Source: SAR324 cluster bacterium (lineage in GTDB: Bacteria > SAR324 > NAC60-12). From it: a stretch of 48,117 bases of DNA. The notes under the pieces were generated by a model. It was not told the origin of the DNA, did not search any database, and saw only the letters and a list, made by a program, of their open reading frames with translations. Of the stretch, positions 1 through 48,117 are shown piece after piece. The translations under genes were made by a program, and so were the position numbers. The stretch is taken from assembly GCA_016764995.1 (NCBI GenBank), contig JAESQU010000215.1, forward strand, positions 1 through 48,117, in the 5' to 3' direction. How positions within the stretch are numbered: position 1 is the stretch's first letter; each line of letters starts with the position of its first letter.

Positions 1-613
1 GCCGGTCAAAGAAGGTGCGGATTTAATGACCGGCTCGACTTACAAAAGTTTTGGCGGTCCGCCTTCCGGAATGATTTTGACCAATTCCGCGGAATTGGCG
101 CAGCGTTTAGATAAAATTGCTTTTCCCGGACTTACCGCTAATTTTGATCTCAGTCGTGCAGCCGCAATGGTTATATCCGTTTTGGATTTGCTGACCCACG
201 GAAAGGAATATGCGCGGATGTGCATCGCCAACGCCAAGTCACTAGCGGAATCTCTGCATTCCGGAGGGTGTGAAGTATTTCATGTTTCCGGAAAAGGGTT
301 CACGAACTCATAACATGTGGCCGTTCCCGCTGCAGTTTTTGGTAGAGGAGACATTGCGTCAAAGCAGCTGGAAAAAGCTAATCTCCTTACCAGTGGAATT
401 GGTTTGCCTTTACCAGCGGTTGCGGTAGACTTCAACGCGATGCGACTGGGAACCCAGGAAATTACACGCTGGGGTATGCGTCCGGAAATTATGGAAACGA
501 TTGCGGACTTTTTCTGTCGTGTACTTGTCCAAAAGGAAAATTCGGAAAAACTAAAATCCGCAGTGATTGAATTCCGGAAAGAATTTCAAAAGCTGCATTA
601 CATTCGTGCTTAA
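1..613 (+). pseudogene. glyA: Serine hydroxymethyltransferase-like PLP enzyme, C-terminal part (5' end outside the window), interrupted by an in-frame TAA at 311-313
   Basis: ORFs 26-313 and 317-613 share one frame. They carry ADLMTGSTYKSFGGPPSGMIL (PLP-lysine motif, canonical TTHKTLRGPRGG) and the SHMT C-terminal RLGTQEITRWG motif. The stop may be real or a sequencing error. Confidence 0.75.
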
Positions 614-645
614 AGAACTTCTGGAGATTTATAAAAAAAGTTTGA

Positions 646-1119
646 TTAGTATATGTTTTCATAGCCGACTTCTTTTAAAAGCGCAATTTCGAGTTCCAGC
701 ATTTCACTGGCTTCATCTGCGGAACGTTCGTGATCCCATCCGGCGATGTGAGCACAACCATGTGCTAAAAGGCGAATAAGTTCTGTTTCAAAATCCCATC
801 CGTTTTCCTCGGCCTGTTTCCGGACTCGTTCCACAGAAACCACTAAATCACCTGCCAGTTCAACATCTTCAGATTCGTCAATTTTCGGTAAACTCAATTC
901 AACATCATCTTCAGTATATGGCCAGGAAAGGATATCCGTGGGACTGTTTTTGCTGCGGAATTGCTGATTTAGTTTTTGGATTTCCGTATCATCGGTGACG
1001 TACAGTGAAATGCCGCGCTCACTTTCAAACAAGTGCCATAGAAAAACTTTTAAAATCTCCGCGAGCTGTTTTTGATTTATCAAACCTTGCCAGTCAGCAT
1101 CGCAGCGGATTTCAATCAT
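646..1119 (-). CDS. ybeY: rRNA maturation endoribonuclease YbeY
   Basis: LNQQFRSKNSPTDILSWP, GDLVVS and HGCAHIAGWDH (HxxxHxxGxDH) motifs. Confidence 0.95.
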   Translation of the reverse strand: MIEIRCDADWQGLINQKQLAEILKVFLWHLFESERGISLYVTDDTEIQKLNQQFRSKNSPTDILSWPYTEDDVELSLPKIDESEDVELAGDLVVSVERVRKQAEENGWDFETELIRLLAHGCAHIAGWDHERSADEASEMLELEIALLKEVGYENIY

Positions 1120-2066
1120 GAGGTAATTTCGGAAAAGGAAAAGACGCGTAAATGAGCACTGCGGCTTCTGGGGTTACAGGAGACTTCACTTGCCGAAGCA
1201 TTCACCGGACGTCTCGTGAGAACTCTTCCCAATGGTTTTTCGCCACAAATACAGAACGGCAAATCAGTTGGACAAACACAGGGGTTTTCCCATTTCCGGA
1301 ATTGGTGTTTGACCATCCTGTCTTCTAAGGAATGAAATGAAATTATGGCCAAACGGCCATCCGGTTTTAGCCTTGACGGTGCCTCTTTCAACAAAATCCC
1401 AAGTTCATTTAACTCGTCATTTACTGCAATTCTCAGTGCCTGAAAAGTTAATGTGGCAGGATTAAAACCTGGTTTTTTGAAACGACGGGGCATGATGTCG
1501 CTCACCATGTCGGCAAGTTCCTTTGTCGTTTCAAACAGTTTTTTCTCACGTTCAGCCAGAATGGTGCTGACGATTTTCCGCGCAAAACGTTCCTCTCCAT
1601 AAGAGCGTAATATTGTAAGCAATTCGTGTTCACTTGAATTATTTACCAGATCCGCCGCAGTGAGGTGTTGACGATCTGGATCCATGCGCATGTCCAGCGG
1701 ACCTTCATGCATAAAAGAAAAACCGCGTTCCGGACGTGCAAGCTGATCAGAAGAAAAACCGATATCTGCCAAAATATAATCAAATCGAGGTTCCTCCCAA
1801 TTCTCAAAACACTCAGGCAATTCCGAAAAAGCGGCTTGCTTCAACCGGGTTTGATTTTCAAAAATTTTCAGGCAATCGGTCGCTGCTTTTAACGCATGCA
1901 GATCCCGATCAATGCCATACAAAATTGCTTCCGGAAATTTTTCTAACAAACGCCTGCTGTGTCCACCGCCGCCAAGAGTGCAATCCAAAATTGTTTGGGT
2001 TGCTTGCGGCGCGAAATCTACGACTTCGGCGGCTAAAACTGAAATGTGTTCAAATTGCGTTTTCAT
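1116..2066 (-). CDS. rsmH: 16S rRNA m4C1402 methyltransferase RsmH (MraW)
   Basis: HISVL, DCTLGGGGHS, RGFSF...GPLDMRM, FQALRIAVNDEL, ISFHSLEDRMVK, NPRSRSAHLR. Confidence 0.97.
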   Translation of the reverse strand: MKTQFEHISVLAAEVVDFAPQATQTILDCTLGGGGHSRRLLEKFPEAILYGIDRDLHALKAATDCLKIFENQTRLKQAAFSELPECFENWEEPRFDYILADIGFSSDQLARPERGFSFMHEGPLDMRMDPDRQHLTAADLVNNSSEHELLTILRSYGEERFARKIVSTILAEREKKLFETTKELADMVSDIMPRRFKKPGFNPATLTFQALRIAVNDELNELGILLKEAPSRLKPDGRLAIISFHSLEDRMVKHQFRKWENPCVCPTDLPFCICGEKPLGRVLTRRPVNASASEVSCNPRSRSAHLRVFSFSEITS

Positions 2067-2959
2067 TTGAAGCGAAACATTTTTTTTGCCGCAGAATGAT
2101 AGGGGTAAACTTTCCGGAAAGCAACGTTGTCAGAGCGAAGTAAATTTTGGAAAAGTATGTGAGGATTTAAGGCATCTTTTTGCGAGAAAATTAGTCTCAG
2201 CAAAGTTGTTGCCAAGCCCTCCGGAAAATCTCCACGCACGACTAAAACTGGATTCCATGCTACTCCGGCCAATGCTTCAGATTGATATGAAAATGAATTG
2301 GCCGGAAGTTTATGAGGCATTAGCCAAGGGTAATTTAATCGCAAAGAGCGTATCAGTTGCTGGTCCAATGCTAAAAGACGGATACCCGCAAATTGCTCAA
2401 GCCAGTTATTGATTTCCCGCAAAGGGACTGGACCTGAAACAGCCAGAACTTCTTCAGAAAAACCATCTGCGAAATCTGGAATTCTACGACCGTTGAACCA
2501 GTTTATTTCGGTTTGTGGCGCTAACTTTTTCCAGACTTGCACAAAATAGAGTGAATTATCATGCACCAGCAAAGTCTGTGTACTTTCGAGTGAAAGGAAT
2601 GGCCCCGGAACAGTACCTAAAACATACAACCAATTTTTCCAGAGTACAGACAAAACACGCAATCCAGGATGTTTTTTCAACTCTTCATGTGCGGATTTTG
2701 CGTCAATGATTGCTAGAGAAACCCTGTTATTTGAAAGTTGTGTCAGACGGTTTTCCGGTGAATTTTCCGTACCTATTTCAATTTTGGTTTTACTGGTTTT
2801 CCGGGATGATGCCCAGAGTCTGGACAGTTCATCAGCAAAAATATATGAACCTGTACCTGGAGAACCGGTCAGGATTATGTGTTGTGGTTTGCTCCATAAA
2901 GTCCCTGAAAAAGAACAAATCCAAAACAGTAGAAATATTTTTAAAATAACTTTCTTCAT
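2063..2959 (-). CDS. Secreted TAXI-family TRAP solute-binding-like protein (divergent)
   Basis: Signal peptide, N-terminal TGSPGTGSY motif and C-terminal PYHSAAKK, similar to TAXI PxHxGA. Confidence 0.6.
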   Translation of the reverse strand: MKKVILKIFLLFWICSFSGTLWSKPQHIILTGSPGTGSYIFADELSRLWASSRKTSKTKIEIGTENSPENRLTQLSNNRVSLAIIDAKSAHEELKKHPGLRVLSVLWKNWLYVLGTVPGPFLSLESTQTLLVHDNSLYFVQVWKKLAPQTEINWFNGRRIPDFADGFSEEVLAVSGPVPLREINNWLEQFAGIRLLALDQQLIRSLRLNYPWLMPHKLPANSFSYQSEALAGVAWNPVLVVRGDFPEGLATTLLRLIFSQKDALNPHILFQNLLRSDNVAFRKVYPYHSAAKKMFRFK

Positions 2960-2972
2960 AAAACCTGCTTAG

Positions 2973-3791
2973 TCACTGTTGGCATTCTGGACAAAAAAAT
3001 GTGCTCCTTTGCTGTTGCACTATGCGTTGAATAGGAACACCGCATTCCGGACATGCCTGATCATTTTTACCATAGACTTGGAGAAATTGCTGGAATGTTC
3101 CGGTTTTGTCATCAACTCTGCGGAAATCGGAAATTGTGGTCCCGTTATTTTTGATAGCTTCTTCGAGAATATTTTGAGTATTTTTAATAATTTTAGTCCA
3201 ATCTTTTTTAAGAAGCTTTCCGGCCACGCTCTGAGGATGAATCCGTGAGCGAAACAAAATCTCTGAGACATAAATGTTGCCGAGACCAACCACTATCTTT
3301 TGATCCAGTAATACAGTTTTAATTTCACGTTTGGAAGATGCCATTCGTTTGATGAAAAAACTGGGCTTCATCTCTCCAGAAAGCGGTTCGATTCCCAGCT
3401 TGAGCAATGACTTTGAATCTGCCAGCTTATCATATACCTCCAAGGTTCCAAAGCAGCGTATATCATCGAAAATCATGAGCCGACCGCTTTTTAAGTGAAA
3501 CCAGACTCGATTATATTTCGTAGGTTCCGTAAGCTGATCACTGACTATGAATTTCCCCGTCATGCGTAAATGAGCAATTAAATATCTTTCCGGCTGTAAA
3601 TGAAAAATTAAAAATTTGGCTCGGCGTGTAACATCCAGAAAGGTCATTCCGCACAACTGCTCCTGGAACGCATCAAGGTCTCCCTGAACTATTGGATTAC
3701 TGCGGAAAATTTCAACTGATGAAATTGCGTCTCCGCAGATTTCTTCACGTAATTCTCTAACGACTGTTTCTACTTCAGGTAGTTCCGGCAT
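2973..3791 (-). CDS. mutM: Formamidopyrimidine-DNA glycosylase Fpg/MutM
   Basis: MPELPEVETV N-terminus, HLRMTG, GLGNIYVSE, C-terminal zinc finger CPEC...RSTFFCPECQ. Confidence 0.97.
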   Translation of the reverse strand: MPELPEVETVVRELREEICGDAISSVEIFRSNPIVQGDLDAFQEQLCGMTFLDVTRRAKFLIFHLQPERYLIAHLRMTGKFIVSDQLTEPTKYNRVWFHLKSGRLMIFDDIRCFGTLEVYDKLADSKSLLKLGIEPLSGEMKPSFFIKRMASSKREIKTVLLDQKIVVGLGNIYVSEILFRSRIHPQSVAGKLLKKDWTKIIKNTQNILEEAIKNNGTTISDFRRVDDKTGTFQQFLQVYGKNDQACPECGVPIQRIVQQQRSTFFCPECQQ

Positions 3792-4364
3792 TTAGGTTTT
3801 ATTCTGCTTTGAGTGGTTGCTCTTCATGAAGGATATTCTATCTGAGTCAGATTCGACTCTCAATCACTTTTAACATCTCAGTTGTTTTAACTGAACTATT
3901 TGTAGAAAAAATGTCGTGAAATAGAAATATAATATTACTCTGACCCTAATTAATAAACTGCCCTCAATACCACCGTTTTGTACTCTCGAAGAAGTGCAAA
4001 CGACGTTTGTTAAAATTAGATTCTACAAGGATTTATTTGACTGAATTTAAGTTGACATCAAGCTTTATGGATTGTAGTGTAAGCAGAAAATTTAATACTT
4101 TGAACATGTTCTTAGCACAAATAATAATTTTCAGTGGGCAATACGAGGGGACTCTATAATTATGGACAAATGTCTGATATCCTTGTCATAGACTGGTAAT
4201 AGTGAGAATCCTAAATTATATGAAGTGAAAATTTAGCTTAAATGCTGGATAATATCGCATAATGATGGCATATACATCTTATAATAATTATTCGGGATAC
4301 AAACCGCTTGGGGCGAGACGAATAGAGCTCCCCCCTGAACTGAGAGCTTCTCAACCATTGCTAC

Positions 4365-4398
4365 TTGTCATCTTCATCAAAAGTGTGTATGATACACA
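4365..4398 (+). promoter_or_regulatory. Sigma70-type promoter of hicAB-1 with an overlapping palindromic operator
   Basis: TTGTCA (4365-70), 17-bp spacer, TATGAT (4388-93). Perfect inverted repeat TGTGTAT-G-ATACACA (4384-98) overlaps the -10 box, as expected for HicB autorepression. Confidence 0.7.
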
Positions 4399-4589
4399 TA
4401 AAAAATAGTCGAGAAATTATAAGGCGGTTAAAAAAAGATGGATGGCAACTACACCATATTAAAGGTGACCACCATCAGTTCAAACATCCGGAAATATCTG
4501 GAAAAGTTACTGTGCCGCATCCTAAAAAAGATTTTCCTATAAAAACTTTAAAGAGCATATATCAACAAGCCGGTTGGAATTGGAGATAA
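4389..4589 (+). CDS. hicA: HicA-family mRNA interferase toxin (start codon uncertain)
   Basis: NSREIIRRLKKDGW...KGDHHQFKHP...GKVTVPHPKKDFPIKTLKSIYQQAG is a classic HicA signature. Confidence 0.92.
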   Translation: MIHIKNSREIIRRLKKDGWQLHHIKGDHHQFKHPEISGKVTVPHPKKDFPIKTLKSIYQQAGWNWR

Positions 4590-4592
4590 ACC

Positions 4593-4994
4593 ATGAAATA
4601 CCCAATTGTATTACACAAAGAAAAAGATTCTGATTATGGAGTTACTATTCCTGATGTTCCAGGGTGCTACACTGCAGGTTCGACGATAGAAGAAGCAATA
4701 GCAATGGCTCAAGAAGCGATACAGTGTCATCTTGAGGGACTATTGATTGACAAAGAGCCACTTCCCTTAAGCTCTTCAATAGAAGAAAATCAAAAAAACC
4801 CTGATTTTGAAAATGGCATATGGGCAATAGTAGATATTGATATTGCTAAGCTATCAATAAAATCTAAAAGAGTAAATATAACTATTCCGGAAACGGTACT
4901 TCATTCAGTAGACAAATATGCCAAACAACATGGGGAATCACGTTCCGGGTTGCTTACTCAAGCCGTAACAGAATATATGGAAGTTCACAATTAA
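4593..4994 (+). CDS. hicB: HicB antitoxin with C-terminal ribbon-helix-helix domain
   Basis: YGVTIPDVPGCYTAGSTIEEAIAMAQEAI and KRVNITIPE...GESRSGLL; starts 3 bp after hicA. Confidence 0.93.
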   Translation: MKYPIVLHKEKDSDYGVTIPDVPGCYTAGSTIEEAIAMAQEAIQCHLEGLLIDKEPLPLSSSIEENQKNPDFENGIWAIVDIDIAKLSIKSKRVNITIPETVLHSVDKYAKQHGESRSGLLTQAVTEYMEVHN

Positions 4995-5012
4995 CAATAT
5001 GAAAAACAATCA

Positions 5013-5053
5013 CAACCAGTAGGACAGCAAAAAACCGATCTGTTTATTGGTTG
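5013..5053 (+). terminator. Imperfect hairpin downstream of hicB-1 (possible terminator)
   Basis: CAACCAGTAGGACAG pairs with CTGTTTATTGGTTG, using G-U pairs and one bulge. Confidence 0.4.
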
Positions 5054-5288
5054 CTAAGATGCTTTTGTGAAATGATTCCGGGGCTATTATCTACTTGTAA
5101 TGAATAATTGTAATGAATATCTATTATACAGGGAAGAGGTCTGATAATACCTAAGTCAGAGGTTTATACTGTTTAATTGACAGGATATTTTTTGTGAGTC
5201 AAAATTATCTGATTTACCGAATAATATCGGATTTTCAGGGGAAATGTAACTATTAATAATAAGATAACTCAATATTAAATGAGGGACA

Positions 5289-5596
5289 ATGAAAAAAATC
5301 CTCGTTTTAACATTAGCAACTATTGGCTTTACTGCTTGTAGTGTTACTTTGACTCGTGAGGGCCGAATGGTGTGAAAGATTCAAGCGGACTGGGCAAATC
5401 AGTGTAAATTTTAGGTACATCAGAATCTTCGAACGGGTCCGGTTTTATGGTGAAAGATGATATTAAAAACGCAAAGACTGAAATGAAGAACGATGTTGCT
5501 ATTCAAGGGGGAAACACTTATGTGATTACAGGGCAATATACAGATGGTTTCGGGACAACATTTGAATATGAAATTTTTAGATGTAAGGAGAGATGA
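5289..5596 (+). pseudogene. Disrupted small lipoprotein (DUF4156-like)
   Basis: RBS GAGGG then MKKILVLTLATIGFTAC (lipobox-like). In-frame TGA at 5373-75 and a frameshift near 5410. The rebuilt frame reads NQCKFLG...KNAKTEMKNDVAIQGGNT...YEIFRC. Absent from the ORF track. Confidence 0.6.
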
Positions 5597-5807
5597 TCAT
5601 GAGCATCAGAGGCATTGGAGCAGTTGTAATATTTTTATTTTGTTTTTTTAGGATTAATGTCAGTGGTTGGTAATGTACATGTCGCTGAGTTTTTTTGAAT
5701 ACTTGGCTTAGGTGCATTTGCTTCTGTTATTGCGTTCTTGAAATTACCAAAATCAAAAAAATAAGTAGATAATACCAATTCATATAATCAGCACTAATTT
5801 TCAGTGA

Positions 5808-6065
5808 ATGAGTAAGTACAGCAAATTGATATTTAAAATTCTTCATGGGGAATCGGACACGAATATTTCCTTTAATGATCTTTGTCATTTACTCAAAAAA
5901 TTAGGTTTTGAAGAACGAATACGAGGAAGTCATCATCTTTATAGAAAGGAAGGAGTAGAAGAAAAGATAAATCTCCAAAGGGAAGGGGCACAAGCAAAAT
6001 CGTATCAGGTAAAACAAGTTCGAAATATTTTATTGAAATATCATTTAGGGAATCAAGAGGATTAA
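5808..6065 (+). CDS. hicA: Second HicA-family toxin
   Basis: NISFNDLCHLLKKLGFEERIRGSHHLY...INLQ...AKSYQVKQVR. Confidence 0.9.
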   Translation: MSKYSKLIFKILHGESDTNISFNDLCHLLKKLGFEERIRGSHHLYRKEGVEEKINLQREGAQAKSYQVKQVRNILLKYHLGNQED

Positions 6066-6067
6066 TT

Positions 6068-6280
6068 ATGGATAAATACGAAATTATTATTTATTGGAGT
6101 CAGGAGGACCAACTTTTTATATGTGAAATCCCGGAGCTTCCAGGGTGTTCTGCCCACGGGGGGAGTCAAGAAAAAGCATTGAAAAATATTAAAGACGCAA
6201 TGCAATTGTGGATTGATACCGCAAAAGAATTTGGAGATATAATTCCAGAACCTAAAAAACGAAGGCTGATGTTTGCATGA
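6068..6280 (+). CDS. hicB: Short HicB-family antitoxin lacking a DNA-binding domain
   Basis: YEIIIYWSQEDQLFICEIPELPGCSAHG...AMQLWIDTAKEFGDIIPEPK. Confidence 0.9.
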   Translation: MDKYEIIIYWSQEDQLFICEIPELPGCSAHGGSQEKALKNIKDAMQLWIDTAKEFGDIIPEPKKRRLMFA

Positions 6281-6439
6281 CTATCCGATAATCCCCACCT
6301 TTTTTTCTTGCAGATTGTTCCACACTTTGCTTTTTGCCGAAGGGTATTTATGAAGTTAGTGTGCACACAAATGCCTGTTTTTATTTAGGTAATATCTTTG
6401 CGTCATCCTAAAAATATTCTGATTAGTATTGAGGGAATA

Positions 6440-6706
6440 ATGGCAGTTGGATGGGCCCGTGAGGGGGCTGTACAGGAGCAAATTGATGCTACTATAGCAG
6501 ATGCGGTTGAGTTGGCAAGAAGTCGTTTGACTGATGGGGAAAGCTATATTCAATGTGAAGAATGCGAATCCTTGATCCCGGAAGCGCGGCGCAAAGCAGT
6601 GCCCGGAGTTCGCCTTTGTGTTGGCTGTCAGTCAGAATTGGAAAAACATCAAACCTCGATCAATTATTTCAACCGCAGCGGCAGTAAAGACAGCCAGCTC
6701 AAGTGA
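6440..6706 (+). CDS. ybiI: DksA/TraR-family C4 zinc-finger protein (YbiI-like)
   Basis: MAVGWAREGAVQEQID...CEECESLIPEARRKAVPGVRLCVGCQ...NRSGSKDSQLK; RBS GAGGG before the ATG at 6440. Confidence 0.88.
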   Translation: MAVGWAREGAVQEQIDATIADAVELARSRLTDGESYIQCEECESLIPEARRKAVPGVRLCVGCQSELEKHQTSINYFNRSGSKDSQLK

Positions 6707-6727
6707 ATGGATCTGAGAAGGTGCTGA

Positions 6728-8356
6728 TCACGAACGTATTTTACCCCAGGGAGTTCCCTTTAGTCTATGCGCAGCGAGCCACCAACCCAATATTCCGCAG
6801 ATGATTGCCGTAGCAATTGGCGCGGTTAACCAGAGAACAGGATCTATGCTCAAAGGCAAATTTGCTTCCACTGCAGGTGCGACATATTGACTACCTAAAA
6901 ACGCGGCCGGATCGTTGCTTTTTTGGAGACCGTTCGGTAGAGAAAATTTTAGAGTTGAAAGTCCAAGTGTGGCCAGCCAAGTCAGCAACACCCCAAGTGT
7001 TCCACCAAAAAATCCTTGAAACGCAGCCTCAGCAGAAAGCTGTTTCCGGACATGTTTACGACTACAGCCGATAGCACGGAAGACCGCTGCTTTGCGTTGC
7101 CGCTCCCCCATTGCTCCACGTAAAAAGATGATCAAAAGCAGTAATGCCAGCACAGCCGCAACCGAGGTGGTGACTTGCTGAAATTGTCCGGTTAAACGGG
7201 AAAGTGTTCCGAGCAGTGTTAAAAAAGAATCGGCGCTAACGACGCTGGAATTCGGAATTATTTTCTGGATGGAAACTTTTGCAACATCTGCTTTTGAAGG
7301 ATCGGAGACACGCAGGAAAAGCTGATTGACATGACCGTCCTCCATTTTTACCAACTGCCGCGCTTCGTTGATGTCCAGAAAAAATTTAGCGGAGGCGATT
7401 TGACTGCCTTTCTGAATATCCACGATGCCGGTTATGGTAAAAGTAGCACTGCCGATAGCTATAGTTTTTCCGGGTTTCAGGTTATAAAACGCACCATAAT
7501 GACGTTCGACCAATGCTTCATATTTTCCTGCTTTTGGCATGCGGCCTTTTATCAGCCATTCCTTGACTATCGCGGGGCCGATCAGGTTTTCCGGATTTGT
7601 CGTTTCATTTTCGTTTTCAATTGCGGATTGGAGGGGAATTCCACTAACGCTGAAAAATTTTCCAGGCGAAAAATTCCAGAGCAAAACCGTTCCCATGACT
7701 TCTGTCACACCTTCAATTGTACGCAGGGAATTCCAGTTTTTTTCAGCAATTAGCTGCGCGGAATACGGAATCATCAGTCCCATTGTTTCCGGCAGCGCGG
7801 ATTCTGTTCTGCCCTGTTGAACAACCAAATCGGCATCCAGATTTTTAAACGTGAGCTGTGCCAATGACTGAAAGCCCACACCGAGAACAGGCAGCAAAAT
7901 CACCATCCACCAATGCTTCCACAGGCAGAATTTCCGCATCCAGCGGACTTCCTGAAATCAATTGTGAATTCAATCCGGGGATTCCTGAAGTACCTTTGGA
8001 GTCAACTCCCAACAGGGACTGGAATTTATTTTGAGACAAGTCCCATAAAAAAACAGCTCCGGTGGCCGGACGACTCCAGGAAGTTTGCTAATTTTCTCAA
8101 TCGCTGTTGCAGGAAGCTGTGCGGTGGGGTGTGGGAAAACGAGTCCTTCCAGCTTTTTCGGAATGTCTCCGGAAAGCTGTACGACAATATCCGCACCTAC
8201 ATTTTCAAGCGGAAGCCGCAATGCGTCTGACGATACGCGGCTGATTGCGGTCAACGTGACTGCCATGAAAACCACCAGCGCAATGCTGATCAAAGTGACC
8301 GCGCTTCTGCCGATGCGATAAAAAAGTTCTTGTTTGAGATAATTAAATCGACTCAT
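6728..8356 (-). pseudogene. MacB/FtsX-type ABC permease remnants: two tandem paralogues joined by an apparent deletion, with a frameshift
   Basis: 8356 to ~7890 encodes the N-terminus of one permease (frameshift near 8066). ~7890 to 6728 encodes a second permease lacking its start (ADLVVQ, GDIVVQ-like; ERQRKAAVFRAIG FtsX motif). No adjacent ATPase gene. Confidence 0.7.
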
Positions 8357-8512
8357 TCCGGTTATCTTAAAAGTAAAAATTATTTGCTTGATTGAGCTTA
8401 AAGAGAATCAGAATAACAGAAGAATATGAAGAAAATATGAAGAAATTGTGGGAAAGTGGAGAAGGATGCGGATGCTGAAATTTTCTGGAATTGTTCCGGA
8501 AAAATCAGTCGA

Positions 8513-10912
8513 TCACGGTTTTTGCAGCCACTCCTCAACGGTTCTTCGATCTTGAGATTTAAGCATAAAATCTTCCTCCAAAATGGATAATATTTGCTGG
8601 GGCATAATTGTGCTGAGTGTTTTTGAGTCATCAAAACCGAGCAAAACTCTAAGCAAACGTTGGTAAACTTCCAAAGGAGAACCTGTGGAACTTGCATTGA
8701 GTTTAAGTTGTTTTTCGATTCCAGGTGGCACCTCGAATTGACGTTTTAAATCATTGTAATCAAAAGGAGTATTGTTGTTACTATAATATCCATGAGGCAA
8801 AAATTTCAATCTAGCAAAATTATTCAGAAATTCATGTGTTGTTTTGCTTTTAGCTAAATCCTGTTCAAGCTCAATTTCAATACCGACCCCCAGTTTAAAG
8901 GAACTTTCCATTTTGTTCAACAAGGTAAAAAATGTGTGAGTGTTTGTTAACACTTGATAGATCATTTTTCCCTCCGATGAAGACAATGATTTGCAGGTCT
9001 CTTTCAGGGCTTTCATTTGAAATGCTGGAAAAGGATCATAAACAGATTTTTTCCCACTTTTAGGCAATTTGGCGGATTTATCAATTTTTGTTGATTTATG
9101 CATTACGGTTTTTGTTTGCACAGGTGTCTGCACTGTTTTTTCAACCACACTTGCGAGTTCCGATTTCTGTAAAGCTGCTTTCATTTTCTGAGCCTGTATT
9201 CTGGCTCCAACAGGTCTTAACTCTGAGCGTAGTTCTTCGACAAAACGCTGTTCCTCTTTGGAGCCTTGACCTAACATTTCATCCAGCAGCCAATTTAGTT
9301 CCTCAACTTGTTCCGCACTTTTCCGCAAACTCTTTTCGGAAAATTTACCCTCACTTCCGAGCAGTGCTCTTGTTTGCTCGTACAAGGCTGCCGCATCAAG
9401 ATTTTGTTCGCGCAGTTTTGCTAGTTCAAGCCAAATTGATTCAACTTCCTTGATGGCACTCTTCAGCAAAGCACAGGTTTGGGTGACACTTCCAAAATTC
9501 AATGCCGCGGATGTTAATCTCGTGTTTTCATCATAAGCTTTCTGCAAAAAATTATAAGTTTCCCTGGAGTTCCATTCTGAAGCATTTGAAAGTGTTTCCA
9601 AAAATCCTTTGATTTGTTCACAATATTGCCGCATCTCCTTTTTACCCTCTTCCAGCAAATCAAGCGCGTATAACATTCCTTCGGTTATTGGAGCGTCAAA
9701 CAAATCAACATCTTTTAAGTTTTGCTGCAATTGATTTAGTTTTTGTGTTTTTGAGTCAGCAACACGTCCGCCTTTTTCCAACATTCCTTTGATCAAACCC
9801 AGGACTTTAAACAGGAAAGGACTGGTTATAGTATGTGTAGACGCATTGTGATAGATCTTGCCAAAGGAGATGGAAAGGTTTTGCAAGATGCCGGACACCT
9901 CCCGGAAAGTTTCGTCAACACCGCTTAAGGTCTTAATAAAAAGTTGCAGATGCTCCAACTCCTGTGTAGCATGGTCGTGGAATTGAGCAATGCATTTTTC
10001 TTGACCGTCACTTTCTTTTTGTTCCGAAAGTGTATTTAGATGTTTTTTGAAAATTTCCAAAGGTTCAAAAGGAATGCGGAGCAAAAACATGCGCAGAAGC
10101 ATGTCTGTACGGGACATTTCGTATAACTCAAGACCCCACTCCGGAATTATTTTTGAGGTTGGTATTTTTACATTCTTAAGATTTCTTTCAAAGCCGGAAA
10201 GTTTTTCCAGGATTTCATCTGGTGAAAAAGTTTCTGCGGTCGTTTTTTTTGCAAGAGCAACTTTCATAGCCTGCTTCTCCAAATCCTGGATTCGGCTGAC
10301 ACTTTGGAAATATTTATAAACGGATTGCACTTCCTCGATGGACATTGGGGGATCAAAGCTGCTGACATTTTTATTTTTCAGCAGTGTTTCAGCAAGTGGC
10401 GCGGCTTCCGAAAAGAGTTTTTCAACTTCTTTTTTTGCCGATTCATCAACAGCAGCGTCAATTGGCAAAAGCATCCATTTCCCTTGTTGAAGACCGTCAC
10501 GGGTACTCCTGATTTTTTTGAGGGATATTTCGATTGCTTTTCCTGCTGAAAATCCGAGGGGCTCAGTACCATAAAATCCCTGATCCAGACTGAGGTGAAT
10601 GCAATCAGCTTGACGCTTGATTTGATGGTTCATCTTCAGAAAACGATCAGCCTCTCTATTGAAATGTTCCGGACTGCGGCATTTATCGTAAAGCTCCTTG
10701 TTGGTCCGATTTATTTCTGTGAGCATGGAAAAAATACTTTCTGGTTCACCAGCTTGAAAAATCCAGCGGTTTTCTTTGCTCAGAGCTGTACGAACAAATT
10801 GAGTTATTTCTTTTGCTTCCCTTACAGCATCCTGAACTTGGGAAACAGGTTTCCTCTCAGCGTGCAGGGCCGCCTGGGCATGTTTTAATTGTTCAAGTGT
10901 ATTAGTGGACAT
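8513..10912 (-). CDS. Hypothetical 799-aa helical/coiled-coil protein
   Basis: Long uninterrupted ORF with RBS GGAG, rich in E/K/L/Q. No family motif recognised. Confidence 0.8.
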   Translation of the reverse strand: MSTNTLEQLKHAQAALHAERKPVSQVQDAVREAKEITQFVRTALSKENRWIFQAGEPESIFSMLTEINRTNKELYDKCRSPEHFNREADRFLKMNHQIKRQADCIHLSLDQGFYGTEPLGFSAGKAIEISLKKIRSTRDGLQQGKWMLLPIDAAVDESAKKEVEKLFSEAAPLAETLLKNKNVSSFDPPMSIEEVQSVYKYFQSVSRIQDLEKQAMKVALAKKTTAETFSPDEILEKLSGFERNLKNVKIPTSKIIPEWGLELYEMSRTDMLLRMFLLRIPFEPLEIFKKHLNTLSEQKESDGQEKCIAQFHDHATQELEHLQLFIKTLSGVDETFREVSGILQNLSISFGKIYHNASTHTITSPFLFKVLGLIKGMLEKGGRVADSKTQKLNQLQQNLKDVDLFDAPITEGMLYALDLLEEGKKEMRQYCEQIKGFLETLSNASEWNSRETYNFLQKAYDENTRLTSAALNFGSVTQTCALLKSAIKEVESIWLELAKLREQNLDAAALYEQTRALLGSEGKFSEKSLRKSAEQVEELNWLLDEMLGQGSKEEQRFVEELRSELRPVGARIQAQKMKAALQKSELASVVEKTVQTPVQTKTVMHKSTKIDKSAKLPKSGKKSVYDPFPAFQMKALKETCKSLSSSEGKMIYQVLTNTHTFFTLLNKMESSFKLGVGIEIELEQDLAKSKTTHEFLNNFARLKFLPHGYYSNNNTPFDYNDLKRQFEVPPGIEKQLKLNASSTGSPLEVYQRLLRVLLGFDDSKTLSTIMPQQILSILEEDFMLKSQDRRTVEEWLQKP

Positions 10913-11077
10913 AAGAACATCTCCAAGATATACTTAGCTCGGTTAATAATTTATTTTTCTTCATGCAAAAACTTGTTTTGGTTAAACAGATTTGCTTGAA
11001 CGGAGTAATTAGCTGAAACACTTTATGCATTTACAATTTATTTCCCTTGCAGAATAAAGGGGTTTCCATAATCAAGA

Positions 11078-12997
11078 ATGAAATCAATATTGGCTAGTAT
11101 CTCACAACCTAAAGAGATACAAAACTTAAATTTAAAAGAGTTGACTCAACTGGCCGAAGAATGTCGGCAGAGAATTATTGAAGTCACCAGTCAACGCGGC
11201 GGACACCTTGCTTCTTCACTTGGAACTGTGGAGCTCACCGTTGCTTTGCTAAAGAATTTTGATTTTAGCATGGACCGAATTGTTTGGGACGTTGGTCACC
11301 AAGCCTACCCTTATAAAATTCTAACTGACCGTAATGAAAAATTTGATACACTTGGAAAGTCAGGCGGAATCAAAAAATTTCTCTCTCGAGACGAAAGTAG
11401 CTACGACCATTTTGGTGCGGGACATGCCTCAACTTCAATTTCCGCTGCACTTGGAATGGCCATTGGTCGTGATCTTCAACAAAAAAAACATCGGGTAATT
11501 GCTGTCATCGGTGATGGTGCAATGACGGGTGGTTTGGCCTTTGAAGCCTTGAATCACAATGGTTCACTCGACAAAAACATGCTTCTTATCTACAACGATA
11601 ACGGCATCAGCATTGACCCGAATGTTGGCGCAATATCAAAATTGCTGACACGTTTTGCCTCCTCCAGATTTTACAACAGTTTCCGTGAAGAAACACTTGA
11701 ATTCGCGGAGAAAGCACCTTTTTCAGAACGATTAGGTCTGAAAGTTACATTACAGAAATTACACGATTCCGCAAAGAGCTTTTTATCTCCGCCAAGTATG
11801 CTCTTTGAACAATTAGGTTGGCGATATTTTGGCACAGTTGACGGTCATAACCTGGCCGAATTACTGGATTTAATAAATCGTGTTAAGAGTTTAGATGGTC
11901 CAATCGTGATTCACGCTATTACTCAGAAAGGTAAAGGTTACCCCTTTGCTGAAGAAGATTCTCACAAATATCACGGCGTCACCCCCTTTGAACCGGTCGA
12001 TGGTAAATTTATCAAGAAAAAATCAACCGGCGACGCAATCAGTTTTTCTCAGGTTTTTGGCGATAAACTTGGAGAATTAATGGAACGAGATGAAAAAGTT
12101 GTGGTGGTGACTGCGGCCATGCTTAGTGGAACAGGAATTGTTAAACTCCAACCGAAATATCCGGATCGCGTGCTTGATGTCGGAATTGCGGAGGGACATG
12201 CTGTGACATGTTCAGCAGGACTTGCTACCACGGGCAACAAACCATTTGTAGCAATTTATTCTACATTTTTGCAGCGTGCACTTGATCACATAATACATGA
12301 TGTTGCGATTCAAAATTTGCCGGTGCGTTTCATGCTTGACCGTGCAGGATTTGTTGGTGCGGACGGTCCGACTCATCATGGTTTATATGATCTGACTTAC
12401 CTGCGCATGATTCCCAACATGACAATAATGGTCCCTCGCAATGGTGCAGAATTACGCAGCATGATGGAGTTTGCCTGTAATTACGAAAGCGGACCATTGG
12501 CTATACGTTACCCCAGAGGAAATACTGCTGAGCTTGATGATAAAAAGAGTCCCCCGCTGGAATTTGGGAAAGCTCACATTTCGCGCAAAGGAAAAGATGT
12601 TGCTTTGTTTGCAGTAGGTTTGATGGTCGATACCGCAGAACAAGTGGCGAAACTTTTGGAAAAAAAAGGCTATTCAACAGCTGTTATTAATGCTAGATTT
12701 GTCAAACCTCTTGATGAGGAAGTGATTGTCAAATTTGGACAAAAAGTGAAAATGCTGGTCACATTGGAAGAAAACACGGTTCATGGTGGTTTCGGAAGCG
12801 CTGTACTGGAAACTTTGAGTGAGAATGGAATTTGTTTGCCGACATTTCAAATTGGAGTTCCGGATCGTTTCTTTGCACAGGGTTCTCCCGAAGAACAACG
12901 GGAGTCAGCTGAATTGAATCCGGAACAAATTTATTATCGAATTCTAGAAAGACTCCCTGTAATGGTCAAGAAAATGAACACGAAACGAACAGCCTAA
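11078..12997 (+). CDS. dxs: 1-deoxy-D-xylulose-5-phosphate synthase
   Basis: GGHLASSLG, WDVGHQAYPYKILT, GHASTSISAALG, GDGAMTGG, DRAGFVGADGPTHHG, AIRYPRG. Confidence 0.98.
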   Translation: MKSILASISQPKEIQNLNLKELTQLAEECRQRIIEVTSQRGGHLASSLGTVELTVALLKNFDFSMDRIVWDVGHQAYPYKILTDRNEKFDTLGKSGGIKKFLSRDESSYDHFGAGHASTSISAALGMAIGRDLQQKKHRVIAVIGDGAMTGGLAFEALNHNGSLDKNMLLIYNDNGISIDPNVGAISKLLTRFASSRFYNSFREETLEFAEKAPFSERLGLKVTLQKLHDSAKSFLSPPSMLFEQLGWRYFGTVDGHNLAELLDLINRVKSLDGPIVIHAITQKGKGYPFAEEDSHKYHGVTPFEPVDGKFIKKKSTGDAISFSQVFGDKLGELMERDEKVVVVTAAMLSGTGIVKLQPKYPDRVLDVGIAEGHAVTCSAGLATTGNKPFVAIYSTFLQRALDHIIHDVAIQNLPVRFMLDRAGFVGADGPTHHGLYDLTYLRMIPNMTIMVPRNGAELRSMMEFACNYESGPLAIRYPRGNTAELDDKKSPPLEFGKAHISRKGKDVALFAVGLMVDTAEQVAKLLEKKGYSTAVINARFVKPLDEEVIVKFGQKVKMLVTLEENTVHGGFGSAVLETLSENGICLPTFQIGVPDRFFAQGSPEEQRESAELNPEQIYYRILERLPVMVKKMNTKRTA

Positions 12998-13075
12998 CCA
13001 AAGGAACTTGCCTCCTAAAAACTAACAGATTCTAAAATAGTTATTTATAAAATATTTGTAAATATAATTTTATTA

Positions 13076-13103
13076 TTGACTGATTTTATATGATGTTTAT
13101 TCT
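13076..13103 (+). promoter_or_regulatory. Candidate sigma70 promoter upstream of the structured leader and zapB-like gene
   Basis: TTGACT (13076-81), 16-bp spacer, TATTCT (13098-103), preceded by an AT-rich UP-like tract. Confidence 0.4.
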
Positions 13104-13127
13104 CATATTTTCTAAATTTCTATCTTT

Positions 13128-13259
13128 GTGAGTGGACAAAGTTGCCGCTTTATCACAGTGAATACTAAAATGTACGGCTCTTGCATTTGAGGTAGTGCTG
13201 AAAGTATTACCAGGGATCCGGGCAACGAATTCCGCAAGGAAATTGTGTCAACCATTCAT
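13128..13259 (+). ncRNA. Candidate structured RNA / 5' leader of unknown family
   Basis: Nested helices: GTGAGTGG/CCATTCAT, GTTGCC/GGCAAC, AAATGTA/TGCATTT, GGTAGTGC-TGAAA-GTATTACC and TTCC-GCAA-GGAA (GNRA loop). It is GC-richer than the flanking intergenic DNA. Confidence 0.5.
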
Positions 13260-13274
13260 TTAAGGAAATTTAAC

Positions 13275-13682
13275 ATGTCAAACGATTTACTGAAACAGCT
13301 GGAAGAGAAAATCAACGCAGTGATAGAAATCATCGAATTGTCACGTATGGAAATTACTGAACTGAAAGAACAAAACGATGAGTTGGAAAATAGGTATGTT
13401 GATTGGGAAGATAGGCTATCTGCTTTGATTGAAAAATTTGAGCAGCTTGAAGATGGAGAAACAGTTGAAATTGAAGCAGAAGTTGAAGCATCAATTCAGA
13501 AAGTCGAGGAAGAAAAAATTGAAGATGTCGCTGCTGAAGAAGATGAAGCCGAGGAAGAGGCCGAGGAAGAAGAAGATTCCGAAGTAATTGTTGCAGAGGT
13601 AGATGAAACGGAAGGTACCGTTTTTGATACCAGTGCAGATTCATATACGGCAGCACCTGGATCCACTCAGCATTACGCATGA
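13275..13682 (+). CDS. zapB: Cell division protein ZapB-like coiled coil with a long acidic C-terminal tail
   Basis: LLKQLEEKINAVIEIIELSRMEITELKEQN...WEDRLSALIEKF resembles gammaproteobacterial ZapB; RBS AAGGA before the ATG at 13275. Confidence 0.75.
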   Translation: MSNDLLKQLEEKINAVIEIIELSRMEITELKEQNDELENRYVDWEDRLSALIEKFEQLEDGETVEIEAEVEASIQKVEEEKIEDVAAEEDEAEEEAEEEEDSEVIVAEVDETEGTVFDTSADSYTAAPGSTQHYA

Positions 13683-13756
13683 CGCTGGCGCCGCGTTCCG
13701 GTTCCTTCAGTTATTTCTACATACTTGTTTTAGCTCCAAATTTTACTGCGAAGAAT

Positions 13757-15394
13757 ATGTTAAGTCAGTTTCTTCGCAATTTACTCACCTTATTTTTCAC
13801 ATGCTTAATTTTCGGTGGACTGTCATTTCCTCCGCTTCTACAGGCACGTCCCTCAGTCGGAGTCCTTTCTGCAGATGTTATCTACCCCTCAAATGGACTG
13901 AATTGGTTGGGGCTTTTTCTTCAAGAAGAACTTTCCCTTCAGTTGCAACTCACAGATCAATTTTCAATCATTTCTCCTGATACTATGCGCCGCTGGAATC
14001 AGCGTCTACGAAACTCCGGACAGCTTGTTTTTAGTTCCGCAGAATTGAAAAATTCAGAAATATACCAACTAAAACCGAATAGACTTCTCAAATTATCTAT
14101 CCAGAAAGTCCTCAACCAACTTTCTGTCACTTGGAGTGTCAGTAGTTTCGAAGAAAATAGCTCTCTTCAGAAAATTCAAAATATACATTCCTGGATTACT
14201 CCTGATAATCTGATAGCTTCGCTCTTGAATGATCTTGCTAAAGGAGATAAATTATTCCGGAATATCAAACACTTTCCTTTACACTACACATGGGAAGGAA
14301 TTAAGAGTTTTTATCAGTGGAAACTTAAACTGGTTCCTGTTCCAAATACCCCTAAATGGGAAGAACACAAAGATGAATTGGAGGCGTTATTGTTGAGCCA
14401 TCCCTCACTGTCGGCCTCGATCCATTTTCATAGAGCAGTTTTATTGATCATTGAAAGTAGCGTGATGCGACCTGCTCATGTTCCATCTCTGAATTCTGCG
14501 GAAACAGATATTTTGGCGGCAATGAAAGAGCATCCGGGAAGCGGTGAACATCACACCTTACTCTCCCTTTTGCACTTCCTCCGTAAAGAACCTTTGTTCT
14601 CCAAACAACAGGCAAACATTGCCAACAAGATAAATCCAGCCAATGGATTGGCATTGATTCTATATGGTCTAACAATCGGTAAAACTCCACAGGCAGGCGC
14701 TACTTACATTAAAAAAGGGCTCCGACTTTATCCATTTGTGGCTGAACCAAGTGCTGACGGCGGGCAACCTTATCATGTGCTGGTTAAAGATTTGGAACCT
14801 TGGCTGAATTCTTCCGTTTCGGAAAAACCCCCTAATTATGAACTATTAATACGTTCCGGCAAGGAGGATTATGATGCGCGACGCTGGACAGAAGCACGTC
14901 AGGCTTTTGAAGATGCATCTGTACTTGAACCGGAACTTCCGGAACCGCTTTTATTTCTGGCACAGTTGCGATTGGCCCAGCAGAATGTGGAAAGCGCTCT
15001 CTTACTGCTCGCAAAACTTCAAAAAAGATTTCCCAAACATCCTGAAATAAACCTCTATTTAGGCTATGCTCACGAAAAATTAAAACATTATATAAAAGCA
15101 GAAATCTTGTATCGTACAGTTCTCCAACTGAAGCCGGAACATCACAAGGCGCTTTTGAGGCTAGGCGCTGTTCTTATCAAACTTGGAAAACGAGAGGAAG
15201 CACGCAGTTTTTTGGAAAGTCTGACCCAAAAATATCCGATGTACACAGTGGCGTGGTGGAACCTGGGCATTGTCTATTATCAGCTTGGAGAATTGGAGTT
15301 GGCAGAATCTTCATGGGAAGAATCCTTGAGACTAGAGCCGGATAATAATCAGGTACGAGTACGTCTTGAACAACTGCGTGAAGAATTATTTTGA
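13757..15394 (+). CDS. Exported tetratricopeptide-repeat protein
   Basis: Signal-like N-terminus and several C-terminal TPR motifs (AWWNLGIVYYQLGELELAESSWEESLRLEPDN). Confidence 0.85.
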   Translation: MLSQFLRNLLTLFFTCLIFGGLSFPPLLQARPSVGVLSADVIYPSNGLNWLGLFLQEELSLQLQLTDQFSIISPDTMRRWNQRLRNSGQLVFSSAELKNSEIYQLKPNRLLKLSIQKVLNQLSVTWSVSSFEENSSLQKIQNIHSWITPDNLIASLLNDLAKGDKLFRNIKHFPLHYTWEGIKSFYQWKLKLVPVPNTPKWEEHKDELEALLLSHPSLSASIHFHRAVLLIIESSVMRPAHVPSLNSAETDILAAMKEHPGSGEHHTLLSLLHFLRKEPLFSKQQANIANKINPANGLALILYGLTIGKTPQAGATYIKKGLRLYPFVAEPSADGGQPYHVLVKDLEPWLNSSVSEKPPNYELLIRSGKEDYDARRWTEARQAFEDASVLEPELPEPLLFLAQLRLAQQNVESALLLLAKLQKRFPKHPEINLYLGYAHEKLKHYIKAEILYRTVLQLKPEHHKALLRLGAVLIKLGKREEARSFLESLTQKYPMYTVAWWNLGIVYYQLGELELAESSWEESLRLEPDNNQVRVRLEQLREELF

Positions 15395-15903
15395 GGCCAA
15401 GACGCACTTTAGAATTATTTTTCATTATTTACATTTAGGCTTCACTATTGCAACTTTGTTAATGTAAGTTGTGAAACTTTAAAATATAATATACTTCCAT
15501 ACCGAAAATTGGCAGAATAATATTTACAATTTGCTCTAATAACAGTATGATACGTTGCTTCAAAGGATGTGTTACTAAATAATTAGTCTGCACAAAGGCG
15601 GAAGTTTCAGCAATTTTGAATTGAGCAAACGAATTGGGGAAATTGTAGATGTAATTCTTCATTTGACTAATGCCAAAAATACTGTAATTTGAAGCACAGA
15701 TTATTTTGAAAATTCAGTAAACAGATTAAAATGAAAATCTGTCTCAATTAATGTTAATTTTCTGTACTTTGTCTTAATAATAATATATCATTTAGGGTTT
15801 AGAGAATAAATAACTTGCGTTACACTTTTAAAGACCTTAGAATCTCACGCGAGACTGATAAAAGAGTCTCAAAGATCACTCAGAACAAAAGAAGGAATTG
15901 AAC

Positions 15904-16473
15904 ATGAAAAATATAATAATTTTACTCATATCTATCTTTTTTTCTGTCCAGGTTTTAGCTCAAAGTCAGGAGGTTTTACCGACAGATGAAACTTCCAAGA
16001 CAAATTTGGCAGGCCAATACATTTACGCCGACTCATACTTTAAGAAATCCAAAACAGGTATTGTTTTGAAGTATGCACCCACACTGACAACAATGTTTTA
16101 CGGGTGGCGTTTTGTAGTCTACAACACAGAAAAGTTTTTTATCGGCGGTACCGGATTCACGGGTCAGTTTGGTGGACCAACAGAATTTGGTACTCTGACA
16201 ACCGCAGGGTTAACAGCTGGTTATGATTTTACCATCTTTGATGATATTTATGTAGACTGGGGCATAACTGCAGGTGGCGCGGGTGGTAGATCCAGCGGCA
16301 CAAAAACTATTTCTGAGGGTGGTGTGCTCGTAGAACCGTGGTTCGGATTTAATCATAAAGTTGGGGAAAATACAGACTTTAATTATTCCTTCTCCTGGTT
16401 CATGATGCCGAACAGTCTAAATTATAACAACGCTCTCTCATTTAATCTTCGCATTGATTTCATTATCAATTAA
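15904..16473 (+). CDS. Putative small outer-membrane beta-barrel protein
   Basis: RBS AAGGA, signal peptide ending VLA, alternating Gly/aromatic beta-strands, C-terminal FNLRIDF. Confidence 0.65.
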   Translation: MKNIIILLISIFFSVQVLAQSQEVLPTDETSKTNLAGQYIYADSYFKKSKTGIVLKYAPTLTTMFYGWRFVVYNTEKFFIGGTGFTGQFGGPTEFGTLTTAGLTAGYDFTIFDDIYVDWGITAGGAGGRSSGTKTISEGGVLVEPWFGFNHKVGENTDFNYSFSWFMMPNSLNYNNALSFNLRIDFIIN

Positions 16474-16485
16474 GTCCACTGCCTG

Positions 16486-16507
16486 ACAATGCTACAACAG
16501 GCATTGT
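16486..16507 (+). terminator. Hairpin after the outer-membrane protein gene
   Basis: ACAATGC pairs with GCATTGT, followed by a short T-rich stretch. Confidence 0.35.
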
Positions 16508-16793
16508 TTCTAAGAGTAAAAGCCAAGATTTGCCGATTTGTCTGTCCGAATCATCTATGAGCATTTTTTGGCTACTCCACTAATTTTCCACTCCAATATT
16601 CCATTTTTCCTCACACAAGTTAACCTTCTGTTATAATCAGCTGTATAAATTTGTGCGTTTTTCAGCTTTAAATAATGCGCAATTCTGTTAACATGTCCGT
16701 TTAGGAAGGCTTGGTGAATCACTAATTTTTCTCTACGAAAAAAACGCTTAATTTTCCTAAACCAACTTTTTAAGTTAATAACTGGGGACATAA

Positions 16794-17981
16794 ATGAAAA
16801 ATTTTTTAAAGAATCAATATTTTAAGTTGCTCAGAAACCAGGGACGCAAAGCTGGTATTGTGCCAGTCGAGAATCCCGCAAATGAGGAACAGCGTTTAGC
16901 TGAAGTAAAGCGTCTTGGAATCATGGAACTCGACCTGAGCGGTGAACGTCGCTACAATTCCATGACTCAAGTTGCTACCTATTTGACCGGCTGTACACAG
17001 AGTTCTATTAACATCCTGGGATCCACCGTCCAGATTTGCAAGGCTAACTTTGGATTCAACAAGTTGGAAAACGTAATCATCAAAGAAGTTCCACGGGAAA
17101 TTACTGTGTGTCAATTTAGTTTGGACAATCCCGGACAACCGTTAATAATTGAAAATATTTTTGAAGACGAACGAACCAAGAACATGAAAAACATGCCTTT
17201 TGATCCAGGCATTCGCTTTTATGCAGGTGCGCCGCTGATCAGTTCCAGAGGTTTTTCACTTGGTACCCTTTGCGTCTTTGATCCAACACCAAAAAATCTT
17301 GCACATCAGCAGATTGAAGGTTTGCGCCTGCTTTCAGATCAGGTAGTACATATGTTGGAAAAGGAATCCATTTCATCAGGAGCAACAGCTCCTGAAGAGG
17401 AATCAGCAGAAGAATCGAGCCAATTACAAGGACAGTACTACTCGGTATCGAGTATACTTTTTGCGGATTTTGTCGGATTCACCAACATGGTTGAAAACTG
17501 TGAACCAGGCGAACTTCTGGACACACTCAATACTTTTTTTATGGGTTTCGACCGGATCATGTCAAAACACAATGTTCGCAAGGTCAAAACTGTCGGCGAC
17601 TGCTACATGTGTGTAGGCGGAATTCCCTCTCAGCATGGAACTCACGCTCATGAAGTTTGCTCTGCCGCAGTGGACATGCTCAAGTTTGTAGAAGGTACAA
17701 ACATACAGTTTGAAGCTCTGGGAAAACCCCGCTGGGAAATCCGGATAGGTATCCATTCAGGTCCGGTAATCGCGGGAACAGCTGGAAACACATTTGATAT
17801 TTGGGGAGATGCTGTGAATATTGCCGCAAGGCTGGAAAGCAGTGGTGAAAGCGGTAAAATTCACATCTCGGAAAAAACTAAAGACTATCTGGAAGGTGCT
17901 GGAAATTTTACTCCAAGAGGTGAAGTGGAACTTAAAAACAAAGGATCATGGTCAACATTTTTCCTGGACGAACTCAACTGA
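16794..17981 (+). CDS. GAF-domain class III adenylate cyclase
   Basis: GAF motifs NEEQRLAEV...IRFYAGAPL...LGTLCVFD. Cyclase motifs ILFADFVGFT, KTVGDCYM, RIGIHSGPV, FDIWGDAVNIAARLES; Lys/Asp at the specificity positions indicate ATP. Confidence 0.92.
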   Translation: MKNFLKNQYFKLLRNQGRKAGIVPVENPANEEQRLAEVKRLGIMELDLSGERRYNSMTQVATYLTGCTQSSINILGSTVQICKANFGFNKLENVIIKEVPREITVCQFSLDNPGQPLIIENIFEDERTKNMKNMPFDPGIRFYAGAPLISSRGFSLGTLCVFDPTPKNLAHQQIEGLRLLSDQVVHMLEKESISSGATAPEEESAEESSQLQGQYYSVSSILFADFVGFTNMVENCEPGELLDTLNTFFMGFDRIMSKHNVRKVKTVGDCYMCVGGIPSQHGTHAHEVCSAAVDMLKFVEGTNIQFEALGKPRWEIRIGIHSGPVIAGTAGNTFDIWGDAVNIAARLESSGESGKIHISEKTKDYLEGAGNFTPRGEVELKNKGSWSTFFLDELN

Positions 17982-18103
17982 CACAAAACAATTTGCTAAC
18001 TTGTAAATTAGCTGTTCAACTCAATTAAGAATTAGCCGGAGTTAGTTCAGGTTTTGTTGCTTCCCAGCGGTCGCAAAAGGTAGAATAAATGTTTGCAATT
18101 CTG

Positions 18104-19000
18104 CTAACATTTATTTCTTGTAGGAAAGTTGAGACGATTGAGAGACCCTTTTAAATTGACTTTAATTGTTTCACCGCACTGAAATGAGCGTAGCATTGTT
18201 GAAATACTGCTAATTTCTTCCTTGAGAGAAGCAGCAGGAGTGAGTTCAAAATTCAAATCAATTAATGACATTTGCGGACGTTTCTCATTTAGCCGAATTG
18301 TACCTTCAATTGTACCTTCCAAAGATCCTCTTAAATGAATCTTCTTTATGGCAATTAAGGGGCCGAGTTGCAGGTCAAACATAACTTCTGAAAAAACAAG
18401 TTCTGGAAATTGCAGATTAAAAAGCGCGGCTCCACCGGAAATGCGGATTTGCACATCATTTAGCTGACCCTTCAGATTGCCTTCCGGAAAGCGGGATTGT
18501 TGTTGCTGTATTGCCTTAATGTTATCAATTTCAGATGACAAAGAAAGACTCCCTGAGATAAATGCATATGGAAAAGCGGCAATTAAAGGAACTCGTTCAA
18601 GCTGCACACCATCAAGAGAGATATCCATTGTTTCCCAAGTCAGCAAGTCGGTAGATGCTTCGATTGTTCCCCCATGAAGTTGTCCAAGTATTCTTGCTTT
18701 TCCGGATGTGATAACGGAGGCAAAAGGAACCTCTATATTTTCAAGTATGAGCAAACGGACATCAGGTGTTCCCGCCAGCCATTTAGGAGTACGCAGGGTA
18801 ACTTCCGGAGTGCTTACTTTGAGCCATCCTAACTCAAAAGCTTCAATCTCAACGGGAATTCCGGTTTGATTAGTTAATCGTGTTTGTAGTGCGTCAGCGA
18901 TTGATTTTCCGGGAAAATTCTGTTTAAAACCCCAAAAGGCGAGCACTAAAATAAGAGCAAATCCAATGATAAATAGCACTAAACGCTTTATGAATAACAT
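18104..19000 (-). CDS. gspN: Type II secretion protein GspN-like
   Basis: N-terminal membrane anchor ending in FP, beta-rich body, C-terminal LKGSLNRLNF; directly downstream of the gspM-like gene. Confidence 0.65.
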   Translation of the reverse strand: MLFIKRLVLFIIGFALILVLAFWGFKQNFPGKSIADALQTRLTNQTGIPVEIEAFELGWLKVSTPEVTLRTPKWLAGTPDVRLLILENIEVPFASVITSGKARILGQLHGGTIEASTDLLTWETMDISLDGVQLERVPLIAAFPYAFISGSLSLSSEIDNIKAIQQQQSRFPEGNLKGQLNDVQIRISGGAALFNLQFPELVFSEVMFDLQLGPLIAIKKIHLRGSLEGTIEGTIRLNEKRPQMSLIDLNFELTPAASLKEEISSISTMLRSFQCGETIKVNLKGSLNRLNFPTRNKC

Positions 19001-19006
19001 CTTTCG

Positions 19007-19492
19007 TCAACCTCCATGTTGCTTGTGTACCTGAAAAGAGGCACGTACCTGTCGGTTACCTGGGCTTATACTGATGCTTAAATGAGAAGTCCGTAAAACA
19101 GGACGATGATTTTCTAACTGATATAGCATAGACAATAAATGATCCAGTTTAAGTCTGTCTAAACCTACTTTGACACCCTCAATTCCCGCTTGAACGTTGG
19201 TCAATACGTTAAGTTGTAAATTATCCTGAATTTCAAGTGTGCGGGCAATGTTTTCTACAAAAGAGCTCAAGGCTTGTGGCATTACAGGCGCAGTTGGAGT
19301 ACGCCGTACTTGCTCCCATTCACTGGAGAGAGATCGTATTTGCTTGATTTGGAGTTCTTGCTTTTCAAGTTGTAGCAGCAACAATTTTTCCTCGCGGTTG
19401 AGATGCTGCACCCCCCACATTCCTGCCAGCACAAAAACGAGCAAAAACATGAAAGCAATAAGAAGCTGCTCCCTCATTGATAAATTTGACAT
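19007..19492 (-). CDS. gspM: Type II secretion protein GspM-like
   Basis: LSMREQLLI plus TM segment, coiled coil, LSSFVENIA, VKVGLDRLKLDHLLSMLYQLE. Confidence 0.75.
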   Translation of the reverse strand: MSNLSMREQLLIAFMFLLVFVLAGMWGVQHLNREEKLLLLQLEKQELQIKQIRSLSSEWEQVRRTPTAPVMPQALSSFVENIARTLEIQDNLQLNVLTNVQAGIEGVKVGLDRLKLDHLLSMLYQLENHRPVLRTSHLSISISPGNRQVRASFQVHKQHGG

Positions 19493-19520
19493 GGGAAGCG
19501 TCTATTGAGGAAGGTAGAAG

Positions 19521-20804
19521 TCAGTGACGTTGGTCAAGAGACACATAATCCCGCTCAGTATGTCCTGTATAAATCTGGCGTGGTCGTCCTATTTTTGAGA
19601 TGCCATTCCGCATTTCCAGCCAATGCGCAATCCAGCCGGGTAGGCGTCCTATAGAAAAAAGCACTGTGAACATGTCTGTTGGAAAGCCAAGAGCTTTGTA
19701 GATGATTCCGCTGTAAAAATCCACATTAGGATATAGATTACGATCAATAAAATATTCATCTGTCAGCGCCGCTTCCTCAAGTTCTTTGGCAATATCCAAC
19801 AAAGGATCAGGTGTTCCCAACAAGGCTAATATTTTGTCGCAGTACTCTTTCAGTATTGTGGCACGCGGATCAAAATTTTTGTATACACGATGTCCGAAGC
19901 CCATCAAGCGAAAACCGGAATCTTTGTCTTTGCCAAGTTTTACAAATTTTTGTACATCACCGCCGTCATTATGAATTTGCTGCAACATTTCCAAAACAGC
20001 TTGATTTGCTCCGCCATGTAATGGACCAGAAAGTGCGGCAATACCTGCCGATATTGAAGCAAACAGATTTGCTTCGCTACTTCCTACCAGCCTTACGGTT
20101 GAGGTTGAGCAATTTTGTTCGTGATCTGCATGTAAGATGAAAAGTACATTCAGGGCTTGCACAAATTCAGCTGGAACTTCGTAATTTGTGGAAGGTACAC
20201 CAAACAACATATTCAGAAAGTTTTTTGCATAAGTAAATTCATTCATCGGATAAACAAAAGGCTGACCGATATTTTTTTTGTAGGACCATGCCGCAATGGT
20301 AGGAAGTTTCCCCATCAATCGCCAAATCGCCAAATCTACCATATCACTATCTGTTGCACTGAAATCCCGATAGAAGGTTGAAAGTGCACAGACAATGCTT
20401 GAAAGAATTGCCATCGGATGGGCTTCCTTGGGAAATGCCTGATAAATATGCCGAACATCTTCGTGCAACATTGTGTGCCGTTTCACATTATTTTCGAAGC
20501 CGTCCAGCTGCAGTTTTGTCGGCAATTCACCGTAAATCAATAAATAGCTGACTTCCAGAAAGTTTGATTTTTCTGCAAGTTGTTCAATGGGATAACCTCG
20601 ATAGCGTAAAATACCTTTCTCACCATTCAAGAAAGTGATACCACTTTCACAGGATCCGGTATTAACGAAACCCGGATCAAGAGTTATTGCTTGTGTTTGA
20701 GAGCGTAATTTACTAATATCAATGCCAATTTCACCTTCACTTCCCTTAATTAGCGGGAGATCAATAGCTTTTTGATTTAGTTCTAATTTTGCGGTATTTG
20801 ACAT
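19521..20804 (-). CDS. gltA: Citrate synthase
   Basis: DPGFVNTGSCES, GILRYRGYPIEQLA, LHADHEQNCSTSTVR, GPLHGGANQ, GFGHRVYKNFDPRA, YPNVDFYSG. Confidence 0.98.
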   Translation of the reverse strand: MSNTAKLELNQKAIDLPLIKGSEGEIGIDISKLRSQTQAITLDPGFVNTGSCESGITFLNGEKGILRYRGYPIEQLAEKSNFLEVSYLLIYGELPTKLQLDGFENNVKRHTMLHEDVRHIYQAFPKEAHPMAILSSIVCALSTFYRDFSATDSDMVDLAIWRLMGKLPTIAAWSYKKNIGQPFVYPMNEFTYAKNFLNMLFGVPSTNYEVPAEFVQALNVLFILHADHEQNCSTSTVRLVGSSEANLFASISAGIAALSGPLHGGANQAVLEMLQQIHNDGGDVQKFVKLGKDKDSGFRLMGFGHRVYKNFDPRATILKEYCDKILALLGTPDPLLDIAKELEEAALTDEYFIDRNLYPNVDFYSGIIYKALGFPTDMFTVLFSIGRLPGWIAHWLEMRNGISKIGRPRQIYTGHTERDYVSLDQRH

Positions 20805-20968
20805 ATTCTCACCATTTTTACAAAATTATTGTAAGTATTAGAAACAATTTCGTCGACTTCCAGCAGACACATTAGCAGATACAAACTAAAGAGCAAGATA
20901 TTCAGATTTAATAATAGTAATTTAAGGGAAAGAATTTTTGGAACTTAGCTGAAGATTGTCCGGATTTA

Positions 20969-21367
20969 CTACTGTTCTATAATGGTATCTTCCGGACGGG
21001 TTGACTTGTTTTGAGTCTCAATTTTACTCTTCAACCAGGATTTTATCGCATTTCTGGTGCTAGGAATCAGCAGGACAAATCCGAATGTGTCTGTTAAAAA
21101 ACCTGGAGTCAACAGCACAAGTCCGGCTACTCCGATTAACAGGGCATCAAGTAATTCCGCAGATGGCATCCGTCCCTCTCGTAAACTTTCCTGGATACGA
21201 AACAAGGTTTGCAAACCCTGTATTCGAGCCAAATATGCTCCCAAAAATCCGGTAAAAATTACCAGAGCAATTGAAGTGAATGCACCAAAAGCTGATCCAA
21301 TTTGTATCAACAGGTAGATTTCAACTACTGGAATGATGGTAAAGGCGAGGAATAATTTTAATAACAT
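20969..21367 (-). CDS. fxsA: FxsA-family membrane protein
   Basis: IPVVEIYLLIQIG...ARIQG...AGLVLLTPGFLTDTFG. Confidence 0.93.
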   Translation of the reverse strand: MLLKLFLAFTIIPVVEIYLLIQIGSAFGAFTSIALVIFTGFLGAYLARIQGLQTLFRIQESLREGRMPSAELLDALLIGVAGLVLLTPGFLTDTFGFVLLIPSTRNAIKSWLKSKIETQNKSTRPEDTIIEQ

Positions 21368-21407
21368 AAGATGACACCTTGAGTCTTTAGGGAATTGTCG
21401 CGAAAAA

Positions 21408-22691
21408 TCAGGAAGAGTCAGGACTAACCGGCGTTATGCTAAAACTGTTAATTCCGGAAATCGATTGTCGTCCACTAGCTTGACGTCCAATCACTCTCCA
21501 GTACAGTTTATTTTTCTCTTTTGCTCTCATCAATCCCATTGCCATTCCGGGCAGTTCACCTGCCAAGGGTACAAGTTCCTTGTCTGCAATCCAGCGGTTT
21601 CCCTGCGGCAAGTCGAAAAATGATCCGGAGTCTTCAAATTTTTCATCAACTCCAACTTGTATTTTGAACTCACTGAAGGCAAGACTGTCCCACTGAAAAA
21701 GGAAGAGTCCATTTTCCGCAAAAGAAAATTTGTCTGTCGGTAAAAGCAGCTTTATGTCACTGAGTTTGAAAACATTTGATTTTGCAATATTGTTATTTTC
21801 CTTCAGCTCTTCGATTTCATTTTCAGGATCAACTGTTGCGACAATTTGATATTTTCCCAACAGTTGATCATCAGGAAGAATGTATTCCAAGTTGAAAGTC
21901 GTAATTTCGCCAGGCGCCAAAACACGTGTGCTGGGCATGGCAATAACAGACTTTCTCATCGGTTGTTTTACATTGTAATATTGAATCTTTGTTGCAATGT
22001 CCTTCACAATATCTCCGCCTACATTCATTAAATTCAGGCGTAAGATGAGCTTCTCTCCACGAAGTGCGTGTTTAGGAAGAACCTGTACGGATTCCCAGCG
22101 TAAATCTGGAGGATCAAATTTCAGGGGGGTGATGATGCGTTTACCGGAAACTCTCACTCCAGTTGCTAATTGAGTTTTTGCGACTTCCAAGTCTTGAGGT
22201 GAAGCGATGTAGAAGTATCTTTCATCTCCTGCGGTTGTGTTAAGTAAAATACGTTTGAAACGAGAATCCCAAACTCGTACAGAAATTTGATAACGTCCCG
22301 TATTTTCCAAATTAATCTCATGCAGAACACGAGCTGTGTCATGAGCCTGAATCGTATAGACTTTGCGGTGACGCTTCTTTTTCAACTCCTGACCGTCCAC
22401 TCTCACTTTAATTTCAACACCTATTTCCTTCTGGACTTGACCTTGATTTGCGATGGCAGTTTGAACCAATTGTGTGTCACCGTGTTTTGGACAATCAGGA
22501 TTGCTCATTGATCTAAGAATGGAGTCTGGAGAGTCAATAGTCATGTCCGGACCATCCGGCAGAGGGCATGTTTTTGAAAGTACAATCGCGATGATTTTTA
22601 GTTCAGCAGACTGGGTTGCCGGTGACAAGGTGGGTAACAGAAGAGTAATTATTCCGGATAAAATCAGTTTCAGTAGTAAAATCCGGGACAT
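21408..22691 (-). CDS. Exported protein with a CARDB/Ig-like domain
   Basis: Signal peptide; PDL...N.GG...LAPGE...VATVDPENEIEELKENNN is the CARDB signature. Confidence 0.75.
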   Translation of the reverse strand: MSRILLLKLILSGIITLLLPTLSPATQSAELKIIAIVLSKTCPLPDGPDMTIDSPDSILRSMSNPDCPKHGDTQLVQTAIANQGQVQKEIGVEIKVRVDGQELKKKRHRKVYTIQAHDTARVLHEINLENTGRYQISVRVWDSRFKRILLNTTAGDERYFYIASPQDLEVAKTQLATGVRVSGKRIITPLKFDPPDLRWESVQVLPKHALRGEKLILRLNLMNVGGDIVKDIATKIQYYNVKQPMRKSVIAMPSTRVLAPGEITTFNLEYILPDDQLLGKYQIVATVDPENEIEELKENNNIAKSNVFKLSDIKLLLPTDKFSFAENGLFLFQWDSLAFSEFKIQVGVDEKFEDSGSFFDLPQGNRWIADKELVPLAGELPGMAMGLMRAKEKNKLYWRVIGRQASGRQSISGINSFSITPVSPDSS

Positions 22692-22919
22692 TTTTACGAG
22701 GAAAATTGGGGTTGAAAGTTTTTCTGTTCGCTTGCTTTTAAAGAAAATTAATTCTGAAGCAGAAAAATATTATGCTAAAGAATCACAATTAGCACTATTC
22801 ATACTCATGAAAATTATTCTTCATTGCTAAATTAAAACAAGCTTTTAATTCAATATTAAGGATAAATGCTTGAAGAAGCTCTATTCAATCTGCACACTAA
22901 AGAGCTTGTCTTTAAAGAC

Positions 22920-23789
22920 TTAACTTGCTTTAAGCAGAGCTTCTTCCACATCTTCATCAATGTTTTGCAAATTGTACCAGTAAATGATGTTTTTTTCAAA
23001 ATTCTCATGTGCTGTGCAGTGAATTGCTGCGAGCTGATCAACCTGTACAATAGTGATAATATGTAAACGCACCATTTCCAGAATAGACATGAAAGTAATG
23101 ATAAACCAGATTCTTGGTTTGTCTCTTTGAAACAATTCTTCAAAAAGGCAATGCGGTTGTTCTGCGAAACGCGCAATCAGTTCATCAATGCGATCTTCAA
23201 TTCGTACACTTTCTGTTTCAATTACATATCTATTTATTTTTGGAAGCCGCCTCATTACGCGCTCAAAGGCTTCCATCAACGCGGAAACAGAGATGTCTTC
23301 GTATTCCGGATCAGCTTCTTCTGTATCTGAAACCAACTCGACATTTTCCGGACGTTGAAAAACATCACGCCCCAAAATATCAAGTGAACCAAGTTCAAAT
23401 GCGGCGTTTTTGTAATGCTGATATTCTAGTAATCGGCGGCGCAGAATCTCTTCCGGATCCTCTTCTTCAAACTCTTCAATATCCACCGGAGATTTGGGAA
23501 GTAAACTGCGGGACTTGATTAAAATCAACATGGCTGCAATTTCTAAAAACTCTCCGGCCAAATCGAGATTGATCGATTGCAATTTTTCCAAATATTCCAA
23601 ATACGACGCTGTTAATTCGGAGAGCCGTACTTCTGCAATTGAAACTTCTTTTTTCCTAATGAGATGCAGCAGCAAATCAAGCGGTCCCTCAAACAAAGGG
23701 ATTTTGATTTCCAGGGGATTCTCCGGATTTGGAAAAATTGTGGATAGCTCCACGTTTTTATGCTGATCTTCCATTGTTTCCATTCTCAT
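22920..23789 (-). CDS. scpA: Segregation and condensation protein A (start uncertain among several ATGs)
   Basis: FEGPLDLLLHLI, AGEFLEIAAMLILIKSRSLLP, L..RLLEYQHYK, TFMSILEM. Confidence 0.95.
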   Translation of the reverse strand: MRMETMEDQHKNVELSTIFPNPENPLEIKIPLFEGPLDLLLHLIRKKEVSIAEVRLSELTASYLEYLEKLQSINLDLAGEFLEIAAMLILIKSRSLLPKSPVDIEEFEEEDPEEILRRRLLEYQHYKNAAFELGSLDILGRDVFQRPENVELVSDTEEADPEYEDISVSALMEAFERVMRRLPKINRYVIETESVRIEDRIDELIARFAEQPHCLFEELFQRDKPRIWFIITFMSILEMVRLHIITIVQVDQLAAIHCTAHENFEKNIIYWYNLQNIDEDVEEALLKAS

Positions 23790-23834
23790 CCATGAGTGGA
23801 GATTAGAGGAAATATTTTCCGAAACCCTCTCTGT

Positions 23835-26546
23835 TTAATCAGAAAGTTCGGGAAGCCCCATATCTTCCAGCACTTGATTGGATATTTTATCGAGTTCATT
23901 TGCTTTTTTGAAACGGGAACTGGCACGTTGATTAACTCTTTCCAAATCTGCTTTTGTCCGGATAATGGTTGGACGAATAAAAATGAGCAGGTTAATTTTT
24001 TCAAATCCATCTTTTTTGCTGCGAAATAACCATCCAATTAAAGGGATATCTCCAAATCCCGGAATTTTACTCCGTTCACGAACCATTTTTTCTTTGATCA
24101 AACCACCAAGTACAATAATCTTTCCATCTTCTGCAATCACAGAGGTTTTGATGGTACGTTTAAAAATCGTGATTGGGTTGGCTGCCGGGTTCACAACATC
24201 ACTGGACTCCTGGGCAATATCCAGTCGTATACTGTTTTTTCCACTGATCTGCGGTTTAATTTCAAGTTTGATACCAACTTCCTTAAATTGGTACTCTGTT
24301 GTGGTAATATTACTCGCGCTGGTAACAGTTTTTGGTGAAACAGGCACGACGGAAACAACACTAATGTTAGGTACTTCACCCTCTTGGGGATTGTTGATAA
24401 TCATCAACTGCGGATTTGCGAGGACATTTACATCATTGTTATTTTGGACTGCTTTGACAAATGCACCGAAGCTAAAAAATTCTTTTCCTCCAATACTGAT
24501 TGTATTGCCGTTCAAGACTCCAATTGTATTTTCAGCGGCAGTAGTTGCCGCGGTACCTCCTGTTGTGGCGTCTCCCGTGAAAGCTCCTCCTCCAGGGAAT
24601 CCACCCGTAATTATTCGATTTCCGCTAGTAGCTCCTGCGGCTTTCCAGTTTATGCCTAAATCTAAACTTTTTGAAAGCGTAACTTCCATGATAAGCGCTT
24701 CAACATAAACCTGCATTCTCGGCACATCAAGTTCAACTATAATCTGATCCAGAGTTTTGAAGGCGTCCGCCGGTGCAAAAATCAAAAGGGAATTTGTTGC
24801 CTCATCGGCGCTGATTGAAATGTCAGACTGTGTTCCTGAACCGGCAGTTTTGGACAGTGCTTTACTAAGTTGCGGCTTTTCATCTTTCCGGGAAACCTCT
24901 GAAATTCTTCCGGTAACTTCTTTAAGTAAAACAGCAATGTCTTTAGCTACCGCGTGCTGGAGATGATAAAGTTTAAAATTACTGCGAACTTTTCCGCTTT
25001 CCTGGAAAACATCGAGTTGTTTTATCAAAGATAATATTCGTTCGATCTCAAGCCGTCCCGCGATAATGATCAAAGAATTCAAACGTTCTTCTTCAATAAT
25101 TTTAACCGGACTTGCTTTTGCGGTATTACCCTCACCTTTTCCGGCAACAACTCGGTCCGAAAATATTTTTGTCAGGAGATTTGCCATTCTCTTGGCAGAA
25201 GTGTTTTTCAGCGGAATCAACTTGAGCTGTGTTTCACCGGAAGTTCCTTGTTCTGTGTCAAGTTTTGCGATCAGTAGGAGAACCCTGTCAGTTGCCAAAC
25301 GATCCGCGATGATGATCAGGGCATTCAGTCGAGGTTCCGCTATTATTTTAACCGGACTGCCTGTCGCGGTTGCTCCCTCTCCCTTACCAGCAACAACCTT
25401 ATCCGCGAATATTTTTGAAAGCAAAGGAGCCAATGTCGTGGCGGAAGCATAGTTTAATTGCTGCAGCATTATCTGACGGTTCCCTCGTGGAATATCAAGT
25501 TGATCGACCAAGTCGATAATTTGCTGAGTTGTAACAGGATTTGCAATAATAATCAGGGCATTAAAAGGGGCAAACGGAACAATTTTTATTGAAGTTGTTT
25601 TGGGGAAAACAGTCGTAATTAGCGGAACCAGCTTTGCCGCGTCAGAATATTTTAATTCATGAATAGTTGTTTTTGCGCCTTCTACAGGGACATCAACTTT
25701 TTCAATTAATTCAATAATTTCTTCCGTTGTTTCACGATTTGCGACGATGAACATGGAATTTAAGCGAGCCTCAATCAGCAGTTTGAATTGCGTCGGCTTG
25801 CCGTTACGTACTAAATTTGAAAACAATTCAGAAACGGTTTTGTGAATTTCTGTAACATCGTTGTGTAAAATTTTCTGTAAAGTAACAATCTGCTCCACCC
25901 CTTCCGGTGCGGAGGTGTCAAGCATCTCAATGAGTTCCACGATACGGCTTACGTTGGACTCAACATCGATTACAATCAACATGTTCATCGGCTCATAAAC
26001 GAGCAGAACTCCTGTCTTGGAGAAAATTGGCTGCAATGTTGACTGTATCCCCTTGAGGTCTGCATGAACAATGGGAATCAGACGCATCACATAGTTTCCA
26101 CCTTTAGCGCTGATCTTCCCGCCGTCCTTTGAAATCGGCAACCGCGAGAAACGTGCGTCTGCTGAAGGAAGTATTTCCACGACTTTACTCCCTTTTTTGC
26201 GCACCATTGCCAAACCTTGACTGGCCAGTATTTTTTCAAAGAAGAAAAATGCGTCTTGCGGAGTTACTTTGAAATTGCGTGGAGCCGTAATAGACATTTG
26301 TCCGCGCATATTCTTTTCTTCGTAAACAAAAACGGTTCCGGTATTTTCCGAAATTATTTTAATGAATTCTTTGAGGATGATTGTTTGAGGCAGGTTGATG
26401 CTGACCTTTGAGCTGGGTTTCTTTTTTGCTGCTTCAAGTTCAAAAGGCTGCGAAATATGAAACAGTAAAAGGCAAAGTAAAAAAAATCCGGACAACCAAT
26501 TATGTTTCCGGAGCGACTTGGAAATAGAGGTAAAAAAGAAAATCAT
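23835..26546 (-). CDS. gspD: Type II secretion secretin GspD with an expanded N-terminal repeat region
   Basis: N0 domain, six Secretin_N-type repeats, LDVPRMQVYVEALIMEV, VGIKLEIKPQIS, IVLGGLI, KIPGFGDIPLIGWLFRS, LLIFIRPTII. Confidence 0.92.
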   Translation of the reverse strand: MIFFFTSISKSLRKHNWLSGFFLLCLLLFHISQPFELEAAKKKPSSKVSINLPQTIILKEFIKIISENTGTVFVYEEKNMRGQMSITAPRNFKVTPQDAFFFFEKILASQGLAMVRKKGSKVVEILPSADARFSRLPISKDGGKISAKGGNYVMRLIPIVHADLKGIQSTLQPIFSKTGVLLVYEPMNMLIVIDVESNVSRIVELIEMLDTSAPEGVEQIVTLQKILHNDVTEIHKTVSELFSNLVRNGKPTQFKLLIEARLNSMFIVANRETTEEIIELIEKVDVPVEGAKTTIHELKYSDAAKLVPLITTVFPKTTSIKIVPFAPFNALIIIANPVTTQQIIDLVDQLDIPRGNRQIMLQQLNYASATTLAPLLSKIFADKVVAGKGEGATATGSPVKIIAEPRLNALIIIADRLATDRVLLLIAKLDTEQGTSGETQLKLIPLKNTSAKRMANLLTKIFSDRVVAGKGEGNTAKASPVKIIEEERLNSLIIIAGRLEIERILSLIKQLDVFQESGKVRSNFKLYHLQHAVAKDIAVLLKEVTGRISEVSRKDEKPQLSKALSKTAGSGTQSDISISADEATNSLLIFAPADAFKTLDQIIVELDVPRMQVYVEALIMEVTLSKSLDLGINWKAAGATSGNRIITGGFPGGGAFTGDATTGGTAATTAAENTIGVLNGNTISIGGKEFFSFGAFVKAVQNNNDVNVLANPQLMIINNPQEGEVPNISVVSVVPVSPKTVTSASNITTTEYQFKEVGIKLEIKPQISGKNSIRLDIAQESSDVVNPAANPITIFKRTIKTSVIAEDGKIIVLGGLIKEKMVRERSKIPGFGDIPLIGWLFRSKKDGFEKINLLIFIRPTIIRTKADLERVNQRASSRFKKANELDKISNQVLEDMGLPELSD

Positions 26547-26576
26547 GTAAGTGTAGTGATCAAATTTCTTTGAATT

Positions 26577-27266
26577 TCAGGATAGTTTTTTTGAATTCAG
26601 CAGCCAATCTGCCAGTTCCAAATCAGCAGGAGTTGTGATTTTTAAATTTTGCGGATCACCTTCAACTGTTGTAATTCTTCCGCCGGCTTTTTCAACCATT
26701 GACGCATCATCAGTAACCGTCCACTTGTTTGCTGTTGCCTGCATTGAAGCATGCAGAAGTTGTTCAAAGAGAAATCCTTGTGGTGTCTGCACGGCAAATA
26801 ATTTACTCCGATCAACAACCTCAGTTTTTTCCTTAGTAACTCGTCGAATCGTGTCCACCAGTGGTATAACCGGAATCGCGGCTCCATGTTCAAGCGCAGC
26901 GTCCAATACACGGTCTATTATTTCTGCACGGCAAAACGGCCGTGCTCCATCGTGTACCAGCACAAGTTCCGGAACCGGTTTTTCCTGCAAAACTCTCAGC
27001 AAGGCATTATGCACAGAGTCTTGACGGCGCTTCCCGCCTTCAACCAAAACAACTTCCTTCGGGATAATTTTTTCAAAAACATGACGATCCTGAGCAGCAA
27101 CGGTCAAAAAGATTTTCCTGATTCCCGAGTGTTTTAAAAATAGCTCAAGGCTAAACTCAAGTATTGTACGTGTTCCTAATGGAAGAAGCAATTTATTGTG
27201 ATTCCCTCCCATACGTGTTCCTTGCCCTGCGGCAACAATCACGACAACTACATCTCGGTCAGTCAT
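26577..27266 (-). CDS. ispD: 2-C-methyl-D-erythritol 4-phosphate cytidylyltransferase
   Basis: AAGQGTRMG...K, GGKRRQDSV, VHDGARP, VQTPQGF, TDDAS, NLKITTPADL. Confidence 0.97.
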   Translation of the reverse strand: MTDRDVVVVIVAAGQGTRMGGNHNKLLLPLGTRTILEFSLELFLKHSGIRKIFLTVAAQDRHVFEKIIPKEVVLVEGGKRRQDSVHNALLRVLQEKPVPELVLVHDGARPFCRAEIIDRVLDAALEHGAAIPVIPLVDTIRRVTKEKTEVVDRSKLFAVQTPQGFLFEQLLHASMQATANKWTVTDDASMVEKAGGRITTVEGDPQNLKITTPADLELADWLLNSKKLS

Positions 27267-27516
27267 TCTATCTCAATGTGGAAAGTTTGAAAAAATCAAT
27301 AGCTGGACAAACAAAAAAGCTAAATATCTCAACTGCTAAGGCTAAGAAATTTTGCTACTAAAAGTCCAGATAAAACGAGAACTTACGATAGTGTTACTAA
27401 TTGAGTCGCATATCAGACTTGTAAAAAAGATCACACAAACTAAACTAAGTGTGCACAAGTGGACAGAGAGTTTCAATTGTGAAGATTAACCGATAACAAT
27501 AAACAAAGAACTAAAT

Positions 27517-28407
27517 ATGTCTGAAAAAACAGCATTCATTGGACTCGGCGTGATGGGCTATCCCATGGCGGGCTTTTTAGCAAGTGCCGGAAATAAAGTT
27601 ACAGTCTATAACCGTACTACCAAAAAAGCGGAAAAATGGGTGAAAGAATATGGAGGTGAACTGGCCTTAACTCCTGCAGAAGCAGCTAAAGACGCGGATT
27701 TTGTCTTTTGCTGTGTGGGCAACGATAATGATTTGCGTTCTGTTACAATCGGTAATGGCGGCGTATTTTCAGGTATGACTGCCGGAACTGTTTTCGTGGA
27801 TCACACGACTGCGTCGGCAAAAGTCGCCCGTGAACTTGCGGATGCCGCGCATAAACTAGCTTGCACATTCCTGGATGCTCCTGTGTCCGGAGGACAGGCC
27901 GGTGCGGAAAATGGAGTCTTAACAGTGATGGTTGGCGGTGACGAAGGAAGTTTCACAAAAGCAGAACCACTCATAAGCAATTACGCGAAAATGACTAAGC
28001 TCCTGGGGCCGGTAGGTTATGGTCAATTGACAAAAATGGTCAATCAAATTTGTATAGCCGGAATAGTACAAGGTTTGGCGGAAGGGATTCATTTTGCCAA
28101 GGCAGTTGGTCTTGATGTTGAGCAAGTGATCGAAACCATATCCAAGGGCGCCGCTCAATCATGGCAAATGGAAAATCGTTACAAAACCATGAACGAAAAT
28201 TTTTTTGAATATGGTTTTGCCGTCGATTGGATGCGTAAAGATTTGGGAATTGCGCTTGAAGAAGGTCGCGCCAACCAGGCACATTTGCCTGTCACCGCAC
28301 TGGTTGATCAATTTTATTCTGAAGTGCAGGCACTCGGCGGAAGCCGCTGGGACACTTCCAGTTTGATTGCCCGATTGGAGGCAATGCGTAAGCTAAAAGA
28401 TAAATAA
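27517..28407 (+). CDS. NAD(P)-dependent oxidoreductase, 3-hydroxyisobutyrate/tartronate-semialdehyde reductase family
   Basis: FIGLGVMGYPMA, FLDAPVSGGQAGA, KMVNQI, KDLGIAL. Confidence 0.93.
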   Translation: MSEKTAFIGLGVMGYPMAGFLASAGNKVTVYNRTTKKAEKWVKEYGGELALTPAEAAKDADFVFCCVGNDNDLRSVTIGNGGVFSGMTAGTVFVDHTTASAKVARELADAAHKLACTFLDAPVSGGQAGAENGVLTVMVGGDEGSFTKAEPLISNYAKMTKLLGPVGYGQLTKMVNQICIAGIVQGLAEGIHFAKAVGLDVEQVIETISKGAAQSWQMENRYKTMNENFFEYGFAVDWMRKDLGIALEEGRANQAHLPVTALVDQFYSEVQALGGSRWDTSSLIARLEAMRKLKDK

Positions 28408-28422
28408 ATACAGGAGAATAGA

Positions 28423-29871
28423 GTGAAAATAATTGAAGGAAAAGTCCTCATAGACGGTAATTGGCAAGATCCTGAATCCGGAGAAACCCTGCCGGTAATG
28501 GATCCAAGTGACGGCAGCGAATTTGGACGCATAGCCAGCGGTTCAGCTGCGGATATCGACCGTGCCGTTCAGGCAGCTCAAAATGCGATGGACGGTGAAT
28601 GGGGCAAAACAATTCCCGTGGAACGCGGCCGTTTGCTACAAAAGTTGAGTTCACTGATATTGGAGAATGAAACTGAGTTGACAGAAATGGAAGCTCGGGA
28701 TGTTGGAAAACCCTTAACGCAAGCCCGTGTAGATGTCAGGGCCTGTGCCCGATATTTTGAGTTTTACGGAGGTGCAGCGGACAAAGTGCATGGTGAAACA
28801 ATCCCGTATCTTGAAGGCTATACCGTACTTACTCTCCGGGAACCACACGGTGTTACCGGACACATTATTCCCTGGAATTATCCACTTCAAATAATTGGAC
28901 GCACAATCGGTGGTGCTTTGACAATGGGTAACGCCTGTGTGCTTAAACCTGGTGAAGAAGCTTCACAAACAGCGCTGATGATTGGTGAATTGTCAAGGCA
29001 AGCAGGTTTTCCTCCGGGAGTTTTCAACATAGTTCCGGGACTCGGAGAAGTTGCAGGAAATGCTCTCATACATCATTCCGGAGTAAACCATCTTTCTTTC
29101 ACAGGCTCCACAGAAGTTGGAGCTTTGGTTCAGCAAGCTGCCGCAAAAAACGCGATTCCGGTTACTTTGGAACTGGGCGGAAAATCTCCGCAAGTAGTTT
29201 TTGCCGACGCTGATTTGGAAAAAGCATTGCCTTTTCTGGTCAATGCCAGCATTCAGAATTGCGGACAAACCTGTTCCGCCGCCAGCAGGGTTTTGGTGGA
29301 AAGTTCAATTTACGAAGAACTAACGTCCCTTCTGGAAAATAAATTCAAAGAGCTGCGCGTCGGTCCTGCATTCCGGGATTTAAATTGCGGTCCGCTGATC
29401 AGTCCGGAACAAAAAAAACGGTTGGAAAAATTTTTAGCTCAAGCAAGAGCAGACGGATTAAACATTTCCGCAGAAGGTAAAATAATGGAGGATGCGCCTT
29501 CCGGAGGAAATTATGTAAAACCGATGCTGATCCGGGATGTACCTCCGGATCATGCTGTGGCGCAGGAAGAATTGTTCGGACCCGTGTTGGCGGTGATGCC
29601 GTTTGAAGATGAAGACGAAGCTGTCAAATTGGCAAATGGGACCCCTTTTGGTTTAGTTTCCGGAGTCTGGACAAGAGACGGCGCGCGCCAATTCAGGATG
29701 GCAAAAAGGATTAAATCCGGACAAGTTTTCATCAACAACTACGGTGCGGGCGGAGGAGTCGAATTGCCTTTCGGTGGAGTGAAACTCAGCGGTCACGGAC
29801 GTGAAAAAGGGTTTGAAGCGCTTTACGGTTTTTCTGTCACCAAAACAATTGCCATTCATCACGGAGAATAA
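28423..29871 (+). CDS. Aldehyde dehydrogenase
   Basis: IIPWNYP, FTGSTEVG, LELGGKSP, NCGQTCSA (catalytic Cys), EELFGPV, PFGGVKLSGHGREKG. Confidence 0.96.
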   Translation: MKIIEGKVLIDGNWQDPESGETLPVMDPSDGSEFGRIASGSAADIDRAVQAAQNAMDGEWGKTIPVERGRLLQKLSSLILENETELTEMEARDVGKPLTQARVDVRACARYFEFYGGAADKVHGETIPYLEGYTVLTLREPHGVTGHIIPWNYPLQIIGRTIGGALTMGNACVLKPGEEASQTALMIGELSRQAGFPPGVFNIVPGLGEVAGNALIHHSGVNHLSFTGSTEVGALVQQAAAKNAIPVTLELGGKSPQVVFADADLEKALPFLVNASIQNCGQTCSAASRVLVESSIYEELTSLLENKFKELRVGPAFRDLNCGPLISPEQKKRLEKFLAQARADGLNISAEGKIMEDAPSGGNYVKPMLIRDVPPDHAVAQEELFGPVLAVMPFEDEDEAVKLANGTPFGLVSGVWTRDGARQFRMAKRIKSGQVFINNYGAGGGVELPFGGVKLSGHGREKGFEALYGFSVTKTIAIHHGE

Positions 29872-29872
29872 A

Positions 29873-30619
29873 ATGCGTCTGCAGAATAAAATTGCACTTG
29901 TTACTGGAGCCGGTTCGGGATTCGGACGCGGTATTGCCACTCGTTTTGCCCAAGAAGGAGCAAAGGTAGTCATCGCGGATATTAACGAGCAAACAGCCAA
30001 AAAGGTTGCCCGTGACATTGGTGACAGTGCGATTGCGGTTGTTGCGGATGTTAGTGAAAATTCGGATGTGGAAGCAATGATTCAACAAACTGTTGAACAA
30101 TGGGGACGACTTGATATTTTGGTAAATAACGCCGGAACCACTCATCGCAACAAACCCATGACAGAAGTCACTGAGGAGGAGTTTGACAAGATTTTTGCAG
30201 TCAATGTTAAATCGGTTTTTCTGACGGCAAAACACGGAGTGCCGCTGATGAAAAAACAGGGGCACGGTGCAATCCTCAATGTCGCTTCTACAGCAGGTCT
30301 GCGTCCACGTCCGGGGCTGGCATGGTACAACACTTCAAAGGGCGCGATGATCACTGCGACTAAAGCCATGGCGATTGAGTTGGCTCCGGACAAAATTCGC
30401 GTCAATGCGATCAATCCGGTAGCAGGTGAAACGGGAATGCTGCATCTTTTTATGGGAGAAGATACTCCTGAAAAACGGGCTCAATTCGTTTCCAGTATTC
30501 CCTGGGGGCGTTTGAGTCTTCCGGAAGATATGGCAAATGCCGCTCTCTTTTTGTGTTCAGATGAAGCTGACATGGTGACAGGAACCTGCATGGAAGTTGA
30601 TGGCGGACGCTGTATTTAA
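29873..30619 (+). CDS. Short-chain dehydrogenase/reductase (FabG-like)
   Basis: TGAGSGFG, LVNNAG, YNTSK (YxxxK), VDGG; ATG lies just after the aldehyde dehydrogenase stop. Confidence 0.95.
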   Translation: MRLQNKIALVTGAGSGFGRGIATRFAQEGAKVVIADINEQTAKKVARDIGDSAIAVVADVSENSDVEAMIQQTVEQWGRLDILVNNAGTTHRNKPMTEVTEEEFDKIFAVNVKSVFLTAKHGVPLMKKQGHGAILNVASTAGLRPRPGLAWYNTSKGAMITATKAMAIELAPDKIRVNAINPVAGETGMLHLFMGEDTPEKRAQFVSSIPWGRLSLPEDMANAALFLCSDEADMVTGTCMEVDGGRCI

Positions 30620-30664
30620 ATTAATGTTTCAAAAACAAATCCAATTTTTTCAGTCACGTATCTG

Positions 30665-30729
30665 ATGATGCCTTCATAAAAAATCATCTAACCATGTCCG
30701 TTGCTTACGCAACGAGAAATTTTGCATGA
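30665..30729. repeat. Dispersed intergenic repeat, copy 1 (contains hairpin CGTTGC-TTAC-GCAACG)
   Basis: About 48/65 identities to 39317-39380 by manual alignment. Confidence 0.6.
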
Positions 30730-30850
30730 GTTAAAATCTCATATTTATCAGATTTTTCCCTATGGTCGAAATAACTGTGTTTATTCAAGATTTTTCAAGA
30801 GAACGTCAATGACAATTTAATAAATTTATTTTAACTTCGCGAAATTCTGT

Positions 30851-31471
30851 ATGTCCAACAACAAAAAAATGACTGTCGTCTGTCTCGATTTTGAAGGTGT
30901 TTTGATTCCAGAAATATGGAAAGGTTTGGCGAGTATCAGTCAGATTGATGAGTTGAATCTTACAACGCGTGATATTGCCGATTACGATGAATTGATGCGA
31001 CATCGTTTGAAAATTTGTGATCGGCACAAACTAACACTTAAGGACATTCATAAAGTAGTTGAACAAATAGAACCGTTGGAAGGCGCAGTTGAATTTTTAA
31101 CTTGGTTGAGGACACGTCATGAAGTGATAATCCTTTCTGATACTTTCAGAGAATTTATCGAGCCGTTGTTGCATAAACTGCAATACCCAACGGTATTTTG
31201 TCATTCACTGGAACTCGATGATGATTTGCGAATTGTCGATTATTGCCTCCGACAAAAAGATCAAAAAAGACATGCGGTAAAAGCTTTGAAAAATCTGAAT
31301 TATCATACCGTTGCAGTTGGAGATTCTTATAACGATATCAGTATGCTGAAAGAAGCAGATCATGGAATTTTTTTCCGCCCCACTAATAAAATCACCTCAG
31401 AGTATCCATCATTCCCTGTGACACATGAATTTGAGATGCTGAAAACTGAACTAGAACGGATTGTAAAATAA
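30851..31471 (+). CDS. thrH: Phosphoserine phosphatase / homoserine phosphotransferase ThrH
   Basis: CLDFEGVLIPEIW, TTRDIADYDELM, ILSDTF, GDSYNDISML. Confidence 0.95.
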   Translation: MSNNKKMTVVCLDFEGVLIPEIWKGLASISQIDELNLTTRDIADYDELMRHRLKICDRHKLTLKDIHKVVEQIEPLEGAVEFLTWLRTRHEVIILSDTFREFIEPLLHKLQYPTVFCHSLELDDDLRIVDYCLRQKDQKRHAVKALKNLNYHTVAVGDSYNDISMLKEADHGIFFRPTNKITSEYPSFPVTHEFEMLKTELERIVK

Positions 31472-32370
31472 TGCGTAAAAAAGGATTCAGGATTCAAAAG
31501 GGAAAAAATAAACGGCAACAGTTCGAAAGAGAGCGTATAATTCTGACTGCGAACAAAGAAGGTAAAGGCGGAAATGCCGGGGGAACATCGAGTGAATTGC
31601 TCTATGGGATTCTTCCTGTACTTGGCGCGTTGCAGCATCGACGGAGAAAACTGGATCACCTCTACTTGAAATACAATTCGGATACTTCAGAACGCCTGAG
31701 AGAAATCCGGATGCTTGCTGATAAAATTCAACTCAAAGTTAGTGAAGTTCCTATAACTGAACTTGCTGAAATGTGTCCGGATACTGTTCATCAAGGTGTG
31801 GTGCTGCGTTGCAGGGCTTTGCCTGTCTCCTCATGGTCTGATCTTCCCAGAACCGCAGAAGGTCAACACACTTTAATTGTTGCGCTTGATCAAATTGAGG
31901 ATCCACATAATTTGGGTGCGATTCTTCGATCATGCGGGTTTTTTAATGTGAACGCGGTGGTCGTGCCGCAGGATCATTCTTCCGGTCTCACTCCCACAGT
32001 CTCAAAATCATCGGCTGGTGTATCAGAATGGTTTCCTGTAATATCAGTCCCTAACCTGGCCAGATTTCTTCAAGAACAAAAATCTAAAGGGCTTTGGGTG
32101 GTGGGTCTTGATGGAGAAGCTACTGAAAGTGTGGCGAATCTTGTACGAGACAGACCGTTGATTTTGGTGCTGGGTAACGAAGGTCGCGGTTTGCGTCAAC
32201 TTATCCGGAAACGTTGCGACTGGCTTGTGCGTATTCCTGGGAATCCGCAAGTATCTTCTTTAAACGTCAGCAATGCCGCCGCAGTATCGCTCTACCACTT
32301 GTCACATAAAAATATGGAAACGTCATCCAGTCATCTCAAAAATTCACGCAAAACTTGTGACCGATTTTGA
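31471..32370 (+). CDS. rlmB: 23S rRNA Gm2251 methyltransferase RlmB
   Basis: HQGVV, LDQIEDPHNLGAILRS, VSKSSAG, LGNEGRGLRQL, SLNVSNAAAV. Confidence 0.93.
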   Translation: MRKKGFRIQKGKNKRQQFERERIILTANKEGKGGNAGGTSSELLYGILPVLGALQHRRRKLDHLYLKYNSDTSERLREIRMLADKIQLKVSEVPITELAEMCPDTVHQGVVLRCRALPVSSWSDLPRTAEGQHTLIVALDQIEDPHNLGAILRSCGFFNVNAVVVPQDHSSGLTPTVSKSSAGVSEWFPVISVPNLARFLQEQKSKGLWVVGLDGEATESVANLVRDRPLILVLGNEGRGLRQLIRKRCDWLVRIPGNPQVSSLNVSNAAAVSLYHLSHKNMETSSSHLKNSRKTCDRF

Positions 32371-32556
32371 GCTAGGAAATTGAAACAATTTTTAACAAAA
32401 CTAGACAGAATTCACAAATTATCAAAACAAATTGAGAAGCTTTAATCACGACTTTGACGCAGTATCGTAAGTCGTTGAGTCAAGAATGTGTAACGGGGGA
32501 GTTGCGGATAAGCTGCCAAAGTTGAAACTTGTATTAAAAAAAATTAGGCGCTGTAA

Positions 32557-32850
32557 TCAAGCGAACGCTACTATTTTTTCAAGTTCTCCGGATTCGCTTT
32601 CTTTGATCAGGTCAATGTCATACTGTGTTTGGAGGCGCAGGAAATATCCTTCGGAAAGACCAAAAGATTTAGCCAGCCTCAAGCCGACTTTTGGGGAAAT
32701 CCGTCTTTTTCCTCTGAGAATTTCACTGATTGTCATATTAGAAATTCCAGTGTTTTTGGCCAATTTATAGGCACTCAGTCCCAGAGGAATCATAAATTCT
32801 TCCTTCAAGAAGATTCCCGGACATTCTAAAGGTATCAACTTTTTTGCCAT
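32557..32850 (-). CDS. higA: HigA-family antitoxin (HTH)
   Basis: PGIFLKEEFMIPLGLSAYKLA...ISEILRGKRRIS...LRLAKSFG...LRLQTQYD. Confidence 0.93.
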   Translation of the reverse strand: MAKKLIPLECPGIFLKEEFMIPLGLSAYKLAKNTGISNMTISEILRGKRRISPKVGLRLAKSFGLSEGYFLRLQTQYDIDLIKESESGELEKIVAFA

Positions 32851-32859
32851 TGCTTCCTT

Positions 32860-33141
32860 TCAATGATAGTCAACGATTTCTACGAAACAGGCGTTTCCGT
32901 TTTTCCATTCAAAACAAATTCTCCATTGCTGATTTATCCGGATGCTGTTTTGCCCCGCCCGGTCTCCTTTGAGCCGTTCTAAATGGTTAGCAGGTGGTAT
33001 CTTTAAATCATTTAAAGAATCTGCTACTTGCAGAGAGATCATTTTTCTTCTGGCACGAGACTGAATAATATGCGGAAACTTTTTGGAAAATTCGCGATTC
33101 CAGATTTTTTCTGTTTCCTTACAGCGAAATGACTCAATCAC
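32860..33141 (-). CDS. higB: HigB/RelE-family toxin
   Basis: IESFRCKETEKI, DLKIPPANHLERLKGDRAGQNSIRINQQWRICFEW, VEIVDYH. Confidence 0.95.
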   Translation of the reverse strand: MIESFRCKETEKIWNREFSKKFPHIIQSRARRKMISLQVADSLNDLKIPPANHLERLKGDRAGQNSIRINQQWRICFEWKNGNACFVEIVDYH

Positions 33142-33185
33142 GTATTGTTAATCCACCTTCTGTTTGACGTAATTATATTGGATAA

Positions 33186-33214
33186 ACCTTAACACTAGGC
33201 AATAGTATTGTCAA
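33186..33214 (-). promoter_or_regulatory. Sigma70 promoter of higBA
   Basis: Minus strand TTGACA (33214-09), 17-bp spacer, TAAGGT (33191-86). Inverted GTTTGAC/GTCAAAC arms at 33163-69 and 33210-16. Confidence 0.6.
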
Positions 33215-33632
33215 ACGATAATAGATATTTTCTTATAGCAAGATAAAAGTCCATGGAATTTTCAAGGGGTAAGTCAACGGCTATATTCAAGACGCTTACA
33301 CCATCCGCACACTATACGAAGATCTCGGTGATTCCATATACATTGACCAGAGAGCAATTTTTGACATCATGACGTTTAACGTGATTCAGAAAGAACTTGA
33401 AAAGGTTGGAGTATTACAAAAGAGCCCCCCCTTCATAAACCAGTTGAAAAAATACCTACGATAACTCTCCTGTTAAATATTTTGCAGGGATATTGCACTA
33501 CGAAAAAAGTCAATATCTGCAGAGATCAACTGACAGTTTGACATTTTGCTTTAATTTTCATCTGGTTTTGATGCAGTTAATCGTTAACTGGCTAAAACGG
33601 AACAAATTTAAAAATAACACCAAAAAAGAAAT

Positions 33633-34073
33633 ATGCCTCGTTTTAGTCTGGAGACGGCCCTGAAAGTACGGGAGCGTCTTGAAAAACTCTACCAGAAAGC
33701 ACTTGCGGAACAGGTGCAACTTGAACAGCAGCATAGAAATAGAAAAAAACTGATGCAGGATGCTTTAGAGATACATAACAATGATTTAGACAAAGCGAAA
33801 ACAGATGGTGTGACATTAAATCAACTCTTAATGGGAGGACATTTTCAGCAGAGAATTAAACAACATTTGGAGCTCACGCAAGATCAACTGAACGAGCAAC
33901 TGGAAGTTGTAGAATTGAAACGTCACGAATTAACTCAAGCAACACAAAAAAAGCGGGTGCTGGAAATTCTAAAGGAAAAAGAAATCCAAAAATTCAAAGA
34001 TGAAACGGAACGTCTGGAACGTTTGGAGGCGGATGAAATTGCCCAGAATTATAGACGATATACTCAGAACTAA
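33633..34073 (+). CDS. fliJ: Flagellar export protein FliJ
   Basis: FSLETALKVRERLE...LTQATQKKRVLEILKEK...EADE; size and position fit. Confidence 0.88.
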   Translation: MPRFSLETALKVRERLEKLYQKALAEQVQLEQQHRNRKKLMQDALEIHNNDLDKAKTDGVTLNQLLMGGHFQQRIKQHLELTQDQLNEQLEVVELKRHELTQATQKKRVLEILKEKEIQKFKDETERLERLEADEIAQNYRRYTQN

Positions 34074-34138
34074 TCAAAATATTGCCTGGATTAAAAGAAT
34101 TATCGAACATATCAATATTGCTTCACAACAGAAATATC

Positions 34139-34738
34139 ATGAATAAAATATTAAATATTATCAATAAATTCAAATTCTTATATTTATTTATTGGAATTGT
34201 AATGCTGGCAAGGCCCGCTTATAGCATACCAACAAGCATCGACGAATTGAAACAATCCATCGGTGCTCTCTGTGCGGATTATGGAATTGAATTTTGTGCG
34301 GTTGCAGTGGATGTCAAAAAGAAAGCAAAGAAACCTCGAAAGTTTACAGAGACCGAGAAAAAAATTCTGACAAGGCTTGCTGAACAGCAAGAACGTTTAC
34401 GTTTGAGAAGTTTGGAATTGGATCGGAGAGAGGGACAGCTCAAGACACTTCAGGAAGATATTCAACGTCAAGTCACTTTGTTGGAAAAGCTGCAGCAAGA
34501 GATTGAAAAGGATATAGCTAAAAAGAAAATACAAGACAATGCGCAGCTAATAAAGGCTGTTGCCTTATATTCAAAAATGGATGCGGCAATTGCAGCACAA
34601 TCACTGGCAAAACTTGATAGAAAAACTGCTGTTAACATCCTGAAACAAATGAAAGAAAAACAAGCGTCATTAGTACTTTCCAGTATGGGGGCAGCTGAAT
34701 CTGCCAGCATTATAGAGGCAATAACAAGAAAAAAATGA
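34139..34738 (+). CDS. motE: MotE-family flagellar protein (MgtE N-terminal-like domain)
   Basis: Signal/TM, coiled coil, LYSKMDAAIAAQSLAKLD...ILKQMKEKQASLVLSSM; lies between fliJ and fliK. Confidence 0.8.
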   Translation: MNKILNIINKFKFLYLFIGIVMLARPAYSIPTSIDELKQSIGALCADYGIEFCAVAVDVKKKAKKPRKFTETEKKILTRLAEQQERLRLRSLELDRREGQLKTLQEDIQRQVTLLEKLQQEIEKDIAKKKIQDNAQLIKAVALYSKMDAAIAAQSLAKLDRKTAVNILKQMKEKQASLVLSSMGAAESASIIEAITRKK

Positions 34739-34745
34739 GATTGAG

Positions 34746-36788
34746 ATGATGGAACCAATTGGACAAAAAGCTGTTATGCCCACGACTGAAGAGGCAATAG
34801 TTGTTGCAAGTGAGTTGGAAGCAGATTCCGGAGAAAGTGGTGAGGATGGAATTTTTGATACTACTCTGAAAGAAATGCTGGCAGAAATTCCTCTGGAGGA
34901 AAACCTGCTTGAAGAATTGCTTGATGAAGATGGCTTGTCTGCCTCACTAAATTCTGCCATCCTGACCCAAAATCAGCTGGATACAGCAGTTGTTGATGCT
35001 AATTTTGGTGCAGTCGATAGCTCGACGATGCCCCTGGAAATGCTTGGAGACGATCTTTGGAAAGAAGATTTATCTTCATTAAAGACTCAGGTGTTGCAAA
35101 AATCAACTCCAATTGCAACAGAATTGATTGAAGTGCTTGATCCGAGGTTTGCCATCGAAGAAAGTAATTTTGAGATTCTTCCGGAAAAAGGTATCGCCGA
35201 AACGGGACTTCAAAACTTATTACAGGAGTCAGATACTGACTCATCCGGAAGTTTGCTGCAATCAGTATTTCATAATGCAAATCCTTCTCAAGCTGCCGGC
35301 GAATTTTCAGCAGATAATCTGCAGAATGTCTTACAAAAAAACGTCAGCCAGTCAATTCAATTGGGACCAGGTGAGATGGAAAATGAGGCGGAGTTCACCA
35401 CAAGTGACCTGAAAATAATCCTGCAAAAAACGGCCAGTCAGTCATTTCAACTGGAAGGTGAGTATGAAATTTCAAAAAGTGATCTTCTACCTGAGACGCA
35501 AAAAAATACTGTTCAACCGCTCAAACTTCAAGACGATAATGTCCTTGTACAAGATCTCAAATCAGTTCTGAAAAATCAGGAAGAAAGTCTTCAAGAGGAT
35601 TTACAAACTGTTTTTCGGCATGGTTCACAGGAAGAAGCGGAAGAGTTTGAAAAACTTGGAGATGATAATCTGCAAAAACTTAAAAGGGCAGAAGTACCGC
35701 TCACTCCAGAAAAGATTAAATTGATGGAAAGCCTTAAAATTGTAGAAAAGTTTAAAGCAACAGATGAAATACAAGTAACAGTGAAAAGTGAAGAAACAAA
35801 AAATTTTCAAGGCAAAGTAAAAAACAACAATATTGAAGGCTTACAAGTCACAGATAAATTTAAGGTCACAGAAGAGTTTCGAGGTGGAACAATTTCAAAA
35901 GTCGCTGCCGGATTTCAAGCCACTGAGAAATTTAAAGTCGCAGAAGAATTTCTAGGCGGAGCAAAAGAAAAAACAGCTGAAGGTTTGCAAGTCACAGATA
36001 AATTTAAAGTCGCAGAAGAATTTCTAGGCGGAGCAAAATCAAAAGTGGCTACCGGCTTTCAAGCCACTGAAAAATTTAAAGTCACGGAAGAGTTTCAAAG
36101 CGGAGTGAAATCAAAAGTGGCTGAAGGTTTCCAAATGACTGGGATAGAAAATACGGGTGATATTTCTGAAAAGGCATCCATACGCCCTTTGAATCAGTTC
36201 AGGACATTGGAGTCTAATGAAACTCAACTTACAAGTAATGCCAAATCTACCATGGATTCAGCCACTCCTTCAGCAATTAATTCCCTCTCCGAAGTTTCCG
36301 GTACGTCGTTAGTCAAGGGAGGCGAAACTACAAAAACCGCAGCAGAGATTTTGCGAGGTACTGACCTTCCATTTAACATGGAGCAGGTAGTGAGTAGGGT
36401 CAGGATACTGCGCGGCAATGGTGTTGAAGAAATGACTCTACGATTACATCCGGAAGATTTGGGCCAAATTACTTTGAAAATCCGCCAATCCGGAGGAGAA
36501 CTCTCGATAGACATGCGCGTTGATAATTTTCTTGCAAAACAATTGGTGGAATCCGGATTTGATGCTCTCCGCAGCAAATTATTAGATCAGGATTTTTCTA
36601 ATCAGGATTTGGCTCTAAACGTTGATATAAACGAACGTGATGCACAATACAGTGGTAATCGAAATAATTCTGAGTTCGAAGAGGATTTGTTTTCTGCAGA
36701 GAGAGGGAGAAATGAAGAAGTTGCGGCTGTGGAAGAAACACCTCGTACTGAACGCAGGACTGATTCAGGACTCAATCTCTACGTCTGA
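34746..36788 (+). CDS. fliK: Flagellar hook-length control protein FliK
   Basis: Long acidic low-complexity N-terminus; C-terminal EMTLRLHPEDLGQITLKI...LRSKL; upstream of flgD. Confidence 0.9.
   Translation: MMEPIGQKAVMPTTEEAIVVASELEADSGESGEDGIFDTTLKEMLAEIPLEENLLEELLDEDGLSASLNSAILTQNQLDTAVVDANFGAVDSSTMPLEMLGDDLWKEDLSSLKTQVLQKSTPIATELIEVLDPRFAIEESNFEILPEKGIAETGLQNLLQESDTDSSGSLLQSVFHNANPSQAAGEFSADNLQNVLQKNVSQSIQLGPGEMENEAEFTTSDLKIILQKTASQSFQLEGEYEISKSDLLPETQKNTVQPLKLQDDNVLVQDLKSVLKNQEESLQEDLQTVFRHGSQEEAEEFEKLGDDNLQKLKRAEVPLTPEKIKLMESLKIVEKFKATDEIQVTVKSEETKNFQGKVKNNNIEGLQVTDKFKVTEEFRGGTISKVAAGFQATEKFKVAEEFLGGAKEKTAEGLQVTDKFKVAEEFLGGAKSKVATGFQATEKFKVTEEFQSGVKSKVAEGFQMTGIENTGDISEKASIRPLNQFRTLESNETQLTSNAKSTMDSATPSAINSLSEVSGTSLVKGGETTKTAAEILRGTDLPFNMEQVVSRVRILRGNGVEEMTLRLHPEDLGQITLKIRQSGGELSIDMRVDNFLAKQLVESGFDALRSKLLDQDFSNQDLALNVDINERDAQYSGNRNNSEFEEDLFSAERGRNEEVAAVEETPRTERRTDSGLNLYV
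35835..36137 (+). repeat. 72-bp (24-aa) tandem repeat inside fliK, four full units plus a partial one
   Basis: Units start at 35835, 35907, 35979, 36051 and 36123; consensus xGxQxTxKFKVxEEFxGGxKSKVA. Confidence 0.92.
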
Positions 36789-36800
36789 ACAAAGGTAACT

Positions 36801-37580
36801 ATGAAAACTGTAAACAACGTTGAACAAGCCCTGCAATTTAACGCAACGAGCTTGCGCAATCATGCGGCAAAAAGTAGCAATGACGGCAAAGAGCTGGGGA
36901 AACAGGATTTTCTTAATTTGCTGATGACACAAATGTCAAATCAGAATCCTTTGGATCCGATGGATTCAGAAGGAATGATGCAGCAATTAGCGGCTTTGGG
37001 CACAGTAGAACAGTTACAGAATCTCAATAGCCTGACGGCAAAGATGATGGAAGTCCAGCTACAAATTGCTCGCGCCACTGCAGGGAGCTTGTTAGGTAAA
37101 GATGTGGAAGTTGGCGCAAGAGAAATTCCATTGAATAACGGGGATACTATTCCGGTTACATACAAGTTGGATGGTAGCGCCGACCGAGTAATGCTGCTTG
37201 TACGTGATTCAACGGGTGAGATGATTCGTGAAATTAATCTCGAAAGCAGAGCAGAAGGCCCTCATGAATTTGCCTGGGATGGACGTGACAATGATGGTGA
37301 TCTGATGCCGAATGGAAGTTATAGCTACAATGTATTTGCCAGAACAGACGGTGGCGAAGAGATTGGTGTTACATTGACCAAGTCCGGACAAGTCTCAATG
37401 GTTCGTTTTGAAGGTAGCAACCCGCTGTTGAAAATCAATGGTGAGTGGGTGGAGGCCAAAGAAATAGTCGGCATGGCTAACAAAACTAATTTACGTTATC
37501 AAAACGCAATACCTTTACCAGCGAGAACAGAACTGATGACTCGTAAAACTCCGTATTGGAGTTCTAATAGTTCAGAATAA
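36801..37580 (+). CDS. flgD: Flagellar hook capping protein FlgD
   Basis: LGKQDFLNLLMTQMSNQNPLDPMD, QLA...VEQL, FAWDGRDNDG...PNGSY. Confidence 0.96.
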   Translation: MKTVNNVEQALQFNATSLRNHAAKSSNDGKELGKQDFLNLLMTQMSNQNPLDPMDSEGMMQQLAALGTVEQLQNLNSLTAKMMEVQLQIARATAGSLLGKDVEVGAREIPLNNGDTIPVTYKLDGSADRVMLLVRDSTGEMIREINLESRAEGPHEFAWDGRDNDGDLMPNGSYSYNVFARTDGGEEIGVTLTKSGQVSMVRFEGSNPLLKINGEWVEAKEIVGMANKTNLRYQNAIPLPARTELMTRKTPYWSSNSSE

Positions 37581-37709
37581 AACTGGTTGAAGCTTAGAGT
37601 TTAGCCTCGAACAAAGAGTATTAACTTTTAACTTTTTTCATAATATCTATGCGAAGCAATGGAATGTATCGCCTGATATCTTTTCTAATTCAGTTTAAGG
37701 AGAAATAAA

Positions 37710-39194
37710 ATGGCGTTACTTGGATCATTAAATACTGGTGCCAGTGGGGTACAAACTCATGGCAAAGCCATGCAGGTTGTTGGTAATAATATTGCCAACG
37801 TCAATACTTTTGGCTTTAAACGCAACAGTGTTGCTTTTGAGGACTTAATGGGAAATGCCCAGCCACAAGGTGCTACCTTTACGAAGGCCAGTAATGGTGT
37901 GAAAATTGGTGGTGTGGAAATGGACTTTTCTCAAGGTGCATTTGAAACTACTACCCTTAGCACTGATATGGCAATTGCCGGCGGCGGATTTTTTACAATC
38001 GTGAGTCCTAGTACCGGCAAACAATCATATACTCGTAACGGTCAATTTTCTTATGACAAGGAGGGCTTTCTTTCTACCCTTCGTGGTGGACGTGTTCAGG
38101 CCTTGAAAGTAGACCGGATTACCGGTGAAAGTAAAGGTATTCCAGGAGCGCTACAAATTTTGGGACTTGTGGATGCACCTCAGCCGACAGGGACAGGACA
38201 CAAAGGAACCGGAATTAAGCTTGCCGCCAACCTTGATGCAAACGCCAGCATAAAAGATGTTCCAGTTGATCCGACAAATGTGACGGACAACATGTATAAT
38301 TTTGCCACGTCCACTACAGTTTATGATTCATTAGGTAACACTCACGCTGCAACTATTGCCATGCGAAGGAGACCAGACCTTCCTGAACAAATTGATCCTG
38401 CCACTGGCCAACCAATCGCTGGAACAGGTGTCAGCAATCAATGGGAATACTACATGCTGTTTGATGGTGCCTCATTGGGGCAAGTCCCGGGAACAATGGT
38501 CGCGGTCGGCGGTGGATTTATGCAGTTTACTGATGATGGAAAATTAATTGCCGCAACAGGTGGATCTTTTCAAGCACAGCCGGGAGGAGTTGATCCGGAT
38601 GGGAATCCTTTGCCGGAAGGGCCTCCTCGATTAATTCCACAACCCGTTGACCCTGACACAGGTATTCCACAATTTGCAATACCATTTGGTGGAGGAGCTC
38701 CTTTACTTATCGGTCTGCATCTTGGAGATGGTTTTAATCCGGACGATCCGACAGATCCCAGATCCGGGCTGGATGGAATTACTCAATTTGCAGGTCATTA
38801 TAATGTACTTCGAACAAGTGCTGACGGAAATCCTGCAGGAACTTTAGAGAGTATTTTTCTGGAAGACAACGGAACTGTCAATGGTGTTTTTGATGCCGGA
38901 TACACGCGAGCGATCGGTAGAATCGTTTTGACTAAATTTGATAATCCTGGAAAACTTGCTCAGGTTGGTGAAAACATGCTTGTTGAAACTTTAGGTTCCG
39001 GAAAGAAAGTGACCGGTGAGGCCGGTACAGCTGGATTAGGCGAAATTCGTAGTAAAAGTTTGGAACAATCAAACGTTGATCTCTCCCAGGAATTTGTCAA
39101 AATGGTAGAAACTCAACGTGCCTTTCAAGCAAGCGCTAAAACAGTGACTACTTCTGATGAGATGATTCAGGATCTGATCAACATGAAGCGGTAA
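37710..39194 (+). CDS. flgE: Flagellar hook protein FlgE
   Basis: VVGNNIANVNTFGFK, DMAIAGGGFF, YTRNGQF, VYDSLG, LEQSNVDLSQEFVKMVETQRAFQA. Confidence 0.96.
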   Translation: MALLGSLNTGASGVQTHGKAMQVVGNNIANVNTFGFKRNSVAFEDLMGNAQPQGATFTKASNGVKIGGVEMDFSQGAFETTTLSTDMAIAGGGFFTIVSPSTGKQSYTRNGQFSYDKEGFLSTLRGGRVQALKVDRITGESKGIPGALQILGLVDAPQPTGTGHKGTGIKLAANLDANASIKDVPVDPTNVTDNMYNFATSTTVYDSLGNTHAATIAMRRRPDLPEQIDPATGQPIAGTGVSNQWEYYMLFDGASLGQVPGTMVAVGGGFMQFTDDGKLIAATGGSFQAQPGGVDPDGNPLPEGPPRLIPQPVDPDTGIPQFAIPFGGGAPLLIGLHLGDGFNPDDPTDPRSGLDGITQFAGHYNVLRTSADGNPAGTLESIFLEDNGTVNGVFDAGYTRAIGRIVLTKFDNPGKLAQVGENMLVETLGSGKKVTGEAGTAGLGEIRSKSLEQSNVDLSQEFVKMVETQRAFQASAKTVTTSDEMIQDLINMKR

Positions 39195-39207
39195 TTCATT
39201 GAAATAT

Positions 39208-39243
39208 TGAGGGCCGCGTTTGGCCCTCATAGTAAGCTTTTTC
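39208..39243 (+). terminator. Intrinsic terminator after flgE
   Basis: TGAGGGCC-GCGTTT-GGCCCTCA stem, followed shortly by a T-rich tract. Confidence 0.65.
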
Positions 39244-39316
39244 TCCCACTATTTTTACTCCTTTTTCTTCCCTTCTTCTTATCCTCTGATCAAATATATC
39301 TTTACTTCAACCAGAC

Positions 39317-39380
39317 ATGATGCACTCTTAAAAAGTCCTAAAATCGTGTCATTGCTTACGAAGCGAGAACTCTTGTATAA
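39317..39380. repeat. Dispersed intergenic repeat, copy 2
   Basis: Shares ATGATGC, TAAAAA, TGTC, TTGCTTACG and CGAGAA blocks with 30665-30729. Confidence 0.6.
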
Positions 39381-39482
39381 TTCACCGGTAACTTGAAGCT
39401 TATAAATGCTGCGGCTGAAAGCGCTGCTTCAACTGTGGGAATAGTCTCAGGTGTTTTTTTATGAACTAGTCTGAGGCTATGC

Positions 39483-40139
39483 TTAGAATCCGTAATAGAA
39501 GCCGATAAATGACGCAGTGCCGCCGAGAGAGAGAGGTTTGTTTTCAGTGGCGACTTCTAAATCAGCGGAAATGTATTGCTGAGTGAAAACGAGACCCATT
39601 CCATTGAAAGGAATACGGAAGCCGAATTTGTAAAAAAATGATTTATCAACCTGTCCAAATACGGTTCCATAAGTTTTGGAACTTCCTGTAACTAATTCCT
39701 CCTGTACTTTTGCAGAATAATTTCCTGTGCCAAAACCTAGGAAGGGGAACCAGAAATCTCCTCGATAATAAAAATTTAATCCGTACAAAAGTCCAACTGC
39801 GGATATGTTTACAGAAGAACTGTCATTTTCAAAAGTGTATGACTTGTTGTAACTGTGTACTTCAAGGCCAAAACCACTGGCGAATGTTCCGGTAGTCTTG
39901 TAAAAGTCAAAGGATAAAACTTTCGGGCTAACCTGTCGGGTTTCTTTCAAAGCACCATGAGTATCAGCCAAAGTGGATAAGTATGAGTCTTTACTTCCAA
40001 CTACCGGCGCTGGGCTTCCAGTATCCTGTTCTCCGTATTGAATGGCCAGATAAACCACAGTTTCTTCCGCACACCATCCTGTTGTTACAAAGGAAAACAG
40101 GCACATTGTTGTCAAAATTAGTTTCTGAAAATGTTTCAC
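39483..40139 (-). CDS. Putative outer-membrane beta-barrel protein
   Basis: Likely GTG start overlapping the upstream stop, signal peptide, PFLGFGTG strand, terminal Phe (IGFYYGF). Confidence 0.7.
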   Translation of the reverse strand: MKHFQKLILTTMCLFSFVTTGWCAEETVVYLAIQYGEQDTGSPAPVVGSKDSYLSTLADTHGALKETRQVSPKVLSFDFYKTTGTFASGFGLEVHSYNKSYTFENDSSSVNISAVGLLYGLNFYYRGDFWFPFLGFGTGNYSAKVQEELVTGSSKTYGTVFGQVDKSFFYKFGFRIPFNGMGLVFTQQYISADLEVATENKPLSLGGTASFIGFYYGF

Positions 40140-41281
40140 CAACTTACCCCCATTTCCCAAAAGAAGACGAAATCCGTTTCGTTACCAAAATTGTTATAAT
40201 CCTGGACAAATCCGGTTTCCCAAAAGATGCTTCCGGAAAGGAATTTGTAGCCGAATGCGGAAACACTTGTTGGTGTACTCAAGTTGGAGTTTCGTTGTTC
40301 CTGATTCTCTCCACTGGTTGAACGGGAACTTGCACCGGAATTCGGAAAAATGCTACTTTGCGAAACAGTTTGAAATACAAAAGAGTCTTCTTCCGCAAAC
40401 CGATACTCCATTGTCATGAAACGATGCGACAGTGAAGACGCAAATCCACGATTATTGCCGATTCTAGTTTGTCCATCGCCAAAATAGACAATCCAATTAT
40501 TGAATCCTTTTGAAAGAATTAAATAATGTCCCCAGTCTACCCCACCGCTGCGAATTAATTGTTGTTCTCCGCTGCGGTCGGTATTGGCAAATTTATAGCT
40601 TAGCTTCAAGGATGCGGCAGGCATTACCTTGCCACCTTCAGATAAGTTCCATTTTAGCCCCACGATTGGTTCGCCCCGCACATTGTAAATCTGCTGTGTA
40701 CTGGCGTAAACAAATTCTCCATCTTTGACCACATAATAAGCATATTGGTTGCGCTCAGACAGAGCACGATAAGCGCCTCCTTTTTTGAAGTTTGAAATAC
40801 CAATCATGCTATGAACACTTTCGATGGTGCTGTCCATGGTACCGCCGTCAAAGGATATGAAAGGTAATTCGAATTTGAATTCTAATGAATCCGATAACCC
40901 ATAACGGTATTTGATCTTTTTACGTTTGCTTTCAGCATCTAAATACAAACTGAATCCTTTGACGGTGTTCCCGTCTTTATCCAGAAAATCCGCAAGTGTT
41001 AACCCGCGTGCTACTTCAGTCTTTGTGATTTGCTCAGTCGGTCCCTGGGTGTTGACAAAGGTATTTGCGATATCAATTCCAAAAGACAAGCTTGCTTCAC
41101 CATTTTTCAGGGTTAAGGTGTTTTCAGGAGACATTGCCAAAAACGGCTGATTTACCAAAAATTGCGGGCGAATTTCCAAAGGTCCAAGACCAAAATTTTC
41201 TCCGCCTGCAATTGCTGATTCTTCTCCATAAAACAAAATGAGGAAAAATGCAAATAAGACTAATAACCCTTTTATTTTCAT
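40136..41281 (-). CDS. Putative outer-membrane protein, DUF3187-like
   Basis: Signal peptide, GPLEIRPQ, YRYGL, GGTMDSTIESVHSMIG (DUF3187-like GGxxDxxIExxH), terminal WEMGVSW. Confidence 0.6.
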   Translation of the reverse strand: MKIKGLLVLFAFFLILFYGEESAIAGGENFGLGPLEIRPQFLVNQPFLAMSPENTLTLKNGEASLSFGIDIANTFVNTQGPTEQITKTEVARGLTLADFLDKDGNTVKGFSLYLDAESKRKKIKYRYGLSDSLEFKFELPFISFDGGTMDSTIESVHSMIGISNFKKGGAYRALSERNQYAYYVVKDGEFVYASTQQIYNVRGEPIVGLKWNLSEGGKVMPAASLKLSYKFANTDRSGEQQLIRSGGVDWGHYLILSKGFNNWIVYFGDGQTRIGNNRGFASSLSHRFMTMEYRFAEEDSFVFQTVSQSSIFPNSGASSRSTSGENQEQRNSNLSTPTSVSAFGYKFLSGSIFWETGFVQDYNNFGNETDFVFFWEMGVSW

Positions 41282-41571
41282 AGACCTGAATTTAGACCAA
41301 AAACACGTTCGGCTGGCTTAAAATTTGGGAACATCCCCAGCGAAAGTGAATCCAAGAGTTATGCCTTTTACCTTATGAAAAAATTTGTCACAGTAATAGC
41401 ACGGAATTTCGAAAAAATTAGTGCATAGCCTGACTGATGCAGTGCTTAAACTGCATGTTATTTTGCTGGAAGTATCATTGTGTTTTTTTAACATCTGTTT
41501 CAACATCAGTCTTTTAGTCGTGGTTCTGAACTGCTAAACTTTGTTCAATCTATAATTAGAGGAGTTTCCTT

Positions 41572-42312
41572 ATGCAGCTTGAAAAAAAACTTGTTTCCTC
41601 AGGTTACTGGCTGTTTCGTTGGCGAAGTTATTTTCCAATTATCATAATTTTGATTTTCATTCCCGCCATGACGGAATATGAATATGTGGGAGGTAGTCGC
41701 GAGATGACCACTATGTGGGGCCTTTTTAGTATGTTTGTCGGATTGCTGGGTTTGTTTTCAAGAATTCTGGTTGTGGGTCATACACCTCAAAACACTTCTG
41801 GAAGAAATACCAGGGAACAAATTGCCGATGTTCTGAATACCACCGGTTGGTATTCTGTTGTTAGACATCCGCTGTATTTGGGGAATTACTTGATGGGACT
41901 CGGCATATCGCTCTTTCCATTTGTCTGGTGGATGCCTGTAATTTACACATTATCATTTGCGCTTTATTACGAAAGAATAATGATAGCCGAAGAAGATTTC
42001 CTCAGGGGTAAATTTGGCGAGGACTTTGAAAAATGGTCTGATGTTACTCCGGGATTCTTTCCGGCATTTTCGAAATGGGATAGTCCTTCACTGGAATTTT
42101 CATTCAAAAATATTTTGCGGAGGGAATATTCTAGTCTTTTCGCACTTGTGCTCTGCTTTACAATTCTGGATTTTATTGGGAATTATTTGGTGGTGCAAAG
42201 GTTCTATGTTGTGCAAATTTGGATTGATCTCTTCTGGATAACTCTGGTGGCATATTTAATTTTGAGAACCTTGAAACGGTATACAAAAATACTGGATGTT
42301 GAAGGCAGATAA
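41572..42312 (+). CDS. ICMT/PEMT-family membrane methyltransferase, similar to the lipid A phosphate methyltransferase LmtA
   Basis: GYWLFRWRSYFP, TSGRNT...ADVLNTTGWYSVVRHPLYLGN, YYERIMIAEEDFLRGKFG, ILRREYS. Confidence 0.8.
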   Translation: MQLEKKLVSSGYWLFRWRSYFPIIIILIFIPAMTEYEYVGGSREMTTMWGLFSMFVGLLGLFSRILVVGHTPQNTSGRNTREQIADVLNTTGWYSVVRHPLYLGNYLMGLGISLFPFVWWMPVIYTLSFALYYERIMIAEEDFLRGKFGEDFEKWSDVTPGFFPAFSKWDSPSLEFSFKNILRREYSSLFALVLCFTILDFIGNYLVVQRFYVVQIWIDLFWITLVAYLILRTLKRYTKILDVEGR

Positions 42313-42359
42313 TTTCGGACATTATCTCAAACACGGAAAATAAACAGCAGTAGCACACA

Positions 42360-43349
42360 ATGTCCAAACTGAATGAAATGATTCGTGAATTTCGCGAAGA
42401 CATCGGCCAGAGCACCGAAGGTTTAGCGTTACTGATGCAAATGGATCAGGAAGAGTATGCGCGTTTGGAAAAAGATTGGATTCCGCCGGATGACATTCTT
42501 CAGCGGTTGTGCGCACTCTTTGAATGGAATTATAAGGACATTAAACGGCTTGCCGATAATACTCCCTCCGTAAAAAATAAAAAATCAAATCCGGAAAATA
42601 AAAAAGCTTCTGTTACCGAAAATAATTCTGCCGAAGTTTCCACGACTCCTTTTGCAAAAATGATCAAGGAAGCCCGCAGTGCAGCCAAACAGGATGCGCG
42701 GGGCATTGCCATTTTGTTGGGTATCTCTGCTGATTATTACCAAGAGTTTGAAGCGGGCGTAATTCCTCCGGATGATTTGCTGCGCAAATTAAGTTCTTTG
42801 TTTGGTTGGAATTACAAACAAATTCTGCAAAAAATCAATACCCAGAGTACAGTTCTGTTTGGCAACCGGCAACCTCTGCTTCATGCCAAGGAAATTCGGG
42901 CGCGCTTGCCAAAGCTCGAATTACCGGATATTCCGGATGTTCCCGCACCTGTTTCTCTGCATGTGAAAATTCTAGAAGCGAGAACTGAGGCGAAACAAAA
43001 TGTGGACGGAATTTCCCTCTTATTGCAAATTAATCCTGAATTGTATGAGCAGATTGAATCCGGAACTGTGAATCCTGATCCGGATTTGTTAAAACGAATT
43101 TCTTCTCTTTTCGGTTGGAATTATCATGAATTGCTGAACCGTGAAAAAAATTCACAATTCAGTCAACTGCTTCCGGCAATCATTGCACGGGATTCTCCGG
43201 ACAATTCGCTGACTGAAATTAAACTCAGAAAAGTTCAGCAGGAAATTTCGGAAAATTGGCAGAAAATTTCCAAAGAGCAACAGAAAACACTGCTGACTCA
43301 ATTGGAATTCATTCGTGGTTCAATGGAAAACCTTGACAATGAGAAATGA
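42360..43349 (+). CDS. Protein with three tandem XRE/Cro-like helix-turn-helix domains
   Basis: Three ~55-aa repeats IxExR...GxxxLLxxxxxxYxxxE...PxxDxLxxxxxLFxWNY. Confidence 0.82.
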   Translation: MSKLNEMIREFREDIGQSTEGLALLMQMDQEEYARLEKDWIPPDDILQRLCALFEWNYKDIKRLADNTPSVKNKKSNPENKKASVTENNSAEVSTTPFAKMIKEARSAAKQDARGIAILLGISADYYQEFEAGVIPPDDLLRKLSSLFGWNYKQILQKINTQSTVLFGNRQPLLHAKEIRARLPKLELPDIPDVPAPVSLHVKILEARTEAKQNVDGISLLLQINPELYEQIESGTVNPDPDLLKRISSLFGWNYHELLNREKNSQFSQLLPAIIARDSPDNSLTEIKLRKVQQEISENWQKISKEQQKTLLTQLEFIRGSMENLDNEK

Positions 43350-43671
43350 GAGTTTTGGATTGGGGATTACGTTTTTGATAATGAATGGCAGAGTTATCAA
43401 ACTACCAAATACCTTTCCCCGGAATTGACAAGCACATTTAAAGATAGCCATTCAATGTGGTGTAAGATTGCAATGAAATTGGTGGATAGTCCTGGCAATG
43501 ATACTATAAAGGAGGTGTTGTTAGGTATATGAGCTAAGCCAAGAAGATAGAAGTGAATGCGCTGTTTATCAAAGAGTGTTTGGAGCTGACTGCTGAACAT
43601 CAATTAGAAAATAAAAATTTGGATCCAGTTTTTCCGGGGTACGAAAAAAACTATTCCTTAAAGAGAAACAT

Positions 43672-44184
43672 ATGACACTTTGGACAAATGATATTTTTCA
43701 AGTTTTGGTTAACCACCAAGTCCGTCAAGTGGCTTATGTCCCAGATGCTGGACATACCCATCTCATTAATCGATGCGGTCAGTACGGTGAAATGGTATCA
43801 GTGCCCTTGACGACTGAAGAAGAGGGAATTGCCTTATTGGCAGGAGCCTGGCTTGGGGGAGATCGAGGTGTGCTCCTGATGCAAAGCAGTGGTGTGGGAA
43901 ATTGCCTCAACATGTTTTCCTTAACACGAACCTGCCGCATGCCTTTACTGATGTTAGTGACGATGCGTGGAGAATGGGGAGAGTTCAATCCCTGGCAGGT
44001 TCCTATGGGACAAAATACAGAAAAATTATTGAAAGCTGCTGATATTCTAACCTTTCATGTTGATGAAAGCAATCGATTGGGAGAGACGACAGAGGCAGCA
44101 GCACGTATGGTCTTCGAAGGTCCTGCTGCCGCTGCTGTTTTGATATCACAGCGTATTCTTGGCACAAAAACATTTATGGAATAA
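43672..44184 (+). CDS. comD: Sulfopyruvate/phosphonopyruvate decarboxylase alpha subunit (ThDP)
   Basis: YVPDAGH, TTEEEGIALLAGAWLGG, LMQSSGVGN, TMRGEWGEFNPWQVPMG. Confidence 0.8.
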   Translation: MTLWTNDIFQVLVNHQVRQVAYVPDAGHTHLINRCGQYGEMVSVPLTTEEEGIALLAGAWLGGDRGVLLMQSSGVGNCLNMFSLTRTCRMPLLMLVTMRGEWGEFNPWQVPMGQNTEKLLKAADILTFHVDESNRLGETTEAAARMVFEGPAAAAVLISQRILGTKTFME

Positions 44185-44185
44185 A

Positions 44186-44794
44186 ATGGATCTGGATCGT
44201 AGCAATCATTACTCCCTTCGTCGTCGTGAAGTTGTCAAAATGCTACTCGATCAGCGTGACTCAGGCATGCTGATTGTTGCTGGATTGGGTGCACCTACAT
44301 GGGATGTAACTGCGGCAGGTGACGAACCATTGAATTTCCCTTTGTGGGGAGCTATGGGAGGTGCAGTCTCGCTTGGATTGGGCCTTGCAATAGCCCAACC
44401 CACTCGGAGGATTTTAGTCATTACTGGTGATGGAGAGATGCTAATGGGACTTGGATCGCTTGCAACAGTCTCTATTCAAAGTCCATCCAACTTGGCAATT
44501 TTTGTACTGGACAATGAACGTTATGGAGAAACCGGCATGCAGGCTACACACACAGCAGGCAATGTAGATTTGGCTGCTGTTGCTCGAGCAACAGGTTTTT
44601 CTGAGTGCCACAACATTGCTGACAAAAAAAGACTCCGATCACTGTTACCTCAAATCCAAAACGGTGAGGGGCCTTTATTTTTCAACGTAAAAGTCCGTGC
44701 AGAAATTCTCCCCCTCGTACTTCCACCCAAAGACGGAGCTTTTCTCAAAGATCGTTTCCGTGTAGCTTTATTTGGGTCGGATCCAGTCCGTTAA
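44186..44794 (+). CDS. comE: Sulfopyruvate/phosphonopyruvate decarboxylase beta subunit (ThDP-binding)
   Basis: NFPLWGAMG, GLGLA, GDGEMLMGLGSL...DNERYGETGMQ (GDG...N motif). Confidence 0.8.
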   Translation: MDLDRSNHYSLRRREVVKMLLDQRDSGMLIVAGLGAPTWDVTAAGDEPLNFPLWGAMGGAVSLGLGLAIAQPTRRILVITGDGEMLMGLGSLATVSIQSPSNLAIFVLDNERYGETGMQATHTAGNVDLAAVARATGFSECHNIADKKRLRSLLPQIQNGEGPLFFNVKVRAEILPLVLPPKDGAFLKDRFRVALFGSDPVR

Positions 44795-44865
44795 TCGATA
44801 TCTCAAAACTTAGAAGTTCCTCTCCCTGGAGAGTGGTAAAAAAGATCAAATGGAGGGCTAAGGCC

Positions 44866-45749
44866 CCACTCGGCACCCTCGCAGGTTCCGGAACATTGGG
44901 TTTGTTGATCCCTCCTTCTATTATTTTGATTGTTTATGGTGTTGCCATAGAGGAATCCATCGCACAGCTTTTCGTAGCTGGTGTATTCCCTGGCATTTTA
45001 CTGGTTTTTCTGTTCATGGGCTATATTGTCTTCTGGTCTCTGTTCAACAAAGACCGAATGCCCCCCGCAGAGCCACGTACACCAATGTGGCAACGGATAA
45101 AGGGCACTCGCAGTTTGTTGCCGATCTTATTTCTAATTGGCGGTATTATTGGATCCATCTACGCCGGCTGGGCTTCTCCTACTGACGCGGCGGCGGTGGG
45201 CGTGGTACTGTCCCTGGTGCTTTCCTGGTACAATGGCAGCTTGAATCGATGAAGCTTTTTGGCAGCTTTGATGGTGGCAACCCGGACCTCCTGCATGATT
45301 GCCTTTATTCTGGCTGGCGCGCATTCTTGACTGTAGCCCTGGGTTTTACCGGTATTGCACGGTTCTTGGCTCAGTGGGTCGGCTCATTGGGATTGAGTCC
45401 TAATATGCTGCTTGTTACCCTGTCCATATTTTTCGTAGTCCTTGGTTGTTTTCTTGAAGGCATATCGATTGTGGTCTTGACCACAGCGGTGATCCAACCT
45501 ATCATAGAACAAGCGGGGATCGACCGGATCTGGTTCGGTATCTTCATTGTCATCGTTGTCGAGATGGCGCAAATCACCCCGCCGGTGGGATTTAATCTAT
45601 TCGTAATACAAGGTTTGACCGGTTATAATATACAGTATGTGGCGCGTGCCACCTTGCCATTCTTTATCCTGTTATTGGCCGCTGTTATAATTATTTCGGT
45701 TTTTCCGGAAATCGTTACCTACCTACCCGAACAGATGTCGAGGCGCTGA
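44866..45749 (+). pseudogene. dctM: TRAP transporter large permease DctM, 5'-truncated and disrupted
   Basis: Begins mid-protein at GTLAGSGTLGLLIPPSI; in-frame TGA at 45250-52 and a frameshift near 45321; C-terminal ITPPVGFNLFV and FPEIVTYLP. No dctP or dctQ nearby. Confidence 0.8.
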
Positions 45750-45859
45750 AGCTAAAATCGTCGCAAGAGAATATAAGGGCTCATTTCAATTCAATGAACG
45801 GGTAAGTTAATTTCTGCGTAAACTTCTCTTTATATCCCGTTAATTTACTGATTAATTTT

Positions 45860-48117
45860 ATGACAGCACCTTCCTTCCGTTTTTCAATTGATCGTGGGGG
45901 TACCTTCACTGATGTTTATGCGGAAGTTCCGGGCGAGCCAGAATTCCGGGTGGTAAAATTACTTTCAGAAGATCCGCAAAATTATCCGGACGCTCCACGC
46001 GAAGGTATCCGCCGAATTCTTGAATCAGTAACTGGTGAAACTTTTCCAAAAGAAAGTTTTAATGCCGAAAAAATTGAGTGGATTCGGATGGGTACAACTG
46101 TCGCCACCAACGCTCTTCTGGAACGTAAAGGCGCGAAAACTGCGCTGGTTACAACTAAAGGTTTTCGGGATTTACTGCAAATTGGAAATCAAAGCCGAGC
46201 AAAAATTTTTGATCTGAAAATTCAGAAACTGGATTTGCTTTATGAAGAAGTAATTGAGGTTAATGAGCGTGTCCGGATTTTTAAGAATTCAGGGAATTCT
46301 AAGCTAGATTCCGGCTTAGAGATTGTTGAAGGCACAACCGGAGAGCAATTTGCTGTTTTGGCAAAACCGGATTTGGTAGTTGTACGTCAAGAGTTGAAAG
46401 CAGTTTTTGAAAAAGGTATCCGTGCGGTGGCAGTGGTGTTTTTGCACGCTTACGCATTTCCGGAACATGAACGCCAAATTGGTGTGATTGCACGTGAAAT
46501 CGGTTTTGAGCAAATTTCACTTTCGCATGAAGTTATGCCGATGGTCAAAATGGTGGCGCGTGGCGATACTACCACCGTTGACGCATATCTCACACCGCAC
46601 ATCCGGAATTATCTGGAAAGCTTCCGTTCCGGATTTTCTGATAATTTGGAAAAAACACAGTTGCTTTTTATGCAGTCCGACGGAGGTTTGACCGATTCCG
46701 GAAACTTCAAGGGCAGCAATGCCATTTTGTCCGGACCGGCCGGAGGCGTCGTAGGTTATGCCATGACCACAGATTTGGGACAACCGGTCATTGGCTTTGA
46801 CATGGGCGGCACCTCGACGGACGTTTCGCGTTACGGTGACGATTACGAATTGGTGCATGAAACCGAAACCGCCGGAGTGCGTATCCAAGCACCGCAAATG
46901 CACATCAAAACGGTTGCGGCCGGAGGAGGATCAAGACTGTTTCTTCGCAACGGACTTTTCGAAGTTGGCCCGGAATCTGCGGGTGCGCATCCGGGACCGG
47001 TCTGTTACCGGAAGGACGGATATTTGGCGGTCACTGACGCCAACTTGGTTTTGGGGCGTTTGCATCCGGAATATTTTCCTAAAATATTTGGTACAAACGA
47101 AAACGAAGCTCTCGACCTTGAAGCATCCAGAAAGTCTTTTGAAAAAATAACTACCGAAATTAATGTATATTCCAGAGAGCGAGACCTTCCGGAATTGTCG
47201 AAGGAAGAAGTCGCCCTCGGATTTTTGCGGGTCGCAAACGAAGTCATGGTGCGTCCCATTCGTGAAATTTCGGTCATGCGTGGCTTCGACATCAAGGAAC
47301 ACGTACTGGCCTGTTTCGGCGGCGCGGGTGGACAGCACGCTTGCAGCATTGCCAGAGAGTTAGGACTCTCCAAAATTTTCATCCACCGTTTTTCCGGCAT
47401 TCTTTCTGCTTACGGAATGGGGCTCGCCGACATTGTGGTAGAAAAACAAGAACCAGCGGCGTTGGTGCTAACTGAAGACAAAAAGGACAACGGGCTTAAA
47501 AATCTCTTAATAAATCTCGAAAATTTAGCCGCTGATGCAAAAACAGAATTGCTTGCTCAAGGCTACAAAACTGAACAAATTGAAATCAAGCGTTATCTTA
47601 ATTTGCGTTATCAAGGCACTGACACAGCGTTGATGATTCCGGAAGCGGATTCAGTTTCAAATTATGACACAGGAATTGCGAATTGTGAGTTAGGCATTTC
47701 AGAATCAAGTCCGGAATTGCAGAAAAACGCAAAGAAGTTTCCGGATTATGTCAGCACTTTTCGGGAAACTTACCGACGTGAATTTGGTTTCGAATTGACA
47801 GGACGTGAAATTATTGTGGACGATTTACGTGTGCGTGCGGTTGCAAAATCTCCTGGATTACAAAAATTTACTCTTGCGAAAAAAGACGGGACTCCGGAAG
47901 CAGTAGACCAAACTAAATGTTATTTCATGTCCGAAAGTTCTGGTTCCGGAAGTTGGCAGCAAACACCGATTTACCGCCTGGAAAATTTGGGTGCCGGACA
48001 ACACTTACAAGGTCCTGCGATTGTGATGCAGAATACTTCTACGATTCTTGTGGAACCAGGATGCACGGCTGAAATTACGGAATACGGCGATGTGGTTTTG
48101 AACGTCGAAACCAAAAC
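45860..48117 (+). CDS. ATP-dependent 5-oxoprolinase / hydantoinase-family protein, running off the 3' end
   Basis: Absent from the ORF track because no stop occurs in the window. Motifs IDRGGTFTD, KLLSEDPQNYPDAPREGIRRIL, IRMGTTVATNALLERKG, LSGPAGGVVG, DMGGTSTDV, VAAGGGS, GPESAGAHPGP, FGGAGGQHAC. Confidence 0.93.
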   Translation, partial: MTAPSFRFSIDRGGTFTDVYAEVPGEPEFRVVKLLSEDPQNYPDAPREGIRRILESVTGETFPKESFNAEKIEWIRMGTTVATNALLERKGAKTALVTTKGFRDLLQIGNQSRAKIFDLKIQKLDLLYEEVIEVNERVRIFKNSGNSKLDSGLEIVEGTTGEQFAVLAKPDLVVVRQELKAVFEKGIRAVAVVFLHAYAFPEHERQIGVIAREIGFEQISLSHEVMPMVKMVARGDTTTVDAYLTPHIRNYLESFRSGFSDNLEKTQLLFMQSDGGLTDSGNFKGSNAILSGPAGGVVGYAMTTDLGQPVIGFDMGGTSTDVSRYGDDYELVHETETAGVRIQAPQMHIKTVAAGGGSRLFLRNGLFEVGPESAGAHPGPVCYRKDGYLAVTDANLVLGRLHPEYFPKIFGTNENEALDLEASRKSFEKITTEINVYSRERDLPELSKEEVALGFLRVANEVMVRPIREISVMRGFDIKEHVLACFGGAGGQHACSIARELGLSKIFIHRFSGILSAYGMGLADIVVEKQEPAALVLTEDKKDNGLKNLLINLENLAADAKTELLAQGYKTEQIEIKRYLNLRYQGTDTALMIPEADSVSNYDTGIANCELGISESSPELQKNAKKFPDYVSTFRETYRREFGFELTGREIIVDDLRVRAVAKSPGLQKFTLAKKDGTPEAVDQTKCYFMSESSGSGSWQQTPIYRLENLGAGQHLQGPAIVMQNTSTILVEPGCTAEITEYGDVVLNVETK

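What the first reader, a model, noticed from the sequence alone, without database searches (positions are those of the whole stretch)
65..47951. Highly iterated palindrome TCCGGA (often TTCCGGAA) across the window: a possible HIP1-like system outside cyanobacteria
Seen: a manual count gives about 92 TCCGGA (~1.9/kb), of which 24 are the longer palindrome TTCCGGAA. Base composition alone (~40-41% GC) predicts about 7-8 and <1. The motif occurs in all three coding frames (TCC-GGA Ser-Gly at 14015, CCG-GAA Pro-Glu at 14938, ATC-CGG-ATA Ile-Arg-Ile at 17740), so one codon pair cannot explain it. One-off variants (TCCGGN, TTCGGA/TCCGAA, TCTGGA/TCCAGA) also look common. Established: palindromes are usually depleted in bacteria; the known exception is cyanobacterial HIP1 (GCGATCGC), linked to methyltransferases. 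TCCGGA is the BspEI/AccIII/Kpn2I site. Inference: a genome-wide mark maintained by a solitary methyltransferase plus biased repair, or a nucleoid, recombination or uptake signal. I know of no description of it for this lineage.
Basis: partly seen in the sequence, partly recalled or inferred. Interest (0 to 1): 0.85.

Follow-up and report, generated by a model that had tools for sequence, protein, structure and literature searches.

The report
Helically phased TCCGGA palindrome in SAR324
A six-letter DNA palindrome, TCCGGA, is written thousands of times into the genome of an uncultured marine bacterium, and neighbouring copies keep step with the pitch of the DNA helix, which points to an unknown protein that reads this mark.

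Summary
It is genome-wide. TCCGGA is the commonest hexamer of the 2.65 Mb MAG (5,247 sites, O/E 11.5) and ranks first of 4,096 under Markov orders 0-3. It stays 3.6-fold enriched over synonymous-codon shuffles in all three frames and is enriched 8-12 fold in genes and spacers alike. Of the X-Pro-Asp/Glu contexts that could encode it, 51% do.

The lineage is the marine SAR324 cluster. The trait is patchy across 88 SAR324 genomes and graded within the genus. A sample of viral contigs chosen for motif pairs includes motif-dense ones, among them a Desulforamulus ruminis prophage.

New here: neighbouring sites follow a 10.4 bp helical period. They are 2.7-fold in excess at 30-33 bp and depleted at half-turns. 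The signal is carried by realised motif pairs; synonymous shuffling reduces it to a weak residue. A sister genus shows the same period with the opposite phase.

A Dcm/Vsr-type mechanism is not supported: G000 holds no intact C5 methylase, Vsr, SeqA or MutH. One Dam-like orphan methylase exists but does not track the motif.

Best reading: a site read by a protein that senses two sites at once. Its function is open.

The parts
65..47950 (.). 92 copies of the palindrome TCCGGA spread over the whole window (1.9 per kb): 68 lie wholly in called genes and 24 wholly outside them
   Evidence: Counts and positions. About 7.7 are expected from base composition.
64..47951 (.). 24 of the 92 sites are the extended palindrome TTCCGGAA. 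The first starts at 64 and the last at 47944.
   Evidence: The genome-wide flank logo shows T at -1 (0.51) and A at +1 (0.49) and nothing beyond.
20959..20996 (.). Site pair 32 bp apart (about 3 helical turns)
   Evidence: Genome-wide, pairs at 30-33 bp number 148 against 55.8 +/- 7.4 expected.
23305..23352 (.). Site pair 42 bp apart (about 4 turns), inside the secretin gene region
   Evidence: Genome-wide peak at 41-42 bp.
26487..26512 (.). Site pair 20 bp apart (about 2 turns)
   Evidence: Genome-wide peak at 20-22 bp: 82 pairs, against 16 at 14-17 bp.
43059..43084 (.). Site pair 20 bp apart (about 2 turns)
47710..47745 (.). Site pair 30 bp apart (about 3 turns)
47893..47950 (.). Site pair 52 bp apart (about 5 turns)
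   Evidence: In the window 6 of the 11 pairs at 56 bp or less are within 1.6 bp of an integral number of 10.4 bp turns. The window alone is too small to show the phasing.

Best explanation
TCCGGA (weakly extended to TTCCGGAA) is a true, lineage-specific, highly iterated palindrome of a marine SAR324 bacterium.

Shown: a directional force acting on DNA as such has driven the word to near saturation. It works on synonymous codon positions in all three frames and on spacers alike, and it acts uniformly over all genes. The force depends on geometry. A second site is favoured at 2, 3 or 4 helical turns from an existing one and disfavoured at half-turns.

Inferred: the word is the recognition site of a dimeric, sequence-specific DNA-binding protein or enzyme that senses two nearby sites at once on the double helix. 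The thousands of mostly single sites would be kept by weak selection for that binding, or by a repair or conversion bias coupled to it. That would make it a chromosome-wide 'self' or structuring mark. It is not a by-product of codon usage, and it is not the output of a C5-methylase/Vsr pair.

Open: the identity of the protein, and whether methylation is involved.
For: Enrichment is at the DNA level.
- Ser-Gly is TCC-GGA in 1,560 of 4,635 cases. Independent codon use predicts about 250.
- Occupancy of synonymously possible contexts is 33.7% (Ser-Gly), 11.3% (Arg frame) and 51.2% (X-Pro-Asp/Glu).
- O/E is 11.8 in genes, 8.7 in gaps of 400 bp or less and 8.0 in longer gaps.
- Per-gene counts are no more dispersed than Poisson: chi2/df 0.77 over 1,962 ORFs.

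Helical phasing.
- The all-pairs distance spectrum peaks at 10.4 bp with power 15.3. None of 300 frame-preserving jitter nulls exceeds 3.3.
- Pairs at 30-33 bp number 148 against 55.8 +/- 7.4. Pairs at 14-17 bp number 16.
- The signal is present in each distance class mod 3, and in coding-only and non-coding-only pairs.
- Control hexamers show none.
- Synonymous shuffling drops the power to 2.1.
- Pairs of realised sites give power 13.5, realised with unrealised contexts 1.9, and unrealised with unrealised 1.5.
- Occupancy of possible contexts beside a realised site is 1.4-1.6 times baseline in phase and 0.5-0.8 times out of phase.
- Partial sites are phased too.
- The phased pairs at 31 bp lie in unrelated, unique genes.

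Conservation of the phasing.
- All 14 g1 genomes with at least 5 pairs, G000 included, have more pairs at 30-33 than at 25-28 bp. Examples: 178/17, 162/42, 108/25.
- Genus g21 has the same 10.3 bp period with the opposite phase: 7/42, 11/69 and 2/23. In G065 the forbidden/allowed ratio per distance is 0.12, against 0.91 after synonymous shuffling.

The force is still acting. Of 70 positions aligned in four genomes, 15 are G000-only sites and 3 are lost only in G000.
Against: - No candidate binding protein was identified.
- Only 700 of 5,247 sites sit in phased nearest-neighbour pairs, and chains of three are rare (12 against 6.3 expected). This is not an array or filament code.
- Orthologous site conservation (26/59 and 30/58, against 17.8 and 18.9 from control hexamers) is about what independent 34-51% equilibrium occupancy would give. 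Individual positions are therefore not demonstrably constrained.
- The Poisson-uniform spread over genes and the equal enrichment in spacers are just what a mutational or conversion drive predicts.
- No SeqA or histone-fold protein was found in G000, which is 85% complete.
- Phase preference differs even within genus g2 (G049 31/68 against G050 128/79). That is awkward for a deeply conserved architectural protein.
- Gene calls were crude: ATG-to-stop ORFs of at least 120 aa.
Confidence: 0.4

Rival explanations
1. HIP1-like methylation ratchet. An orphan methyltransferase marks TCCGGA or its CCGG core, and a methylation-aware repair step or reader converts near-sites into sites. This is Elhai's model for HIP1. 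The phasing would come from a reader or nuclease that needs two marked sites on one face, as I recall for SeqA with GATC.
For: G000 encodes one orphan amino-methyltransferase, P0001 (C6:8221-9714, 498 aa).
- It scores 27.6 bits on PF01555 against a cut-off of 26.7. The G001 orthologue scores 38.9.
- Motif I is VFDPFMGGGTV and motif IV is TSPPF. The family-wide pattern is S-P-P-[YF]-P-G-x-Y-D-Y.
- The predicted fold (core pLDDT above 90) is closest to E. coli Dam and T4 Dam, TM about 0.5.
- Its neighbourhood is housekeeping (mnmG-EamA-P0001), with no nuclease beside it.

Elhai 2015 (abstract and passages read) links each HIP to a cognate methylase, one of them specific for rCCGGy.
Against: P0001 does not follow the motif.
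- Full-length orthologues occur in 8 of 12 motif-free f2 genomes, with a ninth in pieces. They also occur in 7 of 9 genomes of motif-free g19, and in g13 and g17.
- It was not found in motif-rich G008, G010 and G017 (74-87% complete) or in motif-enriched G046 (95% complete).

Other families:
- C5 methylase: only a 55-aa remnant in G000, and matches at E<=0.001 in 2 of 17 other g1 genomes, both fragments.
- Vsr: none in G000. One sub-threshold match among the 18 other f1 genomes.
- SeqA and MutH: none in G000.
- The only other clear DNA methylase is a type I HsdM-like gene at a contig end.

The specificity of P0001 is unknown, and it could be an RNA methylase: Trm11-type folds score nearly as well.
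Confidence: 0.22
2. DNA-uptake or recombination signal spread by molecular drive, as with USS and DUS. The uptake or recombination machinery would prefer fragments carrying TCCGGA, so the word accumulates everywhere through homologous replacement.
For: - The density of about 2 per kb, the presence in all frames and in spacers, the uniform spread over genes and the rapid turnover with lineage-specific gains all fit a drive.
- ComEC and DprA are present.
- Search listings (titles and the start of abstracts only) show a 2024 preprint reporting that HIP1 raises transformation efficiency, and a 2026 paper linking HIP1 to a secretion system and horizontal transfer.
- Within the genus the motif rises with GC, as would a recombination-linked bias.
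Against: - ComEC and DprA do not discriminate: they hit 11 and 12 of the 14 control genomes.
- As I recall, known uptake sequences are non-palindromic 9-12-mers. A 6-mer gives little specificity.
- A single-site uptake receptor does not predict attraction at whole turns and repulsion at half turns, nor a phase flip between genera.
- Sites are clustered rather than evenly spaced (CV 1.19).
Confidence: 0.13
3. Intrinsic DNA mechanics. TCCGGA is a bendable or kinkable element, and selection acts on curvature or supercoil handling. In-phase copies would add their bends (g1) and half-turn copies would cancel them (g21). No dedicated reader would be needed.
For: - The period is 10.3-10.4 bp, the helical repeat, and both phases occur in different lineages.
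- The interaction is short-range and pairwise.
Against: - The specificity is too sharp for a shape effect: TCCGGA 11.5 against TCCGGT 2.7, TGCGGA 3.6 and TCGGGA 0.7.
- A-tracts and other 4-mers are hardly phased around the sites (AAAA relative amplitude 0.06).
- Spacers of 30-32 bp pairs show no composition pattern.
- It does not explain why 87% of sites are single.
Confidence: 0.1
4. By-product of codon usage, dipeptide content or a simple context-dependent mutation bias, with no function or reader.
For: - Under an order-4 Markov model O/E is 1.07.
- Sub-words stay about 1.6-2.0 fold enriched outside full sites.
- Most orthologous differences are single third-position changes.
Against: - Enrichment persists at 3.6 fold against synonymous shuffles in all three frames, and at 8-9 fold in spacers.
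- It ranks 1st of 4,096 hexamers under Markov orders 0-3.
- A simple context bias does not give helical phasing or out-of-phase depletion.
- Sister lineages of similar GC lack or avoid the word.
Confidence: 0.03

Closest known systems
HIP1 (GCGATCGC) and alternate HIPs of cyanobacteria
   Same: - A short GC-rich palindrome at about 1-2 per kb, many-fold over-represented.
- Present in all reading frames and in non-coding DNA, and lineage-specific.
- Lost or replaced in some relatives, with one-off variants also raised.
- More conserved than control words.

Sources: Elhai 2015, PMC4390886, abstract and passages read. Xu et al. 2018, PMC5861425, abstract and passages read. My results.
   Different: - A different word (6-8 bp with a CCGG core) in a different phylum (SAR324).
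- No cognate methylase tracks it, whereas HIPs go with cognate orphan methylases.
- HIP1 periodicity was reported at 10-90 kb, and the word 'helical' does not occur in that paper. Here the periodicity is 10.4 bp at under 60-90 bp range, with a lineage-specific phase.
Uptake signal sequences (USS of Pasteurellaceae, DUS of Neisseriaceae); recalled, not from a call
   Same: - About 1 per kb, in both orientations, inside genes in several frames, and shaping codon and peptide choice.
- Explained by a drive rather than by per-site function.
- Dialects differ between related lineages.
   Different: - Those are non-palindromic 9-12-mers recognised singly.
- I know of no reported attraction or repulsion between copies at helical distances.
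- Uptake specificity is untested here.
Dam/SeqA reading of GATC in Gammaproteobacteria; recalled, not from a call
   Same: - A 4-6 bp palindrome marked by an orphan Dam-type methylase.
- That is the range where the excess is strongest here (21-42 bp).
- P0001 has a Dam-like fold.
   Different: - No SeqA or MutH family protein in G000.
- As I recall, GATC is not many-fold over-represented in E. coli.
- Methylation of TCCGGA is unknown.
- P0001 does not track the motif.
Dcm/Vsr very-short-patch repair bias at CCWGG; recalled, not from a call
   Same: A sequence-specific repair activity that can raise the frequency of its own target word genome-wide.
   Different: G000 has no intact C5 methylase and no Vsr. 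Across the other f1 genomes searched, C5 matches are fragments in 3 of 18 and Vsr gives one sub-threshold match. The effect size here is far larger.
BspEI/AccIII/Kpn2I restriction-modification site (TCCGGA); recalled, not from a call
   Same: It is the same hexamer. Some SAR324 lineages avoid it almost completely (0 sites in 40 kb and in 20 kb; 2-7 TTCCGGAA per genome), as expected under restriction.
   Different: In G000 the word is at saturation rather than avoided. No cognate methylase-nuclease pair was found.

Membership tests
Highly iterated palindrome (HIP) in the sense of Elhai 2015 and Xu 2018 | A palindromic oligomer many-fold over-represented genome-wide at about 1 per kb | tested here: met
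   5,247 sites in 2.65 Mb, O/E 11.5. It is the commonest hexamer and ranks 1st under Markov orders 0-3.
Highly iterated palindrome (HIP) in the sense of Elhai 2015 and Xu 2018 | Enriched in all three reading frames and in non-coding DNA, beyond codon usage | tested here: met
   Frame counts are 1560/502/2459, against 353/103/789 after synonymous shuffling. Spacers show O/E 8.0-8.7.
Highly iterated palindrome (HIP) in the sense of Elhai 2015 and Xu 2018 | A cognate, usually orphan, methyltransferase whose presence goes with the motif | tested here: not met
   C5 methylase: a remnant only. The Dam-like P0001 is present in motif-free g19 (7/9) and f2 (8-9/12). It was not found in motif-rich G008, G010, G017 and G046. 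Its specificity is unknown.
Highly iterated palindrome (HIP) in the sense of Elhai 2015 and Xu 2018 | Sites more conserved between genomes than control words | tested here: inconclusive
   26/59 and 30/58 conserved against 17.8 and 18.9 expected from frame-matched hexamers, but 8/59 against 13.3 in a motif-poorer relative. The excess is about what 34-51% equilibrium occupancy gives.
Highly iterated palindrome (HIP) in the sense of Elhai 2015 and Xu 2018 | The motif is methylated in vivo | not testable with these tools
   No native-DNA kinetics or signal data are available. Passages of Hiraoka 2022 contain no CCGG motif, and SAR324 does not occur in the paper (occurrence count).
Uptake signal sequence (USS/DUS) | Preferential uptake of DNA bearing the word by a competence system | not testable with these tools
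   ComEC and DprA are present, but they also hit most of the control genomes.
Uptake signal sequence (USS/DUS) | A non-palindromic 9-12-mer core (recalled definition) | tested here: not met
   The core is a 6-bp palindrome with only a weak T/A extension.
Dam/SeqA-type paired-site reading | A SeqA family reader (PF03925) | tested here: not met
   No match in G000, which is 85% complete. The control rings in E. coli.
Dam/SeqA-type paired-site reading | Excess of site pairs on one helical face within a few turns | tested here: met
   Peaks at 21, 30-33 and 41-42 bp, with troughs at 13-17, 25-28 and 35-40 bp.
Dcm/Vsr very-short-patch repair | An intact C5 cytosine methylase (PF00145) together with a Vsr endonuclease (PF03852) | tested here: not met
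   G000 has a 55-aa C-terminal methylase remnant with stops around it, and no Vsr. Vsr passes its cut-off in 1 of 31 genomes (G024, in f2).
Alpha-class (Dam-like) DNA amino-methyltransferase: membership of P0001 | AdoMet motif I followed by an inserted target-recognition domain and then the catalytic (D/N/S)PP(Y/F) motif, on a Dam-like fold | tested here: met
   Motif I is at about residues 180-187 and TSPPF at about 370-374, with a helical insert at 206-340. PF01555 scores 27.6 bits against a cut-off of 26.7. The top Foldseek hits are Dam and T4 Dam. DNA rather than RNA as substrate is not settled.

The most novel reading that the evidence does not exclude
SAR324 bacteria, and probably other lineages whose phages and prophages carry the same word, write a sequence-specific, helix-registered mark into their whole chromosome. 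An unidentified protein reads TCCGGA dimers on defined faces of the double helix. The preferred register, same face or opposite face, has flipped between genera. This would be a new kind of bacterial chromatin or 'self-DNA' code that shapes both codon choice and protein sequence. It would differ from HIP1, from uptake sequences and from restriction-modification.
Probability: 0.35. Interest if true: 0.92.

Novelty: new variant of a known kind. Interest (0 to 1): 0.82.

Why it matters
Highly iterated palindromes have been a cyanobacterial curiosity for three decades without an agreed function. Here the same kind of signal appears in an abundant, cosmopolitan, uncultured marine phylum. The window's DNA recurs nearly word for word in marine metagenome runs from about ten studies. 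The signal is close to saturation: half of all suitable Pro-Asp/Glu contexts carry the word.

It also gives a new and testable clue. Copies sense each other at the pitch of the double helix, and the preferred register differs between genera. That ties the phenomenon to the geometry of a protein-DNA contact. It also yields clear predictions for pull-downs, methylome data and phylogenetic profiling.

The patchy, graded distribution over 88 genomes offers natural contrasts for finding the determinant. A cultured Firmicute whose prophage carries the same word may offer a laboratory handle.

On the practical side, the word distorts codon-pair statistics and restriction maps, and it could serve as a binning and host-assignment signature for SAR324 and its phages.

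Tried and rejected
Ideas tested and rejected.
- Repeat-family origin of the phased pairs. The 42 pairs at 31 bp lie in unrelated unique sequences, 36 in coding and 6 in non-coding DNA.
- Protein-level periodicity. Pairs of unrealised peptide contexts show no 10.4 bp signal, and synonymous shuffles lose it.
- An alternate palindrome in the motif-poor members of the genus. None was found in 82-100 kb samples of G002, G007, G009 and G011.
- AAGGCCTT as an alternate HIP in f7. AGGCCT reaches only O/E 1.6-2.9 in samples of G086 and G089.
- Motif-free islands or depletion in highly expressed genes. The 5 kb windows with 0-2 sites are the dnaK operon, transporters and a molybdopterin oxidoreductase, with no rRNA. 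Per-gene counts are Poisson, so the gaps are chance.
- Long arrays of phased sites. Chains of three number 12 against 6.3 expected, and there are none longer.
- A spacer composition signal, or different flanks in paired sites. Neither was found.
- Histone-fold, SeqA and MutH proteins. Not found in G000.

Steps that led nowhere.
- Host assignment of the motif-dense viral contigs. L293 has no match among named phages, and its tail protein has only unnamed relatives. L239 is distantly related to Eggerthella phage PMBT5, which itself lacks the motif (3 sites in 30.9 kb, O/E 0.4).
- Population variants. Runs were found but I did not lay reads. At 0.95-0.96 shared words, too few variants would fall on sites.
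- Supplementary files of papers were not opened. Supplements of the marine methylome papers might list motifs for SAR324-like bins.
- Control used by the pattern searches: it is the reversed word AAGGCCTT, itself a palindrome, so it is only a rough yardstick.

Full report
OBSERVATION. The 48,117 bp window (GC 41.7%) holds 92 TCCGGA and 24 TTCCGGAA. From the base counts I calculate about 7.7 and about 0.7 expected. The three frame examples agree with the ORFs. The window is contig C185 of a 2,648,432 bp assembly in 224 contigs, rated 85% complete.

In the whole assembly TCCGGA occurs 5,247 times (1.98 per kb). It is the most abundant of all 4,096 hexamers, ahead of AAAAAA, with O/E 11.5 on base composition. 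TTCCGGAA occurs 1,244 times (O/E 33). The next most enriched 6-bp palindrome, AAATTT, reaches 2.5. All 88 contigs of at least 10 kb carry it at 0.8-3.1 per kb. Beyond the hexamer, only the flanking T (0.51) and A (0.49) carry information.

I used a crude gene set: 1,962 ATG-to-stop ORFs of at least 120 aa, covering 79% of the DNA.
- The three frames hold 1,560, 502 and 2,459 sites. Ser-Gly is TCC-GGA in 1,560 of 4,635 cases, where independent codon use predicts about 250.
- Ten genome-wide synonymous shuffles give 1,245 +/- 30 sites against 4,521 observed (O/E 3.6), with all three frames enriched. Ten within-gene codon shuffles give 759 +/- 21 (O/E 6.0). Control palindromes lie at 0.3-1.1.
- Markov models of order 0, 1, 2 and 3 give O/E 11.5, 9.9, 2.7 and 1.9, and TCCGGA ranks first each time. 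Only order 4, which feeds in the word's own 5-mers, gives 1.07.
- With full sites masked, CCGG, TCCG and TCCGG remain only 1.6-2.0 fold enriched.

The refutation criteria are therefore not met.

Of all peptide contexts that could encode the word synonymously, 33.7% (Ser-Gly), 11.3% (x-Arg-x) and 51.2% (X-Pro-Asp/Glu; 2,459 of 4,799) do so. Enrichment is nearly the same in genes (O/E 11.8), short spacers (8.7) and long gaps (8.0), with dips right at starts and stops. Per-gene counts are no more dispersed than Poisson (chi2/df 0.77). Motif-free stretches such as the dnaK operon are therefore chance, not islands.

WHO AND WHERE. Homologues of a protein of this genome carry the names 'SAR324 cluster bacterium' and, in one case, 'Candidatus Lambdaproteobacteria bacterium'. 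The nearest contigs are titled as marine 'Deltaproteobacteria' or 'Proteobacteria' MAGs. The window's DNA recurs at 0.95-0.96 of sampled words in marine and seawater metagenome runs from about ten studies.

Across 88 genomes of the phylum the 8-mer is patchy.
- High: most of genus g1, and g2, g20 and g21. Moderately raised: g12, g15 and g16 of the same family.
- At background: g19 (9 genomes, up to 99% complete), g13, g17, g18 and most of family f2.
- Mildly raised: parts of f7.
- Almost absent: f7 g38-43 and some f2 genomes, with 2-30 copies per genome.

DNA samples show 0 TCCGGA in 40 kb of G086, 20 kb of G089 and 40 kb of G021, as expected under restriction.

Within genus g1 the enrichment is graded and rises with GC: O/E 1.2, 1.8, 2.4, 3.6 and 4.3 at 33-38% GC, and 8.8-12.6 at 41-44%. 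A 60% GC genome of g2 still shows 6.6. The motif-poor members show no substitute palindrome.

A scan of viral contigs for two TTCCGGAA copies about three turns apart returned 114 loci. That sample is biased towards the motif. Of the 114 loci (only those of at least 5 kb were eligible), 27 have at least 1.3 sites per kb, at GC from 40% to 67%. One of them (L271, 23 sites in 13.7 kb) encodes a tape-measure protein 100% identical to one of Desulforamulus ruminis, a cultured Firmicute. The trait therefore probably exists outside SAR324. I could not examine any host chromosome to confirm this.

THE NEW FEATURE: HELICAL PHASING. Distances between all pairs of sites in G000 are not random at short range. 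The far baseline is about 10-14 pairs per bp. Against that, there are peaks at 11 (19 pairs), 21 (41), 30-33 (38, 42, 33, 35), 41-42 (28, 30) and 51 bp (24). There are troughs at 13-17 (2-6), 25-28 (6-12) and 35-40 bp (6-13). The Fourier maximum is at 10.4 bp (power 15.3). GAAAAA, TGCGGA, AAATTT, CAATTG and GAATTC show no such period.

None of 300 nulls reaches power 3.4. These nulls move each site by a random multiple of 3 bp within +/-60 bp, which keeps frame and local density. Pairs at 30-33 bp number 148 against 55.8 +/- 7.4.

The signal is present in each distance class mod 3 (relative amplitude 0.37-0.41). It is also present in coding-only and non-coding-only pairs. The 42 pairs at 31 bp lie in unrelated unique sequences.

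It is a property of the DNA word, not of the encoded peptides.
- Pairs of realised sites give power 13.5 (amplitude 0.61).
- Realised sites with unrealised contexts give 1.9 (0.14).
- Unrealised with unrealised contexts give 1.5 (0.08).
- Synonymous shuffling leaves power 2.1.

Next to a realised site, the occupancy of possible contexts is 1.44, 1.58 and 1.42 times baseline at 20-22, 30-33 and 41-43 bp. It is 0.54, 0.82 and 0.81 times baseline at 13-17, 25-28 and 35-39 bp. Partial sites (CCGG, TCCG and CGGA outside full sites) are phased with full sites as well.

The interaction is pairwise and short-range. Chains of two number 332 against 182 expected, and chains of three 12 against 6.3. Singletons number 4,547 of the 5,247 sites. 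Spacers show no composition pattern.

PHASING IN RELATIVES. All 14 g1 genomes with at least five such pairs, G000 included, have more pairs at 30-33 than at 25-28 bp: 148/34, 178/17, 162/42, 108/25, 91/35, 68/4, 62/19, 59/14, 47/11, 41/16, 36/2, 33/14, 31/13 and 7/4. In genus g20, two of three genomes agree and the third is level (24/9, 48/13, 13/14).

Genus g21 is reversed (7/42, 11/69, 2/23), as are G049 of g2 (31/68) and G041 of g12 (13/36). G050 and G018 of g2 are not reversed (128/79, 70/36).

A 460 kb sample of G065 (g21; 1,107 sites, 2.4 per kb) has a 10.3 bp period (power 7.7). Pairs sit near 9, 27, 38, 48, 58, 68, 78 and 88 bp, and almost none at 11-23, 30-35 and 40-43 bp. In its ORFs the 'forbidden' to 'allowed' ratio per distance is 0.12, against 0.91 after synonymous shuffling. 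Both regimes follow the helical repeat, with opposite registers.

EVOLUTION. I aligned the window to three relatives at 78-82% nucleotide identity. G000 sites are conserved in 26 of 59 and 30 of 58 cases in the two motif-rich relatives, against 17.8 and 18.9 expected from frame-matched hexamers. In the motif-poorer relative they are conserved in 8 of 59, against 13.3 expected.

Given 34-51% equilibrium occupancy, this is roughly what independent occupancy of conserved peptide contexts would give. I therefore cannot claim positional constraint.

Of 70 positions aligned in all four genomes, 15 carry the site only in G000 and 3 lack it only in G000. Non-site orthologues differ mostly by one base (85 of 144). 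Folded onto the half-site, those changes fall chiefly at the inner C of the CpG (C>A 28, C>T 17) or at the outer T (29), which are third codon positions. The word is being created and lost continuously under a standing directional force.

MECHANISM: WHAT THE GENES SAY.
- C5 methylase (PF00145). G000 has only a 55-aa C-terminal remnant in an AT-rich stretch beside a ParE toxin ORF. Matches at E<=0.001 occur in 2 of 17 other g1 genomes, both fragments.
- Vsr. None in G000. It passes the cut-off in 1 of 31 genomes, and that genome is in f2.
- PF01555. The genome-level search found nothing in G000. A direct scan showed that a 498-aa ORF (P0001, C6:8221-9714) just passes the cut-off, at 27.6 bits against 26.7.
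- P0001 has motif I (VFDPFMGGGTV) and, about 190 residues later, TSPPF. The family pattern is S-P-P-[YF]-P-G-x-Y-D-Y. Its N-terminal 120 residues are disordered and basic. The confidently predicted core has E. coli Dam and T4 Dam as best structural matches, with tRNA m2G enzymes next. Its neighbourhood is housekeeping (mnmG-EamA-P0001) without a nuclease.
Full-length orthologues occur in 8 of 12 f2 genomes with a ninth in pieces, in 7 of 9 g19 genomes, and in g13 and g17, all motif-free. It was not found in motif-rich G008, G010 and G017 or in motif-enriched G046. MAG incompleteness weakens the absences but not the presences.
- A type I HsdM-like gene sits at a contig end.
- SeqA, MutH and histone-fold families were not found. 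ComEC and DprA are present, as in most of the control genomes.

INTERPRETATION. Shown: a strong, uniform, DNA-level force favours TCCGGA, and the force depends on the helical register of a neighbouring site. Inferred: some protein recognises the word, probably as a dimer on the palindrome, and senses a second site within a few turns. I consider this core inference likely (about 0.7). My reasons are that the period equals the helical repeat, that it appears as both attraction and repulsion, that it is specific to this word, and that its register differs between lineages.

Whether the protein is an architectural binder kept by weak selection, a methylation-linked reader or nuclease, or part of an uptake or recombination route is not decided. 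I put 0.40 on the binder reading. An occupancy of about 50% against an expected 6-10% needs a scaled advantage or bias of about 2-3 (my estimate, not from a call). That is plausible for either selection or biased conversion in a very large marine population.

NOVELTY. Three full-text searches found no paper on genome-wide enrichment of this word: 'TCCGGA' with 'palindrome' (13 papers), 'TTCCGGAA' (69 papers, 25 listed) and 'highly iterated palindrome' (17 papers). 'SAR324' with 'methylated motif' found none.

The HIP1 papers I read in part describe methylase association and 10-90 kb periodicity, not helical phasing. These were Elhai 2015 (abstract and passages) and Xu 2018 (abstract and passages). 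I therefore file this as a new variant of a known kind, the iterated palindrome, with one feature that I could not find described: helix-registered spacing with a lineage-specific phase.

LIMITS.
- Gene calls are crude.
- Genomes other than G000 were seen only through pattern counts and samples of 17-460 kb.
- The pattern 'control' is another palindrome.
- The viral sample is biased towards the motif.
- Methylation and binding could not be tested.

Noticed in passing
window 39329-39377 (spacer after flgE): A dispersed repeat of about 45 bp. It has 8 further copies of 41-53 bp at 89-96% identity, plus two shorter matches of 21-25 bp, on other contigs of G000. It also has dozens of matches in two related genomes. 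It is neither a tRNA nor an Rfam family.
   Followed up: partly
L187-L189 (G069, family f4, 60 kb sample): A different CCGG-core word is on top in this 35% GC genome: GCCGGC at O/E 12.4 (23 copies), CGCCGG at 12.2 and CCGGCA at 9.8, while TCCGGA is at 1.5. It may be another iterated palindrome, or it may reflect GC heterogeneity.
   Followed up: no
G021, G026, G023 (family f2); G086 and G089 (family f7): Some SAR324 lineages avoid TCCGGA almost completely. There are 0 sites in samples of 20-40 kb, and 2-7 TTCCGGAA per genome. G021, G026 and G023 carry 21-26 matches to the N6_N4 DNA methylase family. This is the opposite regime, consistent with restriction pressure on the same word.
   Followed up: partly
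L271 (IMGVR_UViG_650716033_000003); also L239, L286, L327, L293: Viral contigs with host-like TCCGGA density (1.7-2.8 per kb, O/E 6-13) at GC 40-67%. L271 is a prophage whose tape-measure protein is identical to one of Desulforamulus ruminis. The named Eggerthella phage PMBT5, a distant relative of L239, lacks the word.
   Followed up: partly
G000:C26 about 4380-5070 (L003 1136-1830): A 55-aa C-terminal remnant of a C5 cytosine methylase lies in an AT-rich stretch next to an 88-aa ParE-family toxin ORF. It looks like the relic of a decayed mobile module.
   Followed up: yes
G000:C6:8221-9714 (P0001; outside the window): A SAR324-wide conserved Dam-like methyltransferase with an SPPF/SPPY catalytic motif and a disordered, Lys/Ser-rich N-terminal tail of about 120 residues. 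It lies downstream of mnmG and an EamA transporter. Its substrate is unknown.
   Followed up: yes
samples of most SAR324 genomes (L075-L114, L175-L192): CTGCAG (with GCAGCA and CTGCTG) is about 3-4 fold over base composition in nearly all SAR324 samples, whatever their TCCGGA status. This probably reflects codon and peptide usage.
   Followed up: no
window 23835-26546 (- strand), 34746-39194 (+ strand), 11078-12997 (+ strand): Gene content of the window: a 903-aa secretin with five Secretin_N repeats and a GspD-like N0 domain, flagellar fliK and flgE, dxs, citrate synthase, an aldehyde dehydrogenase and a hydantoinase/oxoprolinase. An 799-aa ORF (8513-10912, - strand) has no Pfam match.
   Followed up: no
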